Below are positions 1 through 64,000 of a stretch of DNA of 64,000 bases, piece after piece. The notes beneath the pieces were generated by a model. The model was given only the letters and a program-made list of their open reading frames with translations, made no database searches and had not been told where the DNA came from. The DNA is from a virus, in IMG/VR virus record IMGVR_UViG_3300042880_000288, positions 1-64,000 of that record; one strand, 5' to 3'. The translations under genes and the position numbers were made by a program. Positions within the stretch are counted from its first letter, which is position 1. The number at the start of each line of letters is the position of its first letter.

Positions 1-2
1 AT

Positions 3-473
3 ACGGGAACAAATTTAGATGGTACATATGTTAAACCTTCTATAATTGGAACAAGACAAATTAATTTAGATCCAACTTCATATGGTACCGCTTTATCTGG
101 AGTTTTTAATATTGGAGTTTTCAGTGATAAAAGATTATATATTGGAGTATTAAAAGATCTTGAATATACAAGTACTGTTCAAAATCCTGCTCAGTTAGGT
201 TCTTCTCATTTAAGATATATTACCAGCAATGTAAGAGCAGGTGAAAAGGTTCCAAATTTTTTAAGCAACAATACTACTATTCATAATGATCCGTCAACTG
301 GAGTACAAGCATTAAATGTTGACTTTAATACTTTTGAATATCCTTTTGATTGTAATGCAGGTTTAGAAACTGAAATAGGTGGTTTTGCAGTTAGACTTGA
401 TGGTTTAATTGCTTATGTTGATCCTTGTACTACAGATATAAAATCATACATCTGTAAAGGAGGACCAGCTTAA
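3..473 (+). CDS. 5'-truncated virion/tail-associated protein (C-terminal 156 aa), absent from the ORF track
   Basis: Manual translation: the frame is open from position 3 (TGTNLDGTYVKPSIIG...) to ...YVDPCTTDIKSYICKGGPA, with TAA at 471-473. Beta-rich composition, directly upstream of a tail-fibre-like gene. Function inferred from context. Confidence 0.75.
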   Translation, partial: TGTNLDGTYVKPSIIGTRQINLDPTSYGTALSGVFNIGVFSDKRLYIGVLKDLEYTSTVQNPAQLGSSHLRYITSNVRAGEKVPNFLSNNTTIHNDPSTGVQALNVDFNTFEYPFDCNAGLETEIGGFAVRLDGLIAYVDPCTTDIKSYICKGGPA

Positions 474-505
474 ATTGTATATATGTTTAATTTAAAATAA
501 AAAAA

Positions 506-1729
506 ATGGCAACTCACAAATGTAATCAAAACTGCGGATGCACAGATACATATACTGTAACAGCACCTTGTCCTCCTGCATGTCCTGAAGTATTTAACTC
601 ACAATGTATTGTATATACAGGTACTGATATTCTCTGTAATCAAGATACAGTAATCAAAAGATATGACTATTTAGATACAGTAATTACTAAACTAGTAAAT
701 TATATATGTAATGTACAAGCTCCTATAACTCAGGTTGTAGGATCTACTTATATTGATGTTGTACCAAATACAATTGCAAATACAACTACTTATACAGTAT
801 CTGTTGATGTACCAGCATTACAAGCATATTTTGATACTGTATTTCAAAATGATATACTTTCATCAATTCTTGCAGGACCTGGTATTTTGATATCTCAAAA
901 TCCAATTGTAGGAACAGTTACTATTTCACATCAAGATACATCAACTGTTGTTGATGTAAATAGTGATAATTCTGCTAATACTTTTATTCAAGATGTATTC
1001 TTTACATTTGATACATATGGTCATGTTACAGGTGCTTCAGTAGTTCCTGGAACAGTAATACCTCAAAATACATTTGATAGAGCAACAGTTAATCCTGACT
1101 CAGGTTTTGTATGGGGACCAAACAATGATCCTACTAATATTCAAATTGCTGAAGCAGCAAATGATGCATTAAACTTTGTAGCAGGAACAGGTATTATTCT
1201 TAATGCAAGTACAGTACCTAGTACAGATGCAATTAGAATTACTAATTCTGCACCTGATCAAACAGTAGTATTAACAGAAGGAGCTGGTATTGATGTTACG
1301 GGAACATATCCAAACTTTACAGTTACAAATACAGCACCTAATGTTGATCAAAATGTTTGGGCAACAATAGCTGCTACATCAGGTAGTACTACAGCAAATT
1401 CAACTACAGATACATTAACAGTAGTTGGAGCTAATGGTGTTACAACATCAATTGTAGGAGATACATTAACTATTACTGGTTCTGGCAGTGGAGTTCAAAA
1501 AACTTTTACTTCACTAGGACCATTAGGAGTATTACCAGTTCCCTATAATCATGGTAGAAATACAGTAGGTATTATTGTAGCACTGCATTTAAATACTTTA
1601 CCAAACGGTGTTTTATTAATTCAAGGTGTAGACTATACTTATTCAATAACTAGTACTAATGTAATTGAGATAACAGCATTAACTCCTTTAGCACAAACAA
1701 ATGGTTTGATAATTACTGTTATTGGATAA
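506..1729 (+). CDS. Tail fibre/spike-like structural protein with Cys-rich N-terminal domain
   Basis: Eight Cys in the first 68 aa (QCIVYTG..I.C motif) and none afterwards. The rest is T/V/G/N-rich beta repeats (LNFVAGTGIIL, LTEGAGIDVTG, LTVVGANGVTTSIVGDTLTITG) typical of phage fibres. Confidence 0.65.
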   Translation: MATHKCNQNCGCTDTYTVTAPCPPACPEVFNSQCIVYTGTDILCNQDTVIKRYDYLDTVITKLVNYICNVQAPITQVVGSTYIDVVPNTIANTTTYTVSVDVPALQAYFDTVFQNDILSSILAGPGILISQNPIVGTVTISHQDTSTVVDVNSDNSANTFIQDVFFTFDTYGHVTGASVVPGTVIPQNTFDRATVNPDSGFVWGPNNDPTNIQIAEAANDALNFVAGTGIILNASTVPSTDAIRITNSAPDQTVVLTEGAGIDVTGTYPNFTVTNTAPNVDQNVWATIAATSGSTTANSTTDTLTVVGANGVTTSIVGDTLTITGSGSGVQKTFTSLGPLGVLPVPYNHGRNTVGIIVALHLNTLPNGVLLIQGVDYTYSITSTNVIEITALTPLAQTNGLIITVIG

Positions 1730-1772
1730 AAAGAAGTTACAGGTTGTTGGTTTCTGTGACAACAAGGCATTG

Positions 1773-1800
1773 CCCTCACACTTGTGGGGGTTTTGTTTTT
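1773..1800 (+). terminator. Rho-independent terminator after the fibre gene
   Basis: Stem CCCUCAC/GUGGGGG (7 bp, one G-U), loop ACUU, followed by UUUUGUUUUU. Confidence 0.8.
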
Positions 1801-1804
1801 TACT

Positions 1805-1812
1805 TACATTTG
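1805..1812 (+). promoter_or_regulatory. Candidate Bacteroidota housekeeping promoter -7 element (TAnnTTTG)
   Basis: TACATTTG matches the TAnnTTTG consensus, with CTTG 20 nt upstream (1781-1784) as a possible -33 element. It lies 30 nt before the ATG at 1842 and right after a terminator. Confidence 0.45.
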
Positions 1813-1841
1813 TTAATGTCAAATATTTTTAGTATATTAAT

Positions 1842-2423
1842 ATGAAGGAATTTAGGAAACCGGATGTAACTGCTGCAAGGTATAGACCTGAAGCTTATAA
1901 TGTATTGAACAAAAAGTTCTTTGAAAGATTTAAGAAAAAGTATCCGAAATATAAAGAGATGGATAACTTATCTTTAAGAAACATTGTTAAAAGATTTAAT
2001 GAAACAATGTTTAATTTGGTAATAGAAAAAAGAGATGGAGCTCAGTTACCAGAACAAATAGGTTGGTTATTTATTGGTGCTTGTGAAAGTAGTAAGAAAG
2101 AAAATATAGATTATGCCAAATCTAATAAGTATGGAGTACAAGTCACAAATAATAATTGGAATACTGATGGTAAGTTAGCTAAGATATTTTTTACAAATTA
2201 TGCAATTAAACATAAAATTAAAAATAGAGAATATTGGAGTTTTGTAGCTTGCCGTAATTTTAAAAGAGCTGTTGCAAAAGCATTTTCAGAAAACTGGAAT
2301 AATTATATTGTAATAGATTCAACAAAGAAACTTAAATTAAATAATCAAAAGGAATACCTAAAAACCAAATCTGAAAAACTTCAGAGAGAAAATTTAAAAT
2401 CATATAATGAATTTGACATATGA
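1842..2423 (+). CDS. Basic protein, probable IHF/HU-like member of the crAss-like tail gene block
   Basis: Lys-rich, with helices followed by a beta segment GAQLPEQIGWLFIG reminiscent of the HU/IHF fold. Its position just before the ring and muzzle genes matches the conserved crAss-like block. Similarity judged by eye only. Confidence 0.45.
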   Translation: MKEFRKPDVTAARYRPEAYNVLNKKFFERFKKKYPKYKEMDNLSLRNIVKRFNETMFNLVIEKRDGAQLPEQIGWLFIGACESSKKENIDYAKSNKYGVQVTNNNWNTDGKLAKIFFTNYAIKHKIKNREYWSFVACRNFKRAVAKAFSENWNNYIVIDSTKKLKLNNQKEYLKTKSEKLQRENLKSYNEFDI

Positions 2424-3082
2424 CAACTGTAGGGGAATCTATATCAAGAGTTAGAAATATACTAAAAGCTGTTAAGGAAGATCCTTTTTTAACTGACCGA
2501 CAGATATATTATGCAATACAGAAGTATGCAAAGACTCTAATTAAAAGAGAGGACAATCAATTTAGATTAATGAAAATTAGTTCTATTTTCAAAGTTCTTC
2601 CTTATGTTGAACTTATTGATGTAGATAAAGTAGAGGCTGGTTGTATTGGTATATATTCAGAATGTTATTTTAAAAGATCTAAAGATAAATTACCAAGTAT
2701 ACTTGATGGTATGTTTGGGCCATTAATCCGTACTGTATCATCTATTGATGGTGGTATAGAAATGTTTAGAACTGATCCAGGTACTTGGGTTTCTATTACT
2801 AAGTCTACAACATTTAAATATAATAAAAGACCCTACTTCTGGTATCTTAATGGATACTTGTATGTACCTAATGTAGACTGGGATGCTATAAGAGTAGAAG
2901 CAATATTTGAAAATGATGTTCCTACTTGTGATTCAGATGATTGTTTGGTTAAACAAGATCAGCCTCTCAATATACCTGAATATTTATTTTCTGAAGTTGA
3001 ACAATTTGTTATAAAAGAATTTACAACAACAATGCAAATTAATGTTGATAATTCTGATGACAGTCAAAATATATTAAGATAA
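2420..3082 (+). CDS. Tail ring/adaptor protein (crAss-like)
   Basis: ATGA overlap with the previous gene. N-terminal helical motif TVGESISRVR...LTDRQIY and C-terminal LNIPEYL..EVEQFVIKE fit the pattern of podovirus ring proteins. Synteny with the muzzle gene. Confidence 0.55.
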   Translation: MTTVGESISRVRNILKAVKEDPFLTDRQIYYAIQKYAKTLIKREDNQFRLMKISSIFKVLPYVELIDVDKVEAGCIGIYSECYFKRSKDKLPSILDGMFGPLIRTVSSIDGGIEMFRTDPGTWVSITKSTTFKYNKRPYFWYLNGYLYVPNVDWDAIRVEAIFENDVPTCDSDDCLVKQDQPLNIPEYLFSEVEQFVIKEFTTTMQINVDNSDDSQNILR

Positions 3083-4083
3083 TGGATTTCAATTATACAC
3101 TCAAGTATAGAACATTTGACCAACTATTGGAAGATGTATCTATTGACTTTAATACATTTGCTTTAGAAAATATGATTGAGCCTCAGACTCTAATCAAATT
3201 AGTAAGAAAGTTAAATTATAAATTAGGGTTAAGAATAAATCAAACTAAGGAAGTTATATTAGATGTAAGCCATCATAAAGTAAAACTTCCTGATGACTTT
3301 TATACATTCAATTTTGCTTTTGTTTGTGGAGATTTTATAACACATACTGGTTATGATGGATATGCTTCAGGAACTAATATGCAAGAGATACCATATACAG
3401 ATTGGCAAAAACAAAAAACAGAATGTGGTTGTCCAGTAGATAATACTTGTTGTTTAAATGGTGAGGAAGGTATATGTATTACACATAATCCAGATTCACC
3501 ATATGGTGATACTTCAATTACTCCAAGAAGAGTTTTTTTAAATTGTAAGAAAGAAGCATATGAACTTGTTCAAGTAGTTAATCATTCATCTACAAGAGTT
3601 TATAGAAACTTAATTCCTTTAAGAATGAAGAGCAGTCAAGAAATTGAATGTGACTGTCCAAATTTATATTTTAATACACCTAATGAAGGTTGGATTAAAC
3701 ATGGTTTTTTAAATACTACATTTGAAAATGGTAAAGTCTATTTAAATTATCAAGGAGACTTAGTTGATGATGACGGAAATTTATTGGTTCCTGATCATGA
3801 ACTTTTAAATGATTATTATGAGTATGCACTAAAATTTAGAATACTTGAAAATCTTGCAATGAATGGAGAAGATGTATCTCAAAGATTGCAATTAATAGGA
3901 CCCTTATTAAGAGAGGCTAAAAATGATGCAATGAGTTTGGTTAACACACCTAACTTTAAAGAGATGCATGATTTGTGGTGGACAAACAGAAGAGCTATGT
4001 ATAGTAAATACTATGACATGTTTAAAAGTTATTCTCCTAATAGTGCTTACTATAGATTTATTAATAGAAGTAGAGTTATTTAG
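3082..4083 (+). CDS. Tail tubular/ring protein (P22 gp4-like position in crAss-like block)
   Basis: TAATG overlap. N-terminal TFDQLLEDVSIDF and C-terminal VYLNYQG...DG.LLVPDH....YYEYALK resemble crAss-like ring proteins. It sits immediately upstream of the muzzle gene and has a Cys-rich central insert. Confidence 0.6.
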   Translation: MDFNYTLKYRTFDQLLEDVSIDFNTFALENMIEPQTLIKLVRKLNYKLGLRINQTKEVILDVSHHKVKLPDDFYTFNFAFVCGDFITHTGYDGYASGTNMQEIPYTDWQKQKTECGCPVDNTCCLNGEEGICITHNPDSPYGDTSITPRRVFLNCKKEAYELVQVVNHSSTRVYRNLIPLRMKSSQEIECDCPNLYFNTPNEGWIKHGFLNTTFENGKVYLNYQGDLVDDDGNLLVPDHELLNDYYEYALKFRILENLAMNGEDVSQRLQLIGPLLREAKNDAMSLVNTPNFKEMHDLWWTNRRAMYSKYYDMFKSYSPNSAYYRFINRSRVI

Positions 4084-4085
4084 AT

Positions 4086-7000
4086 ATGGCTAAGAAAGCA
4101 GGATTAGGAGATACAACAGAACAGAAGTCAGCTGTATTTAATAAAGGATTAAATAAAGACTCTGACCCTACATATATCCAAGAGGGTATGTGGACATATG
4201 CTCGCAATGTTGTAAACAACACTGTGGAAGGAGACATGGGTAGTATTTCAAATGAAGCATCAAATGCATTATGTGCTATTGCTGGAGCTACAATGCCAGC
4301 AATAGCTCAATACAAATACATCATTGGAGCAATACATTTATTTTCTGATAAGTGGGTAATTTATACTGCAGGTCATGGGCCTTTAACAGGTTCTACTGGG
4401 ACATCAGTTCCTGTTATGTCTGAGATAGGTTTATTAGAAACTGATAGTTGTAATTATAGACCTATTGTTCAAGATTCTTGTTTGGGTTTTGATAAACATT
4501 ATCTTATATCTGGAGCATCAAGAGAAAAAGAAGATTGTTCTTGGCAAGTATATTGGGCTGATGGATTAAATCCTGATAGAACTTTAAATATTGGAGATCC
4601 TAAAACTTGGCCAGCTTCAAATGCAAATTGGTATTTAAACTTGACACCAGCTCCTAATTACAATACTTGGGTAAATTATTATACAGACGGGGTTACTAAT
4701 TTTTTCTGGCCAGGTGTGACTTGGATACAAAATTGTAAACCTAGAGTTCCTATTGGAAAAAATCCATTAGACTGTGAATTTTGTATAGATCTTAATCGTT
4801 TAGATTGTGATAAAATTAGACTTGCTAGATTAATGGAAACACCTTGTATTAAGTTAACACAAGGTAACTATGGTGGTACATTAAGAAATGGAAGTTACTT
4901 TGCAGTTATAGCATATACAATTAAAGGACAAAGAGTAACAGATTATTTTTCTCCTTCTAATATTCAACCTTTGTATAATGTGGTTGATGAGACTTGTTCA
5001 TTAATTATTGAAGTTGCTGCAGATAATGAAAACTTTGATGAATTTGAATTAGTACTTGTACAAACAATTAATGAAGGAGCAGTTGCTAAAAAAATTGGTT
5101 TGTACTCTACGGATACTACTACAATTGCACTTGATCAAATTAAAGTTGATTTAGTTACAGTACCTTTAAATAGAATTCCTATTGTTACTCCTGTTTATGA
5201 AAAGTCAGATCAAATGACAGAAGTAAACAACTATCTTTTAAGAGTAGGTCCCACTACAAGATTTGATTTTAATTATCAACCTTTAGCAAATCTTATTAGA
5301 ACTAAATGGGCATCAGTAGAATATCCTTCTGACTATTATATTAAGGGTGGATATAAACCAAGTTATTTAAGAGATGAGGTATATTCATTCTTTATAAGAT
5401 GGGTATACAATACAGGTGACAAATCTTCATCTTATCATATTCCAGGAAGAGCACCAAGAAATTATACTCCAACAGGTATAAATGATGTACAAGGTATAAA
5501 TGTTATAGCTAATAATATTATTAAAAATAATGCATTAGCAACTGATGATTCTTATTTTGAAATTCAAAATACAGCAACTCTTGATTCAACTATTGGAACA
5601 ATACCTGCTGTAGATAGTTCCGGTTTTTTAGAAGATGGTGGTAGAGTACTATCTGTAGGAGATATGGCTTATTGGCAATCTACAGAATTCTATCCTAATG
5701 ATAGACCTGATATATGGAATTCAAGTTTTTATCCATGGTCTAATACAGGAGGAGTAAATGTTGATCTTTGTGGTTTACCTATAAGACACCATAAGTTTCC
5801 TGAAAATGCAACTGATACTACAGTTGTACATTTTTCACCAGGTCCTGACATAGGTCCTGATGCTCAAAAAACAGTTGTACCAAACATAAGATTGTTAGGA
5901 GTATTTTTTGAAAACATTGCATTACCATTAGATAATGATGGCAATCCTATACCAGGTGTTGTAGGTTATGAAATCTTAAGAGGATCCCGAGAAGGTAATA
6001 GAAGTATTATTGCAAAAGGAATGTTGAATAACTATAAGACTTATGATATTATAGGAGCAGTAGCCGGAAATAAAAAAGGTCTTTATTTAAATCATCCATT
6101 TAATACCATCTATACTCAGTATGGAAGTGCAAGTACTTCAGATCATAATTATGTAGAGAATGATCCTTTCTTTAAAATACCAAAACAAAACCCTCTTGAC
6201 TTTGATCAAGTAGTAAATCAATCACATCCTAGTAATGTAGTATCTTTTCATTCACCGGATACAATGTTTAGATTTATATATCTTAATGCTACTGAATTAA
6301 AACTAGATGGATACATAAGAGGTTTTTCTGAACAATATTTTCAAGAACCTGATAAGCATCCAAAGTTTAAATTATTAAGTAATGCCTCTGCACTTGTTGG
6401 AATACTTGTTGGTGTTGGAGAAGGTATACTTGGTCTTATTGGTAAGATTACATTGAATGCACCTGGTGCTAGTTACACTTCTCAATTTGGTCCTAAAATA
6501 AAACCAAGAACTGGTGGTGCAAGTGGTAGTGAAACTACAAATTTAGTTGTTGCTAGTGGTGTTACTTCTGGTACATCAGTTGCTAATGTAACTTATACCA
6601 ACGATGGAGGTGGTGATACTGATGATAATACTGGTGTAAATCAAACAACAGATACAGATAAAGTAGATGCTAAAAATGATGCAGGAGATCCATCTGGAAC
6701 TGGAGGATTTTTTGAAGATCTAAAAGATTATTTTAGTTTAGGTACTATGTTCTCACAAGGTGTGCAAGGAAACTCCGGTGTAGCAAATATTTTTGATGAT
6801 TTTAATTATACAGCGTTTAGTAGAAAAGGTGGTACATTTACAGCACCTTCAACATCTAGAGACTTAACAGGTTCTGATTATCTTCCAAGTTGGTTGAATT
6901 CAATTTATATAGGGTTAGGTGCATTCAATAAGTTTTTATATTACTTTACACAAGGTGCTAATCTTGCATTAGATATAATTTATGCCGCTATACCATATGT

Positions 7001-9626
7001 ACAATATGCTCAGCAAATGATTGGTCATGGTTTATATGATAGGTTTACTCCTAATCTAATGACTGGATACAAAAGATTTAATCTTGCTGATTCTTTTTAT
7101 ATTCAAGATAATATTGCAGATGTGCCAGCATATCAATCAGGTGGTAGTTTTATAAGATATTCAATTAATAATTTAAAAAGATCTGACCATGTTGTTTTAA
7201 GAACTACAAGTGGTCCTTTGACAACTCCCGTAGGACAAAATATTGGGCCTGACTTATTATATAATTTAGATCAATCATTAGTAACTTTAGGTCAATTAGG
7301 ACTTTTAGATTTTACATGTGGAGGCAATATTACTACTAATCAGATCTTTAGTAAAAAAATTGCTAGTCACTATGGGGCTTTAAAAGTAAGAATAAGAAAT
7401 CAGTACGGTCAATTAAACTCTGTAAAACAATTAGTTATAACAGCGTGTGAACAGAAATTAGGTAATAATTTAAATCCTATAGTTACCATTAACAATAAAG
7501 ATGCTGTAAGAAGAACTCAAATATTCTTTTATGGTGATACATATATAAACAGATTTACTGAAAAAAATAATATGTTTATGTTCTATGATTGGTTATACGG
7601 CCAACCAGATGGATATGAGTATGATTATTTTCAAAGACCTATGATAGGGTTTCCTAGATTTTGGGTAAATAATATTAAATATGACATAGGAAATTTAATA
7701 GACATAACAAACTTTACTAACCCAACACCAAATCAAGGAGCATTACCAAAAGCATTTTATAATCTTGATCATGGAGCAGGATGTTTAGTCAATGCATATA
7801 ATTATACTAATGATGATGAAAATAGTTATCCTGGATTTCTTAAAGTAGAAAAATCATTTTTCTATTTATCAACTTCAGCTGTAAGAGATTTCTTTGTTGA
7901 ATCAGATGTTATAGTAGACTTCAGACAAAATGCTAGTAATGCAGAATTTGATAAACATTATGATCCTTATAGATATACTGATTTGAATGCAATGTTTAAT
8001 ATGAATCCTCAGATTATTGCAAGACCAAATGTATATAGATATGATTACTCTTTAAGTATATTCAAACTAATTACAAGTTATTTTTCTGCAGGTAGTTTAC
8101 AAAGTAGATACTATGATCCTGAAGTAGCTGAGTTGTGTTATGTATATTATCCAGATAGAATTATATATTCACTACCACAACAAGATGAAGCAATTAAAGA
8201 TAGTTGGTTCATATATTTAGCAAATAACTATAAGGAGTTTAAATCTCAAATTAGTAATGTAAAATCATTTGCTAAAAGTGGAATCTTTATAACTTTCAAA
8301 AATGATAGTCCGTTGGCATTCCAAGGTGTGGATGTACTTACAACAGATCTTAATACAAAAATTACAATTGGGGATGGTGGACTATTTAGTCAGCCAGGCC
8401 AAAACATTGTAGTAGCAGATAAACCGTTTGAATATGGTTCTTCACAGAATAGATTATCAGTTCTATCATCTCCTGCAGGATTATATTATATATCACAAAA
8501 TCAAGGAAAAGTATTTTCATATGGAGATGGTCTAAAGGAGATATCACAAACCGGAATGAAATGGTGGTTTAATTTATTTTTACCATATAAACTTTTAGAA
8601 GACTTTCCAGAATTCCCATGGGTTGATAATCCAGTAGCAGGTATTGGTTGTCAGACATTATATGATAATGAAAATTCTGTATTATTCTTTTGTAAAAAAG
8701 ATTGGAAATTAAAAGTAGATAAAGCATTAGTTGAATATGATTCTGTAGCTGATAATTTTTATTTCATTACAAATCCAAACAATAGATATCTATTAGGTCA
8801 TCCAGCATTGTTTGAAAATGCTTCATGGACAATTAGTTATGATCCTAAGATGCAGTTCTTTATTTCATTTCATGATTGGCATCCTGATTTAAATATTACT
8901 ACTAAAACAAATTATCTTACAACTAAAAGAAATGAAGTATGGAAACATGATGCAACATGTCAATCATACTGTAATTTTTATGGTGTACAATATCCATTTG
9001 AAATTGAGATACCTGTAATTACCGGACAATCTGTAACAACTATAAAAAGTTTGGAATATATTCTTGAATGTTATAGAAGAGATATAGATTGTGTAGATCA
9101 ATTTCATGTTCTTGATTTTAATTTTGATCAAGCTATTATACATAACTCAGAACAAGCATCAGGATATTTACATTTAAATCCTTTTCCAAAAAATAATGTT
9201 ACATTGAGTTTAGAGTATCCTAAACAAACAACATCCATAGATGTGGATCCTTCACAAACTCCATTTCCAGGATATGAAATATTATTTTCAAAAGAAGAAA
9301 ATAAGTATAGAATAAATCAGTTTTGGGATGTTACTAGAAACCGTGGAGAATTTCCTAATGGAGCAGGTTATCCACCTACAGGACCATTAATACCAAATAC
9401 AACTGTACTACAAGGAACATATACACAAAATAGAATTTGGGAAACTCAAGCAAATGGGTATATAAGATTACTTAATCAAACTAATTTAGATTACGATAAA
9501 CCATTACTGCAAAGAAAAAAATTCAGACATTATTTAAATTTCATAAATTTAGTTAGAAGAGATTCACAAAATGTAAATATGATTCTTAAAATTGTAAATA
9601 GTAAAAATCAATTTTCTCCTAGATAA
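4086..9626 (+). CDS. Tail stabilisation/muzzle protein (P22 gp10-like, crAss-like)
   Basis: N-terminal FNKGLNKDSDP...EGMWTYARN...ISNEASN, internal YLRDEVYSFFIRWVYNTGDKSSSYHIPGR and C-terminal WTISYDP...FISFHDWHP are motifs recognised from crAss-like muzzle proteins. Size and synteny fit. Confidence 0.75.
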   Translation: MAKKAGLGDTTEQKSAVFNKGLNKDSDPTYIQEGMWTYARNVVNNTVEGDMGSISNEASNALCAIAGATMPAIAQYKYIIGAIHLFSDKWVIYTAGHGPLTGSTGTSVPVMSEIGLLETDSCNYRPIVQDSCLGFDKHYLISGASREKEDCSWQVYWADGLNPDRTLNIGDPKTWPASNANWYLNLTPAPNYNTWVNYYTDGVTNFFWPGVTWIQNCKPRVPIGKNPLDCEFCIDLNRLDCDKIRLARLMETPCIKLTQGNYGGTLRNGSYFAVIAYTIKGQRVTDYFSPSNIQPLYNVVDETCSLIIEVAADNENFDEFELVLVQTINEGAVAKKIGLYSTDTTTIALDQIKVDLVTVPLNRIPIVTPVYEKSDQMTEVNNYLLRVGPTTRFDFNYQPLANLIRTKWASVEYPSDYYIKGGYKPSYLRDEVYSFFIRWVYNTGDKSSSYHIPGRAPRNYTPTGINDVQGINVIANNIIKNNALATDDSYFEIQNTATLDSTIGTIPAVDSSGFLEDGGRVLSVGDMAYWQSTEFYPNDRPDIWNSSFYPWSNTGGVNVDLCGLPIRHHKFPENATDTTVVHFSPGPDIGPDAQKTVVPNIRLLGVFFENIALPLDNDGNPIPGVVGYEILRGSREGNRSIIAKGMLNNYKTYDIIGAVAGNKKGLYLNHPFNTIYTQYGSASTSDHNYVENDPFFKIPKQNPLDFDQVVNQSHPSNVVSFHSPDTMFRFIYLNATELKLDGYIRGFSEQYFQEPDKHPKFKLLSNASALVGILVGVGEGILGLIGKITLNAPGASYTSQFGPKIKPRTGGASGSETTNLVVASGVTSGTSVANVTYTNDGGGDTDDNTGVNQTTDTDKVDAKNDAGDPSGTGGFFEDLKDYFSLGTMFSQGVQGNSGVANIFDDFNYTAFSRKGGTFTAPSTSRDLTGSDYLPSWLNSIYIGLGAFNKFLYYFTQGANLALDIIYAAIPYVQYAQQMIGHGLYDRFTPNLMTGYKRFNLADSFYIQDNIADVPAYQSGGSFIRYSINNLKRSDHVVLRTTSGPLTTPVGQNIGPDLLYNLDQSLVTLGQLGLLDFTCGGNITTNQIFSKKIASHYGALKVRIRNQYGQLNSVKQLVITACEQKLGNNLNPIVTINNKDAVRRTQIFFYGDTYINRFTEKNNMFMFYDWLYGQPDGYEYDYFQRPMIGFPRFWVNNIKYDIGNLIDITNFTNPTPNQGALPKAFYNLDHGAGCLVNAYNYTNDDENSYPGFLKVEKSFFYLSTSAVRDFFVESDVIVDFRQNASNAEFDKHYDPYRYTDLNAMFNMNPQIIARPNVYRYDYSLSIFKLITSYFSAGSLQSRYYDPEVAELCYVYYPDRIIYSLPQQDEAIKDSWFIYLANNYKEFKSQISNVKSFAKSGIFITFKNDSPLAFQGVDVLTTDLNTKITIGDGGLFSQPGQNIVVADKPFEYGSSQNRLSVLSSPAGLYYISQNQGKVFSYGDGLKEISQTGMKWWFNLFLPYKLLEDFPEFPWVDNPVAGIGCQTLYDNENSVLFFCKKDWKLKVDKALVEYDSVADNFYFITNPNNRYLLGHPALFENASWTISYDPKMQFFISFHDWHPDLNITTKTNYLTTKRNEVWKHDATCQSYCNFYGVQYPFEIEIPVITGQSVTTIKSLEYILECYRRDIDCVDQFHVLDFNFDQAIIHNSEQASGYLHLNPFPKNNVTLSLEYPKQTTSIDVDPSQTPFPGYEILFSKEENKYRINQFWDVTRNRGEFPNGAGYPPTGPLIPNTTVLQGTYTQNRIWETQANGYIRLLNQTNLDYDKPLLQRKKFRHYLNFINLVRRDSQNVNMILKIVNSKNQFSPR

Positions 9627-12600
9627 TGCATAATAAAAAACTATTAAGTCAGGTAATTAAAGATTTAGATAAAGCAAAAGCTCCCTCTAAACCAAAAGAT
9701 ATTGATTATAATTCTCAAATGGGTTATAGAGATGATTCACCTTTTAGAAACAAATCTTCAATGGATATCTATACTCCTGATGGAACAATAGATATGTCTA
9801 ATACGGGAATGCCCTTAATTGCTAATGGTCAATATCTTCCACCTTATTCAGGTACTCATCAGTTCAATACAAATGTTGTTACAGAAGAACCATTAGATCA
9901 GGCTAAAAAAGGATTTGAAATTAAAAGACCTAAAACTAGAAATCTAAAATCTAAAAAATATTCTAGAAGTCTGGAAGCTACTAATGAACTATTTACAGTG
10001 CATGAATTTTTCCAAAAACCCAAATCTAAAAAAAATAAGATTTACAATCCTAATGCTAAATACTATAAGAAAGGTGGTGGAGTAGATCCAGCATTTGAAA
10101 AGAAATTAGAACAGGTTGCTAAAAATCTTAAAGTAAGTAAGGCAGATTTAATTGGAATAATGAAACATGAATCAGGACTAAATCCTGCTGCAGTTAATCC
10201 AAGTACAGGAGCAACAGGTTTAATTCAATTCATGCCAGCTACAGCTAGAGCTATGGGAACTAGTACAGAGGCTTTAAGAAATATGTCTGCAATAGAACAA
10301 TTAGATTATGTAGAAAAATTTTATAAACCTATTGCAGGTAAAGCAAAAGATATTGGAGATTTATACATGTTTACTTTTCTACCAGCTGCCGTAGGTAAAT
10401 CTAATGATTTTGTAATTGGTGCTAAAGGAAGTGGTAATGCAATATGGGGTATAAGTCAAGATGCACTATATAGACAGAATGCAGGATTTGATTTAAACAA
10501 AAAAGGATACTATACTGTAGGAGATGTTAAGACAAAGATCTCTACATTTTCAGGTCAACCCTTAATTAAAGAAAAAGGATTAGATCTAGCTCCAGGGGAT
10601 TTAAAACCAGGTGAAGAAAAAATTACATTTACTTCTAATCCTGTAGAGAAAGAAGAAGTAAAGAATGAACCTCTCTTTCCTTTAGAGTATTACATGCAAC
10701 AAAATGAACTTGCTGCTTCTAGACCTAAAGCAAATCCTTTAATGGCATTAGCACCTAAGAGAGCATTAAATGCAGGAATACAAGCTGAACTTACTCCAGA
10801 TCAAATAAGACAATATGTTGAAGGTGGTTATATAGTAGAAGAATTAGATCCTACTGAATTTCAAAAGGGTGGCGATGTTAATTCAGGAGCAGGGATGAGT
10901 AGCAAATCTAAAGGAAAAACTGCTGCTCAAATTGCTGCTGATAAAGCATTAGATGCAAAATTAAGTAAACTTACGGCTAACAATAAAAAACCTCCAGGAG
11001 CATATAAGAAGGATCCTGTATTTCAACAAGTTGCAGACCAAACTAAAAAGAATGCACTTGCACATCAAGATAGCAAAAAAAAGGTTTTAAATAATTTTAT
11101 AATTAAACCGGTAACTCCATTTAATTATGAATCTCCTTTAGATACATTTGTAAAAAATAATACTCCTAATCTTACAAAAGAGCAGAAAGCTCAAATGAAA
11201 GCTGAAGAAGATAAAGCAGTTCAGGATGCTATAATGTCAAAAGGCATGTTAAATAATACAGGTAAGTTAGATCCTGAAAGAGAAGAGTTTATCAGAAATC
11301 AAGTAAGAGCAAAATATAATAATGCATCTTCTCAGTATTATAAAGATAAAAAAGAAATTGATGCCAAGATAGCAAGGGTTGATCCATCTTCTGTATTAAC
11401 TAAAAAAAGTAAATATAAAGATTATGATGTATTTCAAACTACAGAACAAAAAGCAAAAGAACAAATAGATCAAGCTGCACAAAATTTAATTAATAGTGGA
11501 GCTGCTTTTAACTATTATAAAAAAGATAATTCTGGAAAAGATTATAAAGAGTTAATCATGGATGACTTGATTAAAGCAAATAATAATAATCAAGATCTAG
11601 GTAAGGTTATTGAAAATATTCAAAATAAAAAAGATGAAAGTGATTATAAACTGTTAAAAGACAGTTATGATAAACTTCCTTTTTTTGATCCAAACTTTTC
11701 AAATGAGGATAAAGTCGGTCAAATATGGAGAGGCTTTGCTGCTGATCCATTTAATGTAGTAGAGGAGGCAATATGGGACAAAGATTTTATGCCAGGAAGA
11801 CATACAATATTAAGAGATCCTTCTCATCCTTTATATAATTATTATACTAAAAGAACTCAAATGGATGAAAGTCCATTGTCTCAAGCTTTGCAATATATAA
11901 ATCCTTTTTCATCTGCAGCAGAAGCCAGTGTAGCAATTAATAAAGGTGATTATAAAGAAGGAGCTAAACAATTTGGAGAAGGTATGCTTAAGACAGTTGG
12001 CTTACTTGCCTTACCAGAAGTTATAGCAGCAGGTGGTAGTTATGTATTACCAGGAGCAGCTTCTGTAGGATTACCAGGATTAACTTATACAGCAGCTCTT
12101 GAAGGAATAGGTATGGCATATGGAGCTACACAGTTACCAACAACATATAGGTCAATTGAGAAAGCAGTTAAAAGTGGTAAGAAAGAAGATTGGAGAGCTG
12201 CAGTAAATCAAACTGCTACAAACACATTAGACTTTTTAGGGGCTGTAGATTTCTTTAAAGGAGTTACAACAATACCAGAAGCTGTTACTTATAGAATGTT
12301 ATCAAAAGGTAGTGATGCTACAGGCTTTGGTAAGAATCTTACAAAAGAAGCTGAGAAACTTAAAAATTTATATAATAAGAATCCATTAAATTATGATGCT
12401 AAAGTAGCACAATCAAAAAAAACTTGGGAACAAGCTATGGATCAAGTTAAAGCTAAATATGCAGATAAAGGTTATAATATGACTGCAGATGAAATTTTAA
12501 GTGATCCAGTTAAAGCTCAATATTTAAAAGATGAATTTTTAAAAATTAAAGAAGAAGGTTTAAAGTTTATGAAATCAGATGAAGGAAAAAAAGCTGTAGA

Positions 12601-14122
12601 ACAGATGTTTAAAGAATTTCCTGAATCTAAAAAAATGTCATATGAGTCTAGTATAAAACCTGAAAACTTGGATGAAGTAAAAGAACTAATTTTCAAAAAA
12701 GAAGGTATAGAAAAATTTGTAAACCAAGGTGTTAAAAATTATGATGAAGCTATAAAACCTTTGGAAGAAAATATTGGAAAAGCAAGAAAACAGTATGAGG
12801 ATATAATGGGTAAACCTGATGCAAATGATCCAGATTGGATGAATAAACTAAATAGAGAAAAAAATAAGTTGGATGCTCTTGAACATCAATTAGAAGGTAT
12901 AAAAAACAGTAAAGCTAAGTACGTTGAATATTTTGATAAGAATGATCCACAAAGTTTTAGTGAAATACCATTTGGATTTACTGAAGCCCCTTTTGGAAAA
13001 ATTCCATATACAAATCGGCCACTTGATTTTGAACCTTCATTTAATGGTCAAATATTAAGAAAACATGAAAGTTATATACCTGACACACCTATAATGACAG
13101 ATATAGATTTAACTTATGATGACTATATAAAAGCTTATGAGGACATATCCTATAGAGATCAATCTATTCTACTAAACAAACATGCTGAGGTTAATGCATT
13201 ACAAATTAAATATGAAAATGAGTTAAGAGACTTAATGCAGATGGATCCTGCTGATCCAAATTATGAGAGAATGGTTAGAAGAGTTGATAGTTCTAAGAAC
13301 CGTTATCAAGCTGCTCTTGATGACTCATCAAATGCTCATGCTGCCTATAATTGGCATGAAGACAATGCTGTTGAACTAGGTAATAAATTTTTACCAAATG
13401 AAGGAGAAACAATTCTTGCTCATGAAGTATCTCATACAAACCCACAAGTAAGAGCTTTTGTTAAAGATCAACTTGATACAACTGGTCAAATTAATTGGAA
13501 CAAAGCTAAACCAACGGGATATGTAAGAAAAACAATTGATGGTCAACTTTGGGATATACCATATTTAACACCTGTTGATAAAGTATTAGCAGAAATTGAT
13601 ATATTACCAGCAGGAAAAATGGGGCCCGGTTTTAATATGCAACATTATAATTTTAGAGTAAAACCAAAAGAATTTATACCAAGTACTGCAGATGAAGTTA
13701 GTGGTTCTTTTTTTAGTCATACAGATGGTGGTTTTTTTGGACCTGATGGAATAGATGCAAAAAACTATTTTTTAAATGGTGGTAATGGAAATGAAAAAGA
13801 AGCTTTTTTAGCAGAATTAAAACAATTTATGTTAAAGCAAGGTTATGGCAAAAGAGGTCAATTTACTTTAAAAGATGTTAACGAATTTTGGGGAGATTAT
13901 TTAAAAACTTCTCAAACAGCCAAATCTGATAACTACAGACTTAGACTATTAGATATTGCGGATCCTACAAAAAATACTAGAGAGAGAATAGTAAAAGCCT
14001 TAAATATGCCAAGTGGATATAAAGAGGGAGGAGAAGTTGAATATAACTTAGGTGATGAAGTAGATGAAGCTACTATGAGAAAATTAGAAAAACAAGGATT
14101 TGTATTCCAAAAAATTAGATAA
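9626..14122 (+). CDS. Internal virion cargo protein with lytic transglycosylase (SLT) domain and HExxH zincin-like motif
   Basis: SLT motifs IMKHESGLNPAAVN...ATGLIQFMPATA...EQLDYVEKFY (catalytic Glu codon at 10169). ILAHEVSH at 13421-13435 with downstream EKEAFLAE. Gly/Ala-rich hydrophobic segment near 11996-12128. TAATG overlaps at both ends. Confidence 0.75.
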   Translation: MHNKKLLSQVIKDLDKAKAPSKPKDIDYNSQMGYRDDSPFRNKSSMDIYTPDGTIDMSNTGMPLIANGQYLPPYSGTHQFNTNVVTEEPLDQAKKGFEIKRPKTRNLKSKKYSRSLEATNELFTVHEFFQKPKSKKNKIYNPNAKYYKKGGGVDPAFEKKLEQVAKNLKVSKADLIGIMKHESGLNPAAVNPSTGATGLIQFMPATARAMGTSTEALRNMSAIEQLDYVEKFYKPIAGKAKDIGDLYMFTFLPAAVGKSNDFVIGAKGSGNAIWGISQDALYRQNAGFDLNKKGYYTVGDVKTKISTFSGQPLIKEKGLDLAPGDLKPGEEKITFTSNPVEKEEVKNEPLFPLEYYMQQNELAASRPKANPLMALAPKRALNAGIQAELTPDQIRQYVEGGYIVEELDPTEFQKGGDVNSGAGMSSKSKGKTAAQIAADKALDAKLSKLTANNKKPPGAYKKDPVFQQVADQTKKNALAHQDSKKKVLNNFIIKPVTPFNYESPLDTFVKNNTPNLTKEQKAQMKAEEDKAVQDAIMSKGMLNNTGKLDPEREEFIRNQVRAKYNNASSQYYKDKKEIDAKIARVDPSSVLTKKSKYKDYDVFQTTEQKAKEQIDQAAQNLINSGAAFNYYKKDNSGKDYKELIMDDLIKANNNNQDLGKVIENIQNKKDESDYKLLKDSYDKLPFFDPNFSNEDKVGQIWRGFAADPFNVVEEAIWDKDFMPGRHTILRDPSHPLYNYYTKRTQMDESPLSQALQYINPFSSAAEASVAINKGDYKEGAKQFGEGMLKTVGLLALPEVIAAGGSYVLPGAASVGLPGLTYTAALEGIGMAYGATQLPTTYRSIEKAVKSGKKEDWRAAVNQTATNTLDFLGAVDFFKGVTTIPEAVTYRMLSKGSDATGFGKNLTKEAEKLKNLYNKNPLNYDAKVAQSKKTWEQAMDQVKAKYADKGYNMTADEILSDPVKAQYLKDEFLKIKEEGLKFMKSDEGKKAVEQMFKEFPESKKMSYESSIKPENLDEVKELIFKKEGIEKFVNQGVKNYDEAIKPLEENIGKARKQYEDIMGKPDANDPDWMNKLNREKNKLDALEHQLEGIKNSKAKYVEYFDKNDPQSFSEIPFGFTEAPFGKIPYTNRPLDFEPSFNGQILRKHESYIPDTPIMTDIDLTYDDYIKAYEDISYRDQSILLNKHAEVNALQIKYENELRDLMQMDPADPNYERMVRRVDSSKNRYQAALDDSSNAHAAYNWHEDNAVELGNKFLPNEGETILAHEVSHTNPQVRAFVKDQLDTTGQINWNKAKPTGYVRKTIDGQLWDIPYLTPVDKVLAEIDILPAGKMGPGFNMQHYNFRVKPKEFIPSTADEVSGSFFSHTDGGFFGPDGIDAKNYFLNGGNGNEKEAFLAELKQFMLKQGYGKRGQFTLKDVNEFWGDYLKTSQTAKSDNYRLRLLDIADPTKNTRERIVKALNMPSGYKEGGEVEYNLGDEVDEATMRKLEKQGFVFQKIR

Positions 14123-17100
14123 TGGCAAAGTATAGGATTATGGCTTTACCACCTAGTTATAAAAAAGGTGGAGGTAGAAAGAAAAAACAAGTTGCTCAAC
14201 CTGGACAGTGGGCTGATACAAATCCACAAATAGTTCAATCAGGAGAAGAAGGTTTTGATTTACCTACAAGTTCTGCTGCACCAGGAGCAGAGTTTGCCAT
14301 ACAACAAATGAGTCCTGAAGAACAAGCAGCCTATCTTAAAAAAGCAAGGTATGATGAAGCTATGGCTTCCTATAAGCCCTTGGAAGCTGAATACAAAGGT
14401 TTAACAAGACCAAAAGGAAATCTTGTATTAGGTGAAGACTATGATGCTGATCCAACTAAATTTACTAGTTCAGGATACTATCCAATAAAAACAGAGTCTG
14501 GTAATTATGAAATGATTGCTAATAAAGACATAGCAAATTTAATATACCAAAAAGGAGTTAACCCAGATGTATTAAGTAAGACTTTTGGTTTAGGTAGTCC
14601 TGAAGAAATAAAAAAACAGTTTAGTCCCATTTATGAACATGCCTCTGGTATTCATGCTAAAAGAAATAAGGAAAAAATTGATGGCCTTATTAAATCTGGT
14701 ATGACTAAAGACCAAGCAATACAATCTCTTGTTGAACAAGGAGAAGGTAACTTGGAAGGATTAACAAATAGATATGGAAGTTATACTGAAGAGGCTTTTA
14801 ATAAAGCTCAAGAAGATGCTAAAAAAGTATTAGAGACAGCACCTTCATTAAAAGATCAGTATAGTGATTATTTTAAAAAGAGAGATGAGCAGTATGAAGC
14901 TCAGATGGATGATCTTAAAGAAGGTATTGATTATGGTAAAACATTAACTCCATCTGAGACCACACAGAAAACTGCTGGAGCAATATACAATCCACTTACT
15001 AAAACATTTGCACCAACAACTAGTGCATATGATAAAAGTGAAAATAAAAAAGTACTAGTAAATAAAATATTAGATACTAAAAATCAAGAACAAAAAGAAA
15101 GAACTGTTGTCAACAAAGTACTAGATGCAAAGAATTTAACTGATGAACAAAAGAAACAATATTTAGAAGACCCTGTAGCTTTTAGTAACCTATACAATCA
15201 GTATCAACAATATGAAGCTACACCTGAAGTAGTTCAAGGAAGTTATATGAATACAATGGGGCAAAGCATGCCTCATACATCTTTTAGATCTGATTTTACT
15301 ATTAATCCTGTTACCAAGACTTCTTTTCAAATGCCTAATGTAGGATCTAGTTTACCATTATTTGGGGCAAAAAATTATAATAAATATGGAATTCCTGGAT
15401 TAGCTCCTAATAATATAAATATAACTAATGCAAATGTAGATTGGCATGCTGGTGCACCAGTACCAAAAAGTGCTCCTTCTGATGCTGTTAACATGTTAGA
15501 TAAAGAATGGATAGCTGGAGTAGTTGGAGCAACAGCCTTTCCTGCTGTATATTCTGGTGTTCAAACATTATGGAATGCTCCTATTTTAGGTGCTGTAGGT
15601 AGTGAAGCTTTACCAGGTTTAACTCTAGGAAATGTTTCTAATGCTGTAAGTGCTTTTGATTTTGCTACTAAATATGGTCCTGATGCACTAATGCAAGGTC
15701 AAAAAATGTATGAAGAAGGTTATTCAGATGATAGAGCAAAAGCTTTAGCTTATGATATTTATAAAGGAGTTAATTCTGCAATACCTTATACTAAATATTT
15801 AGGAAAAGATCTTGAAAAAATTAATCAAATTAAAAAAGGAAAAGATGCATTGAGTTTTTATGACAATGCAAATAAATCAGCTCAGACTCCTGAGAACGTA
15901 GTAGAAAATACAAAATGGATTAAAGGCTTAGGATCTGTATTAGCTTTACCAAAACAAAAAGGTGGTTCTATACAAATGGAACTTTCTGATGATGAAATAC
16001 AAGATTATGTAAAAAGAGGTTTTATTATTGAAGAAGTAAAAGTTCCAGCAATGCAATCAGGAGGAACTCCTTCTCAACTTTGGTATCAATATACAGGAAC
16101 ACCATGGTCAGAAGCAAAAGCAAAAGGTCTTACTGATGGTTCAGTGGAACAAAATTTAGCTTTAGCCAAAAGACTTGAGTCAGGAGAATTTGGAGAACCA
16201 AAACTATCTACTCAACAATATCAAGATGTTAGATCTGGATATGATCAAATGGTAGAACAAATGGTAGGTCAAGGTAAAACTCTTGATCAATTAGTTCAAC
16301 AAAGAGTAGGTACAAGAGAAGGATTAAAGGCAAGATTTCCAGAATTATTTAAAACTGAATCTAAAAAAACTACAACGGCTGTTACACAAAAATCTCAAGC
16401 ACAAAAAGATGCTGAATTAAAAGCAGCTAGAGAATGGTTAACTGGAAAAGCTAAAGAAATTGGTAATGATATATTTGATGCTATTGGAGATTCTTATTGG
16501 GGTAAGCTAGCTAAAAAAGCAGGATCAGCCACTATAAAATATCTTGAAGCAGAAGCCGCAAAAAATAAAGTAGCCAAAGCTAAACAAGCACAGAAAGTTA
16601 AAGCTGTAGAAAAGAAAGTAGAAAAGAAAGTTCAAAGTACAGTTAAGAAAGTTACTAATCCACTTCCAACTCCAAGTGTAGTTGATGCATTAAATAATGC
16701 TGGTGTAAAATATGAACCAAGAAAACAACCCGTAGTTCCAGAACAAAGACCACAAAAAACTCCTAGTATATTAGATATATTAAATCAGAAAAGTATTTTT
16801 GATTATGATCCTTTAGAAACTTTAAAGAAATATGCTAAGCCTGTTGAGGAAAAGAAACCTGCTCCTATGACCGGATATGATATTAAAGGCATAGTAGATC
16901 AAATACAGAAAGGTCAGAAGATGGGTCCACCTCCTTCACTTACTAGACAGCAATCACAACAACCATTAGGTGATAATAGTATGGCTGCTCAATTTAAAAC
17001 TAATGAGCAAAAAGGTAAAGGAATGAAACCACTTAACTTACCTGAAGTTAAAGATAAATCTATATGGGATAAAGCTAAAGAATGGGGCTCTCAAACATGG

Positions 17101-18234
17101 GAAGATACAAAAGACCTTGCTTCAGATACTTGGGAAGGTACTAAAAATCTTGCAGAAGAATACATAGCAGATCCAATTGTAGAAAGTATATTTGGAGAAG
17201 GTGTTAAAGATGCACCAACTAGTAAAGAAGAATTTCTTGAAACTCCTACAGGACAAAGAGTTGGTAAAAAAGTTCTTGATTGGAATGAATCAAAAGATAA
17301 TTGGATAGATCCTTTTGGTCCTGCTGATTTATCAAAAGAAGAAGAACAACAACTAAGAAGAAAATTAGAAAAAGAAGGAGCTATAGATACTCCAGATGAA
17401 GTTGTAAAACCTAAAGAATCTAAAAAGAAAGTAGTTGAAACACCAAAACCTGATAAATTCTTTGAAGAAATATCAACTGTTAAAGATTCTTATGATGCTG
17501 ATAATACTTTACTTTCATATAGAAATCAATGGGATAATAGTGAAGGGTTTAGATATTTAGCTACTCCAGTTAAAAAAGATAGAAAGTCAACAGATGAATA
17601 TTCAGATGTGATAGGTGTTGGACATTTCTTACTTGATGCTAGTGCTTCTAAATCTAAACCATATAGTCATGAATATAATAAAGCTTTTATAGATAGAGCA
17701 CTTAAGAATAATGACTGGGTTCCTACCTTTACAAATGAGGACGGTGATTATGTTAGATTAAAATATAAAAAACCAAATGAAATTACTAAATCAGATAAAG
17801 TTATTACACCACTTAGACAGATGACATTTGATAATATTGACTTTTCTAAAACACAAACTCCATCAGGATTTAAAAAAGGTATTAATGAAGTCATGACAAA
17901 AGAAGGTAAAGGAACTTATTTATTATTTAAAAATAGAGATGGTTACTCAAGATTCAGTGGTGGATCAGTAGTATTTATATTTAAAGATAAATTTGGTAAC
18001 ACGATTGTAAGAGACTTTGCTGGTTCACTTAATCAAATTGAAAATGAAGGTATTAATATTCAAAAGCAATATAATATAAAACCTGAAGATCTTACTCTTG
18101 GTTATCATGATGTTGGTTCTTTTAGTGCTAAGATAAAAGCAAATGCAGAAGGTAAATTAAAATCAAAACAGTGGGAAGGATTTAATAATGAAGATTGGAC
18201 AGGTGGTGCATTATTAATACCTAAAACCAAATAA
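14122..18234 (+). CDS. Internal virion cargo protein, function unknown
   Basis: Long ORF in the cargo block. Shares short motifs with its neighbours (KYRI..LP start, xxxGG, LSDDEIQDYVKRGFIIEE). Low-complexity middle and a globular-looking C-terminal region of about 260 aa. Confidence 0.7.
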   Translation: MAKYRIMALPPSYKKGGGRKKKQVAQPGQWADTNPQIVQSGEEGFDLPTSSAAPGAEFAIQQMSPEEQAAYLKKARYDEAMASYKPLEAEYKGLTRPKGNLVLGEDYDADPTKFTSSGYYPIKTESGNYEMIANKDIANLIYQKGVNPDVLSKTFGLGSPEEIKKQFSPIYEHASGIHAKRNKEKIDGLIKSGMTKDQAIQSLVEQGEGNLEGLTNRYGSYTEEAFNKAQEDAKKVLETAPSLKDQYSDYFKKRDEQYEAQMDDLKEGIDYGKTLTPSETTQKTAGAIYNPLTKTFAPTTSAYDKSENKKVLVNKILDTKNQEQKERTVVNKVLDAKNLTDEQKKQYLEDPVAFSNLYNQYQQYEATPEVVQGSYMNTMGQSMPHTSFRSDFTINPVTKTSFQMPNVGSSLPLFGAKNYNKYGIPGLAPNNINITNANVDWHAGAPVPKSAPSDAVNMLDKEWIAGVVGATAFPAVYSGVQTLWNAPILGAVGSEALPGLTLGNVSNAVSAFDFATKYGPDALMQGQKMYEEGYSDDRAKALAYDIYKGVNSAIPYTKYLGKDLEKINQIKKGKDALSFYDNANKSAQTPENVVENTKWIKGLGSVLALPKQKGGSIQMELSDDEIQDYVKRGFIIEEVKVPAMQSGGTPSQLWYQYTGTPWSEAKAKGLTDGSVEQNLALAKRLESGEFGEPKLSTQQYQDVRSGYDQMVEQMVGQGKTLDQLVQQRVGTREGLKARFPELFKTESKKTTTAVTQKSQAQKDAELKAAREWLTGKAKEIGNDIFDAIGDSYWGKLAKKAGSATIKYLEAEAAKNKVAKAKQAQKVKAVEKKVEKKVQSTVKKVTNPLPTPSVVDALNNAGVKYEPRKQPVVPEQRPQKTPSILDILNQKSIFDYDPLETLKKYAKPVEEKKPAPMTGYDIKGIVDQIQKGQKMGPPPSLTRQQSQQPLGDNSMAAQFKTNEQKGKGMKPLNLPEVKDKSIWDKAKEWGSQTWEDTKDLASDTWEGTKNLAEEYIADPIVESIFGEGVKDAPTSKEEFLETPTGQRVGKKVLDWNESKDNWIDPFGPADLSKEEEQQLRRKLEKEGAIDTPDEVVKPKESKKKVVETPKPDKFFEEISTVKDSYDADNTLLSYRNQWDNSEGFRYLATPVKKDRKSTDEYSDVIGVGHFLLDASASKSKPYSHEYNKAFIDRALKNNDWVPTFTNEDGDYVRLKYKKPNEITKSDKVITPLRQMTFDNIDFSKTQTPSGFKKGINEVMTKEGKGTYLLFKNRDGYSRFSGGSVVFIFKDKFGNTIVRDFAGSLNQIENEGINIQKQYNIKPEDLTLGYHDVGSFSAKIKANAEGKLKSKQWEGFNNEDWTGGALLIPKTK

Positions 18235-18288
18235 ACTTATTAAGTTTAACGATTAAATTAAAATTTAGTATATTTAGTATATAGTATA
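18232..18288 (+). promoter_or_regulatory. Palindrome TAAACTT-ATT-AAGTTTA plus three tandem TAGTATA copies upstream of ATG 18293
   Basis: Perfect 7-bp inverted repeat at 18232-18248. TTTAGTATA at 18264 and 18273, TAGTATA at 18282. A near-identical palindrome occurs at 24378 and TTTAGTATAT at 1828. Confidence 0.5.
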
Positions 18289-18292
18289 ACCT

Positions 18293-21200
18293 ATGAAAAA
18301 ACTAGTAACAATACGGAAAGCTCCAGATGGCAAGGGTCAGTATTTAAATAAAACAGCAAAGTTTTTAAATAAAGCCCAAGGAGGTGGTCAACAAGAAGGA
18401 GGCTATAATCAAAAGATTTTAGAATATGTAGCTCAAGAGATATTACAAAGAGAACAAGATCCACAAGCTGTATATCAAACTCTTATTGAATCTAAAATAG
18501 ATGAAGATACTGCACTTAAACATGTTCAAGCAATCATGCAATATCAACAACAGCAGATGGCTGAACAACAACAAGGTGCTCCACAAGAACAAGCTGGTGA
18601 ACAAGATACAGCTTATACTCAAGCAGCTGAGGAAGTAGAACAAGATCTTGCTGGACAGTATGGTTATTATAATCCTAGTGGTGTTGGACAAGAACTTGCT
18701 GCTGATGAATCTGAAGATCAAATAAATCAAGAAGCTGATGAAGAGGTTTACAACATGGTTATGGGAGATGATCAAGGTGAATACCAAGATGGAGGTACCA
18801 TAGATGATTATATTGTAAATAGATCAATTCCAAATTACCTAGGCTTTGAAGGAGATGACTTAAATGCATTTAATTATGCAAATGGTGGAGCTACAAATAA
18901 AAGAAGCTTTATTAAAAATGTAATGTCAGAACTTAAAAAAGCTAGGGAAGGAATGCAACAAGAAGATCCTTCTGAGCAATTTGATATGACAGATACATTA
19001 ACTTTAGATAGAGGTAAGAAAAAATCTAAATTTGTAGAGGGTCTTGCTAGAGTTACTCAAACTGCTAAAGATAAAGAGAAAGCAGAACAAGCATGGCAAC
19101 AGCAACAACAAATGATGCAACAAGGTCCACCTATGCAACAAGCAGGTGCACCAATGCAAATGCCAATGGGTCAAGATGGTGGTCAGCAACCTTTAACAGA
19201 TACTGAACATCCTTATCATCATTTAGCTATGATGCAAAATGCTAATAACTATATGACTGATAATCCTATGAATGCCATGTTTAGTGCTCAAAAAGGAATG
19301 ACAATGCCTTCTCCAAGAGAGTATAGAAAAATGCATAGACAAGTTTCTAGAATGCTGCCTAACATTTATATGGATCCTGCTATTAAAGGTTCTGAACTCA
19401 ATGTACATAAAACTAATTGGTTAGGAAGACCTAAAGAATATGACATTAAATTCCAAGGAAATCAAGGCATTATGCCAGGATGGGGACATGGTACTCTTCT
19501 ACTAGGGCTTCCAGGTGGAGCTAATATGGGAGTAGGTGGTGGTAGTTGGAATACTTCTTGGGGTTCTAATTGGAATACTGTTAAAGGTATGGTAGAAACT
19601 ACCAAAGTAAAAAGAGAGGGGATTATCCGAGAGATTAATAAAAAAGCTGATCCTCAAACATATGATAAAGACAATAATAATATTCCGGATTTAGTTCAAA
19701 GACCAGATGAAAATGCAGAACCTAATCCTCCATCATGGGATCAAGATAATAACAAAGTTGCAGATGTAACTGAGATAGATCAAATTCTATATCCGGGTCA
19801 ACCAGATAGTACAGTACAACCTAAAGTAGATAATACAAAGGTGGTAGATAAAGATAATAACGGTGTACCTGATTATATTCAGGCTCCACTAAATCAAATG
19901 GGAGGTTTTGCTGATCCAGAATCAGGCTTAACTAGATTTGTATATGGTGGTGATGAAAACATTTTTGATGATGATAGAAATACTATTAATACAGCTGATC
20001 CATACTTTGGAAGAATGTATAGAAATGGTGGTATGCCAACATTTGAAGGTGGTGGTCAATGGGTAACTAAGCCAGATGGTACTACTATATTCTTAAAAGA
20101 TGATGGTACTATTGATAAAACAAAGACAGCAATGTCTGATGATGAGAAAAAAGCTTATGATGAAAATGTATTAAAAAGAAATCAAGAATACTATAATCAA
20201 AATAAAGATAAATTCACAAATCAATCAGAACAACAAAAATTAATTGATGATGCTGTAAACCAAAGAATGGCTCAGTACACTAAGCAATTTGGTAATAACA
20301 TGCAACAACAACAAGGTAGTTATTACAATAATTATGGTCAACGATATAATCCTGGTTATAACTATAACCCAGGTTATAGATCTAATGGTTTCTTAGATCA
20401 AATGTTTTCAGCTAATCTGGCACCTAACTATTTAGGAACTTGGAGTAAACTTAAAGGAATGGAAACTAGTAACGGTATGCCTTTTACTGGTTTTGATGAT
20501 AAAACACATCTTACAAATCTTAAAGTTACTAAGTCAGGTTGGTTATCTGGAAGACCTAAAGAATATGAAATGAGTTTTAGTAAATATATTGATCCTAGAA
20601 CTGCAAATAATATTACTCTAGATCCAAACAAGAATGCTCAAATTCAAAATAATAATCAAGCTAATAATACAAGTGATAATAAAAGTGATAGTGCAACTAA
20701 TAATCAAACTCCAAAAAAGAATCCTGTACAAGACTATTTTAAATATACTGATGAAGAGTGGAACAACATGTCTAACAGAGATAAAAGAAGAGAAAAAAGA
20801 TATATGAGGGAAGATCAGAAATGGTCGAATATGCCAAAGACTGAACTGAATCAATCAACTGAAACTATAGAAGATAAATCTCAAACATCTTCAATACAAC
20901 CAAATGTAAATGCTGGTAGCCCAAGTCAAGGAGCAAATGTAATTCAAAATATTGCATCAGGTAATAATTTAAACTATCAAGATACTAGAAACATGATAGG
21001 TTCAAGTCCTTTGCAAGCAAAACCCAGAGATACTAGAGATCCAGGAAGTCCTCAACAAGGAGCCAATGTTATACAAGGTACTGCATCTGGGAATAATTTA
21101 GATTATAATACTTCTAGAAGTACTGTAGGAACATCTCCATTAGAGGCTAAAAATCAAATGCCTGCTAGTAATTATATTTCAAATAGTCCAGGAGCAAATG

Positions 21201-22048
21201 CTGAAAGAAATTTCATGAATGAAATTCAAAGACTTCAGGATGCACAAAAAATGCAAGGTGTTATGAATCAGTTTCCTGGAGGTAATTTTCCTGGCTTTGC
21301 TTATGGTGGTTATATGCCAGATTACATGGCTTATGGAGGTTATCTACCAACTGCAGAAGGCGGTAATAATCCTGTAGACTATACTATGAATCCAGCATTT
21401 GTAGGTAAATCTAATTTAGATTTAATTAGTACATATGACAACATGGGTCCTGATACAGGATTAAAACCATCAAGTATGTGGAGTGATATGAATTCATTTG
21501 GATTTGCACCACAAGGTGAACAACTTAAAAATGAGTATTTGAAAGATTGTACAGATGCTGATAAGCAAGATCCTACAAGTAAATGTTATGAGGGAATAAA
21601 ATTGAATGAAAAAGATCCTATGTCTATGAATCCAGCAGATTTGAAAAAAGAAATGATGGATAAGCAAGATGTAAAAATGAAATTCAAAAATAAAGATGTT
21701 AAACAATATGATACAGAAGCTTGGATGGCTTTTGGAAATAAACTAGGTAGTACTGTTCCTTGGTTAGCAAATCAATTTGAAATTGGTAAACTTAAGAATC
21801 AAAAACTAGCTAATAAAACTTCTGACAATCTTTATGCAAGTAATGTAGCTGGAGATCCATTTAAGAAAACTGGTCAAACATCACTTACAGGATCAAGTAC
21901 AGGTTTAGACTTTGCAAGAGATCAAGGTCAATTACAGTATGGTCAAACTCAAAGTGGAGGAGCTCTTCAAGTAGGAGGTACAGCATATATGACTGCTGAT
22001 GAAGTAAAAAGATTTATGGAACAAGGTGGTCAAATAGAATTTATTTAA
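18293..22048 (+). CDS. Q/N/G-rich, largely disordered internal cargo protein
   Basis: Low-complexity Q/M/P/N tracts, about 16 xxxG(G) motifs, internal duplications and DxDNN Ca-binding-like motifs. Lies in the cargo block. Confidence 0.7.
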   Translation: MKKLVTIRKAPDGKGQYLNKTAKFLNKAQGGGQQEGGYNQKILEYVAQEILQREQDPQAVYQTLIESKIDEDTALKHVQAIMQYQQQQMAEQQQGAPQEQAGEQDTAYTQAAEEVEQDLAGQYGYYNPSGVGQELAADESEDQINQEADEEVYNMVMGDDQGEYQDGGTIDDYIVNRSIPNYLGFEGDDLNAFNYANGGATNKRSFIKNVMSELKKAREGMQQEDPSEQFDMTDTLTLDRGKKKSKFVEGLARVTQTAKDKEKAEQAWQQQQQMMQQGPPMQQAGAPMQMPMGQDGGQQPLTDTEHPYHHLAMMQNANNYMTDNPMNAMFSAQKGMTMPSPREYRKMHRQVSRMLPNIYMDPAIKGSELNVHKTNWLGRPKEYDIKFQGNQGIMPGWGHGTLLLGLPGGANMGVGGGSWNTSWGSNWNTVKGMVETTKVKREGIIREINKKADPQTYDKDNNNIPDLVQRPDENAEPNPPSWDQDNNKVADVTEIDQILYPGQPDSTVQPKVDNTKVVDKDNNGVPDYIQAPLNQMGGFADPESGLTRFVYGGDENIFDDDRNTINTADPYFGRMYRNGGMPTFEGGGQWVTKPDGTTIFLKDDGTIDKTKTAMSDDEKKAYDENVLKRNQEYYNQNKDKFTNQSEQQKLIDDAVNQRMAQYTKQFGNNMQQQQGSYYNNYGQRYNPGYNYNPGYRSNGFLDQMFSANLAPNYLGTWSKLKGMETSNGMPFTGFDDKTHLTNLKVTKSGWLSGRPKEYEMSFSKYIDPRTANNITLDPNKNAQIQNNNQANNTSDNKSDSATNNQTPKKNPVQDYFKYTDEEWNNMSNRDKRREKRYMREDQKWSNMPKTELNQSTETIEDKSQTSSIQPNVNAGSPSQGANVIQNIASGNNLNYQDTRNMIGSSPLQAKPRDTRDPGSPQQGANVIQGTASGNNLDYNTSRSTVGTSPLEAKNQMPASNYISNSPGANAERNFMNEIQRLQDAQKMQGVMNQFPGGNFPGFAYGGYMPDYMAYGGYLPTAEGGNNPVDYTMNPAFVGKSNLDLISTYDNMGPDTGLKPSSMWSDMNSFGFAPQGEQLKNEYLKDCTDADKQDPTSKCYEGIKLNEKDPMSMNPADLKKEMMDKQDVKMKFKNKDVKQYDTEAWMAFGNKLGSTVPWLANQFEIGKLKNQKLANKTSDNLYASNVAGDPFKKTGQTSLTGSSTGLDFARDQGQLQYGQTQSGGALQVGGTAYMTADEVKRFMEQGGQIEFI
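20915..21151 (+). repeat. Intragenic direct repeat, 2 x 36 codons
   Basis: GSPSQGANVIQNIASGNNLNYQDTRNMIGSSPLQAK (20915-21022) and GSPQQGANVIQGTASGNNLDYNTSRSTVGTSPLEAK (21044-21151), diverged mainly at third codon positions. Confidence 0.85.
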
Positions 22049-22058
22049 TTATACCAAC

Positions 22059-24380
22059 ATGAAGTATAAAGTAAAAATTAAAAAATTACCAGAAGCCCGT
22101 ATGGGTTATCAAGTTGATGGTTCTTTAAAAAATGATATAGTCGGTTTAGGTGGAGCTGATTTTAACTCTATGATGAGCAATAAATCTATGAAGCCTCAAA
22201 AGTCTATTGGTAAAGTACCTAGAGAAGAAGCTAACTTAGAAGCTGAAGGTGGAGAGACTGTATTAGGAGATATCAACTTTGATGGTTTTCCTGAGCACTA
22301 TACTATTAAAGGACCAAGACATGCTCAAGGTGGTGTACCATTAAAACTTCCAGAGGATACATTTATTTTCTCAGACTTTAGAGAAATGAAAATAAATGAT
22401 CCTGACTTACTTGAAAAGTTTGGTAAAGTAGTTAAGAAAGCTCAAAAACAAAAATCTTATACTCCTGCACAGCTAGCTAAACAGTATGACATAAATCATT
22501 ATAGATCAATATTACAAGATCCAGATTCAGACTATCTAGATAGAAAAACTGCTGAATTAATGATCCGTAATTATAACATGAAACTTGGTGCATTAGCTCT
22601 TGCCCAAGAAGCAAAAAAAGGTTTTCCTCAAGGTATACCAATGATAGCTAAACCATTTATGGAGGCTAATGGTCTTTCTGAAGAAGACTTTATACCACAA
22701 GAAGAGGAAGCTGCTCAAGCTGAAATGGCACAAGGACCAATGCAACAAGATGCTCCAATGCCAGGTGGAGAAGGTATGCCAACTCAAATGCCAAATGGAG
22801 CTCCTATAGCTATGCCTCAACCTATGGAAGGTCAACCACAAATGGATCCTAGAGAAATGATGATGTCAGCCCAAATGACTCCAGAAGATATGGGTCAAGC
22901 ACCTATGGCACAATATGGTATGTCAATGGGAGGATTTTATCCTGAGTATGCCTTTGGTGGAGCACAAAAACATGCAGTAAGAATAAAACAATTACCACAA
23001 GCTAAAAAAGGTAATCCTTTACCAAATAGAACAGCTCTTGACAAAAACCGTCTTTCTCAAAATAAAAATAGAACCTATAACAAATCAAAAGAAGGTACAG
23101 GATGGATTGATTTAGGAGGTGGTGAATGGGGTAGAGGTTCTAGAGGAGGTATTGATGTTAAAACACTTGCAGAAAGAGGTCCTGTTGTAAGAGGTGGTGC
23201 AGGTTATAATCAAGAGGATGTTTGTGCTTGGATGAAAACAGAGGGTGGTTCATATTATGGAGCTACAGCAGAACAAATGATTGCTGCAGGTATTGCTCAC
23301 AAAAGTCTTCTTGGTTACTTAAAAGGTTGTGAGGTTGTTGATGAAGAAATGGAATTCTACAAAGAAGAAGGTCCGGGTAAAGAATGTGTATGTAAAGATA
23401 AAGATGGTAATGATGTAGTTACTCCACTTGATAAAGATGGTAAATGTCCTTGTGAAGAAGAAGTAAAAAAATGTTACTGTCTTGATGAGAATGGTCAAAA
23501 AATAGAAGTTCCTTGTGGACCTAATGGTACTGAACCAGATTGTCCTGGAGGAATGAAAGGTATGGCTCAAGGTAGACCACCAGCAAAATACTGGATTCAA
23601 GATACTAGAAATTCAGTGAATGCATTCATGGATAGAATGAGATTAAAGAAATATCTTCCATGGTCTGCAAGAGTTGATCTTGAAGAAGGTAGACCTTACT
23701 GGTTAGATCCTACTAGACAGTATGCTGCACTTGGTGAAAGAGCTGCTACAGAAGTAGAAGGTAATGCAGCTTTTGCAGGACCTCAACAACTTGCTGCCAG
23801 AAATGCTGCTTCTCAAGCTGGAACTTTACAAGGTATTGCAGATATTGGTTCTAATATAAATAATCAAAATGTTAATATAGCCAATCAGTGGGATCAAACT
23901 AAAACAGGTATTAGAAATCAGGAGAATCTTTTAAGAGGTGAAGCTGAGACTAAAGACTTTATGGGTACTACAATTGCTAATCAACAATATGATAATGCAT
24001 TAAATCAGTTGGCAGATAATCAAACATTAGCTGCAAATACAGCTGATACAAATAAATATAAGACAGATGCATTAAATCAAATGTATCCTAACTATCAAGT
24101 TGATCCATCTGTTGGTGGTCAAATGTATTATAATCCAACTCAAAAAGATCCTAATCCAATTAAACCTGAAGATGAAATTGCATATGCACAACAACTTAAA
24201 GGTTCTGGATTAGATGCTGATGTACAAAGAGTAATGATGGCTAATTGGTATAAATCAAGAGGATCTGATAATTCAGTTGCTCCTGATCCAAACATTGTTG
24301 CAGCTATGTATGGTCAGAAAGGTGGGGTTATGTTTAGAGATGGTGGATTCATATACATGGCTTGGCCAGAGTTTATGTAA
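22059..24380 (+). CDS. Internal cargo protein (crAss-like structural protein)
   Basis: N-terminal ANLEAEGGETV...GPRHAQGGVPL.LPEDTFIFSD is a motif recognised from crAss-like structural proteins. Also has a Q/M/P-rich linker, a Cys-rich duplicated module and a helical Q/N/A-rich C-terminus. Confidence 0.7.
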   Translation: MKYKVKIKKLPEARMGYQVDGSLKNDIVGLGGADFNSMMSNKSMKPQKSIGKVPREEANLEAEGGETVLGDINFDGFPEHYTIKGPRHAQGGVPLKLPEDTFIFSDFREMKINDPDLLEKFGKVVKKAQKQKSYTPAQLAKQYDINHYRSILQDPDSDYLDRKTAELMIRNYNMKLGALALAQEAKKGFPQGIPMIAKPFMEANGLSEEDFIPQEEEAAQAEMAQGPMQQDAPMPGGEGMPTQMPNGAPIAMPQPMEGQPQMDPREMMMSAQMTPEDMGQAPMAQYGMSMGGFYPEYAFGGAQKHAVRIKQLPQAKKGNPLPNRTALDKNRLSQNKNRTYNKSKEGTGWIDLGGGEWGRGSRGGIDVKTLAERGPVVRGGAGYNQEDVCAWMKTEGGSYYGATAEQMIAAGIAHKSLLGYLKGCEVVDEEMEFYKEEGPGKECVCKDKDGNDVVTPLDKDGKCPCEEEVKKCYCLDENGQKIEVPCGPNGTEPDCPGGMKGMAQGRPPAKYWIQDTRNSVNAFMDRMRLKKYLPWSARVDLEEGRPYWLDPTRQYAALGERAATEVEGNAAFAGPQQLAARNAASQAGTLQGIADIGSNINNQNVNIANQWDQTKTGIRNQENLLRGEAETKDFMGTTIANQQYDNALNQLADNQTLAANTADTNKYKTDALNQMYPNYQVDPSVGGQMYYNPTQKDPNPIKPEDEIAYAQQLKGSGLDADVQRVMMANWYKSRGSDNSVAPDPNIVAAMYGQKGGVMFRDGGFIYMAWPEFM

Positions 24381-24402
24381 ACATAATAAGTTTATTAAAC
24401 TT
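24378..24402 (+). promoter_or_regulatory. Second copy of the TAAACnTAnTAAGTTTA palindrome
   Basis: TAAACATAATAAGTTTA (24378-24394) is 15/17 identical to 18232-18248. It overlaps a second inverted repeat AAGTTTA-T-TAAACTT (24388-24402). Located upstream of ATG 24442. Confidence 0.5.
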
Positions 24403-24441
24403 TAAAAATTTTAATAGTTTTACAAAAGATAAAAAAATAAA

Positions 24442-27400
24442 ATGGCAACGTATTTACAAGGTGTCACAGACTATATTCCTCAGTTCCAACCATTTCAACC
24501 GGACCTGAATTTCTATGCTAGTTTAATGCAAACTAAGCAGTCTCAGTATGATTCAAATTGGAAGGCTTTAAATAAAGTTTATGGTCAATATTTTTATGCT
24601 GATCTTACAAGAGATAACAATGTAAAAAAGAAAGAAGATCTTTTAAAACAAATTGAATTTAATCTTAAAAGAGTTTCTGGACTTGATCTTTCATTAGAGC
24701 AAAATGTAAATCAAGCTACTCAAGTTTTTAAACCTTTTTATGAGGATAAAAATTTGATGAAAGACATGGCTTGGACTAAAACATACAATAGAGAAACAGG
24801 AAGAGCAAATGCATTAAAAGGTTCTGCAAAAGAAGAAGATAGAAAACAATATTGGGATACAGGCCTTAAGGAATTAAACTATAGAAAAGATGAATTTAAA
24901 GAAGCTACAGATGAAGAAGCTATGGGAATGGCCGGAGTCTCTTATACTCCTTATGTAAATACAATGGAGAAAGCTCTTAAGTTAGCTAAAGATGCTGGTC
25001 TTTCTGTAGAGAGTGTAAAGTTTACTGATGATCAAAGATGGATTATTACCCAGAAGAATGGTCAACAACTTATTGAACCTTTAGAAAAATTATTTGAATC
25101 AAGCTTGGGATCAGATCCTGGTATACAATCTGTTTATAAAACTCAAGCATATGTTAATAGAAAAGATTATGCATTCAGTAATGCTGGAGAGTTCAATGGA
25201 GATAAGAATGCTGCAGAGATGAAGTATCTTGAGAATAGTTTTAATATACTTAAGAAACAAAGAGACCTTCAATATAAAAGTATTCAAAAGAACAGTGATG
25301 TTTATGATAAAAGAATCAATGATTTACAAAAATTAATTGATGATAAAAAGGCACCTGTTGGATCTGAAGATAAATTACAAGACTTAAAAGATAACAAAAA
25401 GATAAATGATGATGTCTTAGCTAGAATACAAAAGGAATCTGAGATGTTTAGCAATTCTAATTCAACATCAACTACATCATCTGGTTGGACTAACCCTTAT
25501 AGTGATGTTGCTACTTTAAGATATAAAGTAGATGCCGGTATGGCAAGTACTTTAATGGAGAAAGATTTTGGAGAAGCAGCTCAGATATATGCTTATAGAG
25601 ATGCTAAAACAAGTATTAAAGAAAATCCATATAAAGTTCTTGAGATCAAACATTCTCAAGAAATGCAACAGATTCATACTTCAGGTGCTTATAAAATTCA
25701 AGCACAGCAAATGGCTAATCAGTCAAGAGAAAAAGTAGCTGCTGCTAAAATTCAAGCTGATGCTATCAAAGCTGAAAAAGAAAGAAAAGCTGACTATGAT
25801 AAATGGAGAGTTGAAACAGGTAATGGTGTATATGAAGAATATGAAGTTACAGATGCTCAAGGTAATAAAATAATTGACCCTAATACAAATCAACCATTAA
25901 AAGATTTTAGGGTAGTTGGTAATCCAAATCAAAAGGTTACTACAAAAACAATACCTAATGATAACTTAACTCCAATACCAGATAATAAAAAAGCAAATGT
26001 ATATGATGTAGAAAAACAGAATTTAGCTAATGCTCAAAAAAAGGCTCAAACAGATCAAGCATTAAATACTGTTTTTAATACATTAAATAAATTACAAAAT
26101 AAAATTGGTCCTGGAGATTTAGCTAAACTTATTAATCCTGATTATGCTCTTGCTAAAGATAAAGATCCAATGATGAGCGGTCTGTCAGCTTATATGGATA
26201 ATAAAGGAGGTATTTTGGCTGGAGCAAATCAGTATATGAAAGATCTAATGCTGGTTAGTAAAGGTACAAAAGACTTAATGAAAGTTGAGGATATTCAAAA
26301 AGGTTTTCAAGAAAAAGGTGCTGATTATTTAATGTCATTATCTAAAAAGTATGGTGATACCTATATATCAGGTTTAGTTGAAAGAGTTGATAGTTATCTA
26401 GCGGCCAATGCCCCATACTCTCCAGAGTTTGAAATGGAAAGACAAGCAATGCAGGGTTATGTTAAACCATTGAAAGATTATGGTAAATATGAAAAAGTTT
26501 ATTTTCAATGGAAAGATAAAGCAGATAAAGCAGTAGCTCAACAAATGACTGCTCAAAAAGAAATGATAGCTGCTAAAGAATATAGTTTAAAAATGACAGA
26601 TTCAAGAGGATCAATATTTCAAACTAAAAAAGAATTTCTTGATGCTAATCCAACATATACAAAATTAGCTCAAGAAACATTTACTGGACAAAGTTATGGT
26701 AGTTCAATAAACTCACCTGGATTAGGTATTACTGGTACAGGTGGTAGACAAAGTACTTTTGATGAAGCAACTAATCAAGCATGGAATAAGTATTTACAAC
26801 AAGTAAATAAAATACAACAAAAAGGAGGAATACCTGCAGGTCCTGCTGCTGCTTCTATTAATGGTTTAGTAAACAATGTATTTCAAAATGCCGCTAATAG
26901 TGTTGTAGCTAATCAAAAAGGTGGGGATGGTAGAAGATACTATAATGAAATGATGTCTACTATTTTAAATAGTGGGATTGCATTTGATGGTAAAGATGGT
27001 ATACTAACATATGGTGGTTTTAAACAATCTGCTATTAAAGATGCTAAAGAGGCAGAAACACAGCAAAAGCTATATACTATATTAAATGATTTCAATACTA
27101 GATTTAATGACTTTACAAAACCTCAACCAGCAATAGAAATTGGAGGTGTATTATTTGCAGCAGGTGAAAAAAATAGAGCAGGTAATTTTATTAGACTACC
27201 AAAAGAATTCTTAGATGGATATTATAATCAGGCAGATCCAAAAAAAGGATTCTTATCAAAAGATGAGTATGATGGATTATTGCAAAATGGATTATCAATT
27301 ATGGCCGATAGTGATAAGATTATGAACTCTCTTATTGAAGGTACTTTTACATCACCTCTAGAAGCTGTATTAAAATATAATAAAGAATTAAATTTTGTAG

Positions 27401-27645
27401 ATCCTTTAGGTGGTCATGAGCTTAATTTTACAGTTCCACCTGTCTTAAGTTCAGGTAGTAATCAGTATCAATATCAATCTAAAATAAATGTGTATAATCC
27501 AGAAACAGGTAAGTTAGAAGAATATTCCGGATGGGAACCTACATTTACAAATGGTCAGGATATAGACGGCATTATAAAAGATTGGGAAGATATGTCAGCT
27601 CAAATCAACCTGCAAAATCAAAATATTAAATACGGATTAGAATAA
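24442..27645 (+). CDS. Internal virion/ejection protein, function unknown
   Basis: Helical N-terminus MATYLQGVTDYIPQFQPFQPDLNFY... of a kind seen upstream of crAss-like giant genes. No Cys seen in 1067 aa. Heads the ejection-protein block. Confidence 0.65.
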   Translation: MATYLQGVTDYIPQFQPFQPDLNFYASLMQTKQSQYDSNWKALNKVYGQYFYADLTRDNNVKKKEDLLKQIEFNLKRVSGLDLSLEQNVNQATQVFKPFYEDKNLMKDMAWTKTYNRETGRANALKGSAKEEDRKQYWDTGLKELNYRKDEFKEATDEEAMGMAGVSYTPYVNTMEKALKLAKDAGLSVESVKFTDDQRWIITQKNGQQLIEPLEKLFESSLGSDPGIQSVYKTQAYVNRKDYAFSNAGEFNGDKNAAEMKYLENSFNILKKQRDLQYKSIQKNSDVYDKRINDLQKLIDDKKAPVGSEDKLQDLKDNKKINDDVLARIQKESEMFSNSNSTSTTSSGWTNPYSDVATLRYKVDAGMASTLMEKDFGEAAQIYAYRDAKTSIKENPYKVLEIKHSQEMQQIHTSGAYKIQAQQMANQSREKVAAAKIQADAIKAEKERKADYDKWRVETGNGVYEEYEVTDAQGNKIIDPNTNQPLKDFRVVGNPNQKVTTKTIPNDNLTPIPDNKKANVYDVEKQNLANAQKKAQTDQALNTVFNTLNKLQNKIGPGDLAKLINPDYALAKDKDPMMSGLSAYMDNKGGILAGANQYMKDLMLVSKGTKDLMKVEDIQKGFQEKGADYLMSLSKKYGDTYISGLVERVDSYLAANAPYSPEFEMERQAMQGYVKPLKDYGKYEKVYFQWKDKADKAVAQQMTAQKEMIAAKEYSLKMTDSRGSIFQTKKEFLDANPTYTKLAQETFTGQSYGSSINSPGLGITGTGGRQSTFDEATNQAWNKYLQQVNKIQQKGGIPAGPAAASINGLVNNVFQNAANSVVANQKGGDGRRYYNEMMSTILNSGIAFDGKDGILTYGGFKQSAIKDAKEAETQQKLYTILNDFNTRFNDFTKPQPAIEIGGVLFAAGEKNRAGNFIRLPKEFLDGYYNQADPKKGFLSKDEYDGLLQNGLSIMADSDKIMNSLIEGTFTSPLEAVLKYNKELNFVDPLGGHELNFTVPPVLSSGSNQYQYQSKINVYNPETGKLEEYSGWEPTFTNGQDIDGIIKDWEDMSAQINLQNQNIKYGLE

Positions 27646-27651
27646 TAAATT

Positions 27652-30600
27652 ATGGCAGAGGATACTGGAATACCATTTAACCCATTAGATCCATTAGGAC
27701 CTGATGTTGGAAAGGTTGATTTACCTACTATTGACCCAATTGGATTAAGTCCTTTTGAAGGTGATAATATTAATGTGCCTACATTAGAGAATTATAAAAA
27801 TGTGTATGATATACCAGCTGTTAATATATTACCTCCTCAATCCAGATTAGTTAACCAAGCTCCTAATGTAAGACAACTTGCAACTGGAACAGTTCCTGGT
27901 AAGACACCATCTCCTGTTAAATCATCAGCTTCTGATAGAGCAATGGCATGGATGGCTAAATGGAAAGGTCAGAATGCTACTAGGAATGCACAGCCAAAAG
28001 ATAGTTTTGGTAGAATTTATTCTTACAAAGATGCTCCTAATGGAGATGCTTTTATGGAAAGATACCAAGCTTTTGGTCAAGAAAAATTTGATGAGTTAGG
28101 GTTCTCTCCAATTAGAAATAATGAAGCATTATATAATGACAATACTACTTGGTGGCAGAGACATAGTAGAATGATGACTAATTCTTTTTGGCCATTGTTT
28201 TTTAGAGGATTTGTTTCAGGACCAAAAAGTTTAGCTAAAGCTATGACAGGTGATTTTAGTGCTGATCCTGAAGAGGCAGACTTTTATGAAAGAGCTGCTG
28301 CAATTGGTCAAGATAGTACAGGTGGTTTTGGTTCTTTCTTTAATAATACAGCAATGAACTTTGGTTATACTGCAGGTATAATTACTGAAGCAATTGCAGA
28401 AGAAGGTATTGCTCTATTATTAGCTCCTGAAACTGGTGGTGCAAGTGTTGTAGCTGCTACAGCAAATAATATGAGAAAACTAGGTACTGTAGGAAAAACA
28501 ATATCTATGTCTAGAAAGTTACCAAATTTTGCTTCAAAAGGAATGAATCTTAATAGAGCTAGTAGAGCTCAAGCAGTAGCTAGATCATCTGCTGCTTATG
28601 GTAAAGTTTTAAATAATAGTATTAAAGGAATTGGTGGAACTATTAATGGATCTAGAGGTTTTTGGAATGCTGTAAGAACAAATAACATAGTAAAATTTCT
28701 TAACCCTTTAGACAATACAATTGATGCTATAGCTGGTGTTGGTAAAAATTTAGATAACCTTACAGGACTAGCTAAAAGTTATCAAGTTGTAAATAAAACG
28801 GCAGGTGGTTTATATAGAGACATGAGAGCTCTAAATATGGCTTTATCTGAAGCTAGACTTGAAGGTGGTTTAGTTCAAAATTCTACATATGAAAAATTAT
28901 ATAATGATTATTATATGAAGAATGGAGAAACTCCAGATGATGAGATGCAAAGAGCTATGTTACAACAAGCAATTGATGCTGGACAAGAAACATTACTTTG
29001 GAATGTTGCTCTTGTATATGGAACAAATAAAATTACATTCCCTAATATAATGGGACCAAAAGGAGGAATTAAAAACTTCTTAAGAAGCAAGACTGATGAT
29101 ATATTGAACTTAGATTCTAAGGTTGGTAAGATGGTTATTCGTAAGAATAAAGATGTTGTAAAAAAAGGTGGACTTAAAAATAAATACAAAGGTGAGTTTG
29201 TTGAATATAGTTTTAAAGAAACTTTAAAATCTTTTGCAAAAGATCCAATTAGAAAATCTGCAAAAGGTGCATTAGTATATCTTAAAGGAAACATTGCAGA
29301 AGGTTTACAAGAAAATGTTCAGGAAACATTATCAATGGGTCTTGAGAATTATTATGTAAATAAGTTTGAGTCAAATGCATTAAGAGCACATTTATTTAAT
29401 AGGGCAGCAACTGAATACTCTAAGGATAAATCTGAATATATATCTGAAGCATGGAAAAAATTTAATCCTTTTACATCAGAAGGTTTTGAAATATTTGCCT
29501 CTGGTGCATTAATGGGATTATTTGCTTCTCCAATAAATCAATCTGTTGAGTGGGCTTCTATAGCATATAATAAAAACTTTAATAAAGAAGAATACAATAA
29601 ATATATTGAAGCTAAATCAAATTATGCTAAAGGTGTAGCTGCTACAATGAATAGAATGTATTCAGATCCCCAAGCTTTCTTTGAATCAAAAATTTTCAAC
29701 TATGCCACACAAGATCAAATTTTTTCTGCTAAAAAGTTTGGTTCAAGAAAAATAGCTCTTGATGCTTCAGATGAAGCTATTGTAGATACTGTTACAGCAT
29801 TTTTAGAAACAGGTAACTATGATATGCTTAAGCACTACATAGGTGAATATAATAATATGACTGCTGAAGAGATTGAAGAAGATCTTGGGTTAGAAAAAGG
29901 CTTAGGTCAAAAATATAAAGATAGAGTTAATAATGTTTTAGATAAAGCAAATCAAATTGAAGAAACTTATAATGAGATCAATAAAAGATATCCATCTCCA
30001 ATTAATTTAGGTGACTATAAAAAAGGAACTGATGAATATAAACGAGCTGCCATATTTAACTCAGCATGGAACTTAGCAAAAAGGAATGCAGTCTTTTTAA
30101 ATAGTTCATACAAAGACTCTTTAGAAAGGATGTCTTCCATAGTTAATGCTGTATCTTCTGATCCAAGTTTATCTAAAACACTATCTGCAAGGGATATGGA
30201 GATGCTTACTAATGTCTCTAAAATGAAAAGTGAGAGAGACATGTTAAAGGCTGAAATTGATGCTGTAAAAGGTTCAGGAACCGCAAGCAGATTTGATTTA
30301 ACAGGGGCAGGTAAAAAACAGAAAAAACTTGATGCTTTAGATGAGTTCATTAAAGCTTATGATTACTTTCAAAATTATGAAGTATTTGATATTGAAGAAC
30401 AATTAGACTATCTTGAAGCTGAAGGAAAACTAAAAGATATAAAAGATAATGATGGTAATGCTTTATCTGAAAAAGATGCTAGAGAAGAGGCTAAGAAATT
30501 TTTGTTAGCTAAATTAAAAGTAGAACCTAAATCAGAAGAAGCAACTTTACAAGCAAAAACTAATTTAGAAACTGCTTATAAAAATTTCTTAAGAGCATCA

Positions 30601-33600
30601 GCTAATTTAAATGAGGGTACTTATTTTGAAGAGGGTGCTGATAAAGCATTTGAATTATTATTAGACCATTATAAACTTGGAAGAGAGTCTAATATTATGG
30701 CTGACTATATAAACTTACTCCATAATCCAAAAGAATTTGCTGAACATGTTGAAAGAAATTATGAATGGATGTCCCGTCTATATGAAAACAGACAAGACCA
30801 TTATGATAAACTAGTAAATAAACAACTTGCTCATATAGAACTTAATGCTATTCTTAATGCATTAGCTGATAGAAATGTATTCATATCTGAGGAAGATGCA
30901 ATAAATTTCTTGAGAAATCCAAGAATGATCCCTGAAGAATTTTTTGATAATACTAGAAAAGCAGTTATTAGAGAAGGTCATCCAGAGTATGAAGAACTTA
31001 GAACTTTATTTGTTATAGCCTCTGCTACTGCAATCAGAGGAGTTGCTGATCCTACAAATGAAGACTTAGAAAGAAACTTGGATTTCTTAGATGAAGAAAT
31101 GCAAAAAGAAATTGATGCATTACCTCAGATAGAAGTAAAAAGAGGAATCAAAAGTTTAGATACAATGGGAGATCCTTTTGTTGGTATTCAAGCTGTATTT
31201 GATCAATTAGGTAATGACCAATACATTGAAGTTTCTTATTTAGATGCGGCAGGTAAAGAACAAAAACAAATCTTTTATAAAAAAGATGATCAACTTTATT
31301 ATGATAATGATAAAGGTAACAAGGTAGAATTAGATGCTATAACAGCTCAATTTCTTGATGGAGATATCTATACATTAAAATTAGAACCAAAAGATCAAGA
31401 GGCTGTAAAAGAAATAAAAGAAAGGTATGCACAAAGAAGAATAGATTATATCAATAAGATGTCTGAAAAAGTTGCTAATACAGCAGCTGAAGAAGCACAG
31501 AATAGATTTATTCCTTTTACTAGTGCTACTCCATATGAAGATATGGATGTTGAATTAAGAGAACTTTTAGCTGGTGCCTACAATGAATATCTGGATGATA
31601 ATCCAGAGTTGATGGAGAAAGTTGTAGATTTAGATGATTATGCTTATGCTGAGGAAAGAGATTCTTTTATTAGAACAAATAGAATTGCAAAAGAAATAAT
31701 TGATAGATACAATAAAAAGAAATTAGCTGAACAAGCTACTACTCCAACTGGTGAGATTGAAGCACCTGTTATTGAGATAAATGGTCAAATGATTGACTTT
31801 GCTACTTTAACCGATGCTCAAATTAGAAACAAGATTAGATCTTTGACTAAAGCAGCTGACAAGTTAAGTGAAGATATAGAAGCTTTACCTGAAGATAAAA
31901 GAAATAAAGCTGATATAGAAAGATTAGCAAAGATGAGATTTAACATAAATCTTGCTGAAAAGTATCTAGCTAACAGAGTAAAAAATAACAGATCCGCAAA
32001 AATGGAGACTGTAAAAGATATTATCAATAGAGAGATCTTAAGGTTCCAAGATGGTATAACTAAAACTAGCAACAATAGTAAGTATGTAATTGATGATGAT
32101 TTATATACCCGTGTTACCACTGCTATTGAATCACTTAAGAAAGATGCATATAACTATAAGAATATCAATATAGTTTTAGCTGAGTTCAATAAAACAATCG
32201 GCCAAGGAAAATCAGTTGATGACTTTATAGCAGCTCTTAAAACAAGATTACCTATAGGTACAGATGGTATGAGTAAGTATGTATATAAAGTACTTGCCAG
32301 AAATTTAAAACAAGTTATTGAGCCAGAAGATCCTAAAGCTAAAAAATTATCTGCTGATGAACTAAAAAATTATTTAAAAGAACAGATCTCTGAACTTACA
32401 TATGAAGAAAGTAGAATAGGAGGTAACTATTTAGATGCTGAAATAAGAAAATTCCTTGATGAAGGTGAAGCTCAGTTTGATGAAACTAAGATTGATAAAG
32501 CTGCTTTTGATGCAATCTTTGGACCTAATTCAGTACTTGCTAAATTAAAAACTAGACAGGACAATGGTGAAATAAAAATCTATGCTAATAACATTAAGTT
32601 ATTTGATAAAGATTCTAAAATTGCTGGAGAGATTGACTTATTAATAGTTGATAGAGAAGGTGCTGTGTCTATAGTAGATATTAAATCAGGTAATAAAGAT
32701 AAGTGGTCTGGCTTTCATGATGCCGCTAATCCTTATTCTAAAAAGGAAACTTATTTATTACAACAAACAGCATATGCAAACATGTTTTATAACATGACCG
32801 GCATTATGCCAAAAGTTTATTTATTACCTATTGAAATTGAATCAGATCCAAATGTTGACTTAGATGAAAAAACAGGTCTACCAATTGGAGGTAAAATACT
32901 TACTGCAAAATATGCTACGTCTCCAGTACAGTTAGGTGAAAATTTAATTGTATTAGATCCTAATACTGCATATGGTGATGAAACAATTCAAGAAAAAGTT
33001 GATACATTGATTCCAAGAAAAGAATTTGTTCCTGCTGAACCTGCTACAACTCCATTACAAGAAGTAAGTGATGAAGAATTTCAAGATTTTGTTGATAATA
33101 GAAATGTATCACAAAGTAGACTAGATGATATCACCTATAAAATATCTAGAGGTATTGAACTTACAGAGAGAGAATTAGCAATCAGTCAAGAATTTGTAGC
33201 TGATATAAACTTTAAACTAATTCAATTAGCACAACAAGAACAAGAGAATCAAGTGGGTGATGATGCTGAATCTGCTACAGGAAAAGCTGTCTTAGATGAA
33301 GTAAGTAAAGCTCTTACTGAATCTGAAAAAGAAACCAGACAAAGAAACATTGATATATTAAATAGAAGAATAAGTATTCTAGAAAGTAGAGCTCTTGAAA
33401 ATGACAAAAGTTTAGGAGAACTTCAAGATACTCTTGGTTTTTTACAAAATATGTTAGACTCATCTGTTGAAATAGCTGGTCTTGAATTTGAAGCATTAAT
33501 GAATAGTGCTAATAGTTTGTATGAGTTAGCTAATAAATTAAAATCTGCTAAACAAGTAAAAAGGGGAGAAAAGATTAAAGCCAGAGCTGGTCAGTATGAA

Positions 33601-34995
33601 AAGGAAACTAAAGAGAAAGCACGTAAAATTACATTTAAAGAAGCTCAGTTTATTTTAAATACTGTTAGAAAAGTACAAGATGAAATAAGACAACTTGAAG
33701 AGATTAAAAAAGATTTGACTAATCAGATTAATTATTACAATAATCTAAAAACTGATCCATCAATGAGACTTATTAATAAGTCTGAGATTAATCAAAAGAT
33801 TGTTAAGGTTAAACGTAAGATATCTACAATTGAAAAATTAATAAATATCTTAAGAAATGCAATTAGAAAATCATTAGAATATCTTCAAGAGTATTTAAAA
33901 ATCTTTAATAAATATAATACTAAACTTGATAGATTCAGAAAAGATACCGGTTTCCAAGAATTATCAGCTGATGAAATTAGAGCATTGATTGATTCTTTAG
34001 ATCCAAATGATGTATCTACACTAGATAGATATCCTCAACTTAAAAAACAATTTGACACTCTTGTAGATAAAGTTAATAAATCCATGGATGATGTTGAGTT
34101 TACTGATGAAGTCATTCAAGTTGAAAGAGATAGATTAGAAGAATTAGTTGCTGCCCATAAAAAGTATAATGATCAATTAAGATACTTGCAAGAGTTATTA
34201 GAACCAGTTGCTGCTGATGCATTTTATGAAAGTCCTTTGTCTGATAAAAATGCACCTGATGCACCTAAACCAAAAACAGGTGGTACTCCTGCTCAACAAA
34301 GAATTCAAACTAGAATTGAAGAAACTAATAAAGAAATCCAAGATGCTAAAGATGATATGGGTGACACTGTAGGATCATTTAGTCTTAGTGATATAGAAGA
34401 AGCCCCTAGTGGACAACCTGCTGTTAAAACTGAAGGATTTAAAACTCTTTCAGATATGGTAGAAGCTGCTAATGATCTTATTGAATTAAATAAGATCTAT
34501 GATGTAATTACTGACTATACTTTAACAGTAGATGAGTTAGATCAACTATCAGATCTTATTGATCAGAGAACTGAAGCATTACAAACTAATACAGCAACTA
34601 TTACATATAATGAAAATAATATTTCAAAAGGTGATAGATTTATCGTAAAAAATGCTATATTTATTAATAAGGAAATTTTTGCAGAACCAGGAAATTCACT
34701 CTTTATAGAATCTGTTAATGAAAATGGAGTTACAGTATATAAAGTGTTGGGAGGTGAAACAGAAAATCTTACCTTTGAAGAATTAACTAATAATACAACT
34801 CTTGATAACATGTCAAACATCCCACAAGAAGAACCAGTAGTTCTATCTACAGAAGATAAAAATGTAATTAAATCTTCATTAGATGCAGCTAATTCAATTA
34901 CTACAGATGACTTAGATGCAGTTAAAGATTCAATTAAAAATAAATCAATGGATGATTTAGAGAATGATTTATTAGAAACTAATGTTTGTGAATAA
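27652..34995 (+). CDS. Giant ejection protein with PD-(D/E)XK nuclease domain and long coiled coil
   Basis: AGEIDLLIVD...SIVDIKSG...YLLQQTAYANM (D at 32635, DIK at 32677-32685, QQTAY at 32761). Gly/Ala-rich hydrophobic helices near the N-terminus and a heptad-rich region at about 33300-34250. Directly upstream of the vRNAP gene. Confidence 0.75.
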   Translation: MAEDTGIPFNPLDPLGPDVGKVDLPTIDPIGLSPFEGDNINVPTLENYKNVYDIPAVNILPPQSRLVNQAPNVRQLATGTVPGKTPSPVKSSASDRAMAWMAKWKGQNATRNAQPKDSFGRIYSYKDAPNGDAFMERYQAFGQEKFDELGFSPIRNNEALYNDNTTWWQRHSRMMTNSFWPLFFRGFVSGPKSLAKAMTGDFSADPEEADFYERAAAIGQDSTGGFGSFFNNTAMNFGYTAGIITEAIAEEGIALLLAPETGGASVVAATANNMRKLGTVGKTISMSRKLPNFASKGMNLNRASRAQAVARSSAAYGKVLNNSIKGIGGTINGSRGFWNAVRTNNIVKFLNPLDNTIDAIAGVGKNLDNLTGLAKSYQVVNKTAGGLYRDMRALNMALSEARLEGGLVQNSTYEKLYNDYYMKNGETPDDEMQRAMLQQAIDAGQETLLWNVALVYGTNKITFPNIMGPKGGIKNFLRSKTDDILNLDSKVGKMVIRKNKDVVKKGGLKNKYKGEFVEYSFKETLKSFAKDPIRKSAKGALVYLKGNIAEGLQENVQETLSMGLENYYVNKFESNALRAHLFNRAATEYSKDKSEYISEAWKKFNPFTSEGFEIFASGALMGLFASPINQSVEWASIAYNKNFNKEEYNKYIEAKSNYAKGVAATMNRMYSDPQAFFESKIFNYATQDQIFSAKKFGSRKIALDASDEAIVDTVTAFLETGNYDMLKHYIGEYNNMTAEEIEEDLGLEKGLGQKYKDRVNNVLDKANQIEETYNEINKRYPSPINLGDYKKGTDEYKRAAIFNSAWNLAKRNAVFLNSSYKDSLERMSSIVNAVSSDPSLSKTLSARDMEMLTNVSKMKSERDMLKAEIDAVKGSGTASRFDLTGAGKKQKKLDALDEFIKAYDYFQNYEVFDIEEQLDYLEAEGKLKDIKDNDGNALSEKDAREEAKKFLLAKLKVEPKSEEATLQAKTNLETAYKNFLRASANLNEGTYFEEGADKAFELLLDHYKLGRESNIMADYINLLHNPKEFAEHVERNYEWMSRLYENRQDHYDKLVNKQLAHIELNAILNALADRNVFISEEDAINFLRNPRMIPEEFFDNTRKAVIREGHPEYEELRTLFVIASATAIRGVADPTNEDLERNLDFLDEEMQKEIDALPQIEVKRGIKSLDTMGDPFVGIQAVFDQLGNDQYIEVSYLDAAGKEQKQIFYKKDDQLYYDNDKGNKVELDAITAQFLDGDIYTLKLEPKDQEAVKEIKERYAQRRIDYINKMSEKVANTAAEEAQNRFIPFTSATPYEDMDVELRELLAGAYNEYLDDNPELMEKVVDLDDYAYAEERDSFIRTNRIAKEIIDRYNKKKLAEQATTPTGEIEAPVIEINGQMIDFATLTDAQIRNKIRSLTKAADKLSEDIEALPEDKRNKADIERLAKMRFNINLAEKYLANRVKNNRSAKMETVKDIINREILRFQDGITKTSNNSKYVIDDDLYTRVTTAIESLKKDAYNYKNINIVLAEFNKTIGQGKSVDDFIAALKTRLPIGTDGMSKYVYKVLARNLKQVIEPEDPKAKKLSADELKNYLKEQISELTYEESRIGGNYLDAEIRKFLDEGEAQFDETKIDKAAFDAIFGPNSVLAKLKTRQDNGEIKIYANNIKLFDKDSKIAGEIDLLIVDREGAVSIVDIKSGNKDKWSGFHDAANPYSKKETYLLQQTAYANMFYNMTGIMPKVYLLPIEIESDPNVDLDEKTGLPIGGKILTAKYATSPVQLGENLIVLDPNTAYGDETIQEKVDTLIPRKEFVPAEPATTPLQEVSDEEFQDFVDNRNVSQSRLDDITYKISRGIELTERELAISQEFVADINFKLIQLAQQEQENQVGDDAESATGKAVLDEVSKALTESEKETRQRNIDILNRRISILESRALENDKSLGELQDTLGFLQNMLDSSVEIAGLEFEALMNSANSLYELANKLKSAKQVKRGEKIKARAGQYEKETKEKARKITFKEAQFILNTVRKVQDEIRQLEEIKKDLTNQINYYNNLKTDPSMRLINKSEINQKIVKVKRKISTIEKLINILRNAIRKSLEYLQEYLKIFNKYNTKLDRFRKDTGFQELSADEIRALIDSLDPNDVSTLDRYPQLKKQFDTLVDKVNKSMDDVEFTDEVIQVERDRLEELVAAHKKYNDQLRYLQELLEPVAADAFYESPLSDKNAPDAPKPKTGGTPAQQRIQTRIEETNKEIQDAKDDMGDTVGSFSLSDIEEAPSGQPAVKTEGFKTLSDMVEAANDLIELNKIYDVITDYTLTVDELDQLSDLIDQRTEALQTNTATITYNENNISKGDRFIVKNAIFINKEIFAEPGNSLFIESVNENGVTVYKVLGGETENLTFEELTNNTTLDNMSNIPQEEPVVLSTEDKNVIKSSLDAANSITTDDLDAVKDSIKNKSMDDLENDLLETNVCE

Positions 34996-37900
34996 TGAAA
35001 ATTACTTGTGCTCTTAGTAAAGAACATTTACTAAAACTTGCTGCTGTTATATATAAAGATATTGAATCATACCAAGCAGAGAATAAAGCCTATGATGCCA
35101 GAGTTTTAATGAATCAGTTATATGATAAATTAAATAAAGCACAAGGTCAAGAAGTTGCCTTATCTTATATGCAACAGATGCCATTTTTAGTTGGTCAAAT
35201 TGCTTTTAAAGAAAGCACTGAGCTCATTGAAGATTTTGCTATTAATGATCTATTTAAGTTAAATAAAGAATTCAGAAATGAAGATTCTGGAGTTCAATCT
35301 TTATTAAATTTTTTTGGTAAGACAATTGATGCATCTACTCTAAAACTACTTGCAGATGCAGAGTTAAATAATCCTGTTGAGAATGATGGGCCACCAATTG
35401 CTGAAGAACCTCCAATAGAAAAATTTACTGATAAGAGATTAAAAGTTTTAGTTGACAATGCTATATCAACTACCTGGGAAGAGTTTTTAGAAATGGATCC
35501 TAATTTAAAAGTTGATGAAACAATAGAGAATGTAGATCCTGCTAAAACTACTGTATATAATACACTAGATAGACTTAGAAAGTTAACTTCTGGTGGAACT
35601 GCCTTAGATACTATAGTAATGGATGATAACAAGGTTAAACTTAGAGTTTGGTCTCTTAATGCATTTCCTCAAGACTTACTATATCAAAAGACAAAAGATC
35701 TTAAACAAAGAATAAATACATTTCAATCTGGTAAAGCTAAAGATCAAGGTGAAGTAAAACCGGTTACTGAACAATTCATGGTTGTTCTTACAAATGAAAA
35801 AGGTCAGATACTTTATTTTAATGAAGCAGGTGTTGTTACTCCTAAAGAAAATGGAGGTAAACCTGTTTATCAAATGCTAAGAGATGTTAGATTAGAGAAA
35901 GGTGGTGAGTATAGAGTTACAGATATATATGGTAGAGAGGATATGATCCTTGGTTCTGCTCAAACTGCTCAAGCAAGAGTAAAACAAATGGGTTATAAAT
36001 CCATTGATATGTTTGAAAAATCTGAAGGTGTTAAGTTCTCAGATTTTGTAAATCAAATTGAAGAAGAAAGACAAGCAAAGTTTAAAGAGTATTATGATTT
36101 TAGACAGTCCTTAATTGGAATGCCAGCTAATAGACAAATATTTTTACCACTTGTTGATGTAAGTAATGGTGTTAGAAATGGTAGAGTTAGACCAGGAACT
36201 ATGAACATCAATAACTTAAGATCCTTTACTCCTGAACAAGCTGAAGCTATACTACAATCAATTACATTATTAGATACTGATTATATTACTGAAGATAGAA
36301 CACTTAAAGCTAATACATCAGCTGTTCAAATTAATGGAGAAGTATTTGAAGTTGACAGACCAGATATATCAACTGATCTGGCTACAAAAATAGCTAAGGT
36401 GCTTACTTCTAAAGATCTAAGTATTACAAGTAAGTTGGACTTTGTTCAACAGTTTTTAGATAACGCATTAGATGAAGATGTTAGAAGACATTTTATAAAG
36501 TATGATGCTGACCAAAAAAAATTAAGATTTTTATATAGAACATATATAAATGCTCAGTTTAAAGAAATTAAAAAAACAAATCCAAAAGCTGCAAATACAT
36601 GGTTGGAAGTTGATTTAACTGGAGGCCCTGCAGCTGAAGCAAAAATTATTGAAGTTCTTTTGAAAGGTAAAGGAACTTTAAAAAAAGAGAATAATAAAAT
36701 TGTATTGGATAAGAACGGTATTCCTGAAGTGGGAAGATATTATCCAGCTAAAATTAAATACGATAAAGGTTTACTGCAAGACGGTACTTATTTTGATTAT
36801 ATAGAAGATCCAAATAAACCTGGAGAATATATGTTCAGTGTAGGTTCCTATAAAACAGGATTACTTCCAACAATGGATGCTAAAATTGTATTAGGAAAAT
36901 CTAAATCAATTCCTTTGTTTAATAGCTACATGATTTTTGCAATTCCAAATGCATTTTCAGAATCTATTGATCAAATTAAAGATGAGAATGAAATAAAAGG
37001 AGAGCCTTCAGAAATACGTAAGAAGTATAATGAGTTAGTAGATATATTAAAAAATTCTCCTGATCAAAATCCAAGTTTAAAAGCAACAGTTACTGAATTA
37101 GGAAAGATAACACAGACACCTACAGGTAATTATAGAAGTATTGATATTACAATTGAAGGTCAAGAAGGAACTTTTAGATTGTATAGAGTTGTAGATACTA
37201 GTGCTAAAGTTGGAGATGAGATAAGTTTAATACTTAGAGATATTGAAGTACAAGATGGTATGGGATATCCTAATACTATTGTAGGTGTAAGAGATTTTGA
37301 AGGTAGAAGATATGACTTTGGATTCTTACAAGACTCATTCCGTAGTAAAGAATATAATGAACCATCAAGACAACCTGTACCATTAAATACTGAAGCAATA
37401 GAGGAAGCTAAAGAAGAAGAAGAACTTGATGATATAACAGATACACAATCTGAAGTAGGTGAGAGTAAAGATATTCCAATAACTCCTATTGAACCTGGTA
37501 AAGGTAGTATAGGTAGAATACTTGATGAGGATCCGGGGTTTGTTCTTGATAGAAAAACATGGCTGAGTCAATCAGGAATTACTCAAGAGCAATTAAATAA
37601 TGCAAAAGATTGGTGGGAGAATTCATCTTCTGGTAAGCTTTTAAATAAATACATTGAACTCAGTGTAGCAGCAGATTTAGTTAACTCTGATGTATATGCA
37701 AAATTTATTGCTAAAGGAGCATGGCTTTTAGGTTATGCTGATTACAAATTACAGCCAGGTAAACTTGGAGTTATTGCTTTAAATCCCCGTAATGGTGGGA
37801 ACTATGTAGATGTTTATCATGAAGCTTGGCACGTATTTTCTCAGTTATTCATGACTAATGAACAAAGAGTTAAATTATATACAGAGTTTAGAAATTCAGA

Positions 37901-40900
37901 TCCTGCATACAAGGATATGTCCTTCTTTGAAATAGAAGAAAGACTAGCAGAAAACTTTAGAGAGTATGCAAGAAATCCTAAACCTGTTAAAAGTCAACCT
38001 GTTAGAAATACATTATTTAGAAAAATATTAAACTTCCTAAAACAATTATTCGGTAAGGTATCTCCAAAAGATATCATTGATCCAAATATAATGGAAATAG
38101 GAATGGTTAATGAATTGTTTGAAGCTCTTTATTTCAATAATGATAATGTATTAAATAAATTTTCTCCATCCGTAGATAATTTAAAATGGGATGAACTTGA
38201 TAGAGGAGTGGTTGTAAAAACAGAAGAAAAGAATTCTAAGGGTAAAAATATAAAAGTTGAAGTACTGAATGAACAAGATGGTAGAGCTCTTGCAAATACC
38301 ATTGATTCTGTACTATCTGAAATCATTGATGAAAGTTCTAAATTTTATAATAAAAAATCAGGAACTGTAAAAATCTTAACTGATTCCTATAATAAAGGTC
38401 TTGCTTATGATAAGGTTAGAAAGAAGTTCATAGAAGATATTAAACAATGGCAAAAAGAACTTCTTATTAAAGATGCTAAGTTTGATACCTATACCACTTT
38501 AGATCAATTAGATTCAAATGCCTTTGCTGTAATAAGAAGTAAAAAAGGTGATCATAAATATATTTTCTTAAGAGGTCAAGTTGAAAGTTTTAAAAATCTA
38601 ACAGCTGATACTAAACTTGGAGAAAGAGAGAAAGGAAAACTATACAAAGACAATATTGAAATTGTAGCAGATTACTTTGAACATGATTTAATTAAAGATA
38701 GAAAAGGAAGAGGAGCAAGTATAATAATTGTTGATAGTAGACAAGAAGCTGAAGATCAATTTAAAAATTATATTGAAATTGATCCTATTACTAACGAACA
38801 AAAGGCACCTTCAATACAATCAATTAAATTTAATGAAGATAGAGTTGCTGCAAGATTATTTACTCCAGAGCAACAACTTAAATTAGATAACATTAGAATC
38901 TATGAAACAGCACTTAAACACTGGGATTCTATTATTGCTCATCATGAAAATAACTCAACCTTTGATATAATTAAACAAAAATATATCTTACTTGAAGAAG
39001 ACCCAAGTACAAACTCATCATTAGATACTACAAGAGCTAATGAAACTAGGACTGGGGATAAACAAATTGGAGAGTTTACATTACAGGAAATGGCTAATAA
39101 AGAGACTGTATATATATTAAAAAGTCTCTTTAAGAAAGAAAAGAAAGGAACTGGTTATGTTAATGTATATGATAGATTTGGTAATAAACAATTAGCTGAT
39201 TTTAGAACAGTATGGAATGCCGTTGTAAGAGCCACCAATAGTGCAAAAGATCCTCAAAAAATATATGATGCACTTGTAAATGCTGCCAAGTTTTCTCCAG
39301 AACTACAACAGTTAATAGATTATAAGTTGCCTTTACCAAATCAAGTAAATCAATCTTCTTCTGAGTTTGATATTACTACTTCATTCTTTACTGATTTTAG
39401 TAGACCAAAAGTACCATATATTCAATTGTTAGCTTTTGATGATGGTGTAGAATTCTCAACTGAAGTAACAGATGCTGGTATAGATGTAAGTAAAACTTTA
39501 AAGATATTTGAGGCTAAGTTCCGGTCAGATAAAAATGATTCATACATTGAAAAAGATAATAATATATCCAGACTTAATTTAAATGCTGTATTGCAAAATT
39601 TTAGAAATAAAAATAGTGCAAATTTAATTCTTGATGAAGATAAAGCATTTAAGTTTCTTACATCCATTGGATTCTATTTTGATGATCTTACTGCTATTAA
39701 AGATGAATTAAAAGATTTCAATAATAGAAAGTATTATTATATACCAAGAATATTTGAAACAATCAAATTAGTACATGAAGCTAGTTTAGATCCTAACTTA
39801 TCTAAAGAAGGAAGAGAATTAATAAATAAGTTTAGAATGAGTCCATTGAGGGTATTAAGAAGTGGTATACCTGAAAATGTATTGGGTCAGAAAGATTCTT
39901 CTTTATACAAAAATGGGCTTTCACAAAAGACTATTGTTGATAGACTGCTTACATTACAAAGTAAATACGGTAAAACCGGATCTAATTTTAGTGTATTAAA
40001 TCCTGAAAGAAACAGAGTTAATTTACATACTGATGATAACACAGCAACAGTAATAGCTGATGCAATAAATCAAGTAAGTAATAAATCTGATATGTGGACA
40101 AAAACACAGTATAGATTATTAAATTCATTTAACCCTGCAGTTAATGCATTTACTAACAGGTCCCAAATAATGAAAGCTTTATTTGAGCCAAGTAATAAAA
40201 GAAGAACTGACAGATTTTTAGAAATTATTATGGTGGCTGGTACACAGCTTACATTAAATGATGTATTTTTATCAGGAACATCAACTACAAGTTTAGATGG
40301 CCAGGGTAAATTCTTACAAGATTTTCATACATTTCTTAAGTCAGGTTATTTAGAGTTTTTAAGACCAGGTTCTAAATCCTCTTCATTTGGATTCATCTTA
40401 CGTGGAGGTTTCCCTATTGATGTAAAAGGTATGGGTAAGAATAAAGAACAACATCTATATGCAGATATAGATGACTTCCTTACTGCAAACAATAAAGAGA
40501 CTGAAGTAATTGAAAGAATTATCCTACCATATCTTGCAGGTGAACTTGAAAGAATAAATAAATTCAAAGAAAACCCAAAAGCAAAAAATTATATAGGGTA
40601 TAATCAAAAAGTCACTGACTCAGGTAAGAGAGCTGGAGAAGAGTATGCAATATTTGAAGGTATACTTGATGATAAAACTAAATCAGACTTATTAGAAAAA
40701 ATAAACAACTCTGGTATAGATTTAATAAACTATCTTAAAAATGATCCTGATTTAAAATCTAGTTTGATTAAACAAATCAAAGGTTATTTTACTACTAGAA
40801 GTACTGATGTTTATAACAGATTAAATGAAGGTAAATATGTAGATCCTAAACTATATAATAAAGTACCTGGTGATTTGACTAAGTCAGAAAAAGAAAAAGT

Positions 40901-43900
40901 TCTTGCAAAGACTTTCATGTATAATTATTGGATTCATAGTGTTGAGACTCAGATATTATTCTTAGGTGACATATCTCAATATAATCATCTTAAAGAAGAA
41001 TTACATAAGAGAACTTCTGGTTTGATTTCAAATGGTCCAAGATTTAGGACTGATACTGCTGCTCAATTATTTATAAATAATAAAGCTTTATGGGCAAAAA
41101 GTACTTATGCATCTACTTTACCTGCTGAGTATCAAAACTTTGAATACAATGGTACATTTAATACCGCCATCATGGAGGATATTACTAGAGATAGTGAATA
41201 CTTAGATATAATTAAAAAAGGTCTTGAAAAAGATTATGCAAAAAGATATGCTTTACTTCCAACAGCAGAAGCTAAAAAACTTATAGAAGAAAGAGTAGCA
41301 AAAGAAATTGCTAAATATACGGCAGATGAAATCAAAGAAGGTGATGGTCAAGGTTATATTACTGTTGATGCATATAGAACATTAAAAAAATTACAAAACC
41401 GTTGGTCAGATCAGCAAGAAGTTCTATATCAAAAAGTAATTAAAGGAAGTGAGATTACACCAGCAGAATATATTGAACTTTTTCCTCCATATAAATTACA
41501 ATACTTTGGTCCATTAGTAGCACAAACAAAAGATTTTGCTAATGGTACAGTTTTACCAGTTACAGCTTTCCATAAGTTTGCCTTGGTACCTTTAATTCCA
41601 TCATGGGTAAAGGGTTCTGATCTTGAAGTATTGCATAAAGAAATGCTAAGGAATAACATTCAATATGCAACATTTGGTAGTGGATCTAAGGTAGGTGCAG
41701 TAACATCTGATGGTGAATTAGATAAAATTTATGAGCCCGGTTCAGATAATAAAAAATTAAAAAGTAAAATAAACTTTACTAAAAATACTATTAATGTTGA
41801 GTACTTAAAAGAAGTAACCAGTGTACCTAGTAAATTAAAAGGTAAAGTTATATTCTCAACTCAGTTAAGAAAATTAATTCTTGAAGGATTATTTATTAAA
41901 GGAGAACTTGTAAATGGTGCTAACAAAGATATAGTAGAAGGATACACTTCATTGGTTGACTCTTATACTAAATTATTAAAAGAAGAATTATTAACTGAAA
42001 TTGGTTATACAAAAGAGAATGGAGTATATGTTGGTAAGCCTGCTAAATTATTAAAATTAATCAAAGACAATTTAGCTAAAAAAGATTACCCAAGTCACCT
42101 TCTTGATGCATTAAAAACAAATCCTGATGGTTCACTTAAGTATGACTTATCAAATTTTATTGATGCTCAAACTATAGAAAGAACTGTATTATCAATTGCT
42201 GAAAATAGATTTGTTAAACAAAAACTAAAAGGAGAAGCTTTAGTTCAAGTAGCAAGTTCCATGACAAATGGTTTATGGACTGCAGGAAATAAATTTAAAG
42301 CAGGATCTAAGGAAGATGTATTAAAGTATATGGGTACTAATAATCTACCTTTCTATTATCCTGGTGAGGATGGTAAAACAAATGCAATGAAAGTTGCTAT
42401 TGCTTTACAAGGAGACTTCTTCAATTTATTAAACTTAAATGACTTAGATGGTCAACCAATTAAGACAAGAGAAAGACTTAATGAACTGATCAAACAAGAT
42501 GAATGGTTAAATAAAGATAACAACCGTAAAGCTATTACCATGACTGCTGTTAGGATTCCTGTACAAGGACTTAACTCTATGGAGTTTATGGAAGTTTGGG
42601 AGTTCTTGGATCCTTCTGCAAGTAATATTATTATTCCTCCTACAGAACTAGTAGCAAAATCAGGGGGTGATTATGACGTTGATAAGCTTACTACATTCAT
42701 GCCTAACATAGATAAAGATGGTAATGTTTATACTTCAGATAAAAATGCAAAAGCTTTACTTGATTCTATTAATGAAGCAGACAGTAAAGATAAAATGGCC
42801 TTAATCAAGCAAGCTAAAAAAGTAATGGAAAATGACTTGATCACTAGTATCAGATCTATTCTTGAATTACCAGAAAATTATGCAACTCTTGTAAGACCAA
42901 ATGATACTTACATGCTTAAAGATATTGCTGATGAATTAGCTGATGTTGTAGTTGATTATGATAAATTCCAAACAGTAAATAGAAAATTCAAAGAATATAG
43001 AATTGTAAAAGGTAAAAAAGCAATTAGTCCTACTACTACATTAGAACCTTTATATAATATTGATAAGTTTAATGGTAACATGATTGGTAAAGCAGTACTT
43101 GGTATTGGTGCCAATGAGAATGCTTTTAGTCCTTTATTAAATTCTATTGGTGCTAAAATGCCATTGACTTATCAGGAAAGTGAATTTGATCCAAAAATCA
43201 ATAAGTATAAAGATATAAAGGATGGTGAAACTTATAGAACAAGATTACTATTACGTCATAATAAAAATGCTGATGGTACAATTTCATTAGCAGATGTAAA
43301 CTCTGTTGATGCTGTAAATAAAATAGCTGACTTGTTTTCACAAGGTATGAATGGATGGGTTGACGTTGAAAAAGATCAGTGGATCTTTTATATTCAAGGT
43401 AACTTAGAAATATCTCCTGTATTACTGTATTTATTAAAAGCTGGTGTACCTGTGAGAGATGCTGTTATGTTTGTGTCTACTCCTCTTATTAGAGAGTATG
43501 CAAATAAACAAAGACTATTGAAAAGTCCATATGCAACTCTAATGGGTATTGCACCTACTGAACCTCAGTTTGCTCAATATAATGCAGCTAATGAAGTATT
43601 AAGTCCTGCTATAGATGCTTACTTGAAAAGAACTATTGATAAAGCTGTATTCTCAGGTTATAGTTTTGATACTGCATCAATAGCTTACTATGGTTTAGGT
43701 CCTAATGGTAGAAAACAATTAATGACTCAAGAGTTCAAAGGAACTGATGATCAAGTGATTAAAGATCAAATTAATGACTTCTTACAATATGTTGATTCAA
43801 ATGATGTCATGAGAATCAATTTTTATCAGCAAGCAGATAGAAGACAAAATAATAAAGTATACAGTAAACCAAGAGTTTCAAATAAAGAAATTTACAATTC

Positions 43901-46900
43901 AGCTGTACAATTAAGTGATAATAATTTAGATAGCTTTGGTAATTTTGATAAAGCTAAAATTGAACAATTAGTTAAGTCTAAAAATGATACTGATAAATAT
44001 TCTGATTTTTCAATGGCTGCATTCTTGCATTTTATTGAGATTGAAAAATATTTAAAGGGTCTAGGTAATGTAAAAAGATTATCTAAACCAGATACTCAAA
44101 CATTTAAAACTATACAAGAGGTTTTATTAAGAGATCTAAATATTGCATACTTAAATGATTACAGTAAAGTTGATAAAACTACTTTTGATAGATTAAGAAA
44201 TGACAGCATTCTTGCTGCTCTTGCAGATAAAGATATAATAACTCAAGTAATAAGTCCATTGTTTTCATTAAGAAATAGCAAGCAAGTATTAGATCAGATT
44301 GTTTCTACTATCAATACTAAAACAGAAGCTCTCAAAGAAAGATATGGTGGTCTTGGAGCAGACAACATTAGTAGGTTTATTGAAGAGTATAAAAATGCCA
44401 TCAATACATTTATACTACAAAACTTCTTAAGTAACAATATAAACTCTAATGGAGAGATTGTTTTAGTGCCGGATACTTACAAAGGTTTTGAAGTTGTTAC
44501 TAATGAAAATCTTGAAACAGATGTTGAAGTAACTGAGAAGGATGGTAAGAAACTTATTAGAGTTAATCCAAAAAGAATTGAAGCTGACTTTAAAAATAAA
44601 AACTACTTAGTAACCAGTAGCTCTAACAACTCTTACAAGTCAAGAGGCCTTGAAGCATTCCAAGTTGGTGATGATGTATTTGAATCTAAGTCAAGTTACT
44701 ATAGATATGTTATAGAAAGAGAGTATTTAAAAAATAAAGGATTTACTAAAGAAGAACTTAACAGTATTGCTTTATTGAATACTTATAATCCATCTGTAAT
44801 ATTGAGAAGAGGTACATATTCTTTTACAGATCAGTTATTAGAATCTATTCAACAGTTTCCAGAACTTTCTAAATATCCTGTAGTAAACCAATTAAGTTTA
44901 TATGCTTTTTCTAATGAATTTAATGTATTAACTTTAAATGATAAAGGTTTACTTGATGGTGCTCAAGCTGATATATATGCTCAGAATATTAGAGAACTAG
45001 CTAATCCAAAAATCCAAAAGATTGCAAACACTAAGGATAATGAAAAAATAAGTAGATTATTTTACATGCTTCAATTAATGGCAACTTACCAACATGGTTC
45101 AGGTCCTTCAATTGATGGCTTTAATGAAATACTACCTCAAGATTCATACTTAAGTGTTATGAATAATGCTAGTCCTTTATTCACTAAATACTATTTTAAT
45201 GAAGATACTCTTGAATATATTGTTGATGTTCTTACAGCAGATAAATTAAGAATTAAGAACTATACAAGCATGCCAACAAGTAATAATACATTTGTTATTG
45301 AGGCTAAAGCTGAAGGTGCTCAACCATCTATTAAACCAACAACTCCTACTTTAACTGTAAATGATCCTAAAGATTTTACAAATCATTCGGGTGGTGCTGC
45401 TTTATCTGATACTGAATGGGATCAAATAGGTAGAGAGTTTGGGGTAACTAATCATAAACATTATAGAGAGCCTTTAGATTATGTAGATACAAAAGGTGAA
45501 GCTGCTAAAGGAAGTAAAACATTAGATTCTAAAAAATTACAAGCAGCTGGTATTGAACCTACTCATATTAGTCAAAAAGACTATAATGAAGGTGCACAAA
45601 AAGCTACAAAAGCTTTTAGAATGATGTATACTGATTCTGAAAATAAATCAGTAAGAAGTGCCTATATTATTCGTAACTGGTTACAAGTTAAAAATGCTGA
45701 TGCCATATTTGCATTAGGTACTATAAAACAACCTGGTGAAAATGCATCTGATAAAGCTGGTGAAACAAGAATAGCTGCTGTCCCTATTGTTAAAGGTGGT
45801 ACAGGATATGCTGTTCAAATGGCTATTAATGAAGGTAAACCTGTTTATGTATTTGATGGTACTAAAGAAGGATGGTATAAGTATGATTATTCAATTAAAA
45901 ATTTTGTAAAAACTGATACACCAACTCTTACTAAAAACTTTGCAGGTATAGGAAGTAGAACACTAAGTACAAAAGAAGTAATAGACAAATCATTACAAGC
46001 CATCAGAGATGTATATACTCAAACATTTGGGGCTAAACAAAAATCAGATGGTACAACAGTTAAATACAAGTACTATGGTGCTATGTATGATATTGTTGTA
46101 GAGAATGGACTTGGTATAGATGTATTAAACTATAAAGGGAAACCGGCTAAAAAAGCAATTTTATTAGCTTACTTTAATCAAAATCCAAATATAGATCCTC
46201 AAAGTACTGGACCTGATCCAATAGTTTTAAGTGATGAAGAAATAAATAATGATGATACAGGTAACTCAGATCCAACAACAGGTAATACATTTACTTTTGC
46301 TGATGGTTATGAGATTGAAACTCCTTTTAAATTAAACAAAGAACAAGAGGCAGCTCTGTTAAAACTTGAAGAATTCTATAATGATCCTAAAAAATTCAAT
46401 AATGAAATTACATTGATTGGATATGCAGGAACTGGTAAAACTTCAATCATGGCTCTCTTTGATAAATGGTTGAATAAAGGATGGTTTGGACCTAATATAG
46501 TATATACTGCACCAACTCATAGAGCAAATGCTGTTACTAAACTTAAGAATCCTAAAATTAAAGTATTAACTCTCCATTCCTTATTTGGATTTGGTCCTGA
46601 AGTAGACTTTGAAGGAATGGATTATGACGTAAGAGATTTACAATTTGCTAATAATAGAAATGGAAAAATTGATAAAGGTCAAATACTTATTGTAGATGAA
46701 TCTTCTATGATTACTGATGAATTATATGATTTCTTAGGTCAGCAAAAAGATAAGTATGATCTTAAAGTTATATACATGGGTGATCCAGGACAGTTAGGTC
46801 CTGTGCAAAATAAAGGAGGCTTGACATCAAAAGTATTTTCTAATCCCACATCTAGTATTACTTTAACTAAAGTAGAAAGAACAGGAGATAATCCTATACT

Positions 46901-49214
46901 AAAAGAATCAACTGCACTAAGATCTGGAGGTTCTTTATCATATCAGTCTGCAGAAATTAATGGAAAAGGTGTTGAATATATAAATAGTACAGCTAGAGAA
47001 AATCAAATACTTGCTGAAAATCTTAATGAAATGAGAGACTCAGAAAACTATTTGTATTTTAGAATGTTAGCTGCAACAAATCCTGAAGTAGCTAGATTAA
47101 ATAAAGTAGCGAGAGAAATATTATATCCTCAAACCTATCAAGAACAATTAGTAGTTGGTGAAATTCTTATGGGGTATGATAATTTTGGTAGAGATTATAA
47201 AACAGGCCAGTCTTTATTATATAACTCTGGAGATTATATGATTACTCAACTTAAGAAAGATAATAAAGAAGTCTATATAACTAATTATGAAAAACAAGGA
47301 GACAAATTTGTAAATATCGGTTTTGAAGAATTGAATTTTACTGGATACAATGTAACTCTTAAAAATCTATTGGATCCAGAAGCAAAACCATTTGAAGTCT
47401 TTATACCAGATATTGTAGGTAATGATGATGCATCTACTAAACTTGCAGATTCTATTCATAAGTTAAACTATATGGGTAAGATTGCTGGTTATGGACAAGA
47501 TAAAGCTAAATATTTTGAAGCAGCTTCTAATTTATCTAAACAAGTATTATTTATGAATGACGTAAAAGGTTTAACTGATAAGTCTAAAATTAAAAAAGCA
47601 ATAGACTATGGTTATGCTCATACAATTCATAAATCTCAAGGTGGTACTTATACTAAAGTATTTATAAATGATCCTAGTATAACAGGATTAGTAGGATATA
47701 TTAAAGATAGAAGAAGACTTACCGATGATCAAGCACAAACTGTTGAAAGACAATTAAAGTATGTTGCTGTATCAAGAGCTACTGACTATGTATATATTTC
47801 AACTAATAGAAGTGCTGCAGGAAAACCTACTAGTTTTGATGATCCGGCCTCTGGAGATTTTGATACTGTAGGAACATTTAATATCAATGATTTAAATCCA
47901 CCATCTAATCCACCAATATCAGGAGAAAGAAAACCTATTGAACCAATAAATGCTCAAGAAATTGAAGATGGTTTAATCTTACAAAAAGGTGTTCTTACTA
48001 AAGAAGAACAAAAACAATTCTTTCAATTTGGTAAAACAGTTCTAGAAAAGAATGGTTATAATCCTTTTGCACAATATGTTATGGCCTCTGCTGGTAAAAT
48101 GGAATGGAGTCCTGAATTTGTAGTTGATAAAAATGGAAAAGGTGTAGATAGACCAGGAAATTATAATACTGGAATCATTCAAATTAAGAAAAACCTAGGA
48201 GGAAGAGACAGTAAAGAAAAAAGATGGAATTATAATTACTACCTCACTAATTTTGATGGTACTACTATAGCTCCAATACCAAATAATATTATAAGTATAC
48301 TAGAAAAAGTTACAGGTCAAGATATGTCTGACTATGATACAGTTCTAATTAACTTATATCCATTAGGTAGAACACTTGGTTGGCATCAAGATATAACTGA
48401 AGATTATAGAAACATGGATAGAGATATTATATCTGTATCTATTGGAGCAGATGCTGATTTTACTTACAATAAAAGAGATAAATTAAGTTATGCTCCTGCA
48501 GCAGATAGTATTCCTGATGGTGTTGTTAATTTAAAGAGTGGGGATGTTATGAGTTTTGGTGGTAAATCTAGACTTGTTCAACATACTGTAACTAATGTAA
48601 CAGGTCAGACAGATTTAGGAACCATAAATCTTGCTAACTCTAATGTAAATAAATATTTTAATGGTGGTTTAAATTTATCTAACTGGAGAATGAACTTTAC
48701 ATTTAGAGTAGCTGATTCTAAAAATAATAATGGTAAAAGAGGATTAGTTTCTACAGTAATTCCAGGTATTAAAAAGTTTGAAGGACAAATGACCTATGCT
48801 TATGGTCAAAATAAAAGAGCTGGTGTAATAGCTAATACAACATTTGATGCCATATTAACGGGTGAAAGAACAGCTACTACAAGATATGAAACTTCAGATA
48901 ATATTGAATACTGGAAAAAAGCCAAAGTTGGAGATATTATTACATGGAAATCTGATGATGGCCGTACTGTAGATGTAGAAGTAACAAGACCACTACATAA
49001 ATTAGTGGGGTCAGGTAAAACACCAACTGATTGGAGCCAACTTGAAGGCTGGTCAATATCTTATTTTAATGAAAAGGTTAGACCTAAACTTGATAAAGCT
49101 TGGCAAATTGAGTTTAAATTACCTGCACCGCCTGCTGCTGAAACAGAAATTAATGATAACTTTATTGATCCTTTTGAAGATGATCAAGAAAATAATTGTG
49201 CATATCCTTTTTAA
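34995..49214 (+). CDS. Virion-packaged DNA-dependent RNA polymerase polyprotein (crAss-like, phi14:2 gp66 type) with zincin, SLOG, SF1B helicase, AlkB and ASCH domains
   Basis: RIPVQG (42552) and GGDYDVDKL (DYDVD 42669-42683) match the DFDID-type double-psi-beta-barrel catalytic motif; also DGQG at 41343. Further motifs: HEAWH 37818, GYAGTGKT 46419, IVDESSM about 46690, HKSQG about 47630, YVAVSRA about 47760, HQD 48384/H 48582/RMNFTFR 48687, GERTATTR about 48860. Confidence 0.85.
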   Translation: MKITCALSKEHLLKLAAVIYKDIESYQAENKAYDARVLMNQLYDKLNKAQGQEVALSYMQQMPFLVGQIAFKESTELIEDFAINDLFKLNKEFRNEDSGVQSLLNFFGKTIDASTLKLLADAELNNPVENDGPPIAEEPPIEKFTDKRLKVLVDNAISTTWEEFLEMDPNLKVDETIENVDPAKTTVYNTLDRLRKLTSGGTALDTIVMDDNKVKLRVWSLNAFPQDLLYQKTKDLKQRINTFQSGKAKDQGEVKPVTEQFMVVLTNEKGQILYFNEAGVVTPKENGGKPVYQMLRDVRLEKGGEYRVTDIYGREDMILGSAQTAQARVKQMGYKSIDMFEKSEGVKFSDFVNQIEEERQAKFKEYYDFRQSLIGMPANRQIFLPLVDVSNGVRNGRVRPGTMNINNLRSFTPEQAEAILQSITLLDTDYITEDRTLKANTSAVQINGEVFEVDRPDISTDLATKIAKVLTSKDLSITSKLDFVQQFLDNALDEDVRRHFIKYDADQKKLRFLYRTYINAQFKEIKKTNPKAANTWLEVDLTGGPAAEAKIIEVLLKGKGTLKKENNKIVLDKNGIPEVGRYYPAKIKYDKGLLQDGTYFDYIEDPNKPGEYMFSVGSYKTGLLPTMDAKIVLGKSKSIPLFNSYMIFAIPNAFSESIDQIKDENEIKGEPSEIRKKYNELVDILKNSPDQNPSLKATVTELGKITQTPTGNYRSIDITIEGQEGTFRLYRVVDTSAKVGDEISLILRDIEVQDGMGYPNTIVGVRDFEGRRYDFGFLQDSFRSKEYNEPSRQPVPLNTEAIEEAKEEEELDDITDTQSEVGESKDIPITPIEPGKGSIGRILDEDPGFVLDRKTWLSQSGITQEQLNNAKDWWENSSSGKLLNKYIELSVAADLVNSDVYAKFIAKGAWLLGYADYKLQPGKLGVIALNPRNGGNYVDVYHEAWHVFSQLFMTNEQRVKLYTEFRNSDPAYKDMSFFEIEERLAENFREYARNPKPVKSQPVRNTLFRKILNFLKQLFGKVSPKDIIDPNIMEIGMVNELFEALYFNNDNVLNKFSPSVDNLKWDELDRGVVVKTEEKNSKGKNIKVEVLNEQDGRALANTIDSVLSEIIDESSKFYNKKSGTVKILTDSYNKGLAYDKVRKKFIEDIKQWQKELLIKDAKFDTYTTLDQLDSNAFAVIRSKKGDHKYIFLRGQVESFKNLTADTKLGEREKGKLYKDNIEIVADYFEHDLIKDRKGRGASIIIVDSRQEAEDQFKNYIEIDPITNEQKAPSIQSIKFNEDRVAARLFTPEQQLKLDNIRIYETALKHWDSIIAHHENNSTFDIIKQKYILLEEDPSTNSSLDTTRANETRTGDKQIGEFTLQEMANKETVYILKSLFKKEKKGTGYVNVYDRFGNKQLADFRTVWNAVVRATNSAKDPQKIYDALVNAAKFSPELQQLIDYKLPLPNQVNQSSSEFDITTSFFTDFSRPKVPYIQLLAFDDGVEFSTEVTDAGIDVSKTLKIFEAKFRSDKNDSYIEKDNNISRLNLNAVLQNFRNKNSANLILDEDKAFKFLTSIGFYFDDLTAIKDELKDFNNRKYYYIPRIFETIKLVHEASLDPNLSKEGRELINKFRMSPLRVLRSGIPENVLGQKDSSLYKNGLSQKTIVDRLLTLQSKYGKTGSNFSVLNPERNRVNLHTDDNTATVIADAINQVSNKSDMWTKTQYRLLNSFNPAVNAFTNRSQIMKALFEPSNKRRTDRFLEIIMVAGTQLTLNDVFLSGTSTTSLDGQGKFLQDFHTFLKSGYLEFLRPGSKSSSFGFILRGGFPIDVKGMGKNKEQHLYADIDDFLTANNKETEVIERIILPYLAGELERINKFKENPKAKNYIGYNQKVTDSGKRAGEEYAIFEGILDDKTKSDLLEKINNSGIDLINYLKNDPDLKSSLIKQIKGYFTTRSTDVYNRLNEGKYVDPKLYNKVPGDLTKSEKEKVLAKTFMYNYWIHSVETQILFLGDISQYNHLKEELHKRTSGLISNGPRFRTDTAAQLFINNKALWAKSTYASTLPAEYQNFEYNGTFNTAIMEDITRDSEYLDIIKKGLEKDYAKRYALLPTAEAKKLIEERVAKEIAKYTADEIKEGDGQGYITVDAYRTLKKLQNRWSDQQEVLYQKVIKGSEITPAEYIELFPPYKLQYFGPLVAQTKDFANGTVLPVTAFHKFALVPLIPSWVKGSDLEVLHKEMLRNNIQYATFGSGSKVGAVTSDGELDKIYEPGSDNKKLKSKINFTKNTINVEYLKEVTSVPSKLKGKVIFSTQLRKLILEGLFIKGELVNGANKDIVEGYTSLVDSYTKLLKEELLTEIGYTKENGVYVGKPAKLLKLIKDNLAKKDYPSHLLDALKTNPDGSLKYDLSNFIDAQTIERTVLSIAENRFVKQKLKGEALVQVASSMTNGLWTAGNKFKAGSKEDVLKYMGTNNLPFYYPGEDGKTNAMKVAIALQGDFFNLLNLNDLDGQPIKTRERLNELIKQDEWLNKDNNRKAITMTAVRIPVQGLNSMEFMEVWEFLDPSASNIIIPPTELVAKSGGDYDVDKLTTFMPNIDKDGNVYTSDKNAKALLDSINEADSKDKMALIKQAKKVMENDLITSIRSILELPENYATLVRPNDTYMLKDIADELADVVVDYDKFQTVNRKFKEYRIVKGKKAISPTTTLEPLYNIDKFNGNMIGKAVLGIGANENAFSPLLNSIGAKMPLTYQESEFDPKINKYKDIKDGETYRTRLLLRHNKNADGTISLADVNSVDAVNKIADLFSQGMNGWVDVEKDQWIFYIQGNLEISPVLLYLLKAGVPVRDAVMFVSTPLIREYANKQRLLKSPYATLMGIAPTEPQFAQYNAANEVLSPAIDAYLKRTIDKAVFSGYSFDTASIAYYGLGPNGRKQLMTQEFKGTDDQVIKDQINDFLQYVDSNDVMRINFYQQADRRQNNKVYSKPRVSNKEIYNSAVQLSDNNLDSFGNFDKAKIEQLVKSKNDTDKYSDFSMAAFLHFIEIEKYLKGLGNVKRLSKPDTQTFKTIQEVLLRDLNIAYLNDYSKVDKTTFDRLRNDSILAALADKDIITQVISPLFSLRNSKQVLDQIVSTINTKTEALKERYGGLGADNISRFIEEYKNAINTFILQNFLSNNINSNGEIVLVPDTYKGFEVVTNENLETDVEVTEKDGKKLIRVNPKRIEADFKNKNYLVTSSSNNSYKSRGLEAFQVGDDVFESKSSYYRYVIEREYLKNKGFTKEELNSIALLNTYNPSVILRRGTYSFTDQLLESIQQFPELSKYPVVNQLSLYAFSNEFNVLTLNDKGLLDGAQADIYAQNIRELANPKIQKIANTKDNEKISRLFYMLQLMATYQHGSGPSIDGFNEILPQDSYLSVMNNASPLFTKYYFNEDTLEYIVDVLTADKLRIKNYTSMPTSNNTFVIEAKAEGAQPSIKPTTPTLTVNDPKDFTNHSGGAALSDTEWDQIGREFGVTNHKHYREPLDYVDTKGEAAKGSKTLDSKKLQAAGIEPTHISQKDYNEGAQKATKAFRMMYTDSENKSVRSAYIIRNWLQVKNADAIFALGTIKQPGENASDKAGETRIAAVPIVKGGTGYAVQMAINEGKPVYVFDGTKEGWYKYDYSIKNFVKTDTPTLTKNFAGIGSRTLSTKEVIDKSLQAIRDVYTQTFGAKQKSDGTTVKYKYYGAMYDIVVENGLGIDVLNYKGKPAKKAILLAYFNQNPNIDPQSTGPDPIVLSDEEINNDDTGNSDPTTGNTFTFADGYEIETPFKLNKEQEAALLKLEEFYNDPKKFNNEITLIGYAGTGKTSIMALFDKWLNKGWFGPNIVYTAPTHRANAVTKLKNPKIKVLTLHSLFGFGPEVDFEGMDYDVRDLQFANNRNGKIDKGQILIVDESSMITDELYDFLGQQKDKYDLKVIYMGDPGQLGPVQNKGGLTSKVFSNPTSSITLTKVERTGDNPILKESTALRSGGSLSYQSAEINGKGVEYINSTARENQILAENLNEMRDSENYLYFRMLAATNPEVARLNKVAREILYPQTYQEQLVVGEILMGYDNFGRDYKTGQSLLYNSGDYMITQLKKDNKEVYITNYEKQGDKFVNIGFEELNFTGYNVTLKNLLDPEAKPFEVFIPDIVGNDDASTKLADSIHKLNYMGKIAGYGQDKAKYFEAASNLSKQVLFMNDVKGLTDKSKIKKAIDYGYAHTIHKSQGGTYTKVFINDPSITGLVGYIKDRRRLTDDQAQTVERQLKYVAVSRATDYVYISTNRSAAGKPTSFDDPASGDFDTVGTFNINDLNPPSNPPISGERKPIEPINAQEIEDGLILQKGVLTKEEQKQFFQFGKTVLEKNGYNPFAQYVMASAGKMEWSPEFVVDKNGKGVDRPGNYNTGIIQIKKNLGGRDSKEKRWNYNYYLTNFDGTTIAPIPNNIISILEKVTGQDMSDYDTVLINLYPLGRTLGWHQDITEDYRNMDRDIISVSIGADADFTYNKRDKLSYAPAADSIPDGVVNLKSGDVMSFGGKSRLVQHTVTNVTGQTDLGTINLANSNVNKYFNGGLNLSNWRMNFTFRVADSKNNNGKRGLVSTVIPGIKKFEGQMTYAYGQNKRAGVIANTTFDAILTGERTATTRYETSDNIEYWKKAKVGDIITWKSDDGRTVDVEVTRPLHKLVGSGKTPTDWSQLEGWSISYFNEKVRPKLDKAWQIEFKLPAPPAAETEINDNFIDPFEDDQENNCAYPF
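37600..38060 (+). other. Zincin-like metallopeptidase domain within vRNAP polyprotein
   Basis: VYHEAWHVFSQLF followed by EERLAENFREY and LFRKILNFLKQLF, an HExxH...E pattern. Boundaries approximate. Confidence 0.7.
45375..46032 (+). other. SLOG (DprA/Smf/YpsA-like) domain within vRNAP polyprotein
   Basis: HSGGA..SD, RNWLQVKNADAIFALG, KGGTGYAVQMAINEGKPVYVFD and NFAGIGSR give the Gly-rich GGA/GGT Rossmannoid loops of the SLOG superfamily. Boundaries approximate. Confidence 0.6.
46326..47810 (+). other. RecD/Dda-like superfamily 1B helicase domain within vRNAP polyprotein
   Basis: Q motif LNKEQEAAL, Walker A GYAGTGKT, Ia APTHRA, II IVDESSM, III GDPGQLGPV, IV LTKVER, V YAHTIHKSQG, VI YVAVSRA, all in the canonical order. 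Confidence 0.9.
47964..48710 (+). other. AlkB-family 2OG-Fe(II) dioxygenase domain within vRNAP polyprotein
   Basis: LINLY....LGWHQD, IISVSIGADADF, LKSGDVMSFGGKSRLVQHTV and RMNFTFR supply HxD...H iron ligands and the RxxxxxR 2OG-binding motif. Confidence 0.85.
48774..49120 (+). other. ASCH (PUA-like) domain at the C-terminus of vRNAP polyprotein
   Basis: FDAILTGERTATTR...KVGDIITW...VDVEV...LEGW...WQIEF follows the ASCH pattern (GxKxxxxR, here GxR). Confidence 0.65.
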
Positions 49215-49223
49215 TTAAATAAA

Positions 49224-52200
49224 ATGGCAAAAAATTGTAGAGATACTGAAAAATTTAAAACAGCTGAGGCATCTACTAAAGCTTGGTTTAAAACAAATGG
49301 TTTATTAGATAGATTTTTAAGAATCCCTGAAGGTAAATTAGTAAAGTTTAGAGAGGCTAATGCAGCTTTATCTAAAAAAGCTAATAATGAAATGAATATT
49401 CCAGGTAGACTCTTTACAGAACTTGAAGGAGGTACAAGAGCTTTACCAAACATAATGATGTTCCATAAGATAGATGCTTTTAAAGGTAAATTCTATCCGG
49501 GAAATAACTATTTAAAACCAGAATATTTACCAAGAGAAACTAGACCACTCTATGAAACTGTTGCCATTGATGAAGAAGCAGTTAGTGCTGAAAGAGCAGA
49601 CAAGTTATTTAATGCATTAGGTCAAAAATATGAGGCAGCCTTTGGTATACCATATGTTATGGTATCAGAATATGAGGCTAATATGATATTACAAAATAGC
49701 AATACTCCTTATAACAATCAACCAGGTTTCTTTTATGGAGACAAGGTTTATTTTGTTAAAGGTAAAGCTACTATGAACACAATGGTTCATGAATTCTCAC
49801 ATCCCCTTATAAAAGCTATTGCATTAAATAACCCTAAACTATTTAACAATCTATATGAAACTTTACTAAAAAGTGATACAGGTCAAGATATAGTGAATCA
49901 ATTAGTAGCTGAAGGTAAATTACAACCTGAGACTTCAAGATTTAAAGAAGAAGCCTTGGTTAGAGCAATGGAAAAAGATGCTGCTGAGAAGTTATCTAAT
50001 GTAGTTAAAAGTGACAGTGCCTTTAAGGAGTTCATAAACATGCTAATGTATGCTATTAAAAAGATACTTGCTGGCATGACTAAGATGGTTAGTCCTAAAA
50101 AATTAACTACTACAACTACACTTTCTGAACTAACTGATATGATGTTATTTGAAGACTTTCAAATGGAATCTATTAAGTTTGATAATACTGATTTTGCAGA
50201 CTTTGCATCTGAGTATGATGCTTTACTTGGTGCTTTACAAAACTCCACTGCTAAACAATTACAAGAAGCTATCAACAGAGCCTATACAGAAAGTACTTTC
50301 CAGTTAACCCAGTTAAGAAATGCTCCTTGGAAACTAAAAGAAGATTTAAGTAGAATTGGTGGAGAAAAAGTATTGAGATCTATCAGAGATCATTTGAAAA
50401 GATATCAAACTGTTTCTGCAGACTTATCTGATATTTCAGTAGATGAAATTTTAGATGCCATGGAATCTCAGCAAGAAGAGTTTAGAATAAGAGGTATTGC
50501 ACTTATTAATTCTATAAATGAAGCTAAGATATTCTCAGAAAAAATAGAACAGATATTGCAAGAAATGCAGACTAATAAGAGACATCTTACTGCTGCTGGT
50601 ATAGCCAAAGTACAATATTTTAGTGAGTATATTCAGAGGCAGAAAGAGTTTCTTACTGATGTAGAAAAAATATTAGGCCGGGGTAGGGACAATGAGTTTG
50701 TAAAAGAACTTAGATCAACTATCAATATTATCAATGATGCTTCTGACTTAATCAAAGAACTGAAGACAGATGTAGTCACAGAAATATTTGTGGATAATAC
50801 TGAGTTCATGCAAGAAGAAATGGATAGAAAGATTTCTGAAAGAATTAGGCAGATAGCTAAGGCAGATAATCTATCAGAAGCCCTGACAGAAGAACTTGTA
50901 AAAGAAATTACCAGTCTACCTAATGTAAAAAAATATGACATTGACTTAAAGAAATATCCTCTTAATCCTAAGAGAGCTCAAGTATTGGCTAATGAATTAA
51001 AAGAATACTTCTTTAAAAGATTAAATAGAGATGCTATTGAAAAATATTTAAGTGGTGAAACTGAAGACCTAACATTCTTTCAGGCTTGGTTAAACCCATA
51101 TCTATCTATGGATGATCCTTTAGGATCTTTTGTAAGATATATGAAGACTAAATTATCTGAGGCTGAGAACAAAAGTTTATCTCAAGCAAATGACATTGCT
51201 AATACTCTAGTTCCTTTATTAGATGCTGTAGGTTATAGTCCAAATAATACAGGCCAACTAGGTAAGATGTTATTACAAACAGATAAGACTGGTTACACTG
51301 ATTCTAATGGTGAGTTTGTTGAGTTTGAATTATATACTTTCTTAGATCAATTTATTAATTGGAGAAGAGATAAAGCTGAATTACAACACAACTTTGATAA
51401 AGCAAGAGAGAGTGGTGATAAAGAAAAGATTAAATCTGCACTACAAGCACTATGGGAGTTTGAAGAAAAGTACATGCACCGTAAGTATAAACAAGAGTAC
51501 TATGACCTTCAAAATATTTGGAAACAAGATAACACAGTTAGAAACCCAATCACAGGATTAGATGTTAGTGTTTCTGCTTCACTATCTACAGAAGCATTCT
51601 TAGAAAGACAATCAGGTTTGGATAAACTCAATCAATACAAACACGAGGCTTATACTGAAATGGATGACCTTTATGAGTTTACTGAATCAGATGCTGCAAA
51701 GGCAGAGTATGAGCAATTATATCAGATAACTAATGCAGATGGTACAAATAAAACCGGTGATGAACTTCTAAAAACTCTTGTAAGAAGAAAGTATAGATAT
51801 GAATCTAAAAGATTTTATGAGTATAGTTTGAATGAAGAAAGAGTTCAAAGAGACTACGACAATTATGTTCAGGAGTTAGCAGTTAGAGGTATAACCAAAG
51901 ATGCTAAACCTGAAGAGTGGAAAGCAGAAATGAAGAAGTTTATTGATAAAAACTTCCGTATTGCATATTCTGAAGATTATTATAGATCTAAGGAAGATCT
52001 TTTTACACGACTTACAGATATAACTAATAAGTATAAATCCCCCCTGGCAGATAAAATGAGAGATCTTTATCTAGAAAGATGGAGACTTACAAATGCTATT
52101 ACAGATAAGAATGGTACAACTAATGCCTTACAATATACTAATGCTGTATTAGAAAAAATTAAAGATCTAGAAGAAGAGATTGTTAAGCTTCAAGATCAGT

Positions 52201-55028
52201 TTGATACAGGAAGTGGTTTGAGTAAAGAGAATCTAGTAAAACTCAAAACCTATGATGAAAGAAGTGCCAATGGTGAAACTCTTACTGATGATGAGATGTT
52301 GGAATATAACTCTCTTATTGCAACTAAGAATAACATTGGTATGCCTCCACTAATACTGAAAGAGTATAAAAAAATACTCAGAGAAATTCAGGGTCTTACA
52401 AGTAAAGTTCCTACTGAATATTACATGGCTGCATTTTATGAAGCACTTGGTGATACTGAAGTATCTGAAAGTATAAATACAGAAAATGCTGATACATGGG
52501 TTAACTCTGCAGATTTGTATGATGCAATGTCAAAAAATGATAAGTTTAGAGAATGGTTCCTTAGAAATCATTACCAAAAAGTAGGTTATAATCCTACTAC
52601 TAAAGCTTGGGAAATGATGTATTATAGAACTAAAGCTTGGACAGATGTAATACCGTCTGATATAAAACATTATAAGACTACTGTTCTTAAAGATGCTGCC
52701 ACAGGAGAACCTATTGTTATAAGAGGAGTTCCTGCAGGTAGATATTATAATCAAAGAATTAAAAAAGAATGGAGAACTGGTTATGATGCATCAACTGGTA
52801 ATATTAATTTAAAAGTTGGTGTTGAAATAGATAATAAAGGTAACTTCTTACCTAGAGCAGATGCAACTGATAAAAAATATATTAATCCTGAGTATGAAGC
52901 TTTAGATAAAAATGGTGCCGAGTTTAAACTACTTGATGCAATTAAGAAAGAATATTTAAAAGTACAAGAAGGTAAGCCGGCAAGTTCTAAATTGTATTTA
53001 GATTTAGCTAGATTTAGACAGTGGACAAATGTTGAACTTGTACAATCTGGTAAAGCAAAAGATGATTTAGGAAGTAAACTATCTGGTATAGGTGATTTTA
53101 TGAAATCATTTGTTACTAAGTCTGCAGATGATCCAGAAACACAACCTGGATTTAATGTTGATTCAGAAGCCATGTTAATTGAAACAGATTTACAAGGTCA
53201 ACCAATTACTAAAATACCTGTGAGAGGTTTATATAGATTGAAAAAAGAATCTGTATCTCAAGATGTATTGAGAGCATTCTATACTTACTTGCATTCACTT
53301 AATGAGCACGATGCATTGATAAAAGAAGAACCACTTGCTAAAGCTATTAGTGATGTAATGAATGATCCAAGTAATGCAATTAAAAAAACAAATACATTTA
53401 GTAAGAATATCCATAAGAGTACAGGTAAGTTAGCTTTATTAAATGCTAATACAAATAGAAGAGCTCAAGCAATGGATTATTTTATTGATAAAACTTTCTA
53501 TGGTCAGGCTTATTCAGGATTTGAACAAGAAAACCCTATTCTTACAAAAGCTGCAAACTTCTTAATGAAGAATGCAAGTAGATCCTTTATTGCAATGGAT
53601 ATGGTTTCTGCTATGAAAAACAGGTTTGGTGCTGTTATACAAAACAGTATTGAAGCTGCTGCAGCTACCTATTATAACCCTATGGCATTTGCTAAAGGTA
53701 GAGCTTGGTCTGCTACTGCTATGATTGAAATGCAAAAAGATATCTATGCAAAGGGCCCTAAAGGATTGAAGATGCAATTAATTGAAAACTTTAGTCCTAT
53801 TCCTGATAAAACTAAACAAGACTTTGGTAAATCAAGTTCTAGAACTTTTATTAAAGATTTCTTTGATGGTTCATGGATGTATGACCCAAGAAGATTCTTG
53901 GATGTTGAAGCATCTCTGCAGATATTTGGTGGTATGATGTACTTCCAAAAGGTAGAACAAAAACAACCAGATGGTTCTCCAAAACAAATAGATTACATTG
54001 ATGCATTTGAGTTAGATGCAGATAGAAAATTAAAACTTAAAGATGGGATAGATCCTGAATGGTCTCCTAATCCTATTGAACATACTTTTGCTGAAGGTGA
54101 AACATTTGAATCTTTAGCTAAAAAGTATAACATGACTGTAGAAGAACTGCAAGCTAAAAATAAAGTAAAAACTCTTGATGGTTTTCAACCGGGAGATACT
54201 ATAATTATTTCTAAAGCCTCTAAGTTCAACAACATGAAATTAAAAATTCAAGGTGTTGTTAAAAGAACTAATGGTGGTATGGAAGAATTAGATTCTCCAC
54301 AAGCAGATCAGTTTTTATTGTTTAGATTATTTACTTTCTATAAGAAGTATGCAACTCAAATGTTCTTGAATAGATTTCAAGCTGATATGTCTAAAGGTAA
54401 TAGATGGGGTCATGTATATAATTGGGATTTAGGAACTACTACCCGTGGATACTATGTAACAGGGGTTATAGGTGCTATGAAATTCTTGAAAACAGGTATG
54501 GCTTATTTACCTATAATGACTGATGAAGAAAAAGCTGCATTTAGGAAGATAGCTACTGAAGGTGTCTTACTTATGATCATGGCTCTTGCAACTATGTTCT
54601 TATATGGATATGATGAAGGTGATGAGGATAGATTTGAAAAAATGAGACAGAGAGAAGAGGAGTTTGGAAAACTTGGTTGGTTATCAAACCATATGTTATA
54701 TCAACTTATAACAGTTCGTAGAGAGAATGCTGCCTTTGTTTCACCTCAAGAATGGTTACAGTATGGAAATGTTACATCTATAGCATTTGGACCTACTGTT
54801 AAACTTTACTTGAAAATATTAGCAGATTTGTACTACATAGCAACTGGTGATGAAAAAGCAGTTTATAAATCTGAAGTAGGACCTTACCCTTGGCAAATGA
54901 AAGATGAAGATGGTACCTTTGATTATAAACTATGGAATCATTTATTTAGTTTGTATGGTATTAAAGGTAAAAACTATGACCCTATTCAGGCAATTAAGAG
55001 TGATGAACAATTCCAAAATCTAAGATAA
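49224..55028 (+). CDS. Giant ejection protein with N-terminal zincin-like HExxH domain, LysM domain and C-terminal hydrophobic helix
   Basis: MVHEFSHPLIKAI (49788) with EEALV downstream. LysM HTFAEGETFESLAKKYNMTVEELQAKNKVKTLDGFQPGDTIII at 54081-54209. TM-like EGVLLMIMALATMFLYGY near 54560-54610. Directly downstream of the vRNAP gene. Confidence 0.75.
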   Translation: MAKNCRDTEKFKTAEASTKAWFKTNGLLDRFLRIPEGKLVKFREANAALSKKANNEMNIPGRLFTELEGGTRALPNIMMFHKIDAFKGKFYPGNNYLKPEYLPRETRPLYETVAIDEEAVSAERADKLFNALGQKYEAAFGIPYVMVSEYEANMILQNSNTPYNNQPGFFYGDKVYFVKGKATMNTMVHEFSHPLIKAIALNNPKLFNNLYETLLKSDTGQDIVNQLVAEGKLQPETSRFKEEALVRAMEKDAAEKLSNVVKSDSAFKEFINMLMYAIKKILAGMTKMVSPKKLTTTTTLSELTDMMLFEDFQMESIKFDNTDFADFASEYDALLGALQNSTAKQLQEAINRAYTESTFQLTQLRNAPWKLKEDLSRIGGEKVLRSIRDHLKRYQTVSADLSDISVDEILDAMESQQEEFRIRGIALINSINEAKIFSEKIEQILQEMQTNKRHLTAAGIAKVQYFSEYIQRQKEFLTDVEKILGRGRDNEFVKELRSTINIINDASDLIKELKTDVVTEIFVDNTEFMQEEMDRKISERIRQIAKADNLSEALTEELVKEITSLPNVKKYDIDLKKYPLNPKRAQVLANELKEYFFKRLNRDAIEKYLSGETEDLTFFQAWLNPYLSMDDPLGSFVRYMKTKLSEAENKSLSQANDIANTLVPLLDAVGYSPNNTGQLGKMLLQTDKTGYTDSNGEFVEFELYTFLDQFINWRRDKAELQHNFDKARESGDKEKIKSALQALWEFEEKYMHRKYKQEYYDLQNIWKQDNTVRNPITGLDVSVSASLSTEAFLERQSGLDKLNQYKHEAYTEMDDLYEFTESDAAKAEYEQLYQITNADGTNKTGDELLKTLVRRKYRYESKRFYEYSLNEERVQRDYDNYVQELAVRGITKDAKPEEWKAEMKKFIDKNFRIAYSEDYYRSKEDLFTRLTDITNKYKSPLADKMRDLYLERWRLTNAITDKNGTTNALQYTNAVLEKIKDLEEEIVKLQDQFDTGSGLSKENLVKLKTYDERSANGETLTDDEMLEYNSLIATKNNIGMPPLILKEYKKILREIQGLTSKVPTEYYMAAFYEALGDTEVSESINTENADTWVNSADLYDAMSKNDKFREWFLRNHYQKVGYNPTTKAWEMMYYRTKAWTDVIPSDIKHYKTTVLKDAATGEPIVIRGVPAGRYYNQRIKKEWRTGYDASTGNINLKVGVEIDNKGNFLPRADATDKKYINPEYEALDKNGAEFKLLDAIKKEYLKVQEGKPASSKLYLDLARFRQWTNVELVQSGKAKDDLGSKLSGIGDFMKSFVTKSADDPETQPGFNVDSEAMLIETDLQGQPITKIPVRGLYRLKKESVSQDVLRAFYTYLHSLNEHDALIKEEPLAKAISDVMNDPSNAIKKTNTFSKNIHKSTGKLALLNANTNRRAQAMDYFIDKTFYGQAYSGFEQENPILTKAANFLMKNASRSFIAMDMVSAMKNRFGAVIQNSIEAAAATYYNPMAFAKGRAWSATAMIEMQKDIYAKGPKGLKMQLIENFSPIPDKTKQDFGKSSSRTFIKDFFDGSWMYDPRRFLDVEASLQIFGGMMYFQKVEQKQPDGSPKQIDYIDAFELDADRKLKLKDGIDPEWSPNPIEHTFAEGETFESLAKKYNMTVEELQAKNKVKTLDGFQPGDTIIISKASKFNNMKLKIQGVVKRTNGGMEELDSPQADQFLLFRLFTFYKKYATQMFLNRFQADMSKGNRWGHVYNWDLGTTTRGYYVTGVIGAMKFLKTGMAYLPIMTDEEKAAFRKIATEGVLLMIMALATMFLYGYDEGDEDRFEKMRQREEEFGKLGWLSNHMLYQLITVRRENAAFVSPQEWLQYGNVTSIAFGPTVKLYLKILADLYYIATGDEKAVYKSEVGPYPWQMKDEDGTFDYKLWNHLFSLYGIKGKNYDPIQAIKSDEQFQNLR

Positions 55029-55029
55029 A

Positions 55030-55170
55030 ATGGCAAAAGCAACAACAGGAACAGTAAAAGCATACATTAAACCAAAAGTTTCCCGTCCAGGGGTGCATGC
55101 TAAAACCAAAACTTCTAAGTCAAAGAAGTCTAGGAACTACAAGAAGTCTTATAGGGCCCAAGGTAGGTAA
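55030..55170 (+). CDS. Small very basic protein (46 aa), not in the ORF track
   Basis: Manual translation MAKATTGTVKAYIKPKVSRPGVHAKTKTSKSKKSRNYKKSYRAQGR: 11 K, 4 R, no D/E. The ATG is 1 nt after the previous stop and the ORF fills the gap up to the terminator. Confidence 0.75.
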   Translation: MAKATTGTVKAYIKPKVSRPGVHAKTKTSKSKKSRNYKKSYRAQGR

Positions 55171-55171
55171 G

Positions 55172-55213
55172 AAAAAAAAGAAGGGAGAGAGCCTATTACA
55201 GCTCTCCCCCTTC
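55172..55213 (-). terminator. Rho-independent terminator ending the - strand module at the convergence point
   Basis: 13-bp stem GAAGGGGGAGAGC/GCUCUCUCCCUUC with an 8-nt loop, followed by U8 on the - strand. The stop codon of the Zn-ribbon gene lies in the loop. Confidence 0.8.
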
Positions 55214-55450
55214 ATTGTTATAGAAGTCTAAGACTTCATATTGGTTTTTAAAGTTTATCACTTTAAAATTCTTTTCTTCAAAATCATATCTAACTACAGA
55301 TAATGTTTTCAATGCTTTATGAAAAGAACATGCTTTACATACAATACATTTACCTTTTGCACTTTTAATCTGATATTTTCTTGTATTATCCTTGAATTTC
55401 TCTAATGGTTTATCAATACCACAGTGAAAACATTTAAGAGTCTCCATCAT
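55196..55450 (-). CDS. Small zinc-ribbon protein
   Basis: KCFHCG...GKCIVCKAC (CxxC...CxxCxxC). The start is more likely MMETLK (55450 or 55447) than the track's 55465. Confidence 0.7.
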   Translation of the reverse strand: MMETLKCFHCGIDKPLEKFKDNTRKYQIKSAKGKCIVCKACSFHKALKTLSVVRYDFEEKNFKVINFKNQYEVLDFYNNEGGEL

Positions 55451-55616
55451 CTTCACAACAGTCACATTTCTCCTCAGTGTCTAAGACACCATACTCATTA
55501 TCATACCAGTCTCTGGCATCTTTTTTATTTGGCTCATCTATATCTCCACTTGCCATAGCTTCAGCTCCTGCCATGTAAGCTTCAATCATCTTTTTTCTAA
55601 ATGTTACTGGATGCAT
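55434..55616 (-). CDS. Hypothetical protein (60 aa)
   Basis: MHPVTFRKKMIEAYMAGAEAM...ARDWYDNEYG...CDCC. The start was re-called at ATG 55616, overlapping the end of the pyrophosphatase gene, instead of the track's 55715. Confidence 0.55.
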   Translation of the reverse strand: MHPVTFRKKMIEAYMAGAEAMASGDIDEPNKKDARDWYDNEYGVLDTEEKCDCCEDDGDS

Positions 55617-56004
55617 CTGTGTCAACTTTAATAAACTTACTGATATCTGGACGGTAATATCCAGGGCCCTTAAGAATCTTTCCATCTTCTCTGAGAACAG
55701 GTTTTCCATCTTCACCTAATTTACTCATGTTACTAGACTGTATTTCATTAAATACATCTTCTATAATGTGTTGCATACCATGTTTAAGAATTGTACCACA
55801 TAGAATATATAATTGATCACCAAGAGCATCTGCAATTTCTACTAGAGATTTGTTATAACATGCTTCAAGATATTCATCATTTTCTTCTTTCATAAGAGTA
55901 TGTCTTAAATCATACTCTGCATTAGATAATAATTGTGGCCACTTACCATCTTTTTGACCAAATGCTTTGTGGAACTCTGCCACTGCTTTTAATTGTTTTT
56001 CCAT
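55597..56004 (-). CDS. All-alpha NTP pyrophosphohydrolase (MazG-like/PRA-PH family)
   Basis: VAEFHKAFG...LMKEENDEYLEA...EIADALGDQLYILCG...EIQSSNMSKLGEDGKP..REDGKILKGP.Y..P. The start was re-called at MEKQLK (56004) because the track start lies inside a terminator. Confidence 0.9.
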   Translation of the reverse strand: MEKQLKAVAEFHKAFGQKDGKWPQLLSNAEYDLRHTLMKEENDEYLEACYNKSLVEIADALGDQLYILCGTILKHGMQHIIEDVFNEIQSSNMSKLGEDGKPVLREDGKILKGPGYYRPDISKFIKVDTDASSNI

Positions 56005-56016
56005 ATTGTAAAGATA

Positions 56017-56047
56017 AAAAAAAGGGAACACATTTCTGCATTCCCTT
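56017..56047 (-). terminator. Rho-independent terminator
   Basis: The - strand reads AAGGGAAUGCA-GAAA-UGUGUUCCCUU-UUUUU: an 11-bp stem with two G-U pairs, a GNRA tetraloop and a U-tract. Confidence 0.85.
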
Positions 56048-56084
56048 AATTAGTATTAACCCTTGGTGTTATAAGCCAAGGCTC

Positions 56085-57380
56085 CTAGAAATCAAAATCA
56101 AAAGACTGTTTATCTTTTTCTTCTGTTTCAGTTTCATTAAAATCTAAATCAAAACTAAAATCATCATCAACTGAAGTGTTTAATGGTTCTTCAACAACTA
56201 CTACAGACATCTTTGTAGTTTCATTAAGTTCAACTGTATCAACTACAAAATCAATTTGGGGAAAAATGTCCTCTGTTTTTTCAGGACTAACTTCCTCTTC
56301 ATTTTTACTAGCTAAATAATCTTCTATAGTTGCAACAGGCTCCGGTTTTTCTATTGGAACTAGTAATGAATCTAACACAGCATCATCATCCTCATCAATA
56401 TCAAATGGAACTTCTATGTCTTCAACAACATCTGCAACTACTTCTTCAGACTGGTGCAAATCTATATCAAAATCAGACCCATTTGTACCACTTTCTTCTT
56501 CTGCTTTAGCATATCTAATGTCTTCATCTATTTGATCTGCTTCTAAATCTGCCTCAGCTTCTGCTTGAGCAATAGCATCAAGTAAATTAATCTGATTAGG
56601 ATCTACATCTTCTTGAGGTGGTGTACTTAAAACAGGAACTGGTGTACTTATTTGTTGAACTGGTGCACTAAAATCACAAATAGTTCCTATAAAGTAATGT
56701 AGGATTCTTTGATCTTCCATCCAAGTTTTAGGATGTGATGACTGAAGTGCATGAGTTATAAAATTATAGAATGCCCACAAACTATCTGTATTAGCAAATA
56801 CATGTATTGGTTTCTTCATTTGATCTCTTACCAGACTAGCTTGTTCAGTAGTAAGAATTTCATATTCAGCAAACAATACTCCTAATAGCTGAGACTGTTT
56901 TCTTTTATTCAATGTTACAACTTCCATAGCAGCTTTATCAGAAACAAGTTGATTATAATACATATGTGCATTAGCCACATAATCATCAATAGTAGCTTTT
57001 ACTTCTGCATCTGCAGTACCTGTATGTTTTCTAACCCAACTACCAACTTCACCAGAAATCATAGTAGAACCAGTTTTTAAACTATAAGCACCAACTACAC
57101 ATTTAAACTTTACTTGTTTATTATAACTGTTTGTCCATGCAAACATCATAGTTAATTCAGGATCTGAATTATAATTTAATCTATAAATTCCTTGAGCAAT
57201 TTGCCCATCAGCAGTACATCTGTACTCCTCATCTACAATACCAAACCCTGCATTAGCAAGGGCTGTATAGGCATAATCAATAACAAATTGGTGACTTATA
57301 ACAGTATAAGTAGCACCATGATTAGGTAATGGAACACTAACTAAGTGTCCCTTTGTACAATTTGAAATTTTCTTTGGCAT
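56085..57380 (-). CDS. DUF932-like protein with long acidic C-terminal tail
   Basis: N-terminal TYTVISHQFVID...YRL...MMFAWTNSYNKQVKFKCVVGA...RKHTG...LWAFYNFITHALQ resembles DUF932 phage proteins. The last ~190 aa are strongly D/E-rich and end FDFDF. Confidence 0.6.
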   Translation of the reverse strand: MPKKISNCTKGHLVSVPLPNHGATYTVISHQFVIDYAYTALANAGFGIVDEEYRCTADGQIAQGIYRLNYNSDPELTMMFAWTNSYNKQVKFKCVVGAYSLKTGSTMISGEVGSWVRKHTGTADAEVKATIDDYVANAHMYYNQLVSDKAAMEVVTLNKRKQSQLLGVLFAEYEILTTEQASLVRDQMKKPIHVFANTDSLWAFYNFITHALQSSHPKTWMEDQRILHYFIGTICDFSAPVQQISTPVPVLSTPPQEDVDPNQINLLDAIAQAEAEADLEADQIDEDIRYAKAEEESGTNGSDFDIDLHQSEEVVADVVEDIEVPFDIDEDDDAVLDSLLVPIEKPEPVATIEDYLASKNEEEVSPEKTEDIFPQIDFVVDTVELNETTKMSVVVVEEPLNTSVDDDFSFDLDFNETETEEKDKQSFDFDF

Positions 57381-57381
57381 T

Positions 57382-59283
57382 TTAAAATAAACTTAATTGA
57401 TTTATAATAGGTTGTAAGCTTTGTATTTCTTTTCTTACTTTTTCAATATAAAAATCATAATTGATTTCATATTCATCTATAGGAAGTTTTACATGTGCAT
57501 TTAGCACCTGTTGCATCCATTTTCCGGCTTCAACCTGAATTTCTCTATTATCAGAATTATTCTTCTTAATAATTTTAGAACCAGACTTACATATATAATA
57601 TCTTATAGTATGCTGCAGTTCTTTTACTGTATACTCTCCATCTTTTACAAAATGTTGGAAAAACTTCCAGTCTCCTCTAATCTTGACACCACCACAAAAA
57701 TCAAATATATCAGTGCAATTCCTAATATATGTTTCAGGTTCAACCCCTTCTACAAAATATGCATGTAATGCTTTAGGTACAACTAAAAAACTTTTGTTTT
57801 TATGAAGTGCAAGGTCTGCAAACTCAAATCTACCTTTACACTTAGACTTACCATCTTCAGTGATAGCTATATAGTTATTGACATCACCAAGTATTAATTT
57901 AGTATACTTATCATGTTCTAACTGTAGATTAGTCATTTCTTCCCACCTCTTGCAGATTTCCATATATTTAGCTTCATACTTTCTAGGTATCATAGTCTCA
58001 AGACCATCTGTATTCTGCATTAAAGGAACAGCATCTGGAATTTCTTCACAAATCATTTCATACAACATTGTAAGACTTAGCTGACCATTAATTGTAATCC
58101 TCATGGTAAACTGTGGATCATATAGAAAACTATTCTCATCATTGCTGAGTCCATAAGTTGAATTAAGAATAATCTTATATACATAATTCTTGGGATCTTT
58201 CTTTGGGATCTTTTTTCTTTCTTCAAAAAACCATTCATACAGTTCACAAAATTCTTGTTTAGGTAAATGTGCAGGAGCCCATTTATTTCTAATAGCTAGA
58301 TTAGGATAAAAACTTACAACATCTGAAGTCATAATTATCATGTCTTCATTAGATTCATAAACTTTAGTTTCTCTAGCACCATGGACACCACCAAGACCAA
58401 AATCTGTTTTTACTCCTTTGTAGTTTACAGAATACTTAAAGCCTCCTTTTGTTTCATTAGGAAATATTACTGCCTCTTTAAATTTTTCTAATAACTTTTG
58501 AAATGGAGCTGTAGTAAATTGAATATAAGGTAGAATTATATGTTTGACTTCAATCTTATCCCGCAAAGTTCTAAGTTTTCTAAGTTGTGCTTTTTTAATC
58601 CCAGTCTTTTTACTGAGAAAATACATAAAAAGTTCTTTAGATATCCTTGGTTCTGATGCAGAATATAAGTCAATTTCATATTCATTAGTAAGATCTCTTC
58701 TCAAATCAATTTGGCTTTTACTTAATTGCATAATAGCTTTAGTTGACTTGACATCATTTATACAATACTTTAAAATATTGTTTATTTGTCCCTCATTTTC
58801 AATCTCAGTAGTATGATGTATTGGCATGTCCACTATATTCTTCCAATCCATACTAAACTGAATCCACTTTAGTGAACTTCTTTTAGCTGGATTATCCCAG
58901 TGGTTAAGTTTAAATACATCTAACTGCTTAATTGTCAAATCTCTAGGTCCAAATTCAGGAAAATTTCCTTGGTTCTGATTAGAGATTGTTTGTTGTGCTA
59001 TTTGATATAGCTTTCTAGCAACTTCATCACCACTCATTATTTTGAGTTGGTCTGCATTTCTAATAACATATTCAGTTATTTGACTGTCAAAAGCCAAACC
59101 ATTAAAACTAACATGCCATTCTCCATGTGTTGCATTTCTATACAGGAAGTTAGCAAAATCTTCAGTATCATTTCTACTTTTATGAATGATAAAAATTTCT
59201 TGATGTTCAGATTTTACATCTTCAAAGACTCCCATGAAACAATTACTAAGAGTTTCATAGTCCATTACCCAATGTGTTCTCAT
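57382..59283 (-). CDS. polB: DNA polymerase, family B, with 3'-5' exonuclease
   Basis: ExoI VMDYET, ExoII SFNGLAFD, motif A SDVVSFYPN, motif B YKIILNSTYG, motif C QNTDG. C-terminus QLSLF. Confidence 0.92.
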   Translation of the reverse strand: MRTHWVMDYETLSNCFMGVFEDVKSEHQEIFIIHKSRNDTEDFANFLYRNATHGEWHVSFNGLAFDSQITEYVIRNADQLKIMSGDEVARKLYQIAQQTISNQNQGNFPEFGPRDLTIKQLDVFKLNHWDNPAKRSSLKWIQFSMDWKNIVDMPIHHTTEIENEGQINNILKYCINDVKSTKAIMQLSKSQIDLRRDLTNEYEIDLYSASEPRISKELFMYFLSKKTGIKKAQLRKLRTLRDKIEVKHIILPYIQFTTAPFQKLLEKFKEAVIFPNETKGGFKYSVNYKGVKTDFGLGGVHGARETKVYESNEDMIIMTSDVVSFYPNLAIRNKWAPAHLPKQEFCELYEWFFEERKKIPKKDPKNYVYKIILNSTYGLSNDENSFLYDPQFTMRITINGQLSLTMLYEMICEEIPDAVPLMQNTDGLETMIPRKYEAKYMEICKRWEEMTNLQLEHDKYTKLILGDVNNYIAITEDGKSKCKGRFEFADLALHKNKSFLVVPKALHAYFVEGVEPETYIRNCTDIFDFCGGVKIRGDWKFFQHFVKDGEYTVKELQHTIRYYICKSGSKIIKKNNSDNREIQVEAGKWMQQVLNAHVKLPIDEYEINYDFYIEKVRKEIQSLQPIINQLSLF

Positions 59284-59510
59284 ATTACTTTTTTAAATAA
59301 ACCATTAGCAATTGGATCAAGTAGTTTATTTGTGGATAGTTCTACTTTTGTTATTTTAGGCATTTTTGGTTCACACTTGCTGCAATGACTAATCATTTCA
59401 TGATGAGTAGATCCACAACACTGACATGCAATTGGAAAATGAAAATAAGTCCTAGTTAAATTATTATTTAACTTACATATGTCACAACGACCATATTCTC
59501 TATCACCCAT
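59280..59510 (-). CDS. Small Cys/His-rich putative zinc-binding protein
   Basis: CDIC...CQCC...HH...HCSKC. ATGA-type overlap with the polB start. Confidence 0.65.
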   Translation of the reverse strand: MGDREYGRCDICKLNNNLTRTYFHFPIACQCCGSTHHEMISHCSKCEPKMPKITKVELSTNKLLDPIANGLFKKVI

Positions 59511-59552
59511 AAGACTTGTGTTCAGTTAAGCTGTTCCCCCATTTAAGTAAAT

Positions 59553-59585
59553 AAAAAAAGAGGGTGTTTGGTACCCACCCTCTTT
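59553..59585 (-). terminator. Rho-independent terminator
   Basis: Perfect 10-bp stem AAAGAGGGUG/CACCCUCUUU with a 9-nt loop, followed by a U-run on the - strand, 18 nt after the stop at 59604. Confidence 0.85.
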
Positions 59586-59603
59586 CTGGTTTTTTGGTAT
59601 TGT

Positions 59604-59951
59604 TTAAGCTTGCTCAGCCATAAACTTCTTATAATCAAACTTTGCATTAACTGCAAACATTTTGATTAATTCTTCCATAGCCTCAGTATCTTCAATATAA
59701 AATTCTTGAAACACTTCTACTTTGTGTCTCTCCTGTTTCATACCTTTTGTACCAGCTATTGCCTGTCCATACTCATCTAGTTTGGGCAGCATATGCAATG
59801 TAGTTTTTTTAATCTTAGAGATTATTACAAATACTTTTGTTCCTGGATCAAAAATACATTCCACATATGGGCATGTATCATTAATAGGAATCATTCTAAA
59901 AGTTTGTTTTTCTTGCCAAGTTGCTTGGACAAGCATCATTGATTGTGTCAT
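59604..59951 (-). CDS. Hypothetical protein (115 aa)
   Basis: Well-formed ORF in the - strand operon with A-rich leader AAAAAACCAACAA. No motif recognised. Confidence 0.75.
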   Translation of the reverse strand: MTQSMMLVQATWQEKQTFRMIPINDTCPYVECIFDPGTKVFVIISKIKKTTLHMLPKLDEYGQAIAGTKGMKQERHKVEVFQEFYIEDTEAMEELIKMFAVNAKFDYKKFMAEQA

Positions 59952-59977
59952 TTGTTGGTTTTTTAATTAAATACAAA

Positions 59978-60544
59978 TTAATCTATAATTTCTAAATTCT
60001 GCAAGTCTGCAACTGAAATTTGTAGATTTTCTTTTTCTAAATCAGGCTTGTCACATAACTCACCCACACTACTTAACAAACTTACAGGAACATCTAATAG
60101 TTCTGCATATCTGTCATACCATTTTTCTGGAAATAAATAACTATATACATAGACATAGTTACCTCCATGTTTGTCAAAATAATCAAGAATTTTGCGCTTT
60201 AAATTCATATTAAGTTTACTGTAATTACCACTAACTATATTATCCCAGTCAATCCCCATATCAGAGAAATCAAATGTAAATACACTAGTGTTATCATCAG
60301 CCTTCACATAATCACATAACCTAGTATGTGTTAATAAAACATCTTTTTCAAATTTTAAATATTCAATGTCTTTTCTATTCTCATACACACATATAAACTT
60401 CATATCCTCGGTGCTGTAGTTTTTTCCCCAAGACAAATAAGTCTCTGTTGGAATAGCAGGTGCCCCTCTTTTTATGCCCAAGAGCGGATATATAAATATC
60501 TTGGACTTTTGAAAATATTTGCCATAAAGCGCATTAATAACCAT
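59978..60544 (-). CDS. Hypothetical protein (188 aa)
   Basis: Tightly packed ORF downstream of the exonuclease (YFQKSKIFIYPLLGI...). No function recognised. Confidence 0.75.
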   Translation of the reverse strand: MVINALYGKYFQKSKIFIYPLLGIKRGAPAIPTETYLSWGKNYSTEDMKFICVYENRKDIEYLKFEKDVLLTHTRLCDYVKADDNTSVFTFDFSDMGIDWDNIVSGNYSKLNMNLKRKILDYFDKHGGNYVYVYSYLFPEKWYDRYAELLDVPVSLLSSVGELCDKPDLEKENLQISVADLQNLEIID

Positions 60545-60548
60545 AAAC

Positions 60549-61565
60549 TTACAATTTAATATTACCTACTGCTAAGTCATATGGTAGGTCATATCTTTTC
60601 TGTATATAATGCCATTTGGCAATTTCTAATACAGATTTAAAATCACTTTTCCATTGACTCATTGTTTCTACAGAGACTTGGAAAGGATAAACTAAATTGT
60701 ATTTGTCAATTACAATAAAAGTTACTTGAACCTGCCAGTCTCTGGCATCCGGTTTATCTTTCAAGAATTTATCTGAAGCTAGAATAGTATAGATAACTCC
60801 TTGTATCCAATACTTGTAATATTCTACAGCATCAGGAAAATCTTGAATAGACTTACCTGTTGTTTTGAGGTCATTGATAAAAATTATCTTTGCCTCTTTA
60901 TCAACAACAACATTGTCAAGTACTCCGTGTAAACCAAAGGGTAATTTTTCATGGTCAACCTTAATATGCAACTCATTATAGGTCTCAATGTGAGTGTCTT
61001 CCTCAGTTATATCTAGTGCTAATAGTGTTCTCACATCACTATTACTCTTTAGTATTTCAACCTGTGCTTTGCAGCCATCCAAAGTAGGTTCATCAACTAT
61101 TGATTTGTCTAGACTATTTTTAAGGAATTCAAAATACTCTTTGTGTTCATCAGTAAGTATCTTGTCAAGTCTTTGCTGATCAGTTTTAAGATTCTGATAA
61201 AGGTTTGCTGTAAGTAGTTGTGTGAGTATATCTTGTGGGTAGTCCTCCAAAATTAAGGAATTATTTTCATATCCAAGATGTATCCTAAAAATATTATCAA
61301 TAATTTTTCTAGGATTGTCACTAGGTAGTTTTCCCGGTAGGGATATAAATTTATCATTATATTTCTCTTTCTCAAATAAAAGGCAGTGAAGGACACTACC
61401 ACCTACAAGGTGAGCATCCTTACTGTCTTCCCTCTGGTTGAGCACATAATGATTGTAGAATAAAGCAGGTGAAAAAAGTAACTTATTCAACCCACTATAA
61501 CTAAAATAAAACTTTTGTTTGTAAAATCTCTCTAGTTCATCAGAACCATTCAAAGTCTGTATCAT
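60549..61565 (-). CDS. PD-(D/E)XK exonuclease (RecE/RecB/Cas4-like fold)
   Basis: FSYSGLNKL...GGSVLHCLL...LHGVLDNVVVD...INDLKTTG...YWIQGVIY gives the S.S, G..lH, D...DxK and Q...Y pattern. Confidence 0.85.
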   Translation of the reverse strand: MIQTLNGSDELERFYKQKFYFSYSGLNKLLFSPALFYNHYVLNQREDSKDAHLVGGSVLHCLLFEKEKYNDKFISLPGKLPSDNPRKIIDNIFRIHLGYENNSLILEDYPQDILTQLLTANLYQNLKTDQQRLDKILTDEHKEYFEFLKNSLDKSIVDEPTLDGCKAQVEILKSNSDVRTLLALDITEEDTHIETYNELHIKVDHEKLPFGLHGVLDNVVVDKEAKIIFINDLKTTGKSIQDFPDAVEYYKYWIQGVIYTILASDKFLKDKPDARDWQVQVTFIVIDKYNLVYPFQVSVETMSQWKSDFKSVLEIAKWHYIQKRYDLPYDLAVGNIKL

Positions 61566-62907
61566 TCTTTTCTTCTGTTGGATTAATAGTTAGTTCTTCT
61601 GGGACCCCTGGAATTTCATTTAATTCAGATTCGGAAACAGGATTTGACTGTTCTAACTCTATTAACTCTGACTTGAGGTCATTTCTCTCAATTCTTAGTA
61701 ATGCAGTTTCTATGTCATCATCAGAGATTTCAAGGTCACTTTCAACCCTTTCAACCCCTAAAGCAACCCCCGCAACCCCTGGTATTGAATTTAGGTCCTC
61801 TAAATTAGCATGTAATTCAACAACCTCTTCTTCAACTTGACCCTCTGGTACAAAGTCTTCTATATTTTTATAGACATAGTTTTTATTTAACAAAGCAAGA
61901 GTTGCTTCATCAACAGTAATAGTTTTTACTTTAAAGTAATCAGTACCACCAGTTGATTCAATCTCATGAACATATTTCTTCATAATAATATCAATCTTAT
62001 CTGTATCAACAACACCCTTGTCAATCAAAGACTTCATTATATCATCTATATCTGTATTCATATAACTATCTTTACCTAGATATCCAAGTAAAGATTTAAA
62101 GTTAACATGCTTTTTAGTATGACAGTTGTACATTTGATTATGATACTCTTTAAACAATAACTCTAAATAGAGTAAGCTATCTATATAGTTAGAATTAGCC
62201 ATTATCTCCATTGCCAAGATATGATTGTCATTATCAGAGCTCTTAAACATGTCAGATAATTGATCAAACATTACTGAATCTATGATAACTGCATCTGCAC
62301 CATTAATATGTTTAAGTAATGCAGCCTCTGTTAAAATAGTAGTATTTAATACCTTAGGAAAATATTCAGCATAGCTATTACTTACTTGATAAAAAGTATT
62401 AGAACTTCTCAATTCTATAGTTACTTCTGGATTTTTCATAGCTTCAATAAATACTTTTTCATTTCTAATTTCACTAGAAGAACTATAATCCATATAAACT
62501 CTGTCCTCAGTATAAAATTCAAGTGCTGTATCTACATTCTCTACATAATAATCATCCATTTTGTCTCTAACAGTTTCATAAATCTGTCTAAACATTTCTG
62601 TAGGCATGCTGTATAACCATCTTGTGTCACACATCTTATGAACTGTTGCAGTACCTGCAAATATATGTGTTGCAATATCTATATCTCTGACAGATTTAAT
62701 ACCATATTGTATAGTTAAATCTTTTAGTTTTACCCTAGGAATATTCACTCCTGGTAAAAAATATAATTTGTCTCCTTTTGTAGGGACATAATCTCCATTG
62801 GATACTTGTAAATCAGCCCTTGAATCAGGAGAACCAAAAAGTGGTTCAACAGTTATCTTGACCTCATCTGAAACTACTTCAATGTCAAAAAACAAATAAT
62901 TTTTCAT
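61540..62907 (-). CDS. Hypothetical protein, possible BRCT-like N-terminal domain, acidic tail
   Basis: KLYFLPGVNIPRVKLKDL..QYGIKSVRDIDIATHIF resembles a BRCT beta-alpha-beta start (judged by eye). Acidic low-complexity C-terminus with two LNxIPGV repeats. Confidence 0.55.
   Translation of the reverse strand: MKNYLFFDIEVVSDEVKITVEPLFGSPDSRADLQVSNGDYVPTKGDKLYFLPGVNIPRVKLKDLTIQYGIKSVRDIDIATHIFAGTATVHKMCDTRWLYSMPTEMFRQIYETVRDKMDDYYVENVDTALEFYTEDRVYMDYSSSSEIRNEKVFIEAMKNPEVTIELRSSNTFYQVSNSYAEYFPKVLNTTILTEAALLKHINGADAVIIDSVMFDQLSDMFKSSDNDNHILAMEIMANSNYIDSLLYLELLFKEYHNQMYNCHTKKHVNFKSLLGYLGKDSYMNTDIDDIMKSLIDKGVVDTDKIDIIMKKYVHEIESTGGTDYFKVKTITVDEATLALLNKNYVYKNIEDFVPEGQVEEEVVELHANLEDLNSIPGVAGVALGVERVESDLEISDDDIETALLRIERNDLKSELIELEQSNPVSESELNEIPGVPEELTINPTEEKNDTDFEWF
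61743..61779 (-). repeat. Four tandem CAACCC(C) units (GGGGTTG on - strand)
   Basis: C-runs at 61746-48, 61755-58, 61767-71 and 61776-79, each preceded by CAA. Confidence 0.7.
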
Positions 62908-62919
62908 TGTCTTAAGTTT

Positions 62920-62944
62920 AAAAAGGGGAGTATTACCTCCCCTT
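62920..62944 (-). terminator. Rho-independent terminator
   Basis: The - strand reads AAGGGGAG-GUAAUA-CUCCCCUU-UUU: a perfect 8-bp stem with a short U-run. Confidence 0.7.
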
Positions 62945-62974
62945 ATGTTTGTTTTAATTTGCTATAGGACTTGT

Positions 62975-63000
62975 AAAAAAGGGAAAAAGTTTTAACCCTT
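62975..63000 (-). terminator. Possible weak terminator directly after the AAA ATPase stop
   Basis: AAGGG...CCCUU outer stem with a poorly paired interior, followed by a U-run. Confidence 0.3.
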
Positions 63001-63002
63001 AA

Positions 63003-63998
63003 TTATTTTACAGCCATCTTCACCACGTCTTGATTCATCATCAATGAACTAAACTTAACTTTGTTACCATTAACAATTTCCTTAACCATGTAATATCTAA
63101 GGTCATTAGTAAATGCTTCACAGTCAGTAGTAAGTTTAGCTATCCTGTCAATAATAGGTTTACCTATACTTCCTTTGTCAGCCAAAGTCAATGAATAGTT
63201 AATTACCCTTGTTGCAATTACACTAGAAATATCAGCACGGAAATCATCATCTTTACCAACTGCATTAGTAAGAGAGTTCATTACATACTGCTCATCTTTA
63301 GTTAGGATATCTGCAGGACTAATTATTCTATCAAGTTTGTTATTGATGAACATAGTAAACATTGAACTAAAATCTACACCAACAGAACCCTCACCAATCA
63401 TTTGAATCAATGGAAGATCATCCTCAAACTTAGGTACAGAACTAATAGCATTGAAGAAAGTAGTAATAGATCTTGGATTAACTCTTTGAGTTACCAACTC
63501 TGGGTGCATCAACATAAAGTTAATACATCTACCATCTATGTTTGCTTTCTCTGCCCACTTAGCCCATACATCAGCATCATATTTCAACTCAACAGATATA
63601 AATCTAGTCTTCTGAGCAACATCTAAAGAAGTTACATTATAATCACCATTGTCTGGATTAGTAGTCAAGATAACATGCCAATTCTTTGGTAACTTCCAAG
63701 AAACATATTCCTGTCTATCTAGAATCTCCATGGTTGCTTGCATAAATCTTGCATCAGCTCTAGTATAATCATCAAGAATCAAGAAACCACCTTCACCTTT
63801 ACCCTGAATCCATTCAGGAGCAGCATGTGACATTCTCTTGCCCACAACTTTGAATTTATTTGCAGTAGCTGCAGCTATCTGAGATTCATTAATCCAACCT
63901 TCTTTACCTTCTGCATTTCTAATTTGAAATTCTTTTACAGGAAACCCAACCAAGTCACCTAATTCTTCTAACTGAGATAAATTCAGCTTTACAACATC
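63003..63998 (-). CDS. MoxR-like AAA+ ATPase, 5'-truncated by the window edge
   Basis: LSQLEELGDLVGFP, PEW, Walker B FLILDDYTRA, sensor TTNPD and R-finger AQKTRF. The frame stays open to the window end (DVVKLNLSQLEELGDL...), so the track start at 63953 is internal and Walker A lies outside the window. Confidence 0.85.
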   Translation of the reverse strand, partial: DVVKLNLSQLEELGDLVGFPVKEFQIRNAEGKEGWINESQIAAATANKFKVVGKRMSHAAPEWIQGKGEGGFLILDDYTRADARFMQATMEILDRQEYVSWKLPKNWHVILTTNPDNGDYNVTSLDVAQKTRFISVELKYDADVWAKWAEKANIDGRCINFMLMHPELVTQRVNPRSITTFFNAISSVPKFEDDLPLIQMIGEGSVGVDFSSMFTMFINNKLDRIISPADILTKDEQYVMNSLTNAVGKDDDFRADISSVIATRVINYSLTLADKGSIGKPIIDRIAKLTTDCEAFTNDLRYYMVKEIVNGNKVKFSSLMMNQDVVKMAVK

Positions 63999-64000
63999 CA

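Follow-up and report, generated by a model that had tools for sequence, protein, structure and literature searches.

Gene organization of the cargo block

The window, a 64,000-nucleotide stretch of the 120.7-kb genome of IMG/VR virus IMGVR_UViG_3300042880_000288, contains three giant genes on the plus strand, termed A, B, and C. Gene A (positions 27652..34995) encodes a cargo protein of 2447 aa and 276 kDa with a PD-(D/E)XK nuclease domain. Gene B (34995..49214) encodes a virion RNA polymerase polyprotein of 4739 aa and 536 kDa, in which we located a zincin motif (YHEAWH) at residue 942, the DYDVD motif at residues 2559-2563, a Dda/RecD-like helicase at 3749-4274, and an AlkB-like domain at 4399-4571. 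Gene C (49224..55028) encodes a cargo protein of 1934 aa and 223 kDa with a zincin motif (HEFSH) at residue 189 and a LysM domain at 1620. A, B, and C would be the first, middle, and last members, respectively, of the chain proposed below. Upstream of A and on the same strand (9626..27645) are genes for five Cys-poor proteins of 1498, 1370, 1251, 773, and 1067 aa, presumed to be cargo or ejection proteins and lying outside this chain.

By profile comparison, the trio constitutes the RNA-polymerase cargo block of a crassvirus, with A, B, and C being orthologues of crAss001 gp47, gp50, and gp49, respectively. The family-A profile matched crAss001 gp47 with an E value of 1e-30. The family-B profile matched the RNA polymerase (RNAP) of phi14:2 (E 3.9e-23) and crAss001 gp50 (E 2.4e-15), and the catalytic DxDxD motif of two-barrel RNAPs, present as DYDVD in B, was invariant in the family. 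Similarly, the family-C profile matched crAss001 gp49 (E 4e-23) and phi14:2 gp76 (E 1.4e-15). The cargo proteins of crAss001 and phi14:2 are packaged in the virion, as established by mass spectrometry (PMC10172136; bioRxiv 10.1101/2020.03.07.982082). Judging from this orthology and from the location of their genes among those for structural proteins, the three proteins of the window are likely to be packaged and ejected as well.

The blocks nevertheless differ in layout. B is twice as long as its counterparts in crAss001 and phi14:2, with the helicase and AlkB-like parts being additions. Moreover, the A|B break is placed elsewhere relative to the zincin module: in crAss001 gp47, YHEAxH is close to the C-terminal end of the A protein, whereas in the window it is found 942 residues into B.

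Cysteine content of A, B, and C

The earlier note had claimed that the 9120 residues of A, B, and C contain only four cysteines, all at facing termini, and that the outer ends contain none. A script count returned the same four positions, A-2446, B-5, B-4735, and C-5, and found the N-terminus of A and the C-terminus of C to be free of Cys. Each of the four is encoded by TGT, at 34987-34989, 35007-35009, 49197-49199, and 49236-49238, respectively. Based on the Cys frequency in the remainder of the genome (1.53%), approximately 140 would be expected in 9120 residues; the binomial probability of four or fewer is ~1e-54. Given four, they would all be confined to the four facing terminal windows with a probability of ~1e-11. 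In the 110 other genes of the genome, Cys occurred within the first six residues in eight and within the last nine in six, which matches composition. Thus, genes of this genome do not generally place Cys at the termini of their products.

The depletion of Cys spans the whole block from 9626 to 55028, with 16 Cys in 15,079 aa, and the five upstream proteins lack terminal Cys. At 4/9120, Cys is much rarer in A-B-C than in the remainder of the phage proteome, as is characteristic of cysteine-suppressed ejection proteins of the N4 gp50 type. In the Schitoviridae, the ejection proteins (N4 gp50, DEV gp71-gp73), including the giant virion RNA polymerase, are almost free of Cys, which has been explained as avoiding unwanted disulfides during entry into the cell; the few Cys in gp72 homologues were attributed to annotation errors (PMC11445570). 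Unlike A-B-C, the polymerase of N4 type consists of a single polypeptide devoid of Cys, and no conserved terminal pairs were reported (PMC11445570).

Conservation of the terminal cysteines

The earlier note had proposed, as a check, that terminal-only Cys should be conserved in homologous gene trios. The pattern held very clearly, both among database homologues and at gene junctions in IMG/VR. Among representatives of database clusters, 89 of 90 A homologues had a C-terminal Cys, with four internal Cys in 208,496 aa. Both terminal Cys were present in 108/120 B homologues (two internal Cys per 479,100 aa), and the N-terminal Cys in 109/116 C homologues (19 per 230,351 aa). The internal Cys frequency of the three families was therefore 0.0004-0.008%. 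No A homologue had an N-terminal Cys and no C homologue had a C-terminal one. Overall, the pattern was retained in more than 300 clusters and down to ~24% identity. Those database homologues without terminal Cys that were checked proved to be truncated gene calls.

Related loci in IMG/VR were located using the family alignments as queries; the N-terminal 500 aa of B, used as a single-protein query, found no match, nor did a nucleotide search of INPHARED phages with the A|B junction region. For neighbours on the same contig, both Cys were present at 75/75 A|B junctions and 62/62 B|C junctions. Two apparent exceptions were due to a wrong ORF start (L121) and a frameshift (L112, = P0219).

The exact positions of the Cys varied among relatives, from residues 3 to 6 in the heads and from -1 to -9 in the tails (counted from the C-terminus), with Cys being the final residue of many tails. 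The cultured crassviruses had the same pattern as the window. In crAss001, Cys occurred at -3 of gp47, at 5 and -9 of gp50, and at 5 of gp49. In phi14:2, they occurred at the final residue of gp78, at 3 and -2 of gp77, and at 3 of gp76; these gene products, numbered as in KC821624, correspond to gp67, gp66, and gp65 of bioRxiv 10.1101/2020.03.07.982082. Phage DAC15 also fitted the pattern. Neither the crAss001 paper (PMC10172136) nor the phi14:2 paper (bioRxiv 10.1101/2020.03.07.982082) mentions Cys in the cargo proteins, the word 'cysteine' being absent from the former throughout, and we found no paper describing a terminal-Cys signature for crassviruses.

Relationship of the cysteines to gene breaks

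The distribution of the Cys followed a simple rule: the first member of the chain has a C-terminal Cys only, the last an N-terminal Cys only, and middle members have both. Natural fusions conformed to this rule. In Intestiviridae, in which B and C are fused, the pair was missing; Cys occurred only at the C-terminus of A and, in p-crAssphage, at position 3 of the fused B-C protein, and the C-terminus of the fused protein lacked one. In the crAss002 counterpart, gp33, the first Cys from the annotated start was at 35. The fusion in p-crAssphage gp44 and crAss002 gp33 is as annotated by the depositors ('RNAP catalytic subunit fused to unknown RNAP subunit'), and the fusion point was not located by phmmer or BLAST. 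In Suoliviridae and Fpv1, which have no separate A, the giant protein lacked the N-terminal Cys while the B-tail/C-head pair was retained. Neither the family-A profile nor Pfam detected a region resembling A in Fpv1 gp33 or cr118_1 gp14.

Splits behaved in the complementary manner. In L055, a GIY-YIG homing endonuclease divides C into X (396 aa) and C'; X had Cys at 3 and -2 only, and C' had one at 3. Two further relatives, L090 and L091, encode an additional protein, Y (583 aa), with Cys at 4 and -3 only, where their unsplit relatives had an N-terminal Cys alone. Thus, the Cys follow gene breaks and not domains. These counts establish that the signature exists, is conserved, and is tied to gene breaks.

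The location of all four TGT codons near starts and stops is what a nucleotide-level signal at gene junctions might produce. However, gp47 of crAss001 is encoded on the strand opposite to gp50 and gp49, so the Cys pattern is not a signal of this kind, and in L055 it held for partner genes parted by an inserted gene. Based on these two cases and the unbiased other genes of the genome, an origin of the TGT codons in nucleotide sequence or translational coupling was rejected. Given also the probability calculated above for this window alone and the breadth of conservation, the likelihood that chance, an annotation artefact, or such a signal accounts for the pattern is practically nil.

The earlier note had paired the C-terminus of A with the N-terminus of B, and the C-terminus of B with the N-terminus of C. 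The gain and loss of Cys with splits and fusions supports this assignment, the basis for which is co-variation. The Cys could instead form other bonds, as in A-A or C-C homodimers, a circularised B, or links to the portal, capsid, or other cargo. Contacts of this kind are not visible from sequence alone, and each cargo protein is present in several copies in crAss001 (PMC10172136). Moreover, in some smaller cargo proteins (p-crAssphage gp47 and crAss002 gp30), the C-terminal Cys stands alone, and no N-terminal partner for it is evident. We nevertheless consider such bonding quite unlikely: the N-terminal Cys of B was missing exactly where a separate A was missing, new splits always gained Cys on both new ends, and an N-terminal Cys was consistently lacking in the first member, as was a C-terminal one in the last; neither homodimers nor outside partners would predict any of these observations.

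A role for each Cys within its own protein, such as a 'cysteine switch' capping the zincin zinc until ejection or a redox sensor, appears very unlikely. The HExxH motif does lie approximately 180-245 residues from the terminal Cys in C of the window (189 versus 5), phi14:2 gp76, and crAss001 gp47, and likewise in p-crAssphage gp45, crAss002 gp32, and Fpv1 gp33. However, the C-terminal Cys of A is invariant although A of the window lacks HExxH, the zincin of B is 937 residues from Cys5, and X and Y have both terminal Cys but no zincin match. Such a role would also leave the first/middle/last rule unexplained.

Structure of the termini

The tail of A (34948..34992, plus strand) comprises a predicted acidic terminal helix (approximately residues 2433-2442, DDLENDLLET) and, beyond it, a short coil with Cys2446. 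AF2 modelling of the C-terminal 250 aa placed the helix at residues 236-245 and the Cys in coil at 249. The family motif of this tail is D-L-E-x-D-L-[FL]-x4-C. Cys2446 was among 10 invariant columns in a 38-sequence alignment of the A family, and was the sole invariant column in an alignment of the last 250 aa of A. The head of B (34995..35018, plus strand) begins MKITCALS, with Cys5 on an eight-residue arm ahead of the first helix; the AF2 model had coil at 1-8 and helix at 9-28. Cys5 was invariant in alignments A3 and A5, and the family motif is M-[KA]-I-T-C-[AT]-L. In these models, each Cys of the A|B junction is thus on a short coil beside a terminal helix, with the helix preceding the Cys of A and a free N-terminal arm carrying that of B.

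The tail of B (49185..49211, plus strand) ends in QENNCAYPF, with Cys4735 five residues before the end. A Cys was present within the last nine residues of 119/120 B homologues, and at positions 3-6 in 109/116 C homologues. A Foldseek search of the PDB with the B-head and A-tail models returned no significant match to phage A4 or another ejectosome protein. The A-tail model had a weak SH3-like match only.

The position of the Cys as the very last residue of many tails and a few residues into the heads might suggest true ligation or processing, by a thioester, a joining reaction resembling native chemical ligation, or a cleavage signal, and published work takes the fused polyproteins to be cleaved. 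We regard this as highly improbable: no intein, Hint, or protease module accompanies the Cys, ligation would require the head Cys to be the N-terminal residue, which it is not, and the positions vary with no flanking catalytic motif.

Comparison with cyanopodophage A4

A cryo-EM structure of cyanopodophage A4 (Anabaena phage A-4L) contains a disulfide between Cys1715 of gp27 and Cys5 of gp26, with the C-terminal helix of gp27 docked in gp26 (PMC12002296, PNAS 2025). As in the window, these are ejection proteins of adjacent genes, with the sole Cys at the C-terminus of the upstream protein (-3 of 1717 aa) and at the N-terminus of the downstream one (residue 5 of 1114 aa). The Cys are at -3/5 in A-4L versus -2/5 and -5/5 at the junctions of the window. 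BLAST and profile searches found no similarity of A, B, or C to gp27 or gp26, and without similarity of sequence or fold the resemblance is one of mechanism, not of ancestry. The A4 system further differs in having one link between two structural ejectosome proteins, in a T7-like phage without a virion RNA polymerase, and its description includes neither a chain of two to four giant enzymes nor a gene-break rule (PMC12002296).

The gp27-gp26 bond is the sole experimental proof that such a signature can be a true tail-to-head bond. The earlier note knew of no description of the mechanism; one link had in fact been published for A4 (PMC12002296), though neither in a crassvirus nor as a chain. 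Taken with A4, our data suggest that podophage ejection proteins have repeatedly adopted tail-to-head disulfides. A looser parallel is provided by the AB-type bacterial toxins, in which the enzyme chain that is translocated is joined extracellularly to its partner by a single disulfide reducible in the cytosol. These proteins are unrelated and their chains arise by cleavage of one precursor, so the analogy is of principle only.

A proposed model for tail-to-head linkage

We consider it probable that tail-to-head links, most likely disulfides, join A, B, and C as a split polyprotein, and the links may serve ejection or co-delivery. From co-variation we infer the pairing; the proposed chemistry draws on analogy with A4, in which a disulfide has been resolved for this very signature and is therefore the likeliest bond here. 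According to this model, A, B, and C would have been purged of Cys in the same manner as other phage-injected proteins, with the remaining four acting as clasps between proteins. The Cys following the acidic terminal helix of A would pair with Cys5 on the N-terminal arm of B, and the Cys near the C-terminus of B with Cys5 of C. Each tail most likely would first dock non-covalently on the head of the next protein, and, after exit of the particle from the reducing cytoplasm, the docked pair would oxidise to form a disulfide. The product would be an unbranched A-B-C thread of 9120 residues and ~1.04 MDa in which disulfides replace peptide bonds at the gene breaks. As each Cys is within nine residues of an end, the linked chain would be near-linear and could pass the narrow tail channel partly unfolded, each protein pulling in the next, such that the partners would reach the host together. 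Since natural fused forms exist, separation of the partners after entry cannot be essential.

Many crassviruses inhabit the anoxic gut and are assembled in a reducing cytoplasm, which counts against a disulfide. In the phage's own genome, thioredoxin and glutaredoxin profiles found no match; an Erv1/Alr profile also found none, but is uninformative as the Erv control likewise matched nowhere. With no encoded oxidase, thioredoxin, or glutaredoxin found, oxidation would have to be spontaneous. The same tails and heads could be clasped instead by a shared metal ion, such as Zn, Fe, or Cu, held by two thiolates and acidic neighbours or by two pairs from two copies. Such a clasp would be workable in anoxic habitats and cytoplasm, where disulfides are disfavoured, would accord with the lack of a detected oxidase, and might exploit the strongly acidic tail of A. 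We judge it unlikely: family motifs and alignments showed one conserved Cys per terminus with no CxxC and no conserved His nearby, and the only resolved example of the signature, that of A4, is a disulfide. Disulfides between subunits are present elsewhere in the crAss001 particle, and the cargo is unresolved in its cryo-EM maps (PMC10172136). Recombinant phi14:2 RNAP was active alone in DTT, so the Cys are dispensable for catalysis.

A broader reading, which we hold tentatively as possible but short of probable, is that crassviruses and, by convergence, some other podophages such as A4 inject their cargo as a covalent thread, of ~1 MDa in crassviruses, in which a terminal Cys pair reversibly takes the place of a peptide bond. 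During evolution, the genes for giant ejected proteins could then be freely split, invaded by homing endonucleases, re-fused, or re-partitioned, while the delivered product would remain one chain that would enter in fixed order and be cut into enzymes by the reducing cytoplasm of the host.

Among phages of the human gut, crassviruses are the most abundant, and the protein that they package and deliver, a multi-part RNA polymerase among it, amounts to ~5 MDa. The near-universal rule described here yields a model testable at the bench, in which the RNA-polymerase proteins would travel as one thread linked end to end. If true, the Cys-pair rule would explain the free drift of gene boundaries in the cargo block between lineages. 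As an aid to annotation, terminal Cys indicate where a protein truly begins and ends, and a missing one signals a fusion or a truncated call.

Three giant cargo proteins with four cysteines

The source virus contig is 120.7 kb long, has a G+C content of 31% and is rated complete by CheckV; the window is its first 64 kb. The virus is a crAss-like phage, as its family-A DNA polymerase and its matches to structural genes show. Three giant ORFs follow one another on the + strand: A (27652-34995, 2447 aa), B (34995-49214, 4739 aa), the virion RNA polymerase (RNAP) polyprotein, and C (49224-55028, 1934 aa). Using profiles built from database homologues, A matched crAss001 gp47 (E 1e-30), B matched the solved phi14:2 RNAP (E 3.9e-23) and crAss001 gp50 (E 2.4e-15), and C matched crAss001 gp49 (E 4e-23) and phi14:2 gp76 (E 1.4e-15). 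Their counterparts are 'RNA polymerase-associated' cargo, detected by mass spectrometry in crAss001 and phi14:2 virions (PMC10172136; bioRxiv 10.1101/2020.03.07.982082). A contains a PD-(D/E)XK nuclease. B carries the zincin motif YHEAWH at residue 942 (HExxH module at residues 941-947, window 37815-37835), the RNAP metal motif DYDVD at residue 2559, a Dda/RecD-like helicase (residues 3749-4274) and an AlkB-like oxygenase (residues 4399-4571). C carries a LysM domain and a zincin HExxH module of a different type, with the motif HEFSH at residue 189 (residues 189-193, window 49788-49802).

A script count yielded four cysteines in A, B and C, namely A-2446, B-5, B-4735 and C-5, all encoded by TGT; the earlier note had read the same four at the same coordinates. 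Cysteine makes up 1.53% of the remainder of the genome, from which about 140 would be expected in the three proteins (P about 1e-54). Given four cysteines, the chance of all landing in the four facing terminal windows is about 1e-11. Other genes of the same genome showed no excess of terminal cysteine. The cysteine-poor block is wider than had been stated: it spans 9626-55028 and comprises 15,079 aa with 16 cysteines, and none of the five proteins upstream of A in this block has a terminal cysteine.

Conservation of the terminal cysteines

A, B and C were each queried against a collection of 5.8 billion proteins, and counts refer to cluster representatives. The terminal-only placement that the earlier note had singled out is kept in homologous trios. 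A cysteine occurs within the last 6 residues in 89 of 90 A homologues, at position 4-6 and also within the last 9 residues in 108/120 B homologues, and at position 3-6 in 109 of the 116 C homologues (24-95% identity). Internal cysteines number 4 in 208,496 aa for A, 2 in 479,100 aa for B and 19 in 230,351 aa for C. Short or odd N-termini suggest that the seven C homologues lacking the cysteine are truncated calls. No A homologue has an N-terminal cysteine and no C homologue a C-terminal one. The terminal cysteines are invariant or nearly so in family alignments whose mean column identity is only 19-27%; over the final 250 residues of A, no column but that of the cysteine is invariant.

Among IMG/VR contigs on which both partners were readable together, both cysteines were present at 75/75 A|B and 62/62 B|C junctions. 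Two seeming exceptions were traced to an ORF start set too far (locus L121) and a frameshift (locus L112). In L112, the head of the B homologue, MVNCSLSQ, is intact and the frame breaks after about 50 codons (about 16640-16840), which reflects either an error in sequencing or a genuine frameshift. Because of this break, the matching database protein, P0219, seems to lack its N-terminal cysteine.

Cultured phages follow the same scheme. The sole cysteine of crAss001 gp47 (+ strand) is at -3, counting from the C-terminus; gp50 (- strand) has cysteines at 5, 1334 and -9, and gp49 (- strand) has one, at 5. For phi14:2, the sole cysteine of gp78 is its last residue, gp77, the crystallised RNAP, has cysteines at 3 and -2 only, and the sole cysteine of gp76 is at 3. 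DAC15 follows suit. A junction artefact was rejected: crAss001 gp47 lies on the opposite strand from its partners gp50 and gp49, and its cysteine is still present.

Cysteines track gene breaks

The strongest evidence for a putative pairing is that the cysteines are tied to gene breaks. In Intestiviridae, B and C form one gene (p-crAssphage gp44, crAss002 gp33); A retains its C-terminal cysteine, and the fused protein has none at its C-terminus. The N-terminal cysteine of the p-crAssphage fusion is at position 3; crAss002 gp33, as annotated, has its first cysteine at residue 35. Three Suoliviridae (cr118_1, cr109_1, cr1_1) and Flavobacterium phage Fpv1 have no separate A; their giant RNAP protein lacks the N-terminal cysteine and the B-tail/C-head pair is retained. 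Fpv1 gp33 has one cysteine in 4401 residues, at -2. Read with table 11, the giant genes of cr109_1 (L176, 11787-28931) have many in-frame stops, 70 of them in gp53, which fits stop-codon recoding in this gut crassvirus; the terminal pair is present despite them.

New breaks carry new cysteines. In the IMG/VR relative L055, a GIY-YIG/NUMOD3 homing endonuclease gene (8292-8900) lies inside the C-homologue gene and leaves two pieces: X upstream (396 aa), whose cysteines are at 3 and -2 alone, and a downstream one that begins MAC. Four relatives with unsplit genes (L078, L074, L069, L071) have the N-terminal cysteine only. A kinase-like AAA_33 module stands at the new N-terminus, after the endonuclease gene. 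Loci L090 and L091 have an additional 583-aa protein, Y, between B and C, with cysteines only at 4 and -3. In L083 and L057 the Y module lies within C, with no cysteine at the corresponding site, and in L051 it is matched weakly towards the C-terminal end of B.

In every architecture, the first chain member has only a C-terminal cysteine, the last only an N-terminal one and middle members both, as a linear tail-to-head chain predicts. Terminal cysteines might instead serve homodimers, outside partners or intramolecular roles, but none of these predicts this rule.

The breaks themselves shift. The YHEAxH zincin module lies within A in crAss001, about 180 residues before its C-terminus, 942 residues into B in the window and, in the giant protein of cr118_1, at 1734; the A|B break therefore falls at non-homologous places. 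The zincin is also in A in p-crAssphage and crAss002, whereas the Fpv1 giant protein has it close to its C-terminus. Modules have been redistributed among the three genes.

Nature of the proposed link

Cryo-EM of the virion of cyanopodophage A4 (Anabaena phage A-4L) revealed a disulfide between Cys1715 of gp27 and Cys5 of gp26, both pre-ejectosome proteins (PMC12002296). In the A-4L genome these are the only cysteines of gp27 (1717 aa) and gp26 (1114 aa); thus, in one virion, this signature does correspond to a disulfide. No kinship of gp27 or gp26 to A, B or C was detectable in sequence or fold. What the two systems share is thus a mechanism, with the terminal-cysteine signature as its mark, and not sequence or fold.

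AF2 models based on 41-sequence alignments place Cys2446 of A in a 5-residue coil that immediately follows an acidic helix at the end of the protein (family motif D-L-E-x-D-L-[FL]-x4-C) and Cys5 of B on an 8-residue arm ahead of the first helix (M-[KA]-I-T-C-[AT]-L). Loci L084 and L090 have the same 26-residue tail (77% identical) on different carrier proteins before the same C head, which hints at cognate tail-head recognition.

By analogy with A4, disulfides probably join the termini of A, B and C, although sequence cannot reveal a bond. Inter-subunit disulfides occur in the tail and gp57 of crAss001 particles, in whose maps the cargo is not resolved (PMC10172136). A metal clasp with the same tail-to-head pairing is a live alternative to the disulfide. 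Gut crassviruses assemble and spend most of their life without oxygen. Neither thioredoxin nor glutaredoxin is encoded in the virus's own genome, which also gave no match to an Erv-type oxidase, for which the control was uninformative. Ordered threading of A-B-C and reductive release, both proposed in the earlier note, are hypothetical. Recombinant phi14:2 RNAP is active alone in DTT, and since natural fused forms exist, later separation of the partners is not essential.

Cysteine suppression in ejected proteins is already known in N4-like phages (PMC11445570), and a single tail-to-head disulfide is known in A4. Full-text searches for cysteines or disulfides in crAss-like phages turned up no account of the terminal-cysteine pattern, and the papers on the crAss001, phi14:2 and N4 structures are silent on it. 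What is new here is therefore a proposed chain in which several links join giant enzymes, together with a rule, seen across Crassvirales, that ties the cysteines to gene breaks.

Other features of the cargo proteins

In an AF2 model of the last 250 residues of A, residues about 2329-2384 (window about 34636-34803) form a small beta-barrel, which Foldseek matched weakly to SH3 and FeoA-like domains (E 2e-3 to 1e-2). In Intestiviridae, some smaller cargo proteins encoded upstream have their only or last cysteine a few residues before the C-terminus (QSCR in one, RCGG in the other two): p-crAssphage gp47 (L012, 5588-8161) and gp48 (L012, 4673-5467) and crAss002 gp30 (L014, 6393-8066). They have no obvious N-terminal partner and may form links of another kind.

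Within the window, the 1251-aa cargo protein (18293-22048) has exactly two cysteines, 1086 and 1098, 12 residues apart, which may pair with each other within the protein or bind a metal. The single cysteine-rich island of the block is a 773-aa protein (22059-24380), which has no PHROG match; ten cysteines cluster at residues 389-495, spaced as in a metal-binding module. Outside the window, a 1003-aa protein of the same genome (G000:C1, 116263-119274), probably a fibre or receptor-binding protein, has 71 cysteines (7%), in sharp contrast to the cysteine-free cargo block.

Follow-up and report, generated by a model that had tools for sequence, protein, structure and literature searches.

The closest described relatives of the locus studied here are the virion RNA polymerases of crAss-like phages. 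In phage phi14:2 the gp66 protein is packaged in the virion, transcribes the early genes and uses single-stranded or denatured DNA far better than duplex DNA; its structure is available as PDB 6VR4, and in some phages gp65, gp66 and gp67 are fused (Drobysheva et al., preprint 10.1101/2020.03.07.982082). The crAss001 homologues have been detected in virions by mass spectrometry (PMC10172136). A related concept is that of the polyvalent proteins, which include N4-type virion RNA polymerases fused to zincin peptidases and have been proposed to jump-start transcription and to counter host defence (Iyer, Burroughs, Anand, de Souza and Aravind 2017, PMC5512222).

The window analysed is a stretch of 64,000 nt, positions 1 to 64,000 of the IMG/VR record IMGVR_UViG_3300042880_000288, a virus of 120,701 bp judged complete. 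Its genome runs from structural genes to a block of giant ORFs and then to a replication module on the opposite strand. Gene B sits in the late structural/cargo block, outside the replication module, between the genes of two other giant proteins, A and C. We consider it about 70% probable that gene B, from an uncultured crAss-like phage of 120 kb, encodes a two-barrel RNA polymerase of the virion type which carries an accessory slot and a cysteine-bearing tail, and which forms a link in a chain of cargo proteins. The features are as follows, with positions in the window:

27652..34995, plus strand: cargo protein A, 2,447 aa, single Cys at residue 2446, related to crAss001 gp47
34995..49214, plus strand: gene B, giant virion-type RNA polymerase with accessory tail, 4,739 aa (probable reading)
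34995..35054, plus strand: N-terminal tail of B with Cys5 (codon 35007-35009), from Cys5 conservation and the predicted interface with the C-terminal end of A
37515..38294, plus strand: zincin-like metallopeptidase region (probable), aa 841-1100, invariant HExxH plus Glu helix
37818..37832, plus strand: HEAWH motif, aa 942
41097..43694, plus strand: gp66-type RNA polymerase core, aa 2035-2900, homology to phi14:2 gp66 from profile HMMs and phmmer
42669..42683, plus strand: catalytic DYDVD motif, aa 2559
45360..46040, plus strand: SLOG-fold domain, aa 3456-3682, AF2 pLDDT 88 and fold matches
46065..46274, plus strand: element of about 60 aa conserved before the helicase in relatives, from the BLAST map
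46329..47816, plus strand: SF1 helicase of RecD/Dda/Pif1 type, aa 3779-4274, from Pfam, PHROG and motifs
48189..48707, plus strand: AlkB-type Fe(II)/2-oxoglutarate dioxygenase, aa 4399-4571, from PF13532, motifs and AlkB-family matches in the PDB
48837..49130, plus strand: probable ASCH domain, aa 4615-4712, YqfB-like GxRTxTxR motif and sub-threshold PF04266
49131..49211, plus strand: acidic C-terminal tail of B ending in ENNCAYPF, Cys4735 (codon 49197-49199), from Cys conservation
49224..55028, plus strand: cargo protein C, 1,934 aa, only Cys at residue 5, HEFSH motif at aa 189, weakly similar to phi14:2 gp65

An earlier sequence-only reading had described gene B, at 34995-49214, as a 4739-aa virion RNA polymerase polyprotein with five accessory enzymatic domains; its identification as a virion polymerase of crAss type that bears additional enzymatic modules holds. 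The frame is indeed open for 4,739 codons, and its ATG shares one base with the TAA that closes the upstream ORF of 2,447 aa. The length given as about twice that of phi14:2 gp66 (2,180 aa) was measured as 2.17 times. The motif positions agree with the proposed order of N-terminal region, zincin, RNAP core, SLOG, helicase, AlkB and ASCH, and the linkers between the modules, claimed to be P/T/D-rich, are rich in P, T, D, N and S. A megablast search of gene B against 50,697 phage records gave no match.

The polymerase assignment came from profiles. A profile HMM of aa 2250-2900 matched residues 1077-1696 of phi14:2 gp66 (E 3e-76, 246 bits), with DYDVD 2559 falling in the region that aligns with DFDID 1361, the catalytic motif of gp66, and a profile of aa 2001-2250 matched gp66 897-1076 (E 1e-18). 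A phmmer search matched both phi14:2 gp66 and crAss001 gp50; searches with the whole protein by phmmer against PDB sequences and phi14:2 proteins did not find gp66, so that profiles were required. Further profiles, taken from the N-terminal and zincin regions and from aa 1101-2000 and 2900-3420, gave nothing convincing against phi14:2 gp65, gp66 and gp67. Judged from core homology that spans the DxDxD loop, and from its place in the cargo block, flanked by gp67-like and gp65-like giant genes, gene B is a member of the phi14:2 gp66 family. By analogy with gp66 and crAss001 gp50, we infer that its product would be packaged in the capsid and leave it together with the DNA.

The surroundings resemble those of the two cultured phages as well. 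The gp67-gp66-gp65 trio of phi14:2 and the gp47-gp50-gp49 trio of crAss001 share with the present locus a polymerase core with a DxDxD motif, three consecutive giant proteins closing the structural/cargo block, cysteines at the protein ends and a zincin-type HExxH within the trio. Protein A matched crAss001 gp47 with E 7.5e-9, and protein C matched phi14:2 gp65 weakly (E 0.007). The zincin motif differs in location, as it lies before the core in the polymerase chain here, in gp47 of crAss001 and in gp65 (as HExxH) of phi14:2. The SLOG/helicase/AlkB/ASCH tail of gene B, about 1,300 aa, is absent from both phages.

The zincin-like region is homologous to the HEAFH region of crAss001 gp47. Its H, E and H and the glutamates E142/E146 are invariant in 37 relatives, and the Glu helix reads EERLAENFREY at aa 981-991. 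The profile matched PPEP-1/Zmp1 weakly (E 0.54), and fold comparison returned 3DL1 (Z 5.0), PPEP-2 (Z 3.8) and lethal factor (Z 3.5) for a model of pLDDT 65 in which the three-stranded sheet was not resolved; Foldseek with this model found nothing and Pfam gave no match to the region. Its atlas neighbours are clusters named 'large polyvalent protein-associated domain'.

The SLOG domain carries the motifs HSGGAALSD at 3464 and GGTGYA at 3601, and its GG..D and GGT loops are invariant. The best Foldseek match of the model was 3IMK at only E 0.034; the fold was settled by the VIA alignment to 3IMK (Z 11.8, rmsd 3.4, 146 of 158 residues aligned). After 3IMK the model matched DprA, ShosA, YpsA and LOG at Z 5-6.4, DprA itself at Z 5.9-6.4; relatives are named 'DprA-like' in phage records. 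On the structural model, the predicted domain is nearest to the circularly permuted YpsA / MoCo-carrier group. We filed it under the superfamily only, since it had no Pfam match with E up to 10, PF12694 of that group included, some 200 standalone relatives are likewise without a Pfam domain, and the SLOG profile found none of the PDB sequences. A viral clade of YpsA-like SLOG proteins has been predicted to act against immune signals that derive from NAD or ADP-ribose (Iyer et al. 2022, PMC9503650). The gene B domain shares with this clade the Rossmann-like SLOG fold, the phage-borne setting and the combination with NADAR in relatives; the YpsA-like proteins are typically standalone in phages (PMC9503650), whereas that of gene B forms part of the virion polymerase and goes unseen by Pfam.

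The helicase was found by Pfam as AAA_30 (75.5 bits, cut-off 27), AAA_19 (48.8 bits) and UvrD_C_2 (30.6 bits, cut-off 27.4), with the PIF1 model slightly under its cut-off (23.3 against 25.9), and by PHROG 325, a Dda-like helicase, at E 3e-72. Walker A, Walker B and motifs Ia, III and VI are all present (GTGKT 3812, DESSM 3901, GDPGQLGPV 3929, VAVSRA 4257). The AlkB module scored 73.9 bits with PF13532 against a cut-off of 31.2, and both the iron triad HxD...H (WHQD 4463, LVQHT 4527) and RxNxTxR (RMNFTFR 4565) are intact. For the last module, with the ASCH-like motif GERTATTR at 4623, PF04266 scored 14.4-14.8 bits, under the cut-off of 21.2. Sub-threshold ASCH matches recurred in 6 of 14 relatives (best E 0.008), making this the commonest sub-threshold family, and ASCH clusters accounted for 22 of the 30 atlas neighbours of the region. 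In the PDB the sole match of the ASCH profile was a repeat protein, which is spurious. One relative is named YqfB by JGI.

Polymerase, zincin and SLOG all went undetected in gene B by Pfam and PHROGs. We regard RNAP core, helicase and AlkB as firm calls and SLOG as firm only as a fold. Of the accessory domains claimed by the sequence-only reading, helicase, AlkB and, as a fold, SLOG are confirmed, while zincin and ASCH, assigned from motifs and sub-threshold matches, are probable only. With polymerase, helicase, AlkB and SLOG confirmed, the product of gene B has the several unrelated enzymatic domains in a single chain that are typical of polyvalent proteins. It is built on a four-part plan: an N-terminal region with a zincin-like motif, a gp66-type core, a slot of variable content and a short C-terminal tail, which is conserved and carries a Cys. 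The slot here holds SLOG, the SF1 RecD/Dda-type helicase, AlkB and the probable ASCH.

At least 737 giant database proteins have tail modules in common with gene B. Among the best 121 of these we counted 18 module orders after the polymerase core and none with the exact order of gene B; since the 121 were chosen by likeness to the gene B tail, module frequencies among them are biased. Other slot contents in relatives are NADAR/YbiA and ART-PolyVal domains. Among IMG/VR relatives there is a tail-less core form of some 3,250 aa, others have different tails, and no helicase was found in those picked via the zincin region. Proteins with just 22-25% identity in the core share the SLOG module at 82-95% identity, and Klebsiella phage Pylas carries the same module in its virion RNAP, which is of the N4 type.

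A further fusion of this kind is found in cr118_1 (Suoliviridae, uncultured crAss-like, RefSeq NC_055872), whose gp14 of 4,946 aa is annotated 'exonuclease V' / 'DNA helicase'. Like B it combines a zincin motif (HEAFH 1734), a polymerase core (DFDID 3209), a C-terminal SF1 helicase and the Cys tail in one chain, and the next protein has its only Cys at residue 3. Unlike B it has no SLOG, AlkB or ASCH by BLAST, its core is just 23% identical, and the upstream protein is apparently fused on, as the N-terminal Cys is absent. The sequence-only reading would have counted it as a refutation if the same architecture were common and characterised: the class of architecture is common, as the giant relatives and the cr118_1 fusion demonstrate, but not characterised. 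Gene B is a genuine variant of a design already known, but one of a kind that recurs.

The three giant proteins A, B and C are nearly free of cysteine, and Cys is kept only at their facing ends, B being the middle link with two in the whole protein, Cys5 and Cys4735. The residues around these cysteines read NVCE in A (Cys2446), MKITCALSK at Cys5 of B and MAKNCR at Cys5 of C. Cys5 of B is invariant in 30 relatives, and Cys2446 of A is the sole invariant column in its last 199 aa (30 relatives). A Cys lies within 8 residues of the C-terminus in 122 of 122 giant homologs (0.75% expected for each), whatever the slot content. Over 48 loci the terminal-Cys rule held for 34 of 38 polymerase ORFs, 40 of 41 upstream ORFs and all 28 downstream ORFs, and it holds too in phi14:2, crAss001 and cr118_1.

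When the C-terminal 199 aa of A and the N-terminal 200 aa of B were modelled as a complex, the score was 0.76, against 0.00 for the best of three controls. Of 80 solved complexes 58 passed the mark applied to this score, as did 2 out of 110 mismatched pairs; these counts apply only approximately here, since our own alignments were used. At least 49% of the contacts agree between runs, the partner pLDDT is at least 57, and the modelled interface includes residues 191-198 of the A fragment and 2-18 of B, containing both cysteines. The model thus supports a contact through the C-terminal end of A and the N-terminal end of B. From conservation and the model, B is probably tied head to tail to A and C by its terminal cysteines, with disulfides that would be reduced in the cytoplasm. 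If bound in this way, the slot would travel inside one cargo chain. Virions assemble in the reducing cytoplasm, which counts against disulfides. A precedent for a bond from C-terminal to N-terminal end is the pre-ejectosome of cyanopodophage A4, in which Cys1715 of gp27 is joined to Cys5 of gp26 (PMC12002296). As in our predicted A Cys2446/B Cys5 interface, a C-terminal Cys of one ejection protein faces Cys5 of the next, although A4 belongs to a different phage group and its bond was seen by cryo-EM (PMC12002296), whereas ours is deduced from sequence and model. Two other readings of the cysteines were rejected. The N-terminal Cys, at residue 3-6, has no signal peptide that would make it a lipoprotein, and the junctions contain no intein domain, the genes having their own stop and start codons.

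As to function, we propose that the tethered helicase would open duplex DNA for a polymerase preferring single-stranded templates, that AlkB and ASCH might take base adducts or modifications off exposed ssDNA or nascent RNA, and that SLOG may bind or degrade nucleotide-derived immune signals. Together the modules would make up a pre-loaded, exchangeable helper and counter-defence kit, a polyvalent protein on a crAss polymerase. The strongest rival, which we find unlikely though worth keeping in mind, has the tail serve the phage's own nucleic acids instead: the helicase melts the template, SLOG is a DprA-like nucleotide- or DNA-binding accessory, and AlkB and ASCH either mend alkylation or acyl lesions that the packaged genome has picked up outside the cell or remove a base modification that belongs to the phage itself. 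The single-stranded template needed by gp66, the membership of AlkB in a family of repair enzymes and the presence of the DNA-binding SLOG protein DprA among the fold matches, along with relatives so named, all suit this view. The modules are, however, freely swapped and missing from many close relatives, which suits arms-race accessories better than core housekeeping, and the NADAR/YbiA and ART-PolyVal domains in the same slot belong to a theme tied to ADP-ribose conflicts (PMC9503650). A counter-defence and a self-repair role of the tail would not be separable by sequence.

We hold it quite improbable that the modules are cut off by the zincin or a host protease before packaging and act late in replication or repair, the fusion being a means of co-expression. 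Zincin self-processing has been proposed for polyvalent proteins (PMC5512222) and for gp66 activation, and the inter-module linkers would be accessible to protease; yet the Cys tail follows the modules in all 122 homologs and is regularly matched by an N-terminal Cys in the protein that comes after it, so the C-terminal end should stay on the cargo, and the gene lies with the late structural genes rather than in the replication module. We give practically no weight to an assembly chimera or to several genes merged by sequencing error, as the exact 4,739-aa sequence occurs on 5 contigs from three sources (NCBI, JGI and Logan, possibly not independent), six independent clusters (P0003-7 and P0009), 49-52% identical in the tail region, are collinear with gene B from first to last residue with the same module set, and the composition is even throughout an ORF framed by the N- and C-terminal Cys motifs.

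Returning to the helper and counter-defence kit, the idea of an injected first-minute toolkit seems reasonable by analogy, and restates the published polyvalent-protein concept (PMC5512222) and the gp65/gp66/gp67 fusions (10.1101/2020.03.07.982082). Like those polyvalent proteins, B joins many unrelated enzymatic domains in a giant polypeptide, presumably delivered with the DNA, around what is probably a zincin-like hub. The polymerase in that work is the unrelated single-subunit N4-type, whereas the scaffold of B is the two-barrel crAss polymerase, and the words crAss, AlkB, ASCH and SLOG are absent from its text (PMC5512222). Going further, we speculate, at a little under even odds, that the slot is a hot-swappable enzyme cassette exchanged across barely alignable and N4-type polymerases, and that an A-S-S-B-S-S-C chain of about 1 MDa, unclasped in the cytoplasm, delivers a strain-specific counter-defence and template-opening kit.

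The tail modules lend themselves to separate expression and to tests against defence systems in laboratory strains, and the module map corrects database names such as 'exonuclease V' for giant crAss-like polymerases. Phages of this kind are dominant in gut viromes and common in water. The polymerase-borne helicase suggests how an enzyme preferring ssDNA starts on duplex DNA, and the exchangeable base-repair or signal-handling enzymes suggest which host defences shape crAss-like phages.

Gene B, which encodes a giant virion-type RNA polymerase with an accessory tail, has the genomic surroundings of a crAss-like phage. The window covers the initial 64 kb of a virus record of 120,701 bp that was judged complete, in which structural genes precede a run of nine giant ORFs in the same orientation, and a replication module (PolA, exonuclease and ATPase) follows on the opposite strand.

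34995..49214, + strand: gene B, open reading frame of 4,739 codons

The ATG of gene B and the TAA of the preceding ORF (protein A, 2,447 aa) overlap by one base, and nine bases lie between gene B and the next ORF (protein C, 1,934 aa). Base composition is even along the gene, and the identical 4,739-aa protein is recorded on five contigs with NCBI, JGI and Logan as sources. The ORF of 4,739 aa and the domain order given by the sequence-only reading (zincin, polymerase core, SLOG, helicase, AlkB and ASCH) are confirmed, with zincin and ASCH as probable assignments.

Pfam, PHROGs and a single-sequence PDB search recognised no polymerase in B, as expected because the family evolves fast. When profile HMMs made from B and its database relatives were run against the proteins of Cellulophaga phage phi14:2, the profile of aa 2250-2900 matched residues 1077-1696 of the virion RNA polymerase gp66 (E 3e-76, 246 bits), a match covering the catalytic DFDID, with DYDVD at 2559 as the counterpart in B. 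The profile of aa 2001-2250 matched gp66 897-1076 (E 1e-18), and phmmer also linked the core of B to crAss001 gp50 and cr118_1 gp14. The gp66 polymerase is packaged in the virion, transcribes early genes and works much better on ssDNA or denatured DNA than on duplex (10.1101/2020.03.07.982082), and the crAss001 homologues were detected in virions (PMC10172136). We read B as a virion-type polymerase of the crAss kind with the make-up of a polyvalent protein. Of the earlier interpretation, an injected toolkit that unwinds, repairs or de-modifies, and transcribes the incoming genome, the polymerase identity and the architecture are supported by the profile matches to gp66 and the module checks, while packaging, processing and function are what we infer.

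The accessory modules were identified with varying firmness. In the helicase module AAA_30, AAA_19 and UvrD_C_2 all exceed their cut-offs, PHROG 325 (Dda-like) matches with E 3e-72, and Walker A, Walker B and motifs Ia, III and VI are all there. A conserved element of ~60 aa (...YFGAMY...YKGK...NxDPQ; window 46065-46274) lies directly 5' of this module and was found in 27 of 121 relatives, regardless of the surrounding modules. The AlkB module scores 73.9 bits with PF13532 (cut-off 31.2) and has the HxD...H triad and RxNxTxR in place. The SLOG module matches no Pfam model, nor does any Pfam domain occur in some 200 standalone relatives, each about 200 aa long. Its AlphaFold model (alignment of 45 sequences, pLDDT 88) has 3IMK, a MoCo-carrier/permuted-YpsA protein, as best fold match (Z 11.8, 146 of 158 residues aligned), followed by DprA, ShosA, YpsA and LOG proteins at Z 5.1-6.4; as judged from this model the module belongs to the SLOG superfamily, in a family so far absent from Pfam.

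The remaining two assignments are probable. In the zincin region an HExxH and a Glu-bearing helix ~40 residues downstream are invariant in 37 relatives. The structure model of this region is only partly confident, and the weak matches all point one way: a profile match to PPEP-1/Zmp1 (E 0.54), in which HExxH and EExxAExF align, and fold matches to PPEP-2, lethal factor and a putative metal hydrolase (Z 3.5-5.0). The C-terminal module is probably ASCH, as it scores 14.4-14.8 bits in Pfam, below the cut-off of 21.2, and the same sub-threshold family appears in 6 of 14 relatives; ASCH clusters surround it in the atlas, and YqfB is the name given to one relative. We take the resemblance of its GERTATTR to GxKTITIR of E. 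coli YqfB as a lead and not as a test.

To see how common the architecture is, aa 3400-4739 of B were searched against database proteins limited to 2,606-8,294 aa, which returned 737 clusters of giant proteins, and segments of B were mapped on the best 121. The polymerase core is present in 116 of these, followed by the four modules in 18 different orders; the full set occurs as core-helicase-SLOG-AlkB-ASCH in six clusters and as core-ASCH-AlkB-SLOG-helicase in one, and the order of B itself was not found among the best 121 of the 737. Relatives also bear NADAR/YbiA, ART-PolyVal and other domains. IMG/VR relatives chosen via the zincin region include a tail-less core form of ~3,250 aa and others with different or unknown tails, up to 4,449 aa. 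In the RefSeq phage cr118_1 (NC_055872, L001:4012-18852) gp14 is a 4,946-aa fusion of zincin motif, polymerase and helicase. The database name of this protein, 'exonuclease V' (GenBank: 'DNA helicase'), conceals the polymerase. The architecture is recurrent in metagenomes, and B is a variant of a known design.

The SLOG copy of cluster P0008, positioned after the helicase, is 95% identical to that of B, and copies 82-85% identical occur in proteins with a core identity of just 22-26%, whereas nearer relatives (core identity 47-63%) have SLOG copies only 29-41% identical. This discordance indicates that the module has been exchanged. The same family is found at about aa 984-1158 of the N4-type virion RNA polymerase of Klebsiella phage Pylas (L053:6001-6525; 38% identical to the B module at window 45360-46040, E 3e-27), so that one module is carried by injected polymerases of two unrelated kinds.

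Giant multidomain transcription proteins have already been noted in crAss-like phages, and the gp66 paper describes the zincin domain and gp65/gp66/gp67 fused as one 'huge polyprotein' in some phages (10.1101/2020.03.07.982082). Injected multi-enzyme polyvalent proteins organised around zincin hubs, N4-type polymerases included, were put forward as a concept in 2017, in a paper that does not mention crAss, AlkB, ASCH or SLOG (PMC5512222). For the SLOG and NADAR domains of viruses, a role against immunity based on NAD/ADP-ribose has been predicted (PMC9503650). Our literature search found no paper on a helicase/SLOG/AlkB/ASCH tail attached to a crAss polymerase.

Upstream in the window there are three giant ORFs free of Cys, with structural proteins of 8-21 Cys as neighbours:

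9626-14122: Cys-free giant ORF, 1,498 aa
14122-18234: Cys-free giant ORF, 1,370 aa
24442-27645: Cys-free giant ORF, 1,067 aa

These may be further ejected cargo that needs to unfold. One stretch of the 1,498-aa protein (aa 138-307) resembles a lysozyme/transglycosylase. A shows a match to PHROG 298 'exonuclease' (E 7e-10, aa 1641-1722, window 32572-32817), hence this upstream member of the chain may carry an enzyme too. C has the second HExxH of the trio, HEFSH at aa 189 (window 49788-49802), which parallels HEIMH at aa 245 of phi14:2 gp65; with the motif in B, the trio may hold two zincin-like sites.

The trio (window 27652-55028) has four Cys in 9,120 residues, all at mutually facing ends:

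34987-34989: Cys codon of A, its single Cys (residue 2446 of 2447)
35007-35009: Cys codon of B, residue 5
49197-49199: Cys codon of B, residue 4735, the other of its two Cys in 4,739 residues
49236-49238: Cys codon of C, its single Cys (residue 5)

The same rule holds in phi14:2 (gp67, gp66, gp65), in cr118_1 and in crAss001 (gp47, gp50, gp49), despite gp47 being on the other strand. A Cys lies within the last 8 residues in 122 of 122 giant homologs (0.75% expected for each), and at 48 IMG/VR loci the rule is kept by 34/38 polymerase ORFs, 40/41 upstream ORFs and 28/28 downstream ORFs. When relatives are aligned, the final 199 aa of A keep a single column without variation, the Cys, and the initial 200 aa of B keep two, one of which is the Cys. 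Fused A+B forms such as P0010 and P0011 have one Cys in >5,300 residues, at the C-end, and the junction pair is absent. The A/B break shifts between lineages, as the zincin motif is ~940 aa inside B here (window 37818-37832) and ~185 aa before the end of gp47 in crAss001 (L052, aa 2154-2205). In both, the break has a Cys pair on its two sides.

Modelled as a complex, the C-end of A and the N-end of B scored 0.76, compared to 0.00 for the best of three controls; 58 of 80 solved complexes reach the mark for this score, as do 2 of 110 mismatched pairs, counts that are approximate here since our own alignments were used. At least 49% of contacts agree between runs, partner pLDDT is at least 57, and the modelled interface takes in both Cys-bearing tails. 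The model thereby supports binding of the A C-end to the B N-end. A precedent is known from phage A4, in which a Cys1715-Cys5 disulfide joining the ejection proteins gp27 and gp26 has been solved (PMC12002296), and crAss001 virions contain disulfides, reported for tail and capsid proteins only (PMC10172136). The variable slot, which in B holds SLOG, helicase, AlkB and a probable ASCH, lies upstream of the conserved Cys-bearing clasp at the C-end of B, which argues that the accessory modules stay on the packaged cargo.

Follow-up and report, generated by a model that had tools for sequence, protein, structure and literature searches.

AlkB-family and ASCH-fold modules lie side by side at the C terminus of a giant crAss-type RNA polymerase of a freshwater phage

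The window, which is the whole stretch of 64,000 nucleotides analysed, derives from a freshwater crAss-like phage and contains a single open reading frame on the plus strand (positions 34995-49214) that encodes, without stop or frameshift, a 4739-residue protein, P0001, in which accessory modules flank a crAss-type virion RNA polymerase on both its N- and C-terminal sides. The polymerase core (residues 1974-2840, positions 40914-43514) was assigned by BLASTP and tblastn matches to gp66 of the Cellulophaga phage phi14:2, a characterised crAss-type virion RNA polymerase (bioRxiv 10.1101/2020.03.07.982082; PMC7886860). Three collinear BLASTP segments (E values of 2e-13, 8e-8, and 1e-5) cover the homologous region, including the catalytic DxDxD motif, which reads DYDVD at residues 2559-2563 (positions 42669-42683) and aligns as GGDYDVDK with GSDFDIDK of gp66. 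Two further giant genes flank P0001, comparable to the gp67-gp66-gp65 arrangement. However, gp66 has 2180 residues and none of the add-ons described here, whereas P0001 extends by about 1900 residues beyond the core on either side. The homology suggests that P0001 is probably packaged and injected with the phage DNA, as gp66 is.

Upstream of the core, a HEAWH sequence at residues 942-946 (positions 37818-37832) fits the HExxH zincin-like pattern as a motif only; a Pfam search of the region gave no match, and of 164 related giant proteins, 65 conserve the surrounding residues 887-1010. Downstream of the core, residues 3456-3631 (positions 45360-45887), with the motif HSGGAALSD, were identified as a SLOG/DprA-like module by the ESM Atlas, with a feature score of 0.90 to clusters with DNA_processg_A/LDcluster4/YpsA. 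This module yielded no sequence match in Pfam or the PDB and recurs in 49 of the 164 proteins. A Dda/RecD-like SF1 helicase follows at residues 3774-4269 (positions 46314-47801), matching Pfam AAA_30 (E = 6e-21), UvrD_C_2, and PHROG 325, a Dda-like helicase family (E = 3e-72), with a Walker A motif GYAGTGKT at residue 3809 and a DESSM motif at residue 3901. Collinearity with gp66 and the presence of this helicase bear out the polymerase-helicase setting proposed in the initial annotation. The segment 47964-49120, read there as tandem AlkB and ASCH domains, lies in frame within the same reading frame, and the two modules lie within its last 400 residues or so, at the C terminus.

The first of them (residues 4326-4574, positions 47970-48716), delimited by HMM bounds, is an AlkB-family Fe(II)/2-oxoglutarate dioxygenase in which every catalytic residue is intact and for which activity is predicted. 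It scores 78.3 bits against Pfam 2OG-FeII_Oxy_2 (E = 1e-21; cut-off 31.2), and every top PDB match of its AlphaFold model is E. coli AlkB (Foldseek E = 7e-12, TM-score on target 0.74-0.80). Fold and the complete set of iron and 2-oxoglutarate residues are shared with the E. coli enzyme: N120/Y122, H131-x-D133 (H4464, D4466), D135, H187 (H4530), and R204-x-N-x-T-x-R210 (R4565 to R4571) are conserved, and among relatives of the module all iron, 2-oxoglutarate, and D135-equivalent residues are invariant. In contrast to E. coli AlkB, the phage module has three insertions, one of them in the lid region, and the structure-based identity is about 19%. Because the module reaches 45 bits against the 231-bit cut-off of the E. 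coli AlkB equivalog, the substrate range of that enzyme cannot be transferred to it. A 21-residue linker, SKNNNGKRGLVSTVIPGIKKF (positions 48717-48779), placed by boundary motifs, leads to the second module; model confidence is low here, pLDDT falling under 50 across model residues 256-271, and the whole model has a pTM of 0.59.

The second module (residues 4596-4708, positions 48780-49118) scores below the threshold of Pfam ASCH (15.5 versus 21.2 bits, E = 0.03). Its model, with a pLDDT of 88.7, has E. coli YqfB as top match with two aligners, Foldseek (E = 6e-4, probability 1.0) and VIA-align (Z = 10.0, rmsd 3.1 Å, 96 of 102 residues), and the next six VIA-align ranks are all ASCH proteins (Z 7.9-8.8). 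The predicted structure thus places the module in the ASCH fold with YqfB as its nearest relative, and these matches together with the Pfam score of the neighbouring module confirm the AlkB-ASCH tandem.

YqfB is an N4-acetylcytidine amidohydrolase of the GxKxxTxR subgroup of ASCH (PMC6972931; PDB 9KYF). The phage octapeptide is of the form GxRxxTxR, and the candidate pocket comprises R4625, T4628, R4630, W4680, and E4684. GERTATTR aligns with YqfB GRKTITIR in both BLASTP and MAFFT, so that R4625 corresponds to K21 and the reported exchange of lysine for arginine stands. Also aligned are T24, R26, E74, G36-D37, and the C-terminal IEFK strand. Unlike YqfB, the module has Tyr for D27, Trp for H70, and Y89 unaligned, so that, of seven residues invariant in the YqfB type, four (K21, D27, H70, Y89) are lost; it also gains a YW insert and, at the N terminus, an additional strand in which a Met is nearly invariant. 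Arginine occupies the K21 position in 221 of 226 copies, and four natural copies have lysine. Among 244 distinct copies, the positions corresponding to the YqfB active site are near-invariant: R50 (K21) in 98%, T53 (T24) in 96%, R55 (R26) in 99%, W105 (H70) in 98%, and E109 (E74) in 99%. This signature is kept in relatives down to 25-32% identity, and the alignments indicate that the Lys-to-Arg exchange is family-defining and not local decay.

The substitutions K21A, T24A, and R26A each abolish YqfB activity, and E74A slows the enzyme 100-1000-fold (PMC6972931). In one study, each of the 19 ASCH proteins assayed deacetylated ac4C (bioRxiv 10.64898/2026.02.27.708502), and the general-base lysine was essential in every ASCH enzyme tested (PMC6972931; bioRxiv 10.64898/2026.02.27.708502). 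The earlier suggestion that the module may only bind nucleic acid therefore holds as one of two roughly equal readings; it is not the sole one, since the Thr, Arg, and Glu of the YqfB pocket (T24, R26, E74) are 96-99% conserved.

Across related phages, the ASCH-like module was found in 164 giant proteins, 144 with the RNA polymerase core and 24 with AlkB. Of 26 proteins that have both modules, 20 place them at most 61 residues apart, in either order and with two AlkB clades, where the per-protein chance is 0.01-0.11. Among 98 unbiased representatives that have the ASCH-like module, only 7 carry AlkB, and 15 of 39 AlkB-bearing giants lack the ASCH-like module; thus, each module can do without the other in cis. 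The ASCH-like module is also found next to NADAR, RNase H, and SLOG-like domains, which likewise belong to nucleic-acid de-modification or repair, and the ART-PolyVal domain PF18760 is present in sister proteins. AlkB and the ASCH-like module are accordingly independent mobile cassettes, preferentially side by side, and exchangeable add-ons in hundreds of related phages.

The two modules, with their putative enzyme activities, probably serve early in infection to remove base modifications or to recognise them. The best overall explanation, which we hold at slightly better than even, is a virion RNA polymerase with a tethered base de-modifying kit. The giant protein would be packaged and enter the cell alongside the DNA like gp66, where the Dda-like helicase and the polymerase would make single-stranded template and nascent RNA accessible. 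Acting in cis from its tether, AlkB would use Fe(II)/2-oxoglutarate-dependent oxidation to strip N-alkyl lesions like 1-methyladenine and 3-methylcytosine, and the adjoining ASCH-like module would provide a second base de-modifying activity on the same strand. Its Thr-Arg-Glu pocket, presumably derived from the Thr-Lys-Glu triad of YqfB, would most likely hydrolyse an exocyclic N-acyl or related adduct, or, failing that, act as a reader of a base so modified. Joined by the SLOG-like module in P0001, and by NADAR, RNase H, and ART in sister phages, the two may form an exchangeable first-minute kit that keeps the first-transcribed DNA and RNA clear of blocking adducts arising from chemical damage or host defence. 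Against this explanation speak the arginine at the general-base position, the other lost YqfB-type residues, and the frequent occurrence of either module without the other. Moreover, single strands are where 1-methyladenine and 3-methylcytosine chiefly arise, which makes damage to the packaged duplex a weak rationale.

Alternatively, and with a probability not far short of even, the ASCH-like module is a non-enzymatic PUA-type reader or a handle for single-stranded DNA or RNA, which recognises a flipped, possibly modified, base and presents the substrate to the adjoining cassette, AlkB here and NADAR or SLOG-like elsewhere. This is consistent with the varied enzymatic neighbours, with arginine for the catalytic lysine in 98% of copies, and with the invariant aromatics Y28, Y64, W65, W105, and W111 specific to the family, which are reminiscent of the aromatic cages in YTH/EVE readers. 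Lysine substitutions inactivate YqfB, TthASCH, EOLA1, and TRIP4 (bioRxiv 10.64898/2026.02.27.708502; PMC6972931), ASCH domains have been predicted as modified-base readers (PMC4738411), and the TRIP4 ASCH domain, which holds DNA exiting the ASCC3 helicase, raises DNA affinity and stimulates the helicase (PMC10076317). Yet binding alone would not require the nucleophile Thr, the oxyanion Arg, and the acid Glu, which are 96-99% invariant even in relatives of 25% identity, and the four natural lysine copies suggest that Lys and Arg are interchangeable in the pocket.

It is unlikely that the modules instead erase tRNA or rRNA marks (m1A/m1G/m3C via AlkB, ac4C via ASCH), disturbing or re-tuning host translation at takeover. 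RNA demethylation is known for AlkB-family enzymes, including viral replicases (PMC2553587), but the lysine needed for ac4C hydrolysis is missing, the neighbouring Dda-type helicase, DprA-like SLOG, and NADAR act on DNA, and N4 and gp66 biology suggests that the polymerase to which the modules are tethered is delivered in few copies, better suited to acting in cis than to demodifying abundant host RNA in bulk. More improbable still is a two-step removal of m6A and m4C from incoming phage DNA, in which AlkB oxidises the methyl to hydroxymethyl or formyl and an ASCH-like amidohydrolase removes the N-formyl amide, evading methylation-dependent restriction or unmasking modified DNA for transcription: adjacency that recurs in either order would fit coupled chemistry, many N4-acyl (deoxy)cytidines are substrates of YqfB, and sporadic phage AlkB genes were proposed by Aravind's group to reset methyl marks and not to repair damage (PMC7824862), but the D135 equivalent that recognises 1mA/3mC is retained, AlkB is missing beside most ASCH-like modules, the YqfB substrates tested did not include N-formyl, few tethered copies would hardly scan 120 kb in time, and the complete 120.7-kb genome gave no match to the DNA methyltransferase families PF01555, PF02086, and PF00145, which leaves the annotated unmasking of modified phage DNA unsupported.

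The arrangement falls within the known theme of polyvalent proteins of phages and conjugative elements, which include N4-type virion RNA polymerases fused to zincin peptidase or effector domains (Iyer et al. 2017, PMC5512222). Like these, P0001 joins a virion RNA polymerase to an HExxH motif and to a number of enzymatic modules unrelated to one another in one giant phage polypeptide predicted to enter the host together with DNA; unlike them, its core is of the two-barrel crAss/gp66 type and not the N4 single-subunit type. AlkB, ASCH, PUA, and SLOG have no occurrence in PMC5512222, and our literature search found no published description of exchangeable enzyme cassettes on a crAss-type virion polymerase. 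AlkB, helicase, and polymerase also share one polypeptide in Flexiviridae replicases (PMC2553587, PMC544882), whereas the carrier here is a DNA-phage virion polymerase and not an RNA-virus replicase. Human ASCC3 with ALKBH3 or TRIP4 likewise combines a helicase that generates single strands with an AlkB dealkylase that acts on them or an ASCH domain contacting the exiting strand, but these are separate proteins, of which ALKBH3 and TRIP4 bind ASCC3 mutually exclusively (PMC10076317). ASCC3 is a Ski2-like SF2 helicase and that of P0001 a Dda-like SF1 helicase; common descent is not implied by the likeness.

Beyond the ASCH-like module, P0001 ends in an acidic tail (positions 49119-49211) with the terminal sequence NNCAYPF. 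The protein has only two cysteines, one of which sits in this tail, and a cysteine lies within the last 10 residues of 140 of 152 related giant RNA polymerase proteins.

The AlkB and ASCH domains reported in tandem at 47964-49120 fall within one uninterrupted ORF of 4739 aa, 34995..49214 on the + strand (P0001). The source record of the window is a 120.7-kb virus rated complete, DNA of which is present in lake-water and freshwater metagenomes. Its nearest annotated relatives are Crassvirales, and megablast with a 20-kb part of the window found no match among phage records. The central part of P0001 is collinear with gp66, the virion RNA polymerase of Cellulophaga phage phi14:2, over three BLASTP segments (E 2e-13, 8e-8 and 1e-5), and its GGDYDVDK sequence aligns with the catalytic GSDFDIDK of gp66 (DxDxD motif). 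The modules are thus fused to a gp66-type polymerase. A Dda-like SF1 helicase with both Walker A and Walker B motifs lies 5' of the AlkB module (Pfam AAA_30, E 6e-21; PHROG 325, E 3e-72). The P0001 family combines several unrelated enzymatic domains (RNA polymerase, helicase, SLOG-like, AlkB and ASCH-like) in many permutations. This matches the concept of polyvalent proteins, described in a paper that centres on the N4-type RNA polymerase (PMC5512222) and does not mention AlkB, ASCH or SLOG. Because gp66 of phi14:2 is a virion RNA polymerase (proteomics noted in the phi14:2 record; PMC7886860; 10.1101/2020.03.07.982082), P0001 is predicted to be carried in the virion and to enter the cell together with the DNA.

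The AlkB module (aa 4326-4574) scores 78.3 bits with Pfam PF13532 (2OG-FeII_Oxy_2; cut-off 31.2, E 1.1e-21), matches the PHROGs annotation "alkylated DNA repair", and has rice ALKBH1, ALKBH1, AlkB and ALKBH2 as PDB sequence matches. Alignment to E. coli AlkB and to phage relatives shows N120/Y122, H131-x-D133, D135, H187 and R204-x-N-x-T-x-R210 to be invariant, and both the iron triad and the 2-oxoglutarate motif are complete in P0001 (H4464, D4466, H4530 and R4565-M-N-F-T-F-R4571). An AlphaFold model of aa 4324-4739 had a mean pLDDT of 77, with the domains above that value. The model contains a double-stranded beta-helix, for which the best 21 Foldseek matches in the PDB are without exception E. 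coli AlkB (E about 1e-11; TM-scores of 0.70-0.80 on the target). The NCBIfam equivalog profiles TIGR00568 / NF011930 were not reached (45 bits vs 231 and 43 vs 267), and compared with E. coli AlkB the module carries insertions at three places, among them the lid region. Judged by its sequence, the module is an AlkB-family dioxygenase with intact active-site residues and not an orthologue of E. coli AlkB. Given the low equivalog score and the insertions, it was filed as AlkB-family, and no substrate specificity was transferred beyond the retained D135-equivalent. In AlkB, D135 recognises the exocyclic amine of 1mA and 3mC. The predicted activity is oxidative dealkylation of bases. Only six stand-alone AlkB relatives of comparable length turned up in a search; all six proteins come from contigs of 0.9-8.9 kb and are probably pieces of giant proteins.

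Only the fold and one short pairwise BLASTP alignment reveal that the second module (aa 4596-4708) is related to ASCH. The module scores 15.5 bits with Pfam PF04266 (ASCH; cut-off 21.2), and sub-threshold ASCH matches occur in 11 of 28 family members (best E 0.008). A search of PDB sequences with the family profile returned no ASCH protein and chance matches only (E above 0.3), and NCBIfam gave nothing for the module. A model built from a 28-sequence alignment (pLDDT 88.7) has as its top Foldseek match YqfB, the N4-acetylcytidine amidohydrolase of E. coli (E 6e-4, probability 1.0, 26% identity); EF3133 and L. crispatus ASCH were also found with probability 1.0. VIA-align superimposed the model on YqfB with Z 10.0 and an rmsd of 3.1 Å (96/102 residues). 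Its ranks 1-7 are all ASCH proteins, the six after YqfB at Z 7.9-8.8, while EVE, YTH and other PUA-like domains reach Z 6.3 or lower, placing the module in the PUA-like beta-barrel fold of ASCH. The tandem is thereby confirmed, the first half by PF13532 at 78.3 bits and the second by Foldseek and VIA-align.

The pairwise BLASTP match with YqfB covers the octapeptide region (E 3e-4). Instead of GxKxxExR or GxKxxTxR, the ASCH-like module has GERTATTR, i.e. GxRxxTxR. The Lys to Arg exchange pointed out in the initial annotation is therefore real, and it is family-wide. With module residue n corresponding to P0001 residue 4575+n, a MAFFT alignment pairs R50, T53, R55, Y56, W105 and E109 with YqfB K21, T24, R26, D27, H70 and E74, respectively. 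Seven residues are invariant in the YqfB type: K21, T24, R26, D27, H70, E74 and Y89 (PMC6972931). The module keeps T24, R26 and E74, replaces K21 by Arg, D27 by Tyr and H70 by Trp, and leaves Y89 unaligned. Thus, besides K21, three more YqfB invariants are replaced in the phage family, two of them by aromatic residues.

An exhaustive HMMER search collected 278 family representatives at 50% identity, and a residue census was made on 244 distinct domain copies. R50 is found in 221/226 copies, with Lys in 4. T53 (218/226), T54 (225/226), R55 (223/226), W105 (227/232), E109 (229/231), D72 (225/228) and M24 (218/220) are similarly conserved, as are G110 and W111 (225 copies each). Relatives of only 25-32% identity, from MAG contigs, retain PMxF, GxR(T/Q/K)AT(T/S)R and WSxxEGW. 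In YqfB, activity is lost in the variants K21A, T24A and R26A, while E74A works 100-1000 times more slowly; K21 has been proposed to act as the base, T24 as the nucleophile, R26 as the oxyanion hole and E74 as the acid (PMC6972931). The Lys is essential too in TthASCH, EOLA1 and TRIP4 (bioRxiv 10.64898/2026.02.27.708502). Taken together, the census and the mutant data indicate that conservation in the phage family coincides with the homologous active-site pocket, with Arg at the position of the base.

Such a pocket would fit a re-tooled hydrolase or a base-reading site, and we rate the two about equally likely. The initial suggestion that the domain may only bind nucleic acid gains from the Arg in place of the catalytic Lys, but the conserved T53, R55 and E109 speak for a hydrolase about as strongly. 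Hydrolysis of ac4C or another N4-acylcytosine would be a candidate reaction. These modules form a natural ASCH family, large and well sampled, with Arg where Lys was supposed to be essential, and offer a direct test case for whether such domains catalyse, read or do both.

The near-invariant Met that opens the first strand of the module is aa 4599 of P0001 (window 48789-48791). It was considered as an internal start and rejected, because a conserved Pro/Gly precedes it and distant relatives retain it within the first strand (PMxF). Several database 'proteins' begin exactly at this Met, probably through gene-calling on fragments, and many of the "short" family members may be fragments.

A tblastn search of RefSeq Crassvirales found the ASCH-like module in two genomes only, the gut/faecal cr272_1 and cr114_1, and the AlkB module in neither. 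Both copies lie near the C-terminus of a 'hypothetical protein', of 6386 aa in cr272_1 (L001, 8001-8372) and of 4272 aa in cr114_1 (L002, 8001-8231), and both are unannotated in RefSeq. Distant GxRxxTxR members with 25-34% identity were located within a 1424-aa ORF on an Aenigmatarchaeota chromosome (L015, 5599-9873) and, on a 322-kb Lentisphaeria contig, in a stand-alone gene of 124 aa (L020, 5914-6288); the family may have cellular homes there. The context of the latter gene looks cellular but is uninformative, with URO-D, alpha-amylase and phosphodiesterase as neighbours.

Both modules behave as exchangeable cassettes. They are found again in over 100 giant proteins, 2.6-6.6 thousand aa long, with 60-75% identity for AlkB and 50-72% for the ASCH-like module, at varying positions and next to RNA polymerase cores far more divergent than the modules themselves. 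Iterative HMM searches over 251 collected proteins gave 164 giants with an ASCH-like module, which also contain an RNA polymerase core (144), a SLOG-like module (49), a helicase (36) or AlkB (24). Relative to the core, the ASCH-like module is C-terminal in 96 giants and N-terminal in 44. Flanking modules were grouped by greedy assignment, as single-linkage clustering chained all flanks into one cluster; NADAR, DUF7831 and RNase H are further frequent neighbours. The edges of both modules are sharp, running from ...F|EGxMT... to ...AWQIEFK|L in the ASCH-like module and from ...P|GLxL... to ...NFTFRVAD| in AlkB, and the linkers between modules are rich in Pro, Thr and Gln.

Where both modules occur, they are mostly adjacent. 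Among 98 long representatives found by the ASCH-like query alone, a set unbiased for AlkB, seven carry AlkB, and in 7/7 it lies at most 61 aa from the ASCH-like module. The gap is likewise no more than 61 aa in 20 of the 26 proteins with both modules, AlkB preceding in 11 and ASCH in 9. Free placement would give such adjacency with a chance of 0.01-0.11 per protein, and these counts overstate independence because the giant proteins are mutually related. At least three distinct juxtapositions exist, and two AlkB clades take part, with 60-75% and 27-30% identity to the window's AlkB module. In three of the six non-adjacent exceptions, a SLOG-like module is the only module detected between AlkB and the ASCH-like module. 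Complex prediction with the two modules gave no answer (score 0.00) and speaks neither for nor against binding. In view of the low-confidence linker and a pTM of 0.59 in the single-chain model, no claim is made on domain packing.

We somewhat favour the reading that AlkB and the ASCH-like module form a polymerase-tethered de-modification pair acting in cis. The helicase and the RNA polymerase would expose single strands as infection begins, and the pair would act on those strands. A tethered, low-copy protein would be unlikely to act in bulk on host tRNA. A bolder alternative makes the GxRxxTxR module a new base hydrolase, an Arg variant of the Thr-Lys-Glu amidohydrolase YqfB, working in series with AlkB: AlkB would oxidise the exocyclic N-methyl group of m6A or m4C to an N-formyl amide, which the GxRxxTxR module would then hydrolyse. 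We consider it improbable; if true, phages would inject a two-step eraser, directed at restriction-modification-type marks or at a base adduct installed by the host. The initially proposed unmasking of modified phage DNA is unsupported because the genome encodes no PF01555, PF02086 or PF00145 methyltransferase. The initial interpretation as a whole is partly supported.

If this inference holds, crAss-type phages would inject not a bare polymerase but one with exchangeable nucleic-acid repair and de-modification enzymes, which would point to base damage or base-modifying host defences as a major hazard of the first minutes of infection. The comparative paper on crAss phages assigns "large, multidomain proteins" to the transcription block and describes no repair or dioxygenase domains in them (PMC7886860). 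A literature search for crAss-like phages or Crassvirales with AlkB, ASCH or NADAR found nothing relevant. AlkB is known inside the viral polymerase polyprotein of plant RNA viruses (PMC2553587) and as sporadic genes in jumbo phages (PMC7824862). Helicase, AlkB and ASCH together in the phage have a human parallel in ASCC3 with ALKBH3 or TRIP4 (PMC10076317), a system for which the phage version could provide a simple model in one chain.

Other parts of P0001 and its neighbourhood were also inspected. A putative SLOG/DprA-like module (HSGGAALSD...; window 45360-45887, aa 3456-3631) lies N-terminal of the helicase, and is suggested only by its motif and by a lead of 0.90 in the ESM Atlas; the segment has no Pfam match and no PDB sequence match. 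SLOG-like modules occur in 25 of 39 AlkB-bearing giants and also accompany the ASCH-like module, at times between it and AlkB. A zincin-like HEAWH motif is present at aa 942-946 (window 37818-37832), in a region whose conservation extends to 65 of 164 related giants and which has no Pfam match to a zincin-like metallopeptidase or otherwise. By its motif, this region may be a counterpart of the polyvalent-protein MPTase, which raises the question whether the giant protein gets cut into modules. A Pfam search with the N-terminal 800 aa was empty. ORFs of 2447 aa (27652-34995) and 1934 aa (49224-55028) flank the polymerase gene in the order of gp67-gp66-gp65 of phi14:2, and the former has a weak match to an exonuclease-family PHROG at aa 1641-1722.

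P0001 has Cys residues at aa 5 and aa 4735 (window 35007 and 49197). In 152 related giant polymerase proteins, a Cys is found within the last 10 residues in 140 and within the first 10 in 103. Their overall Cys frequency is 0.13%, so that 1.3% would be expected per 10-mer. Terminal cysteines are thus a trait of this protein family, and the Cys tail is retained no matter which module comes last.
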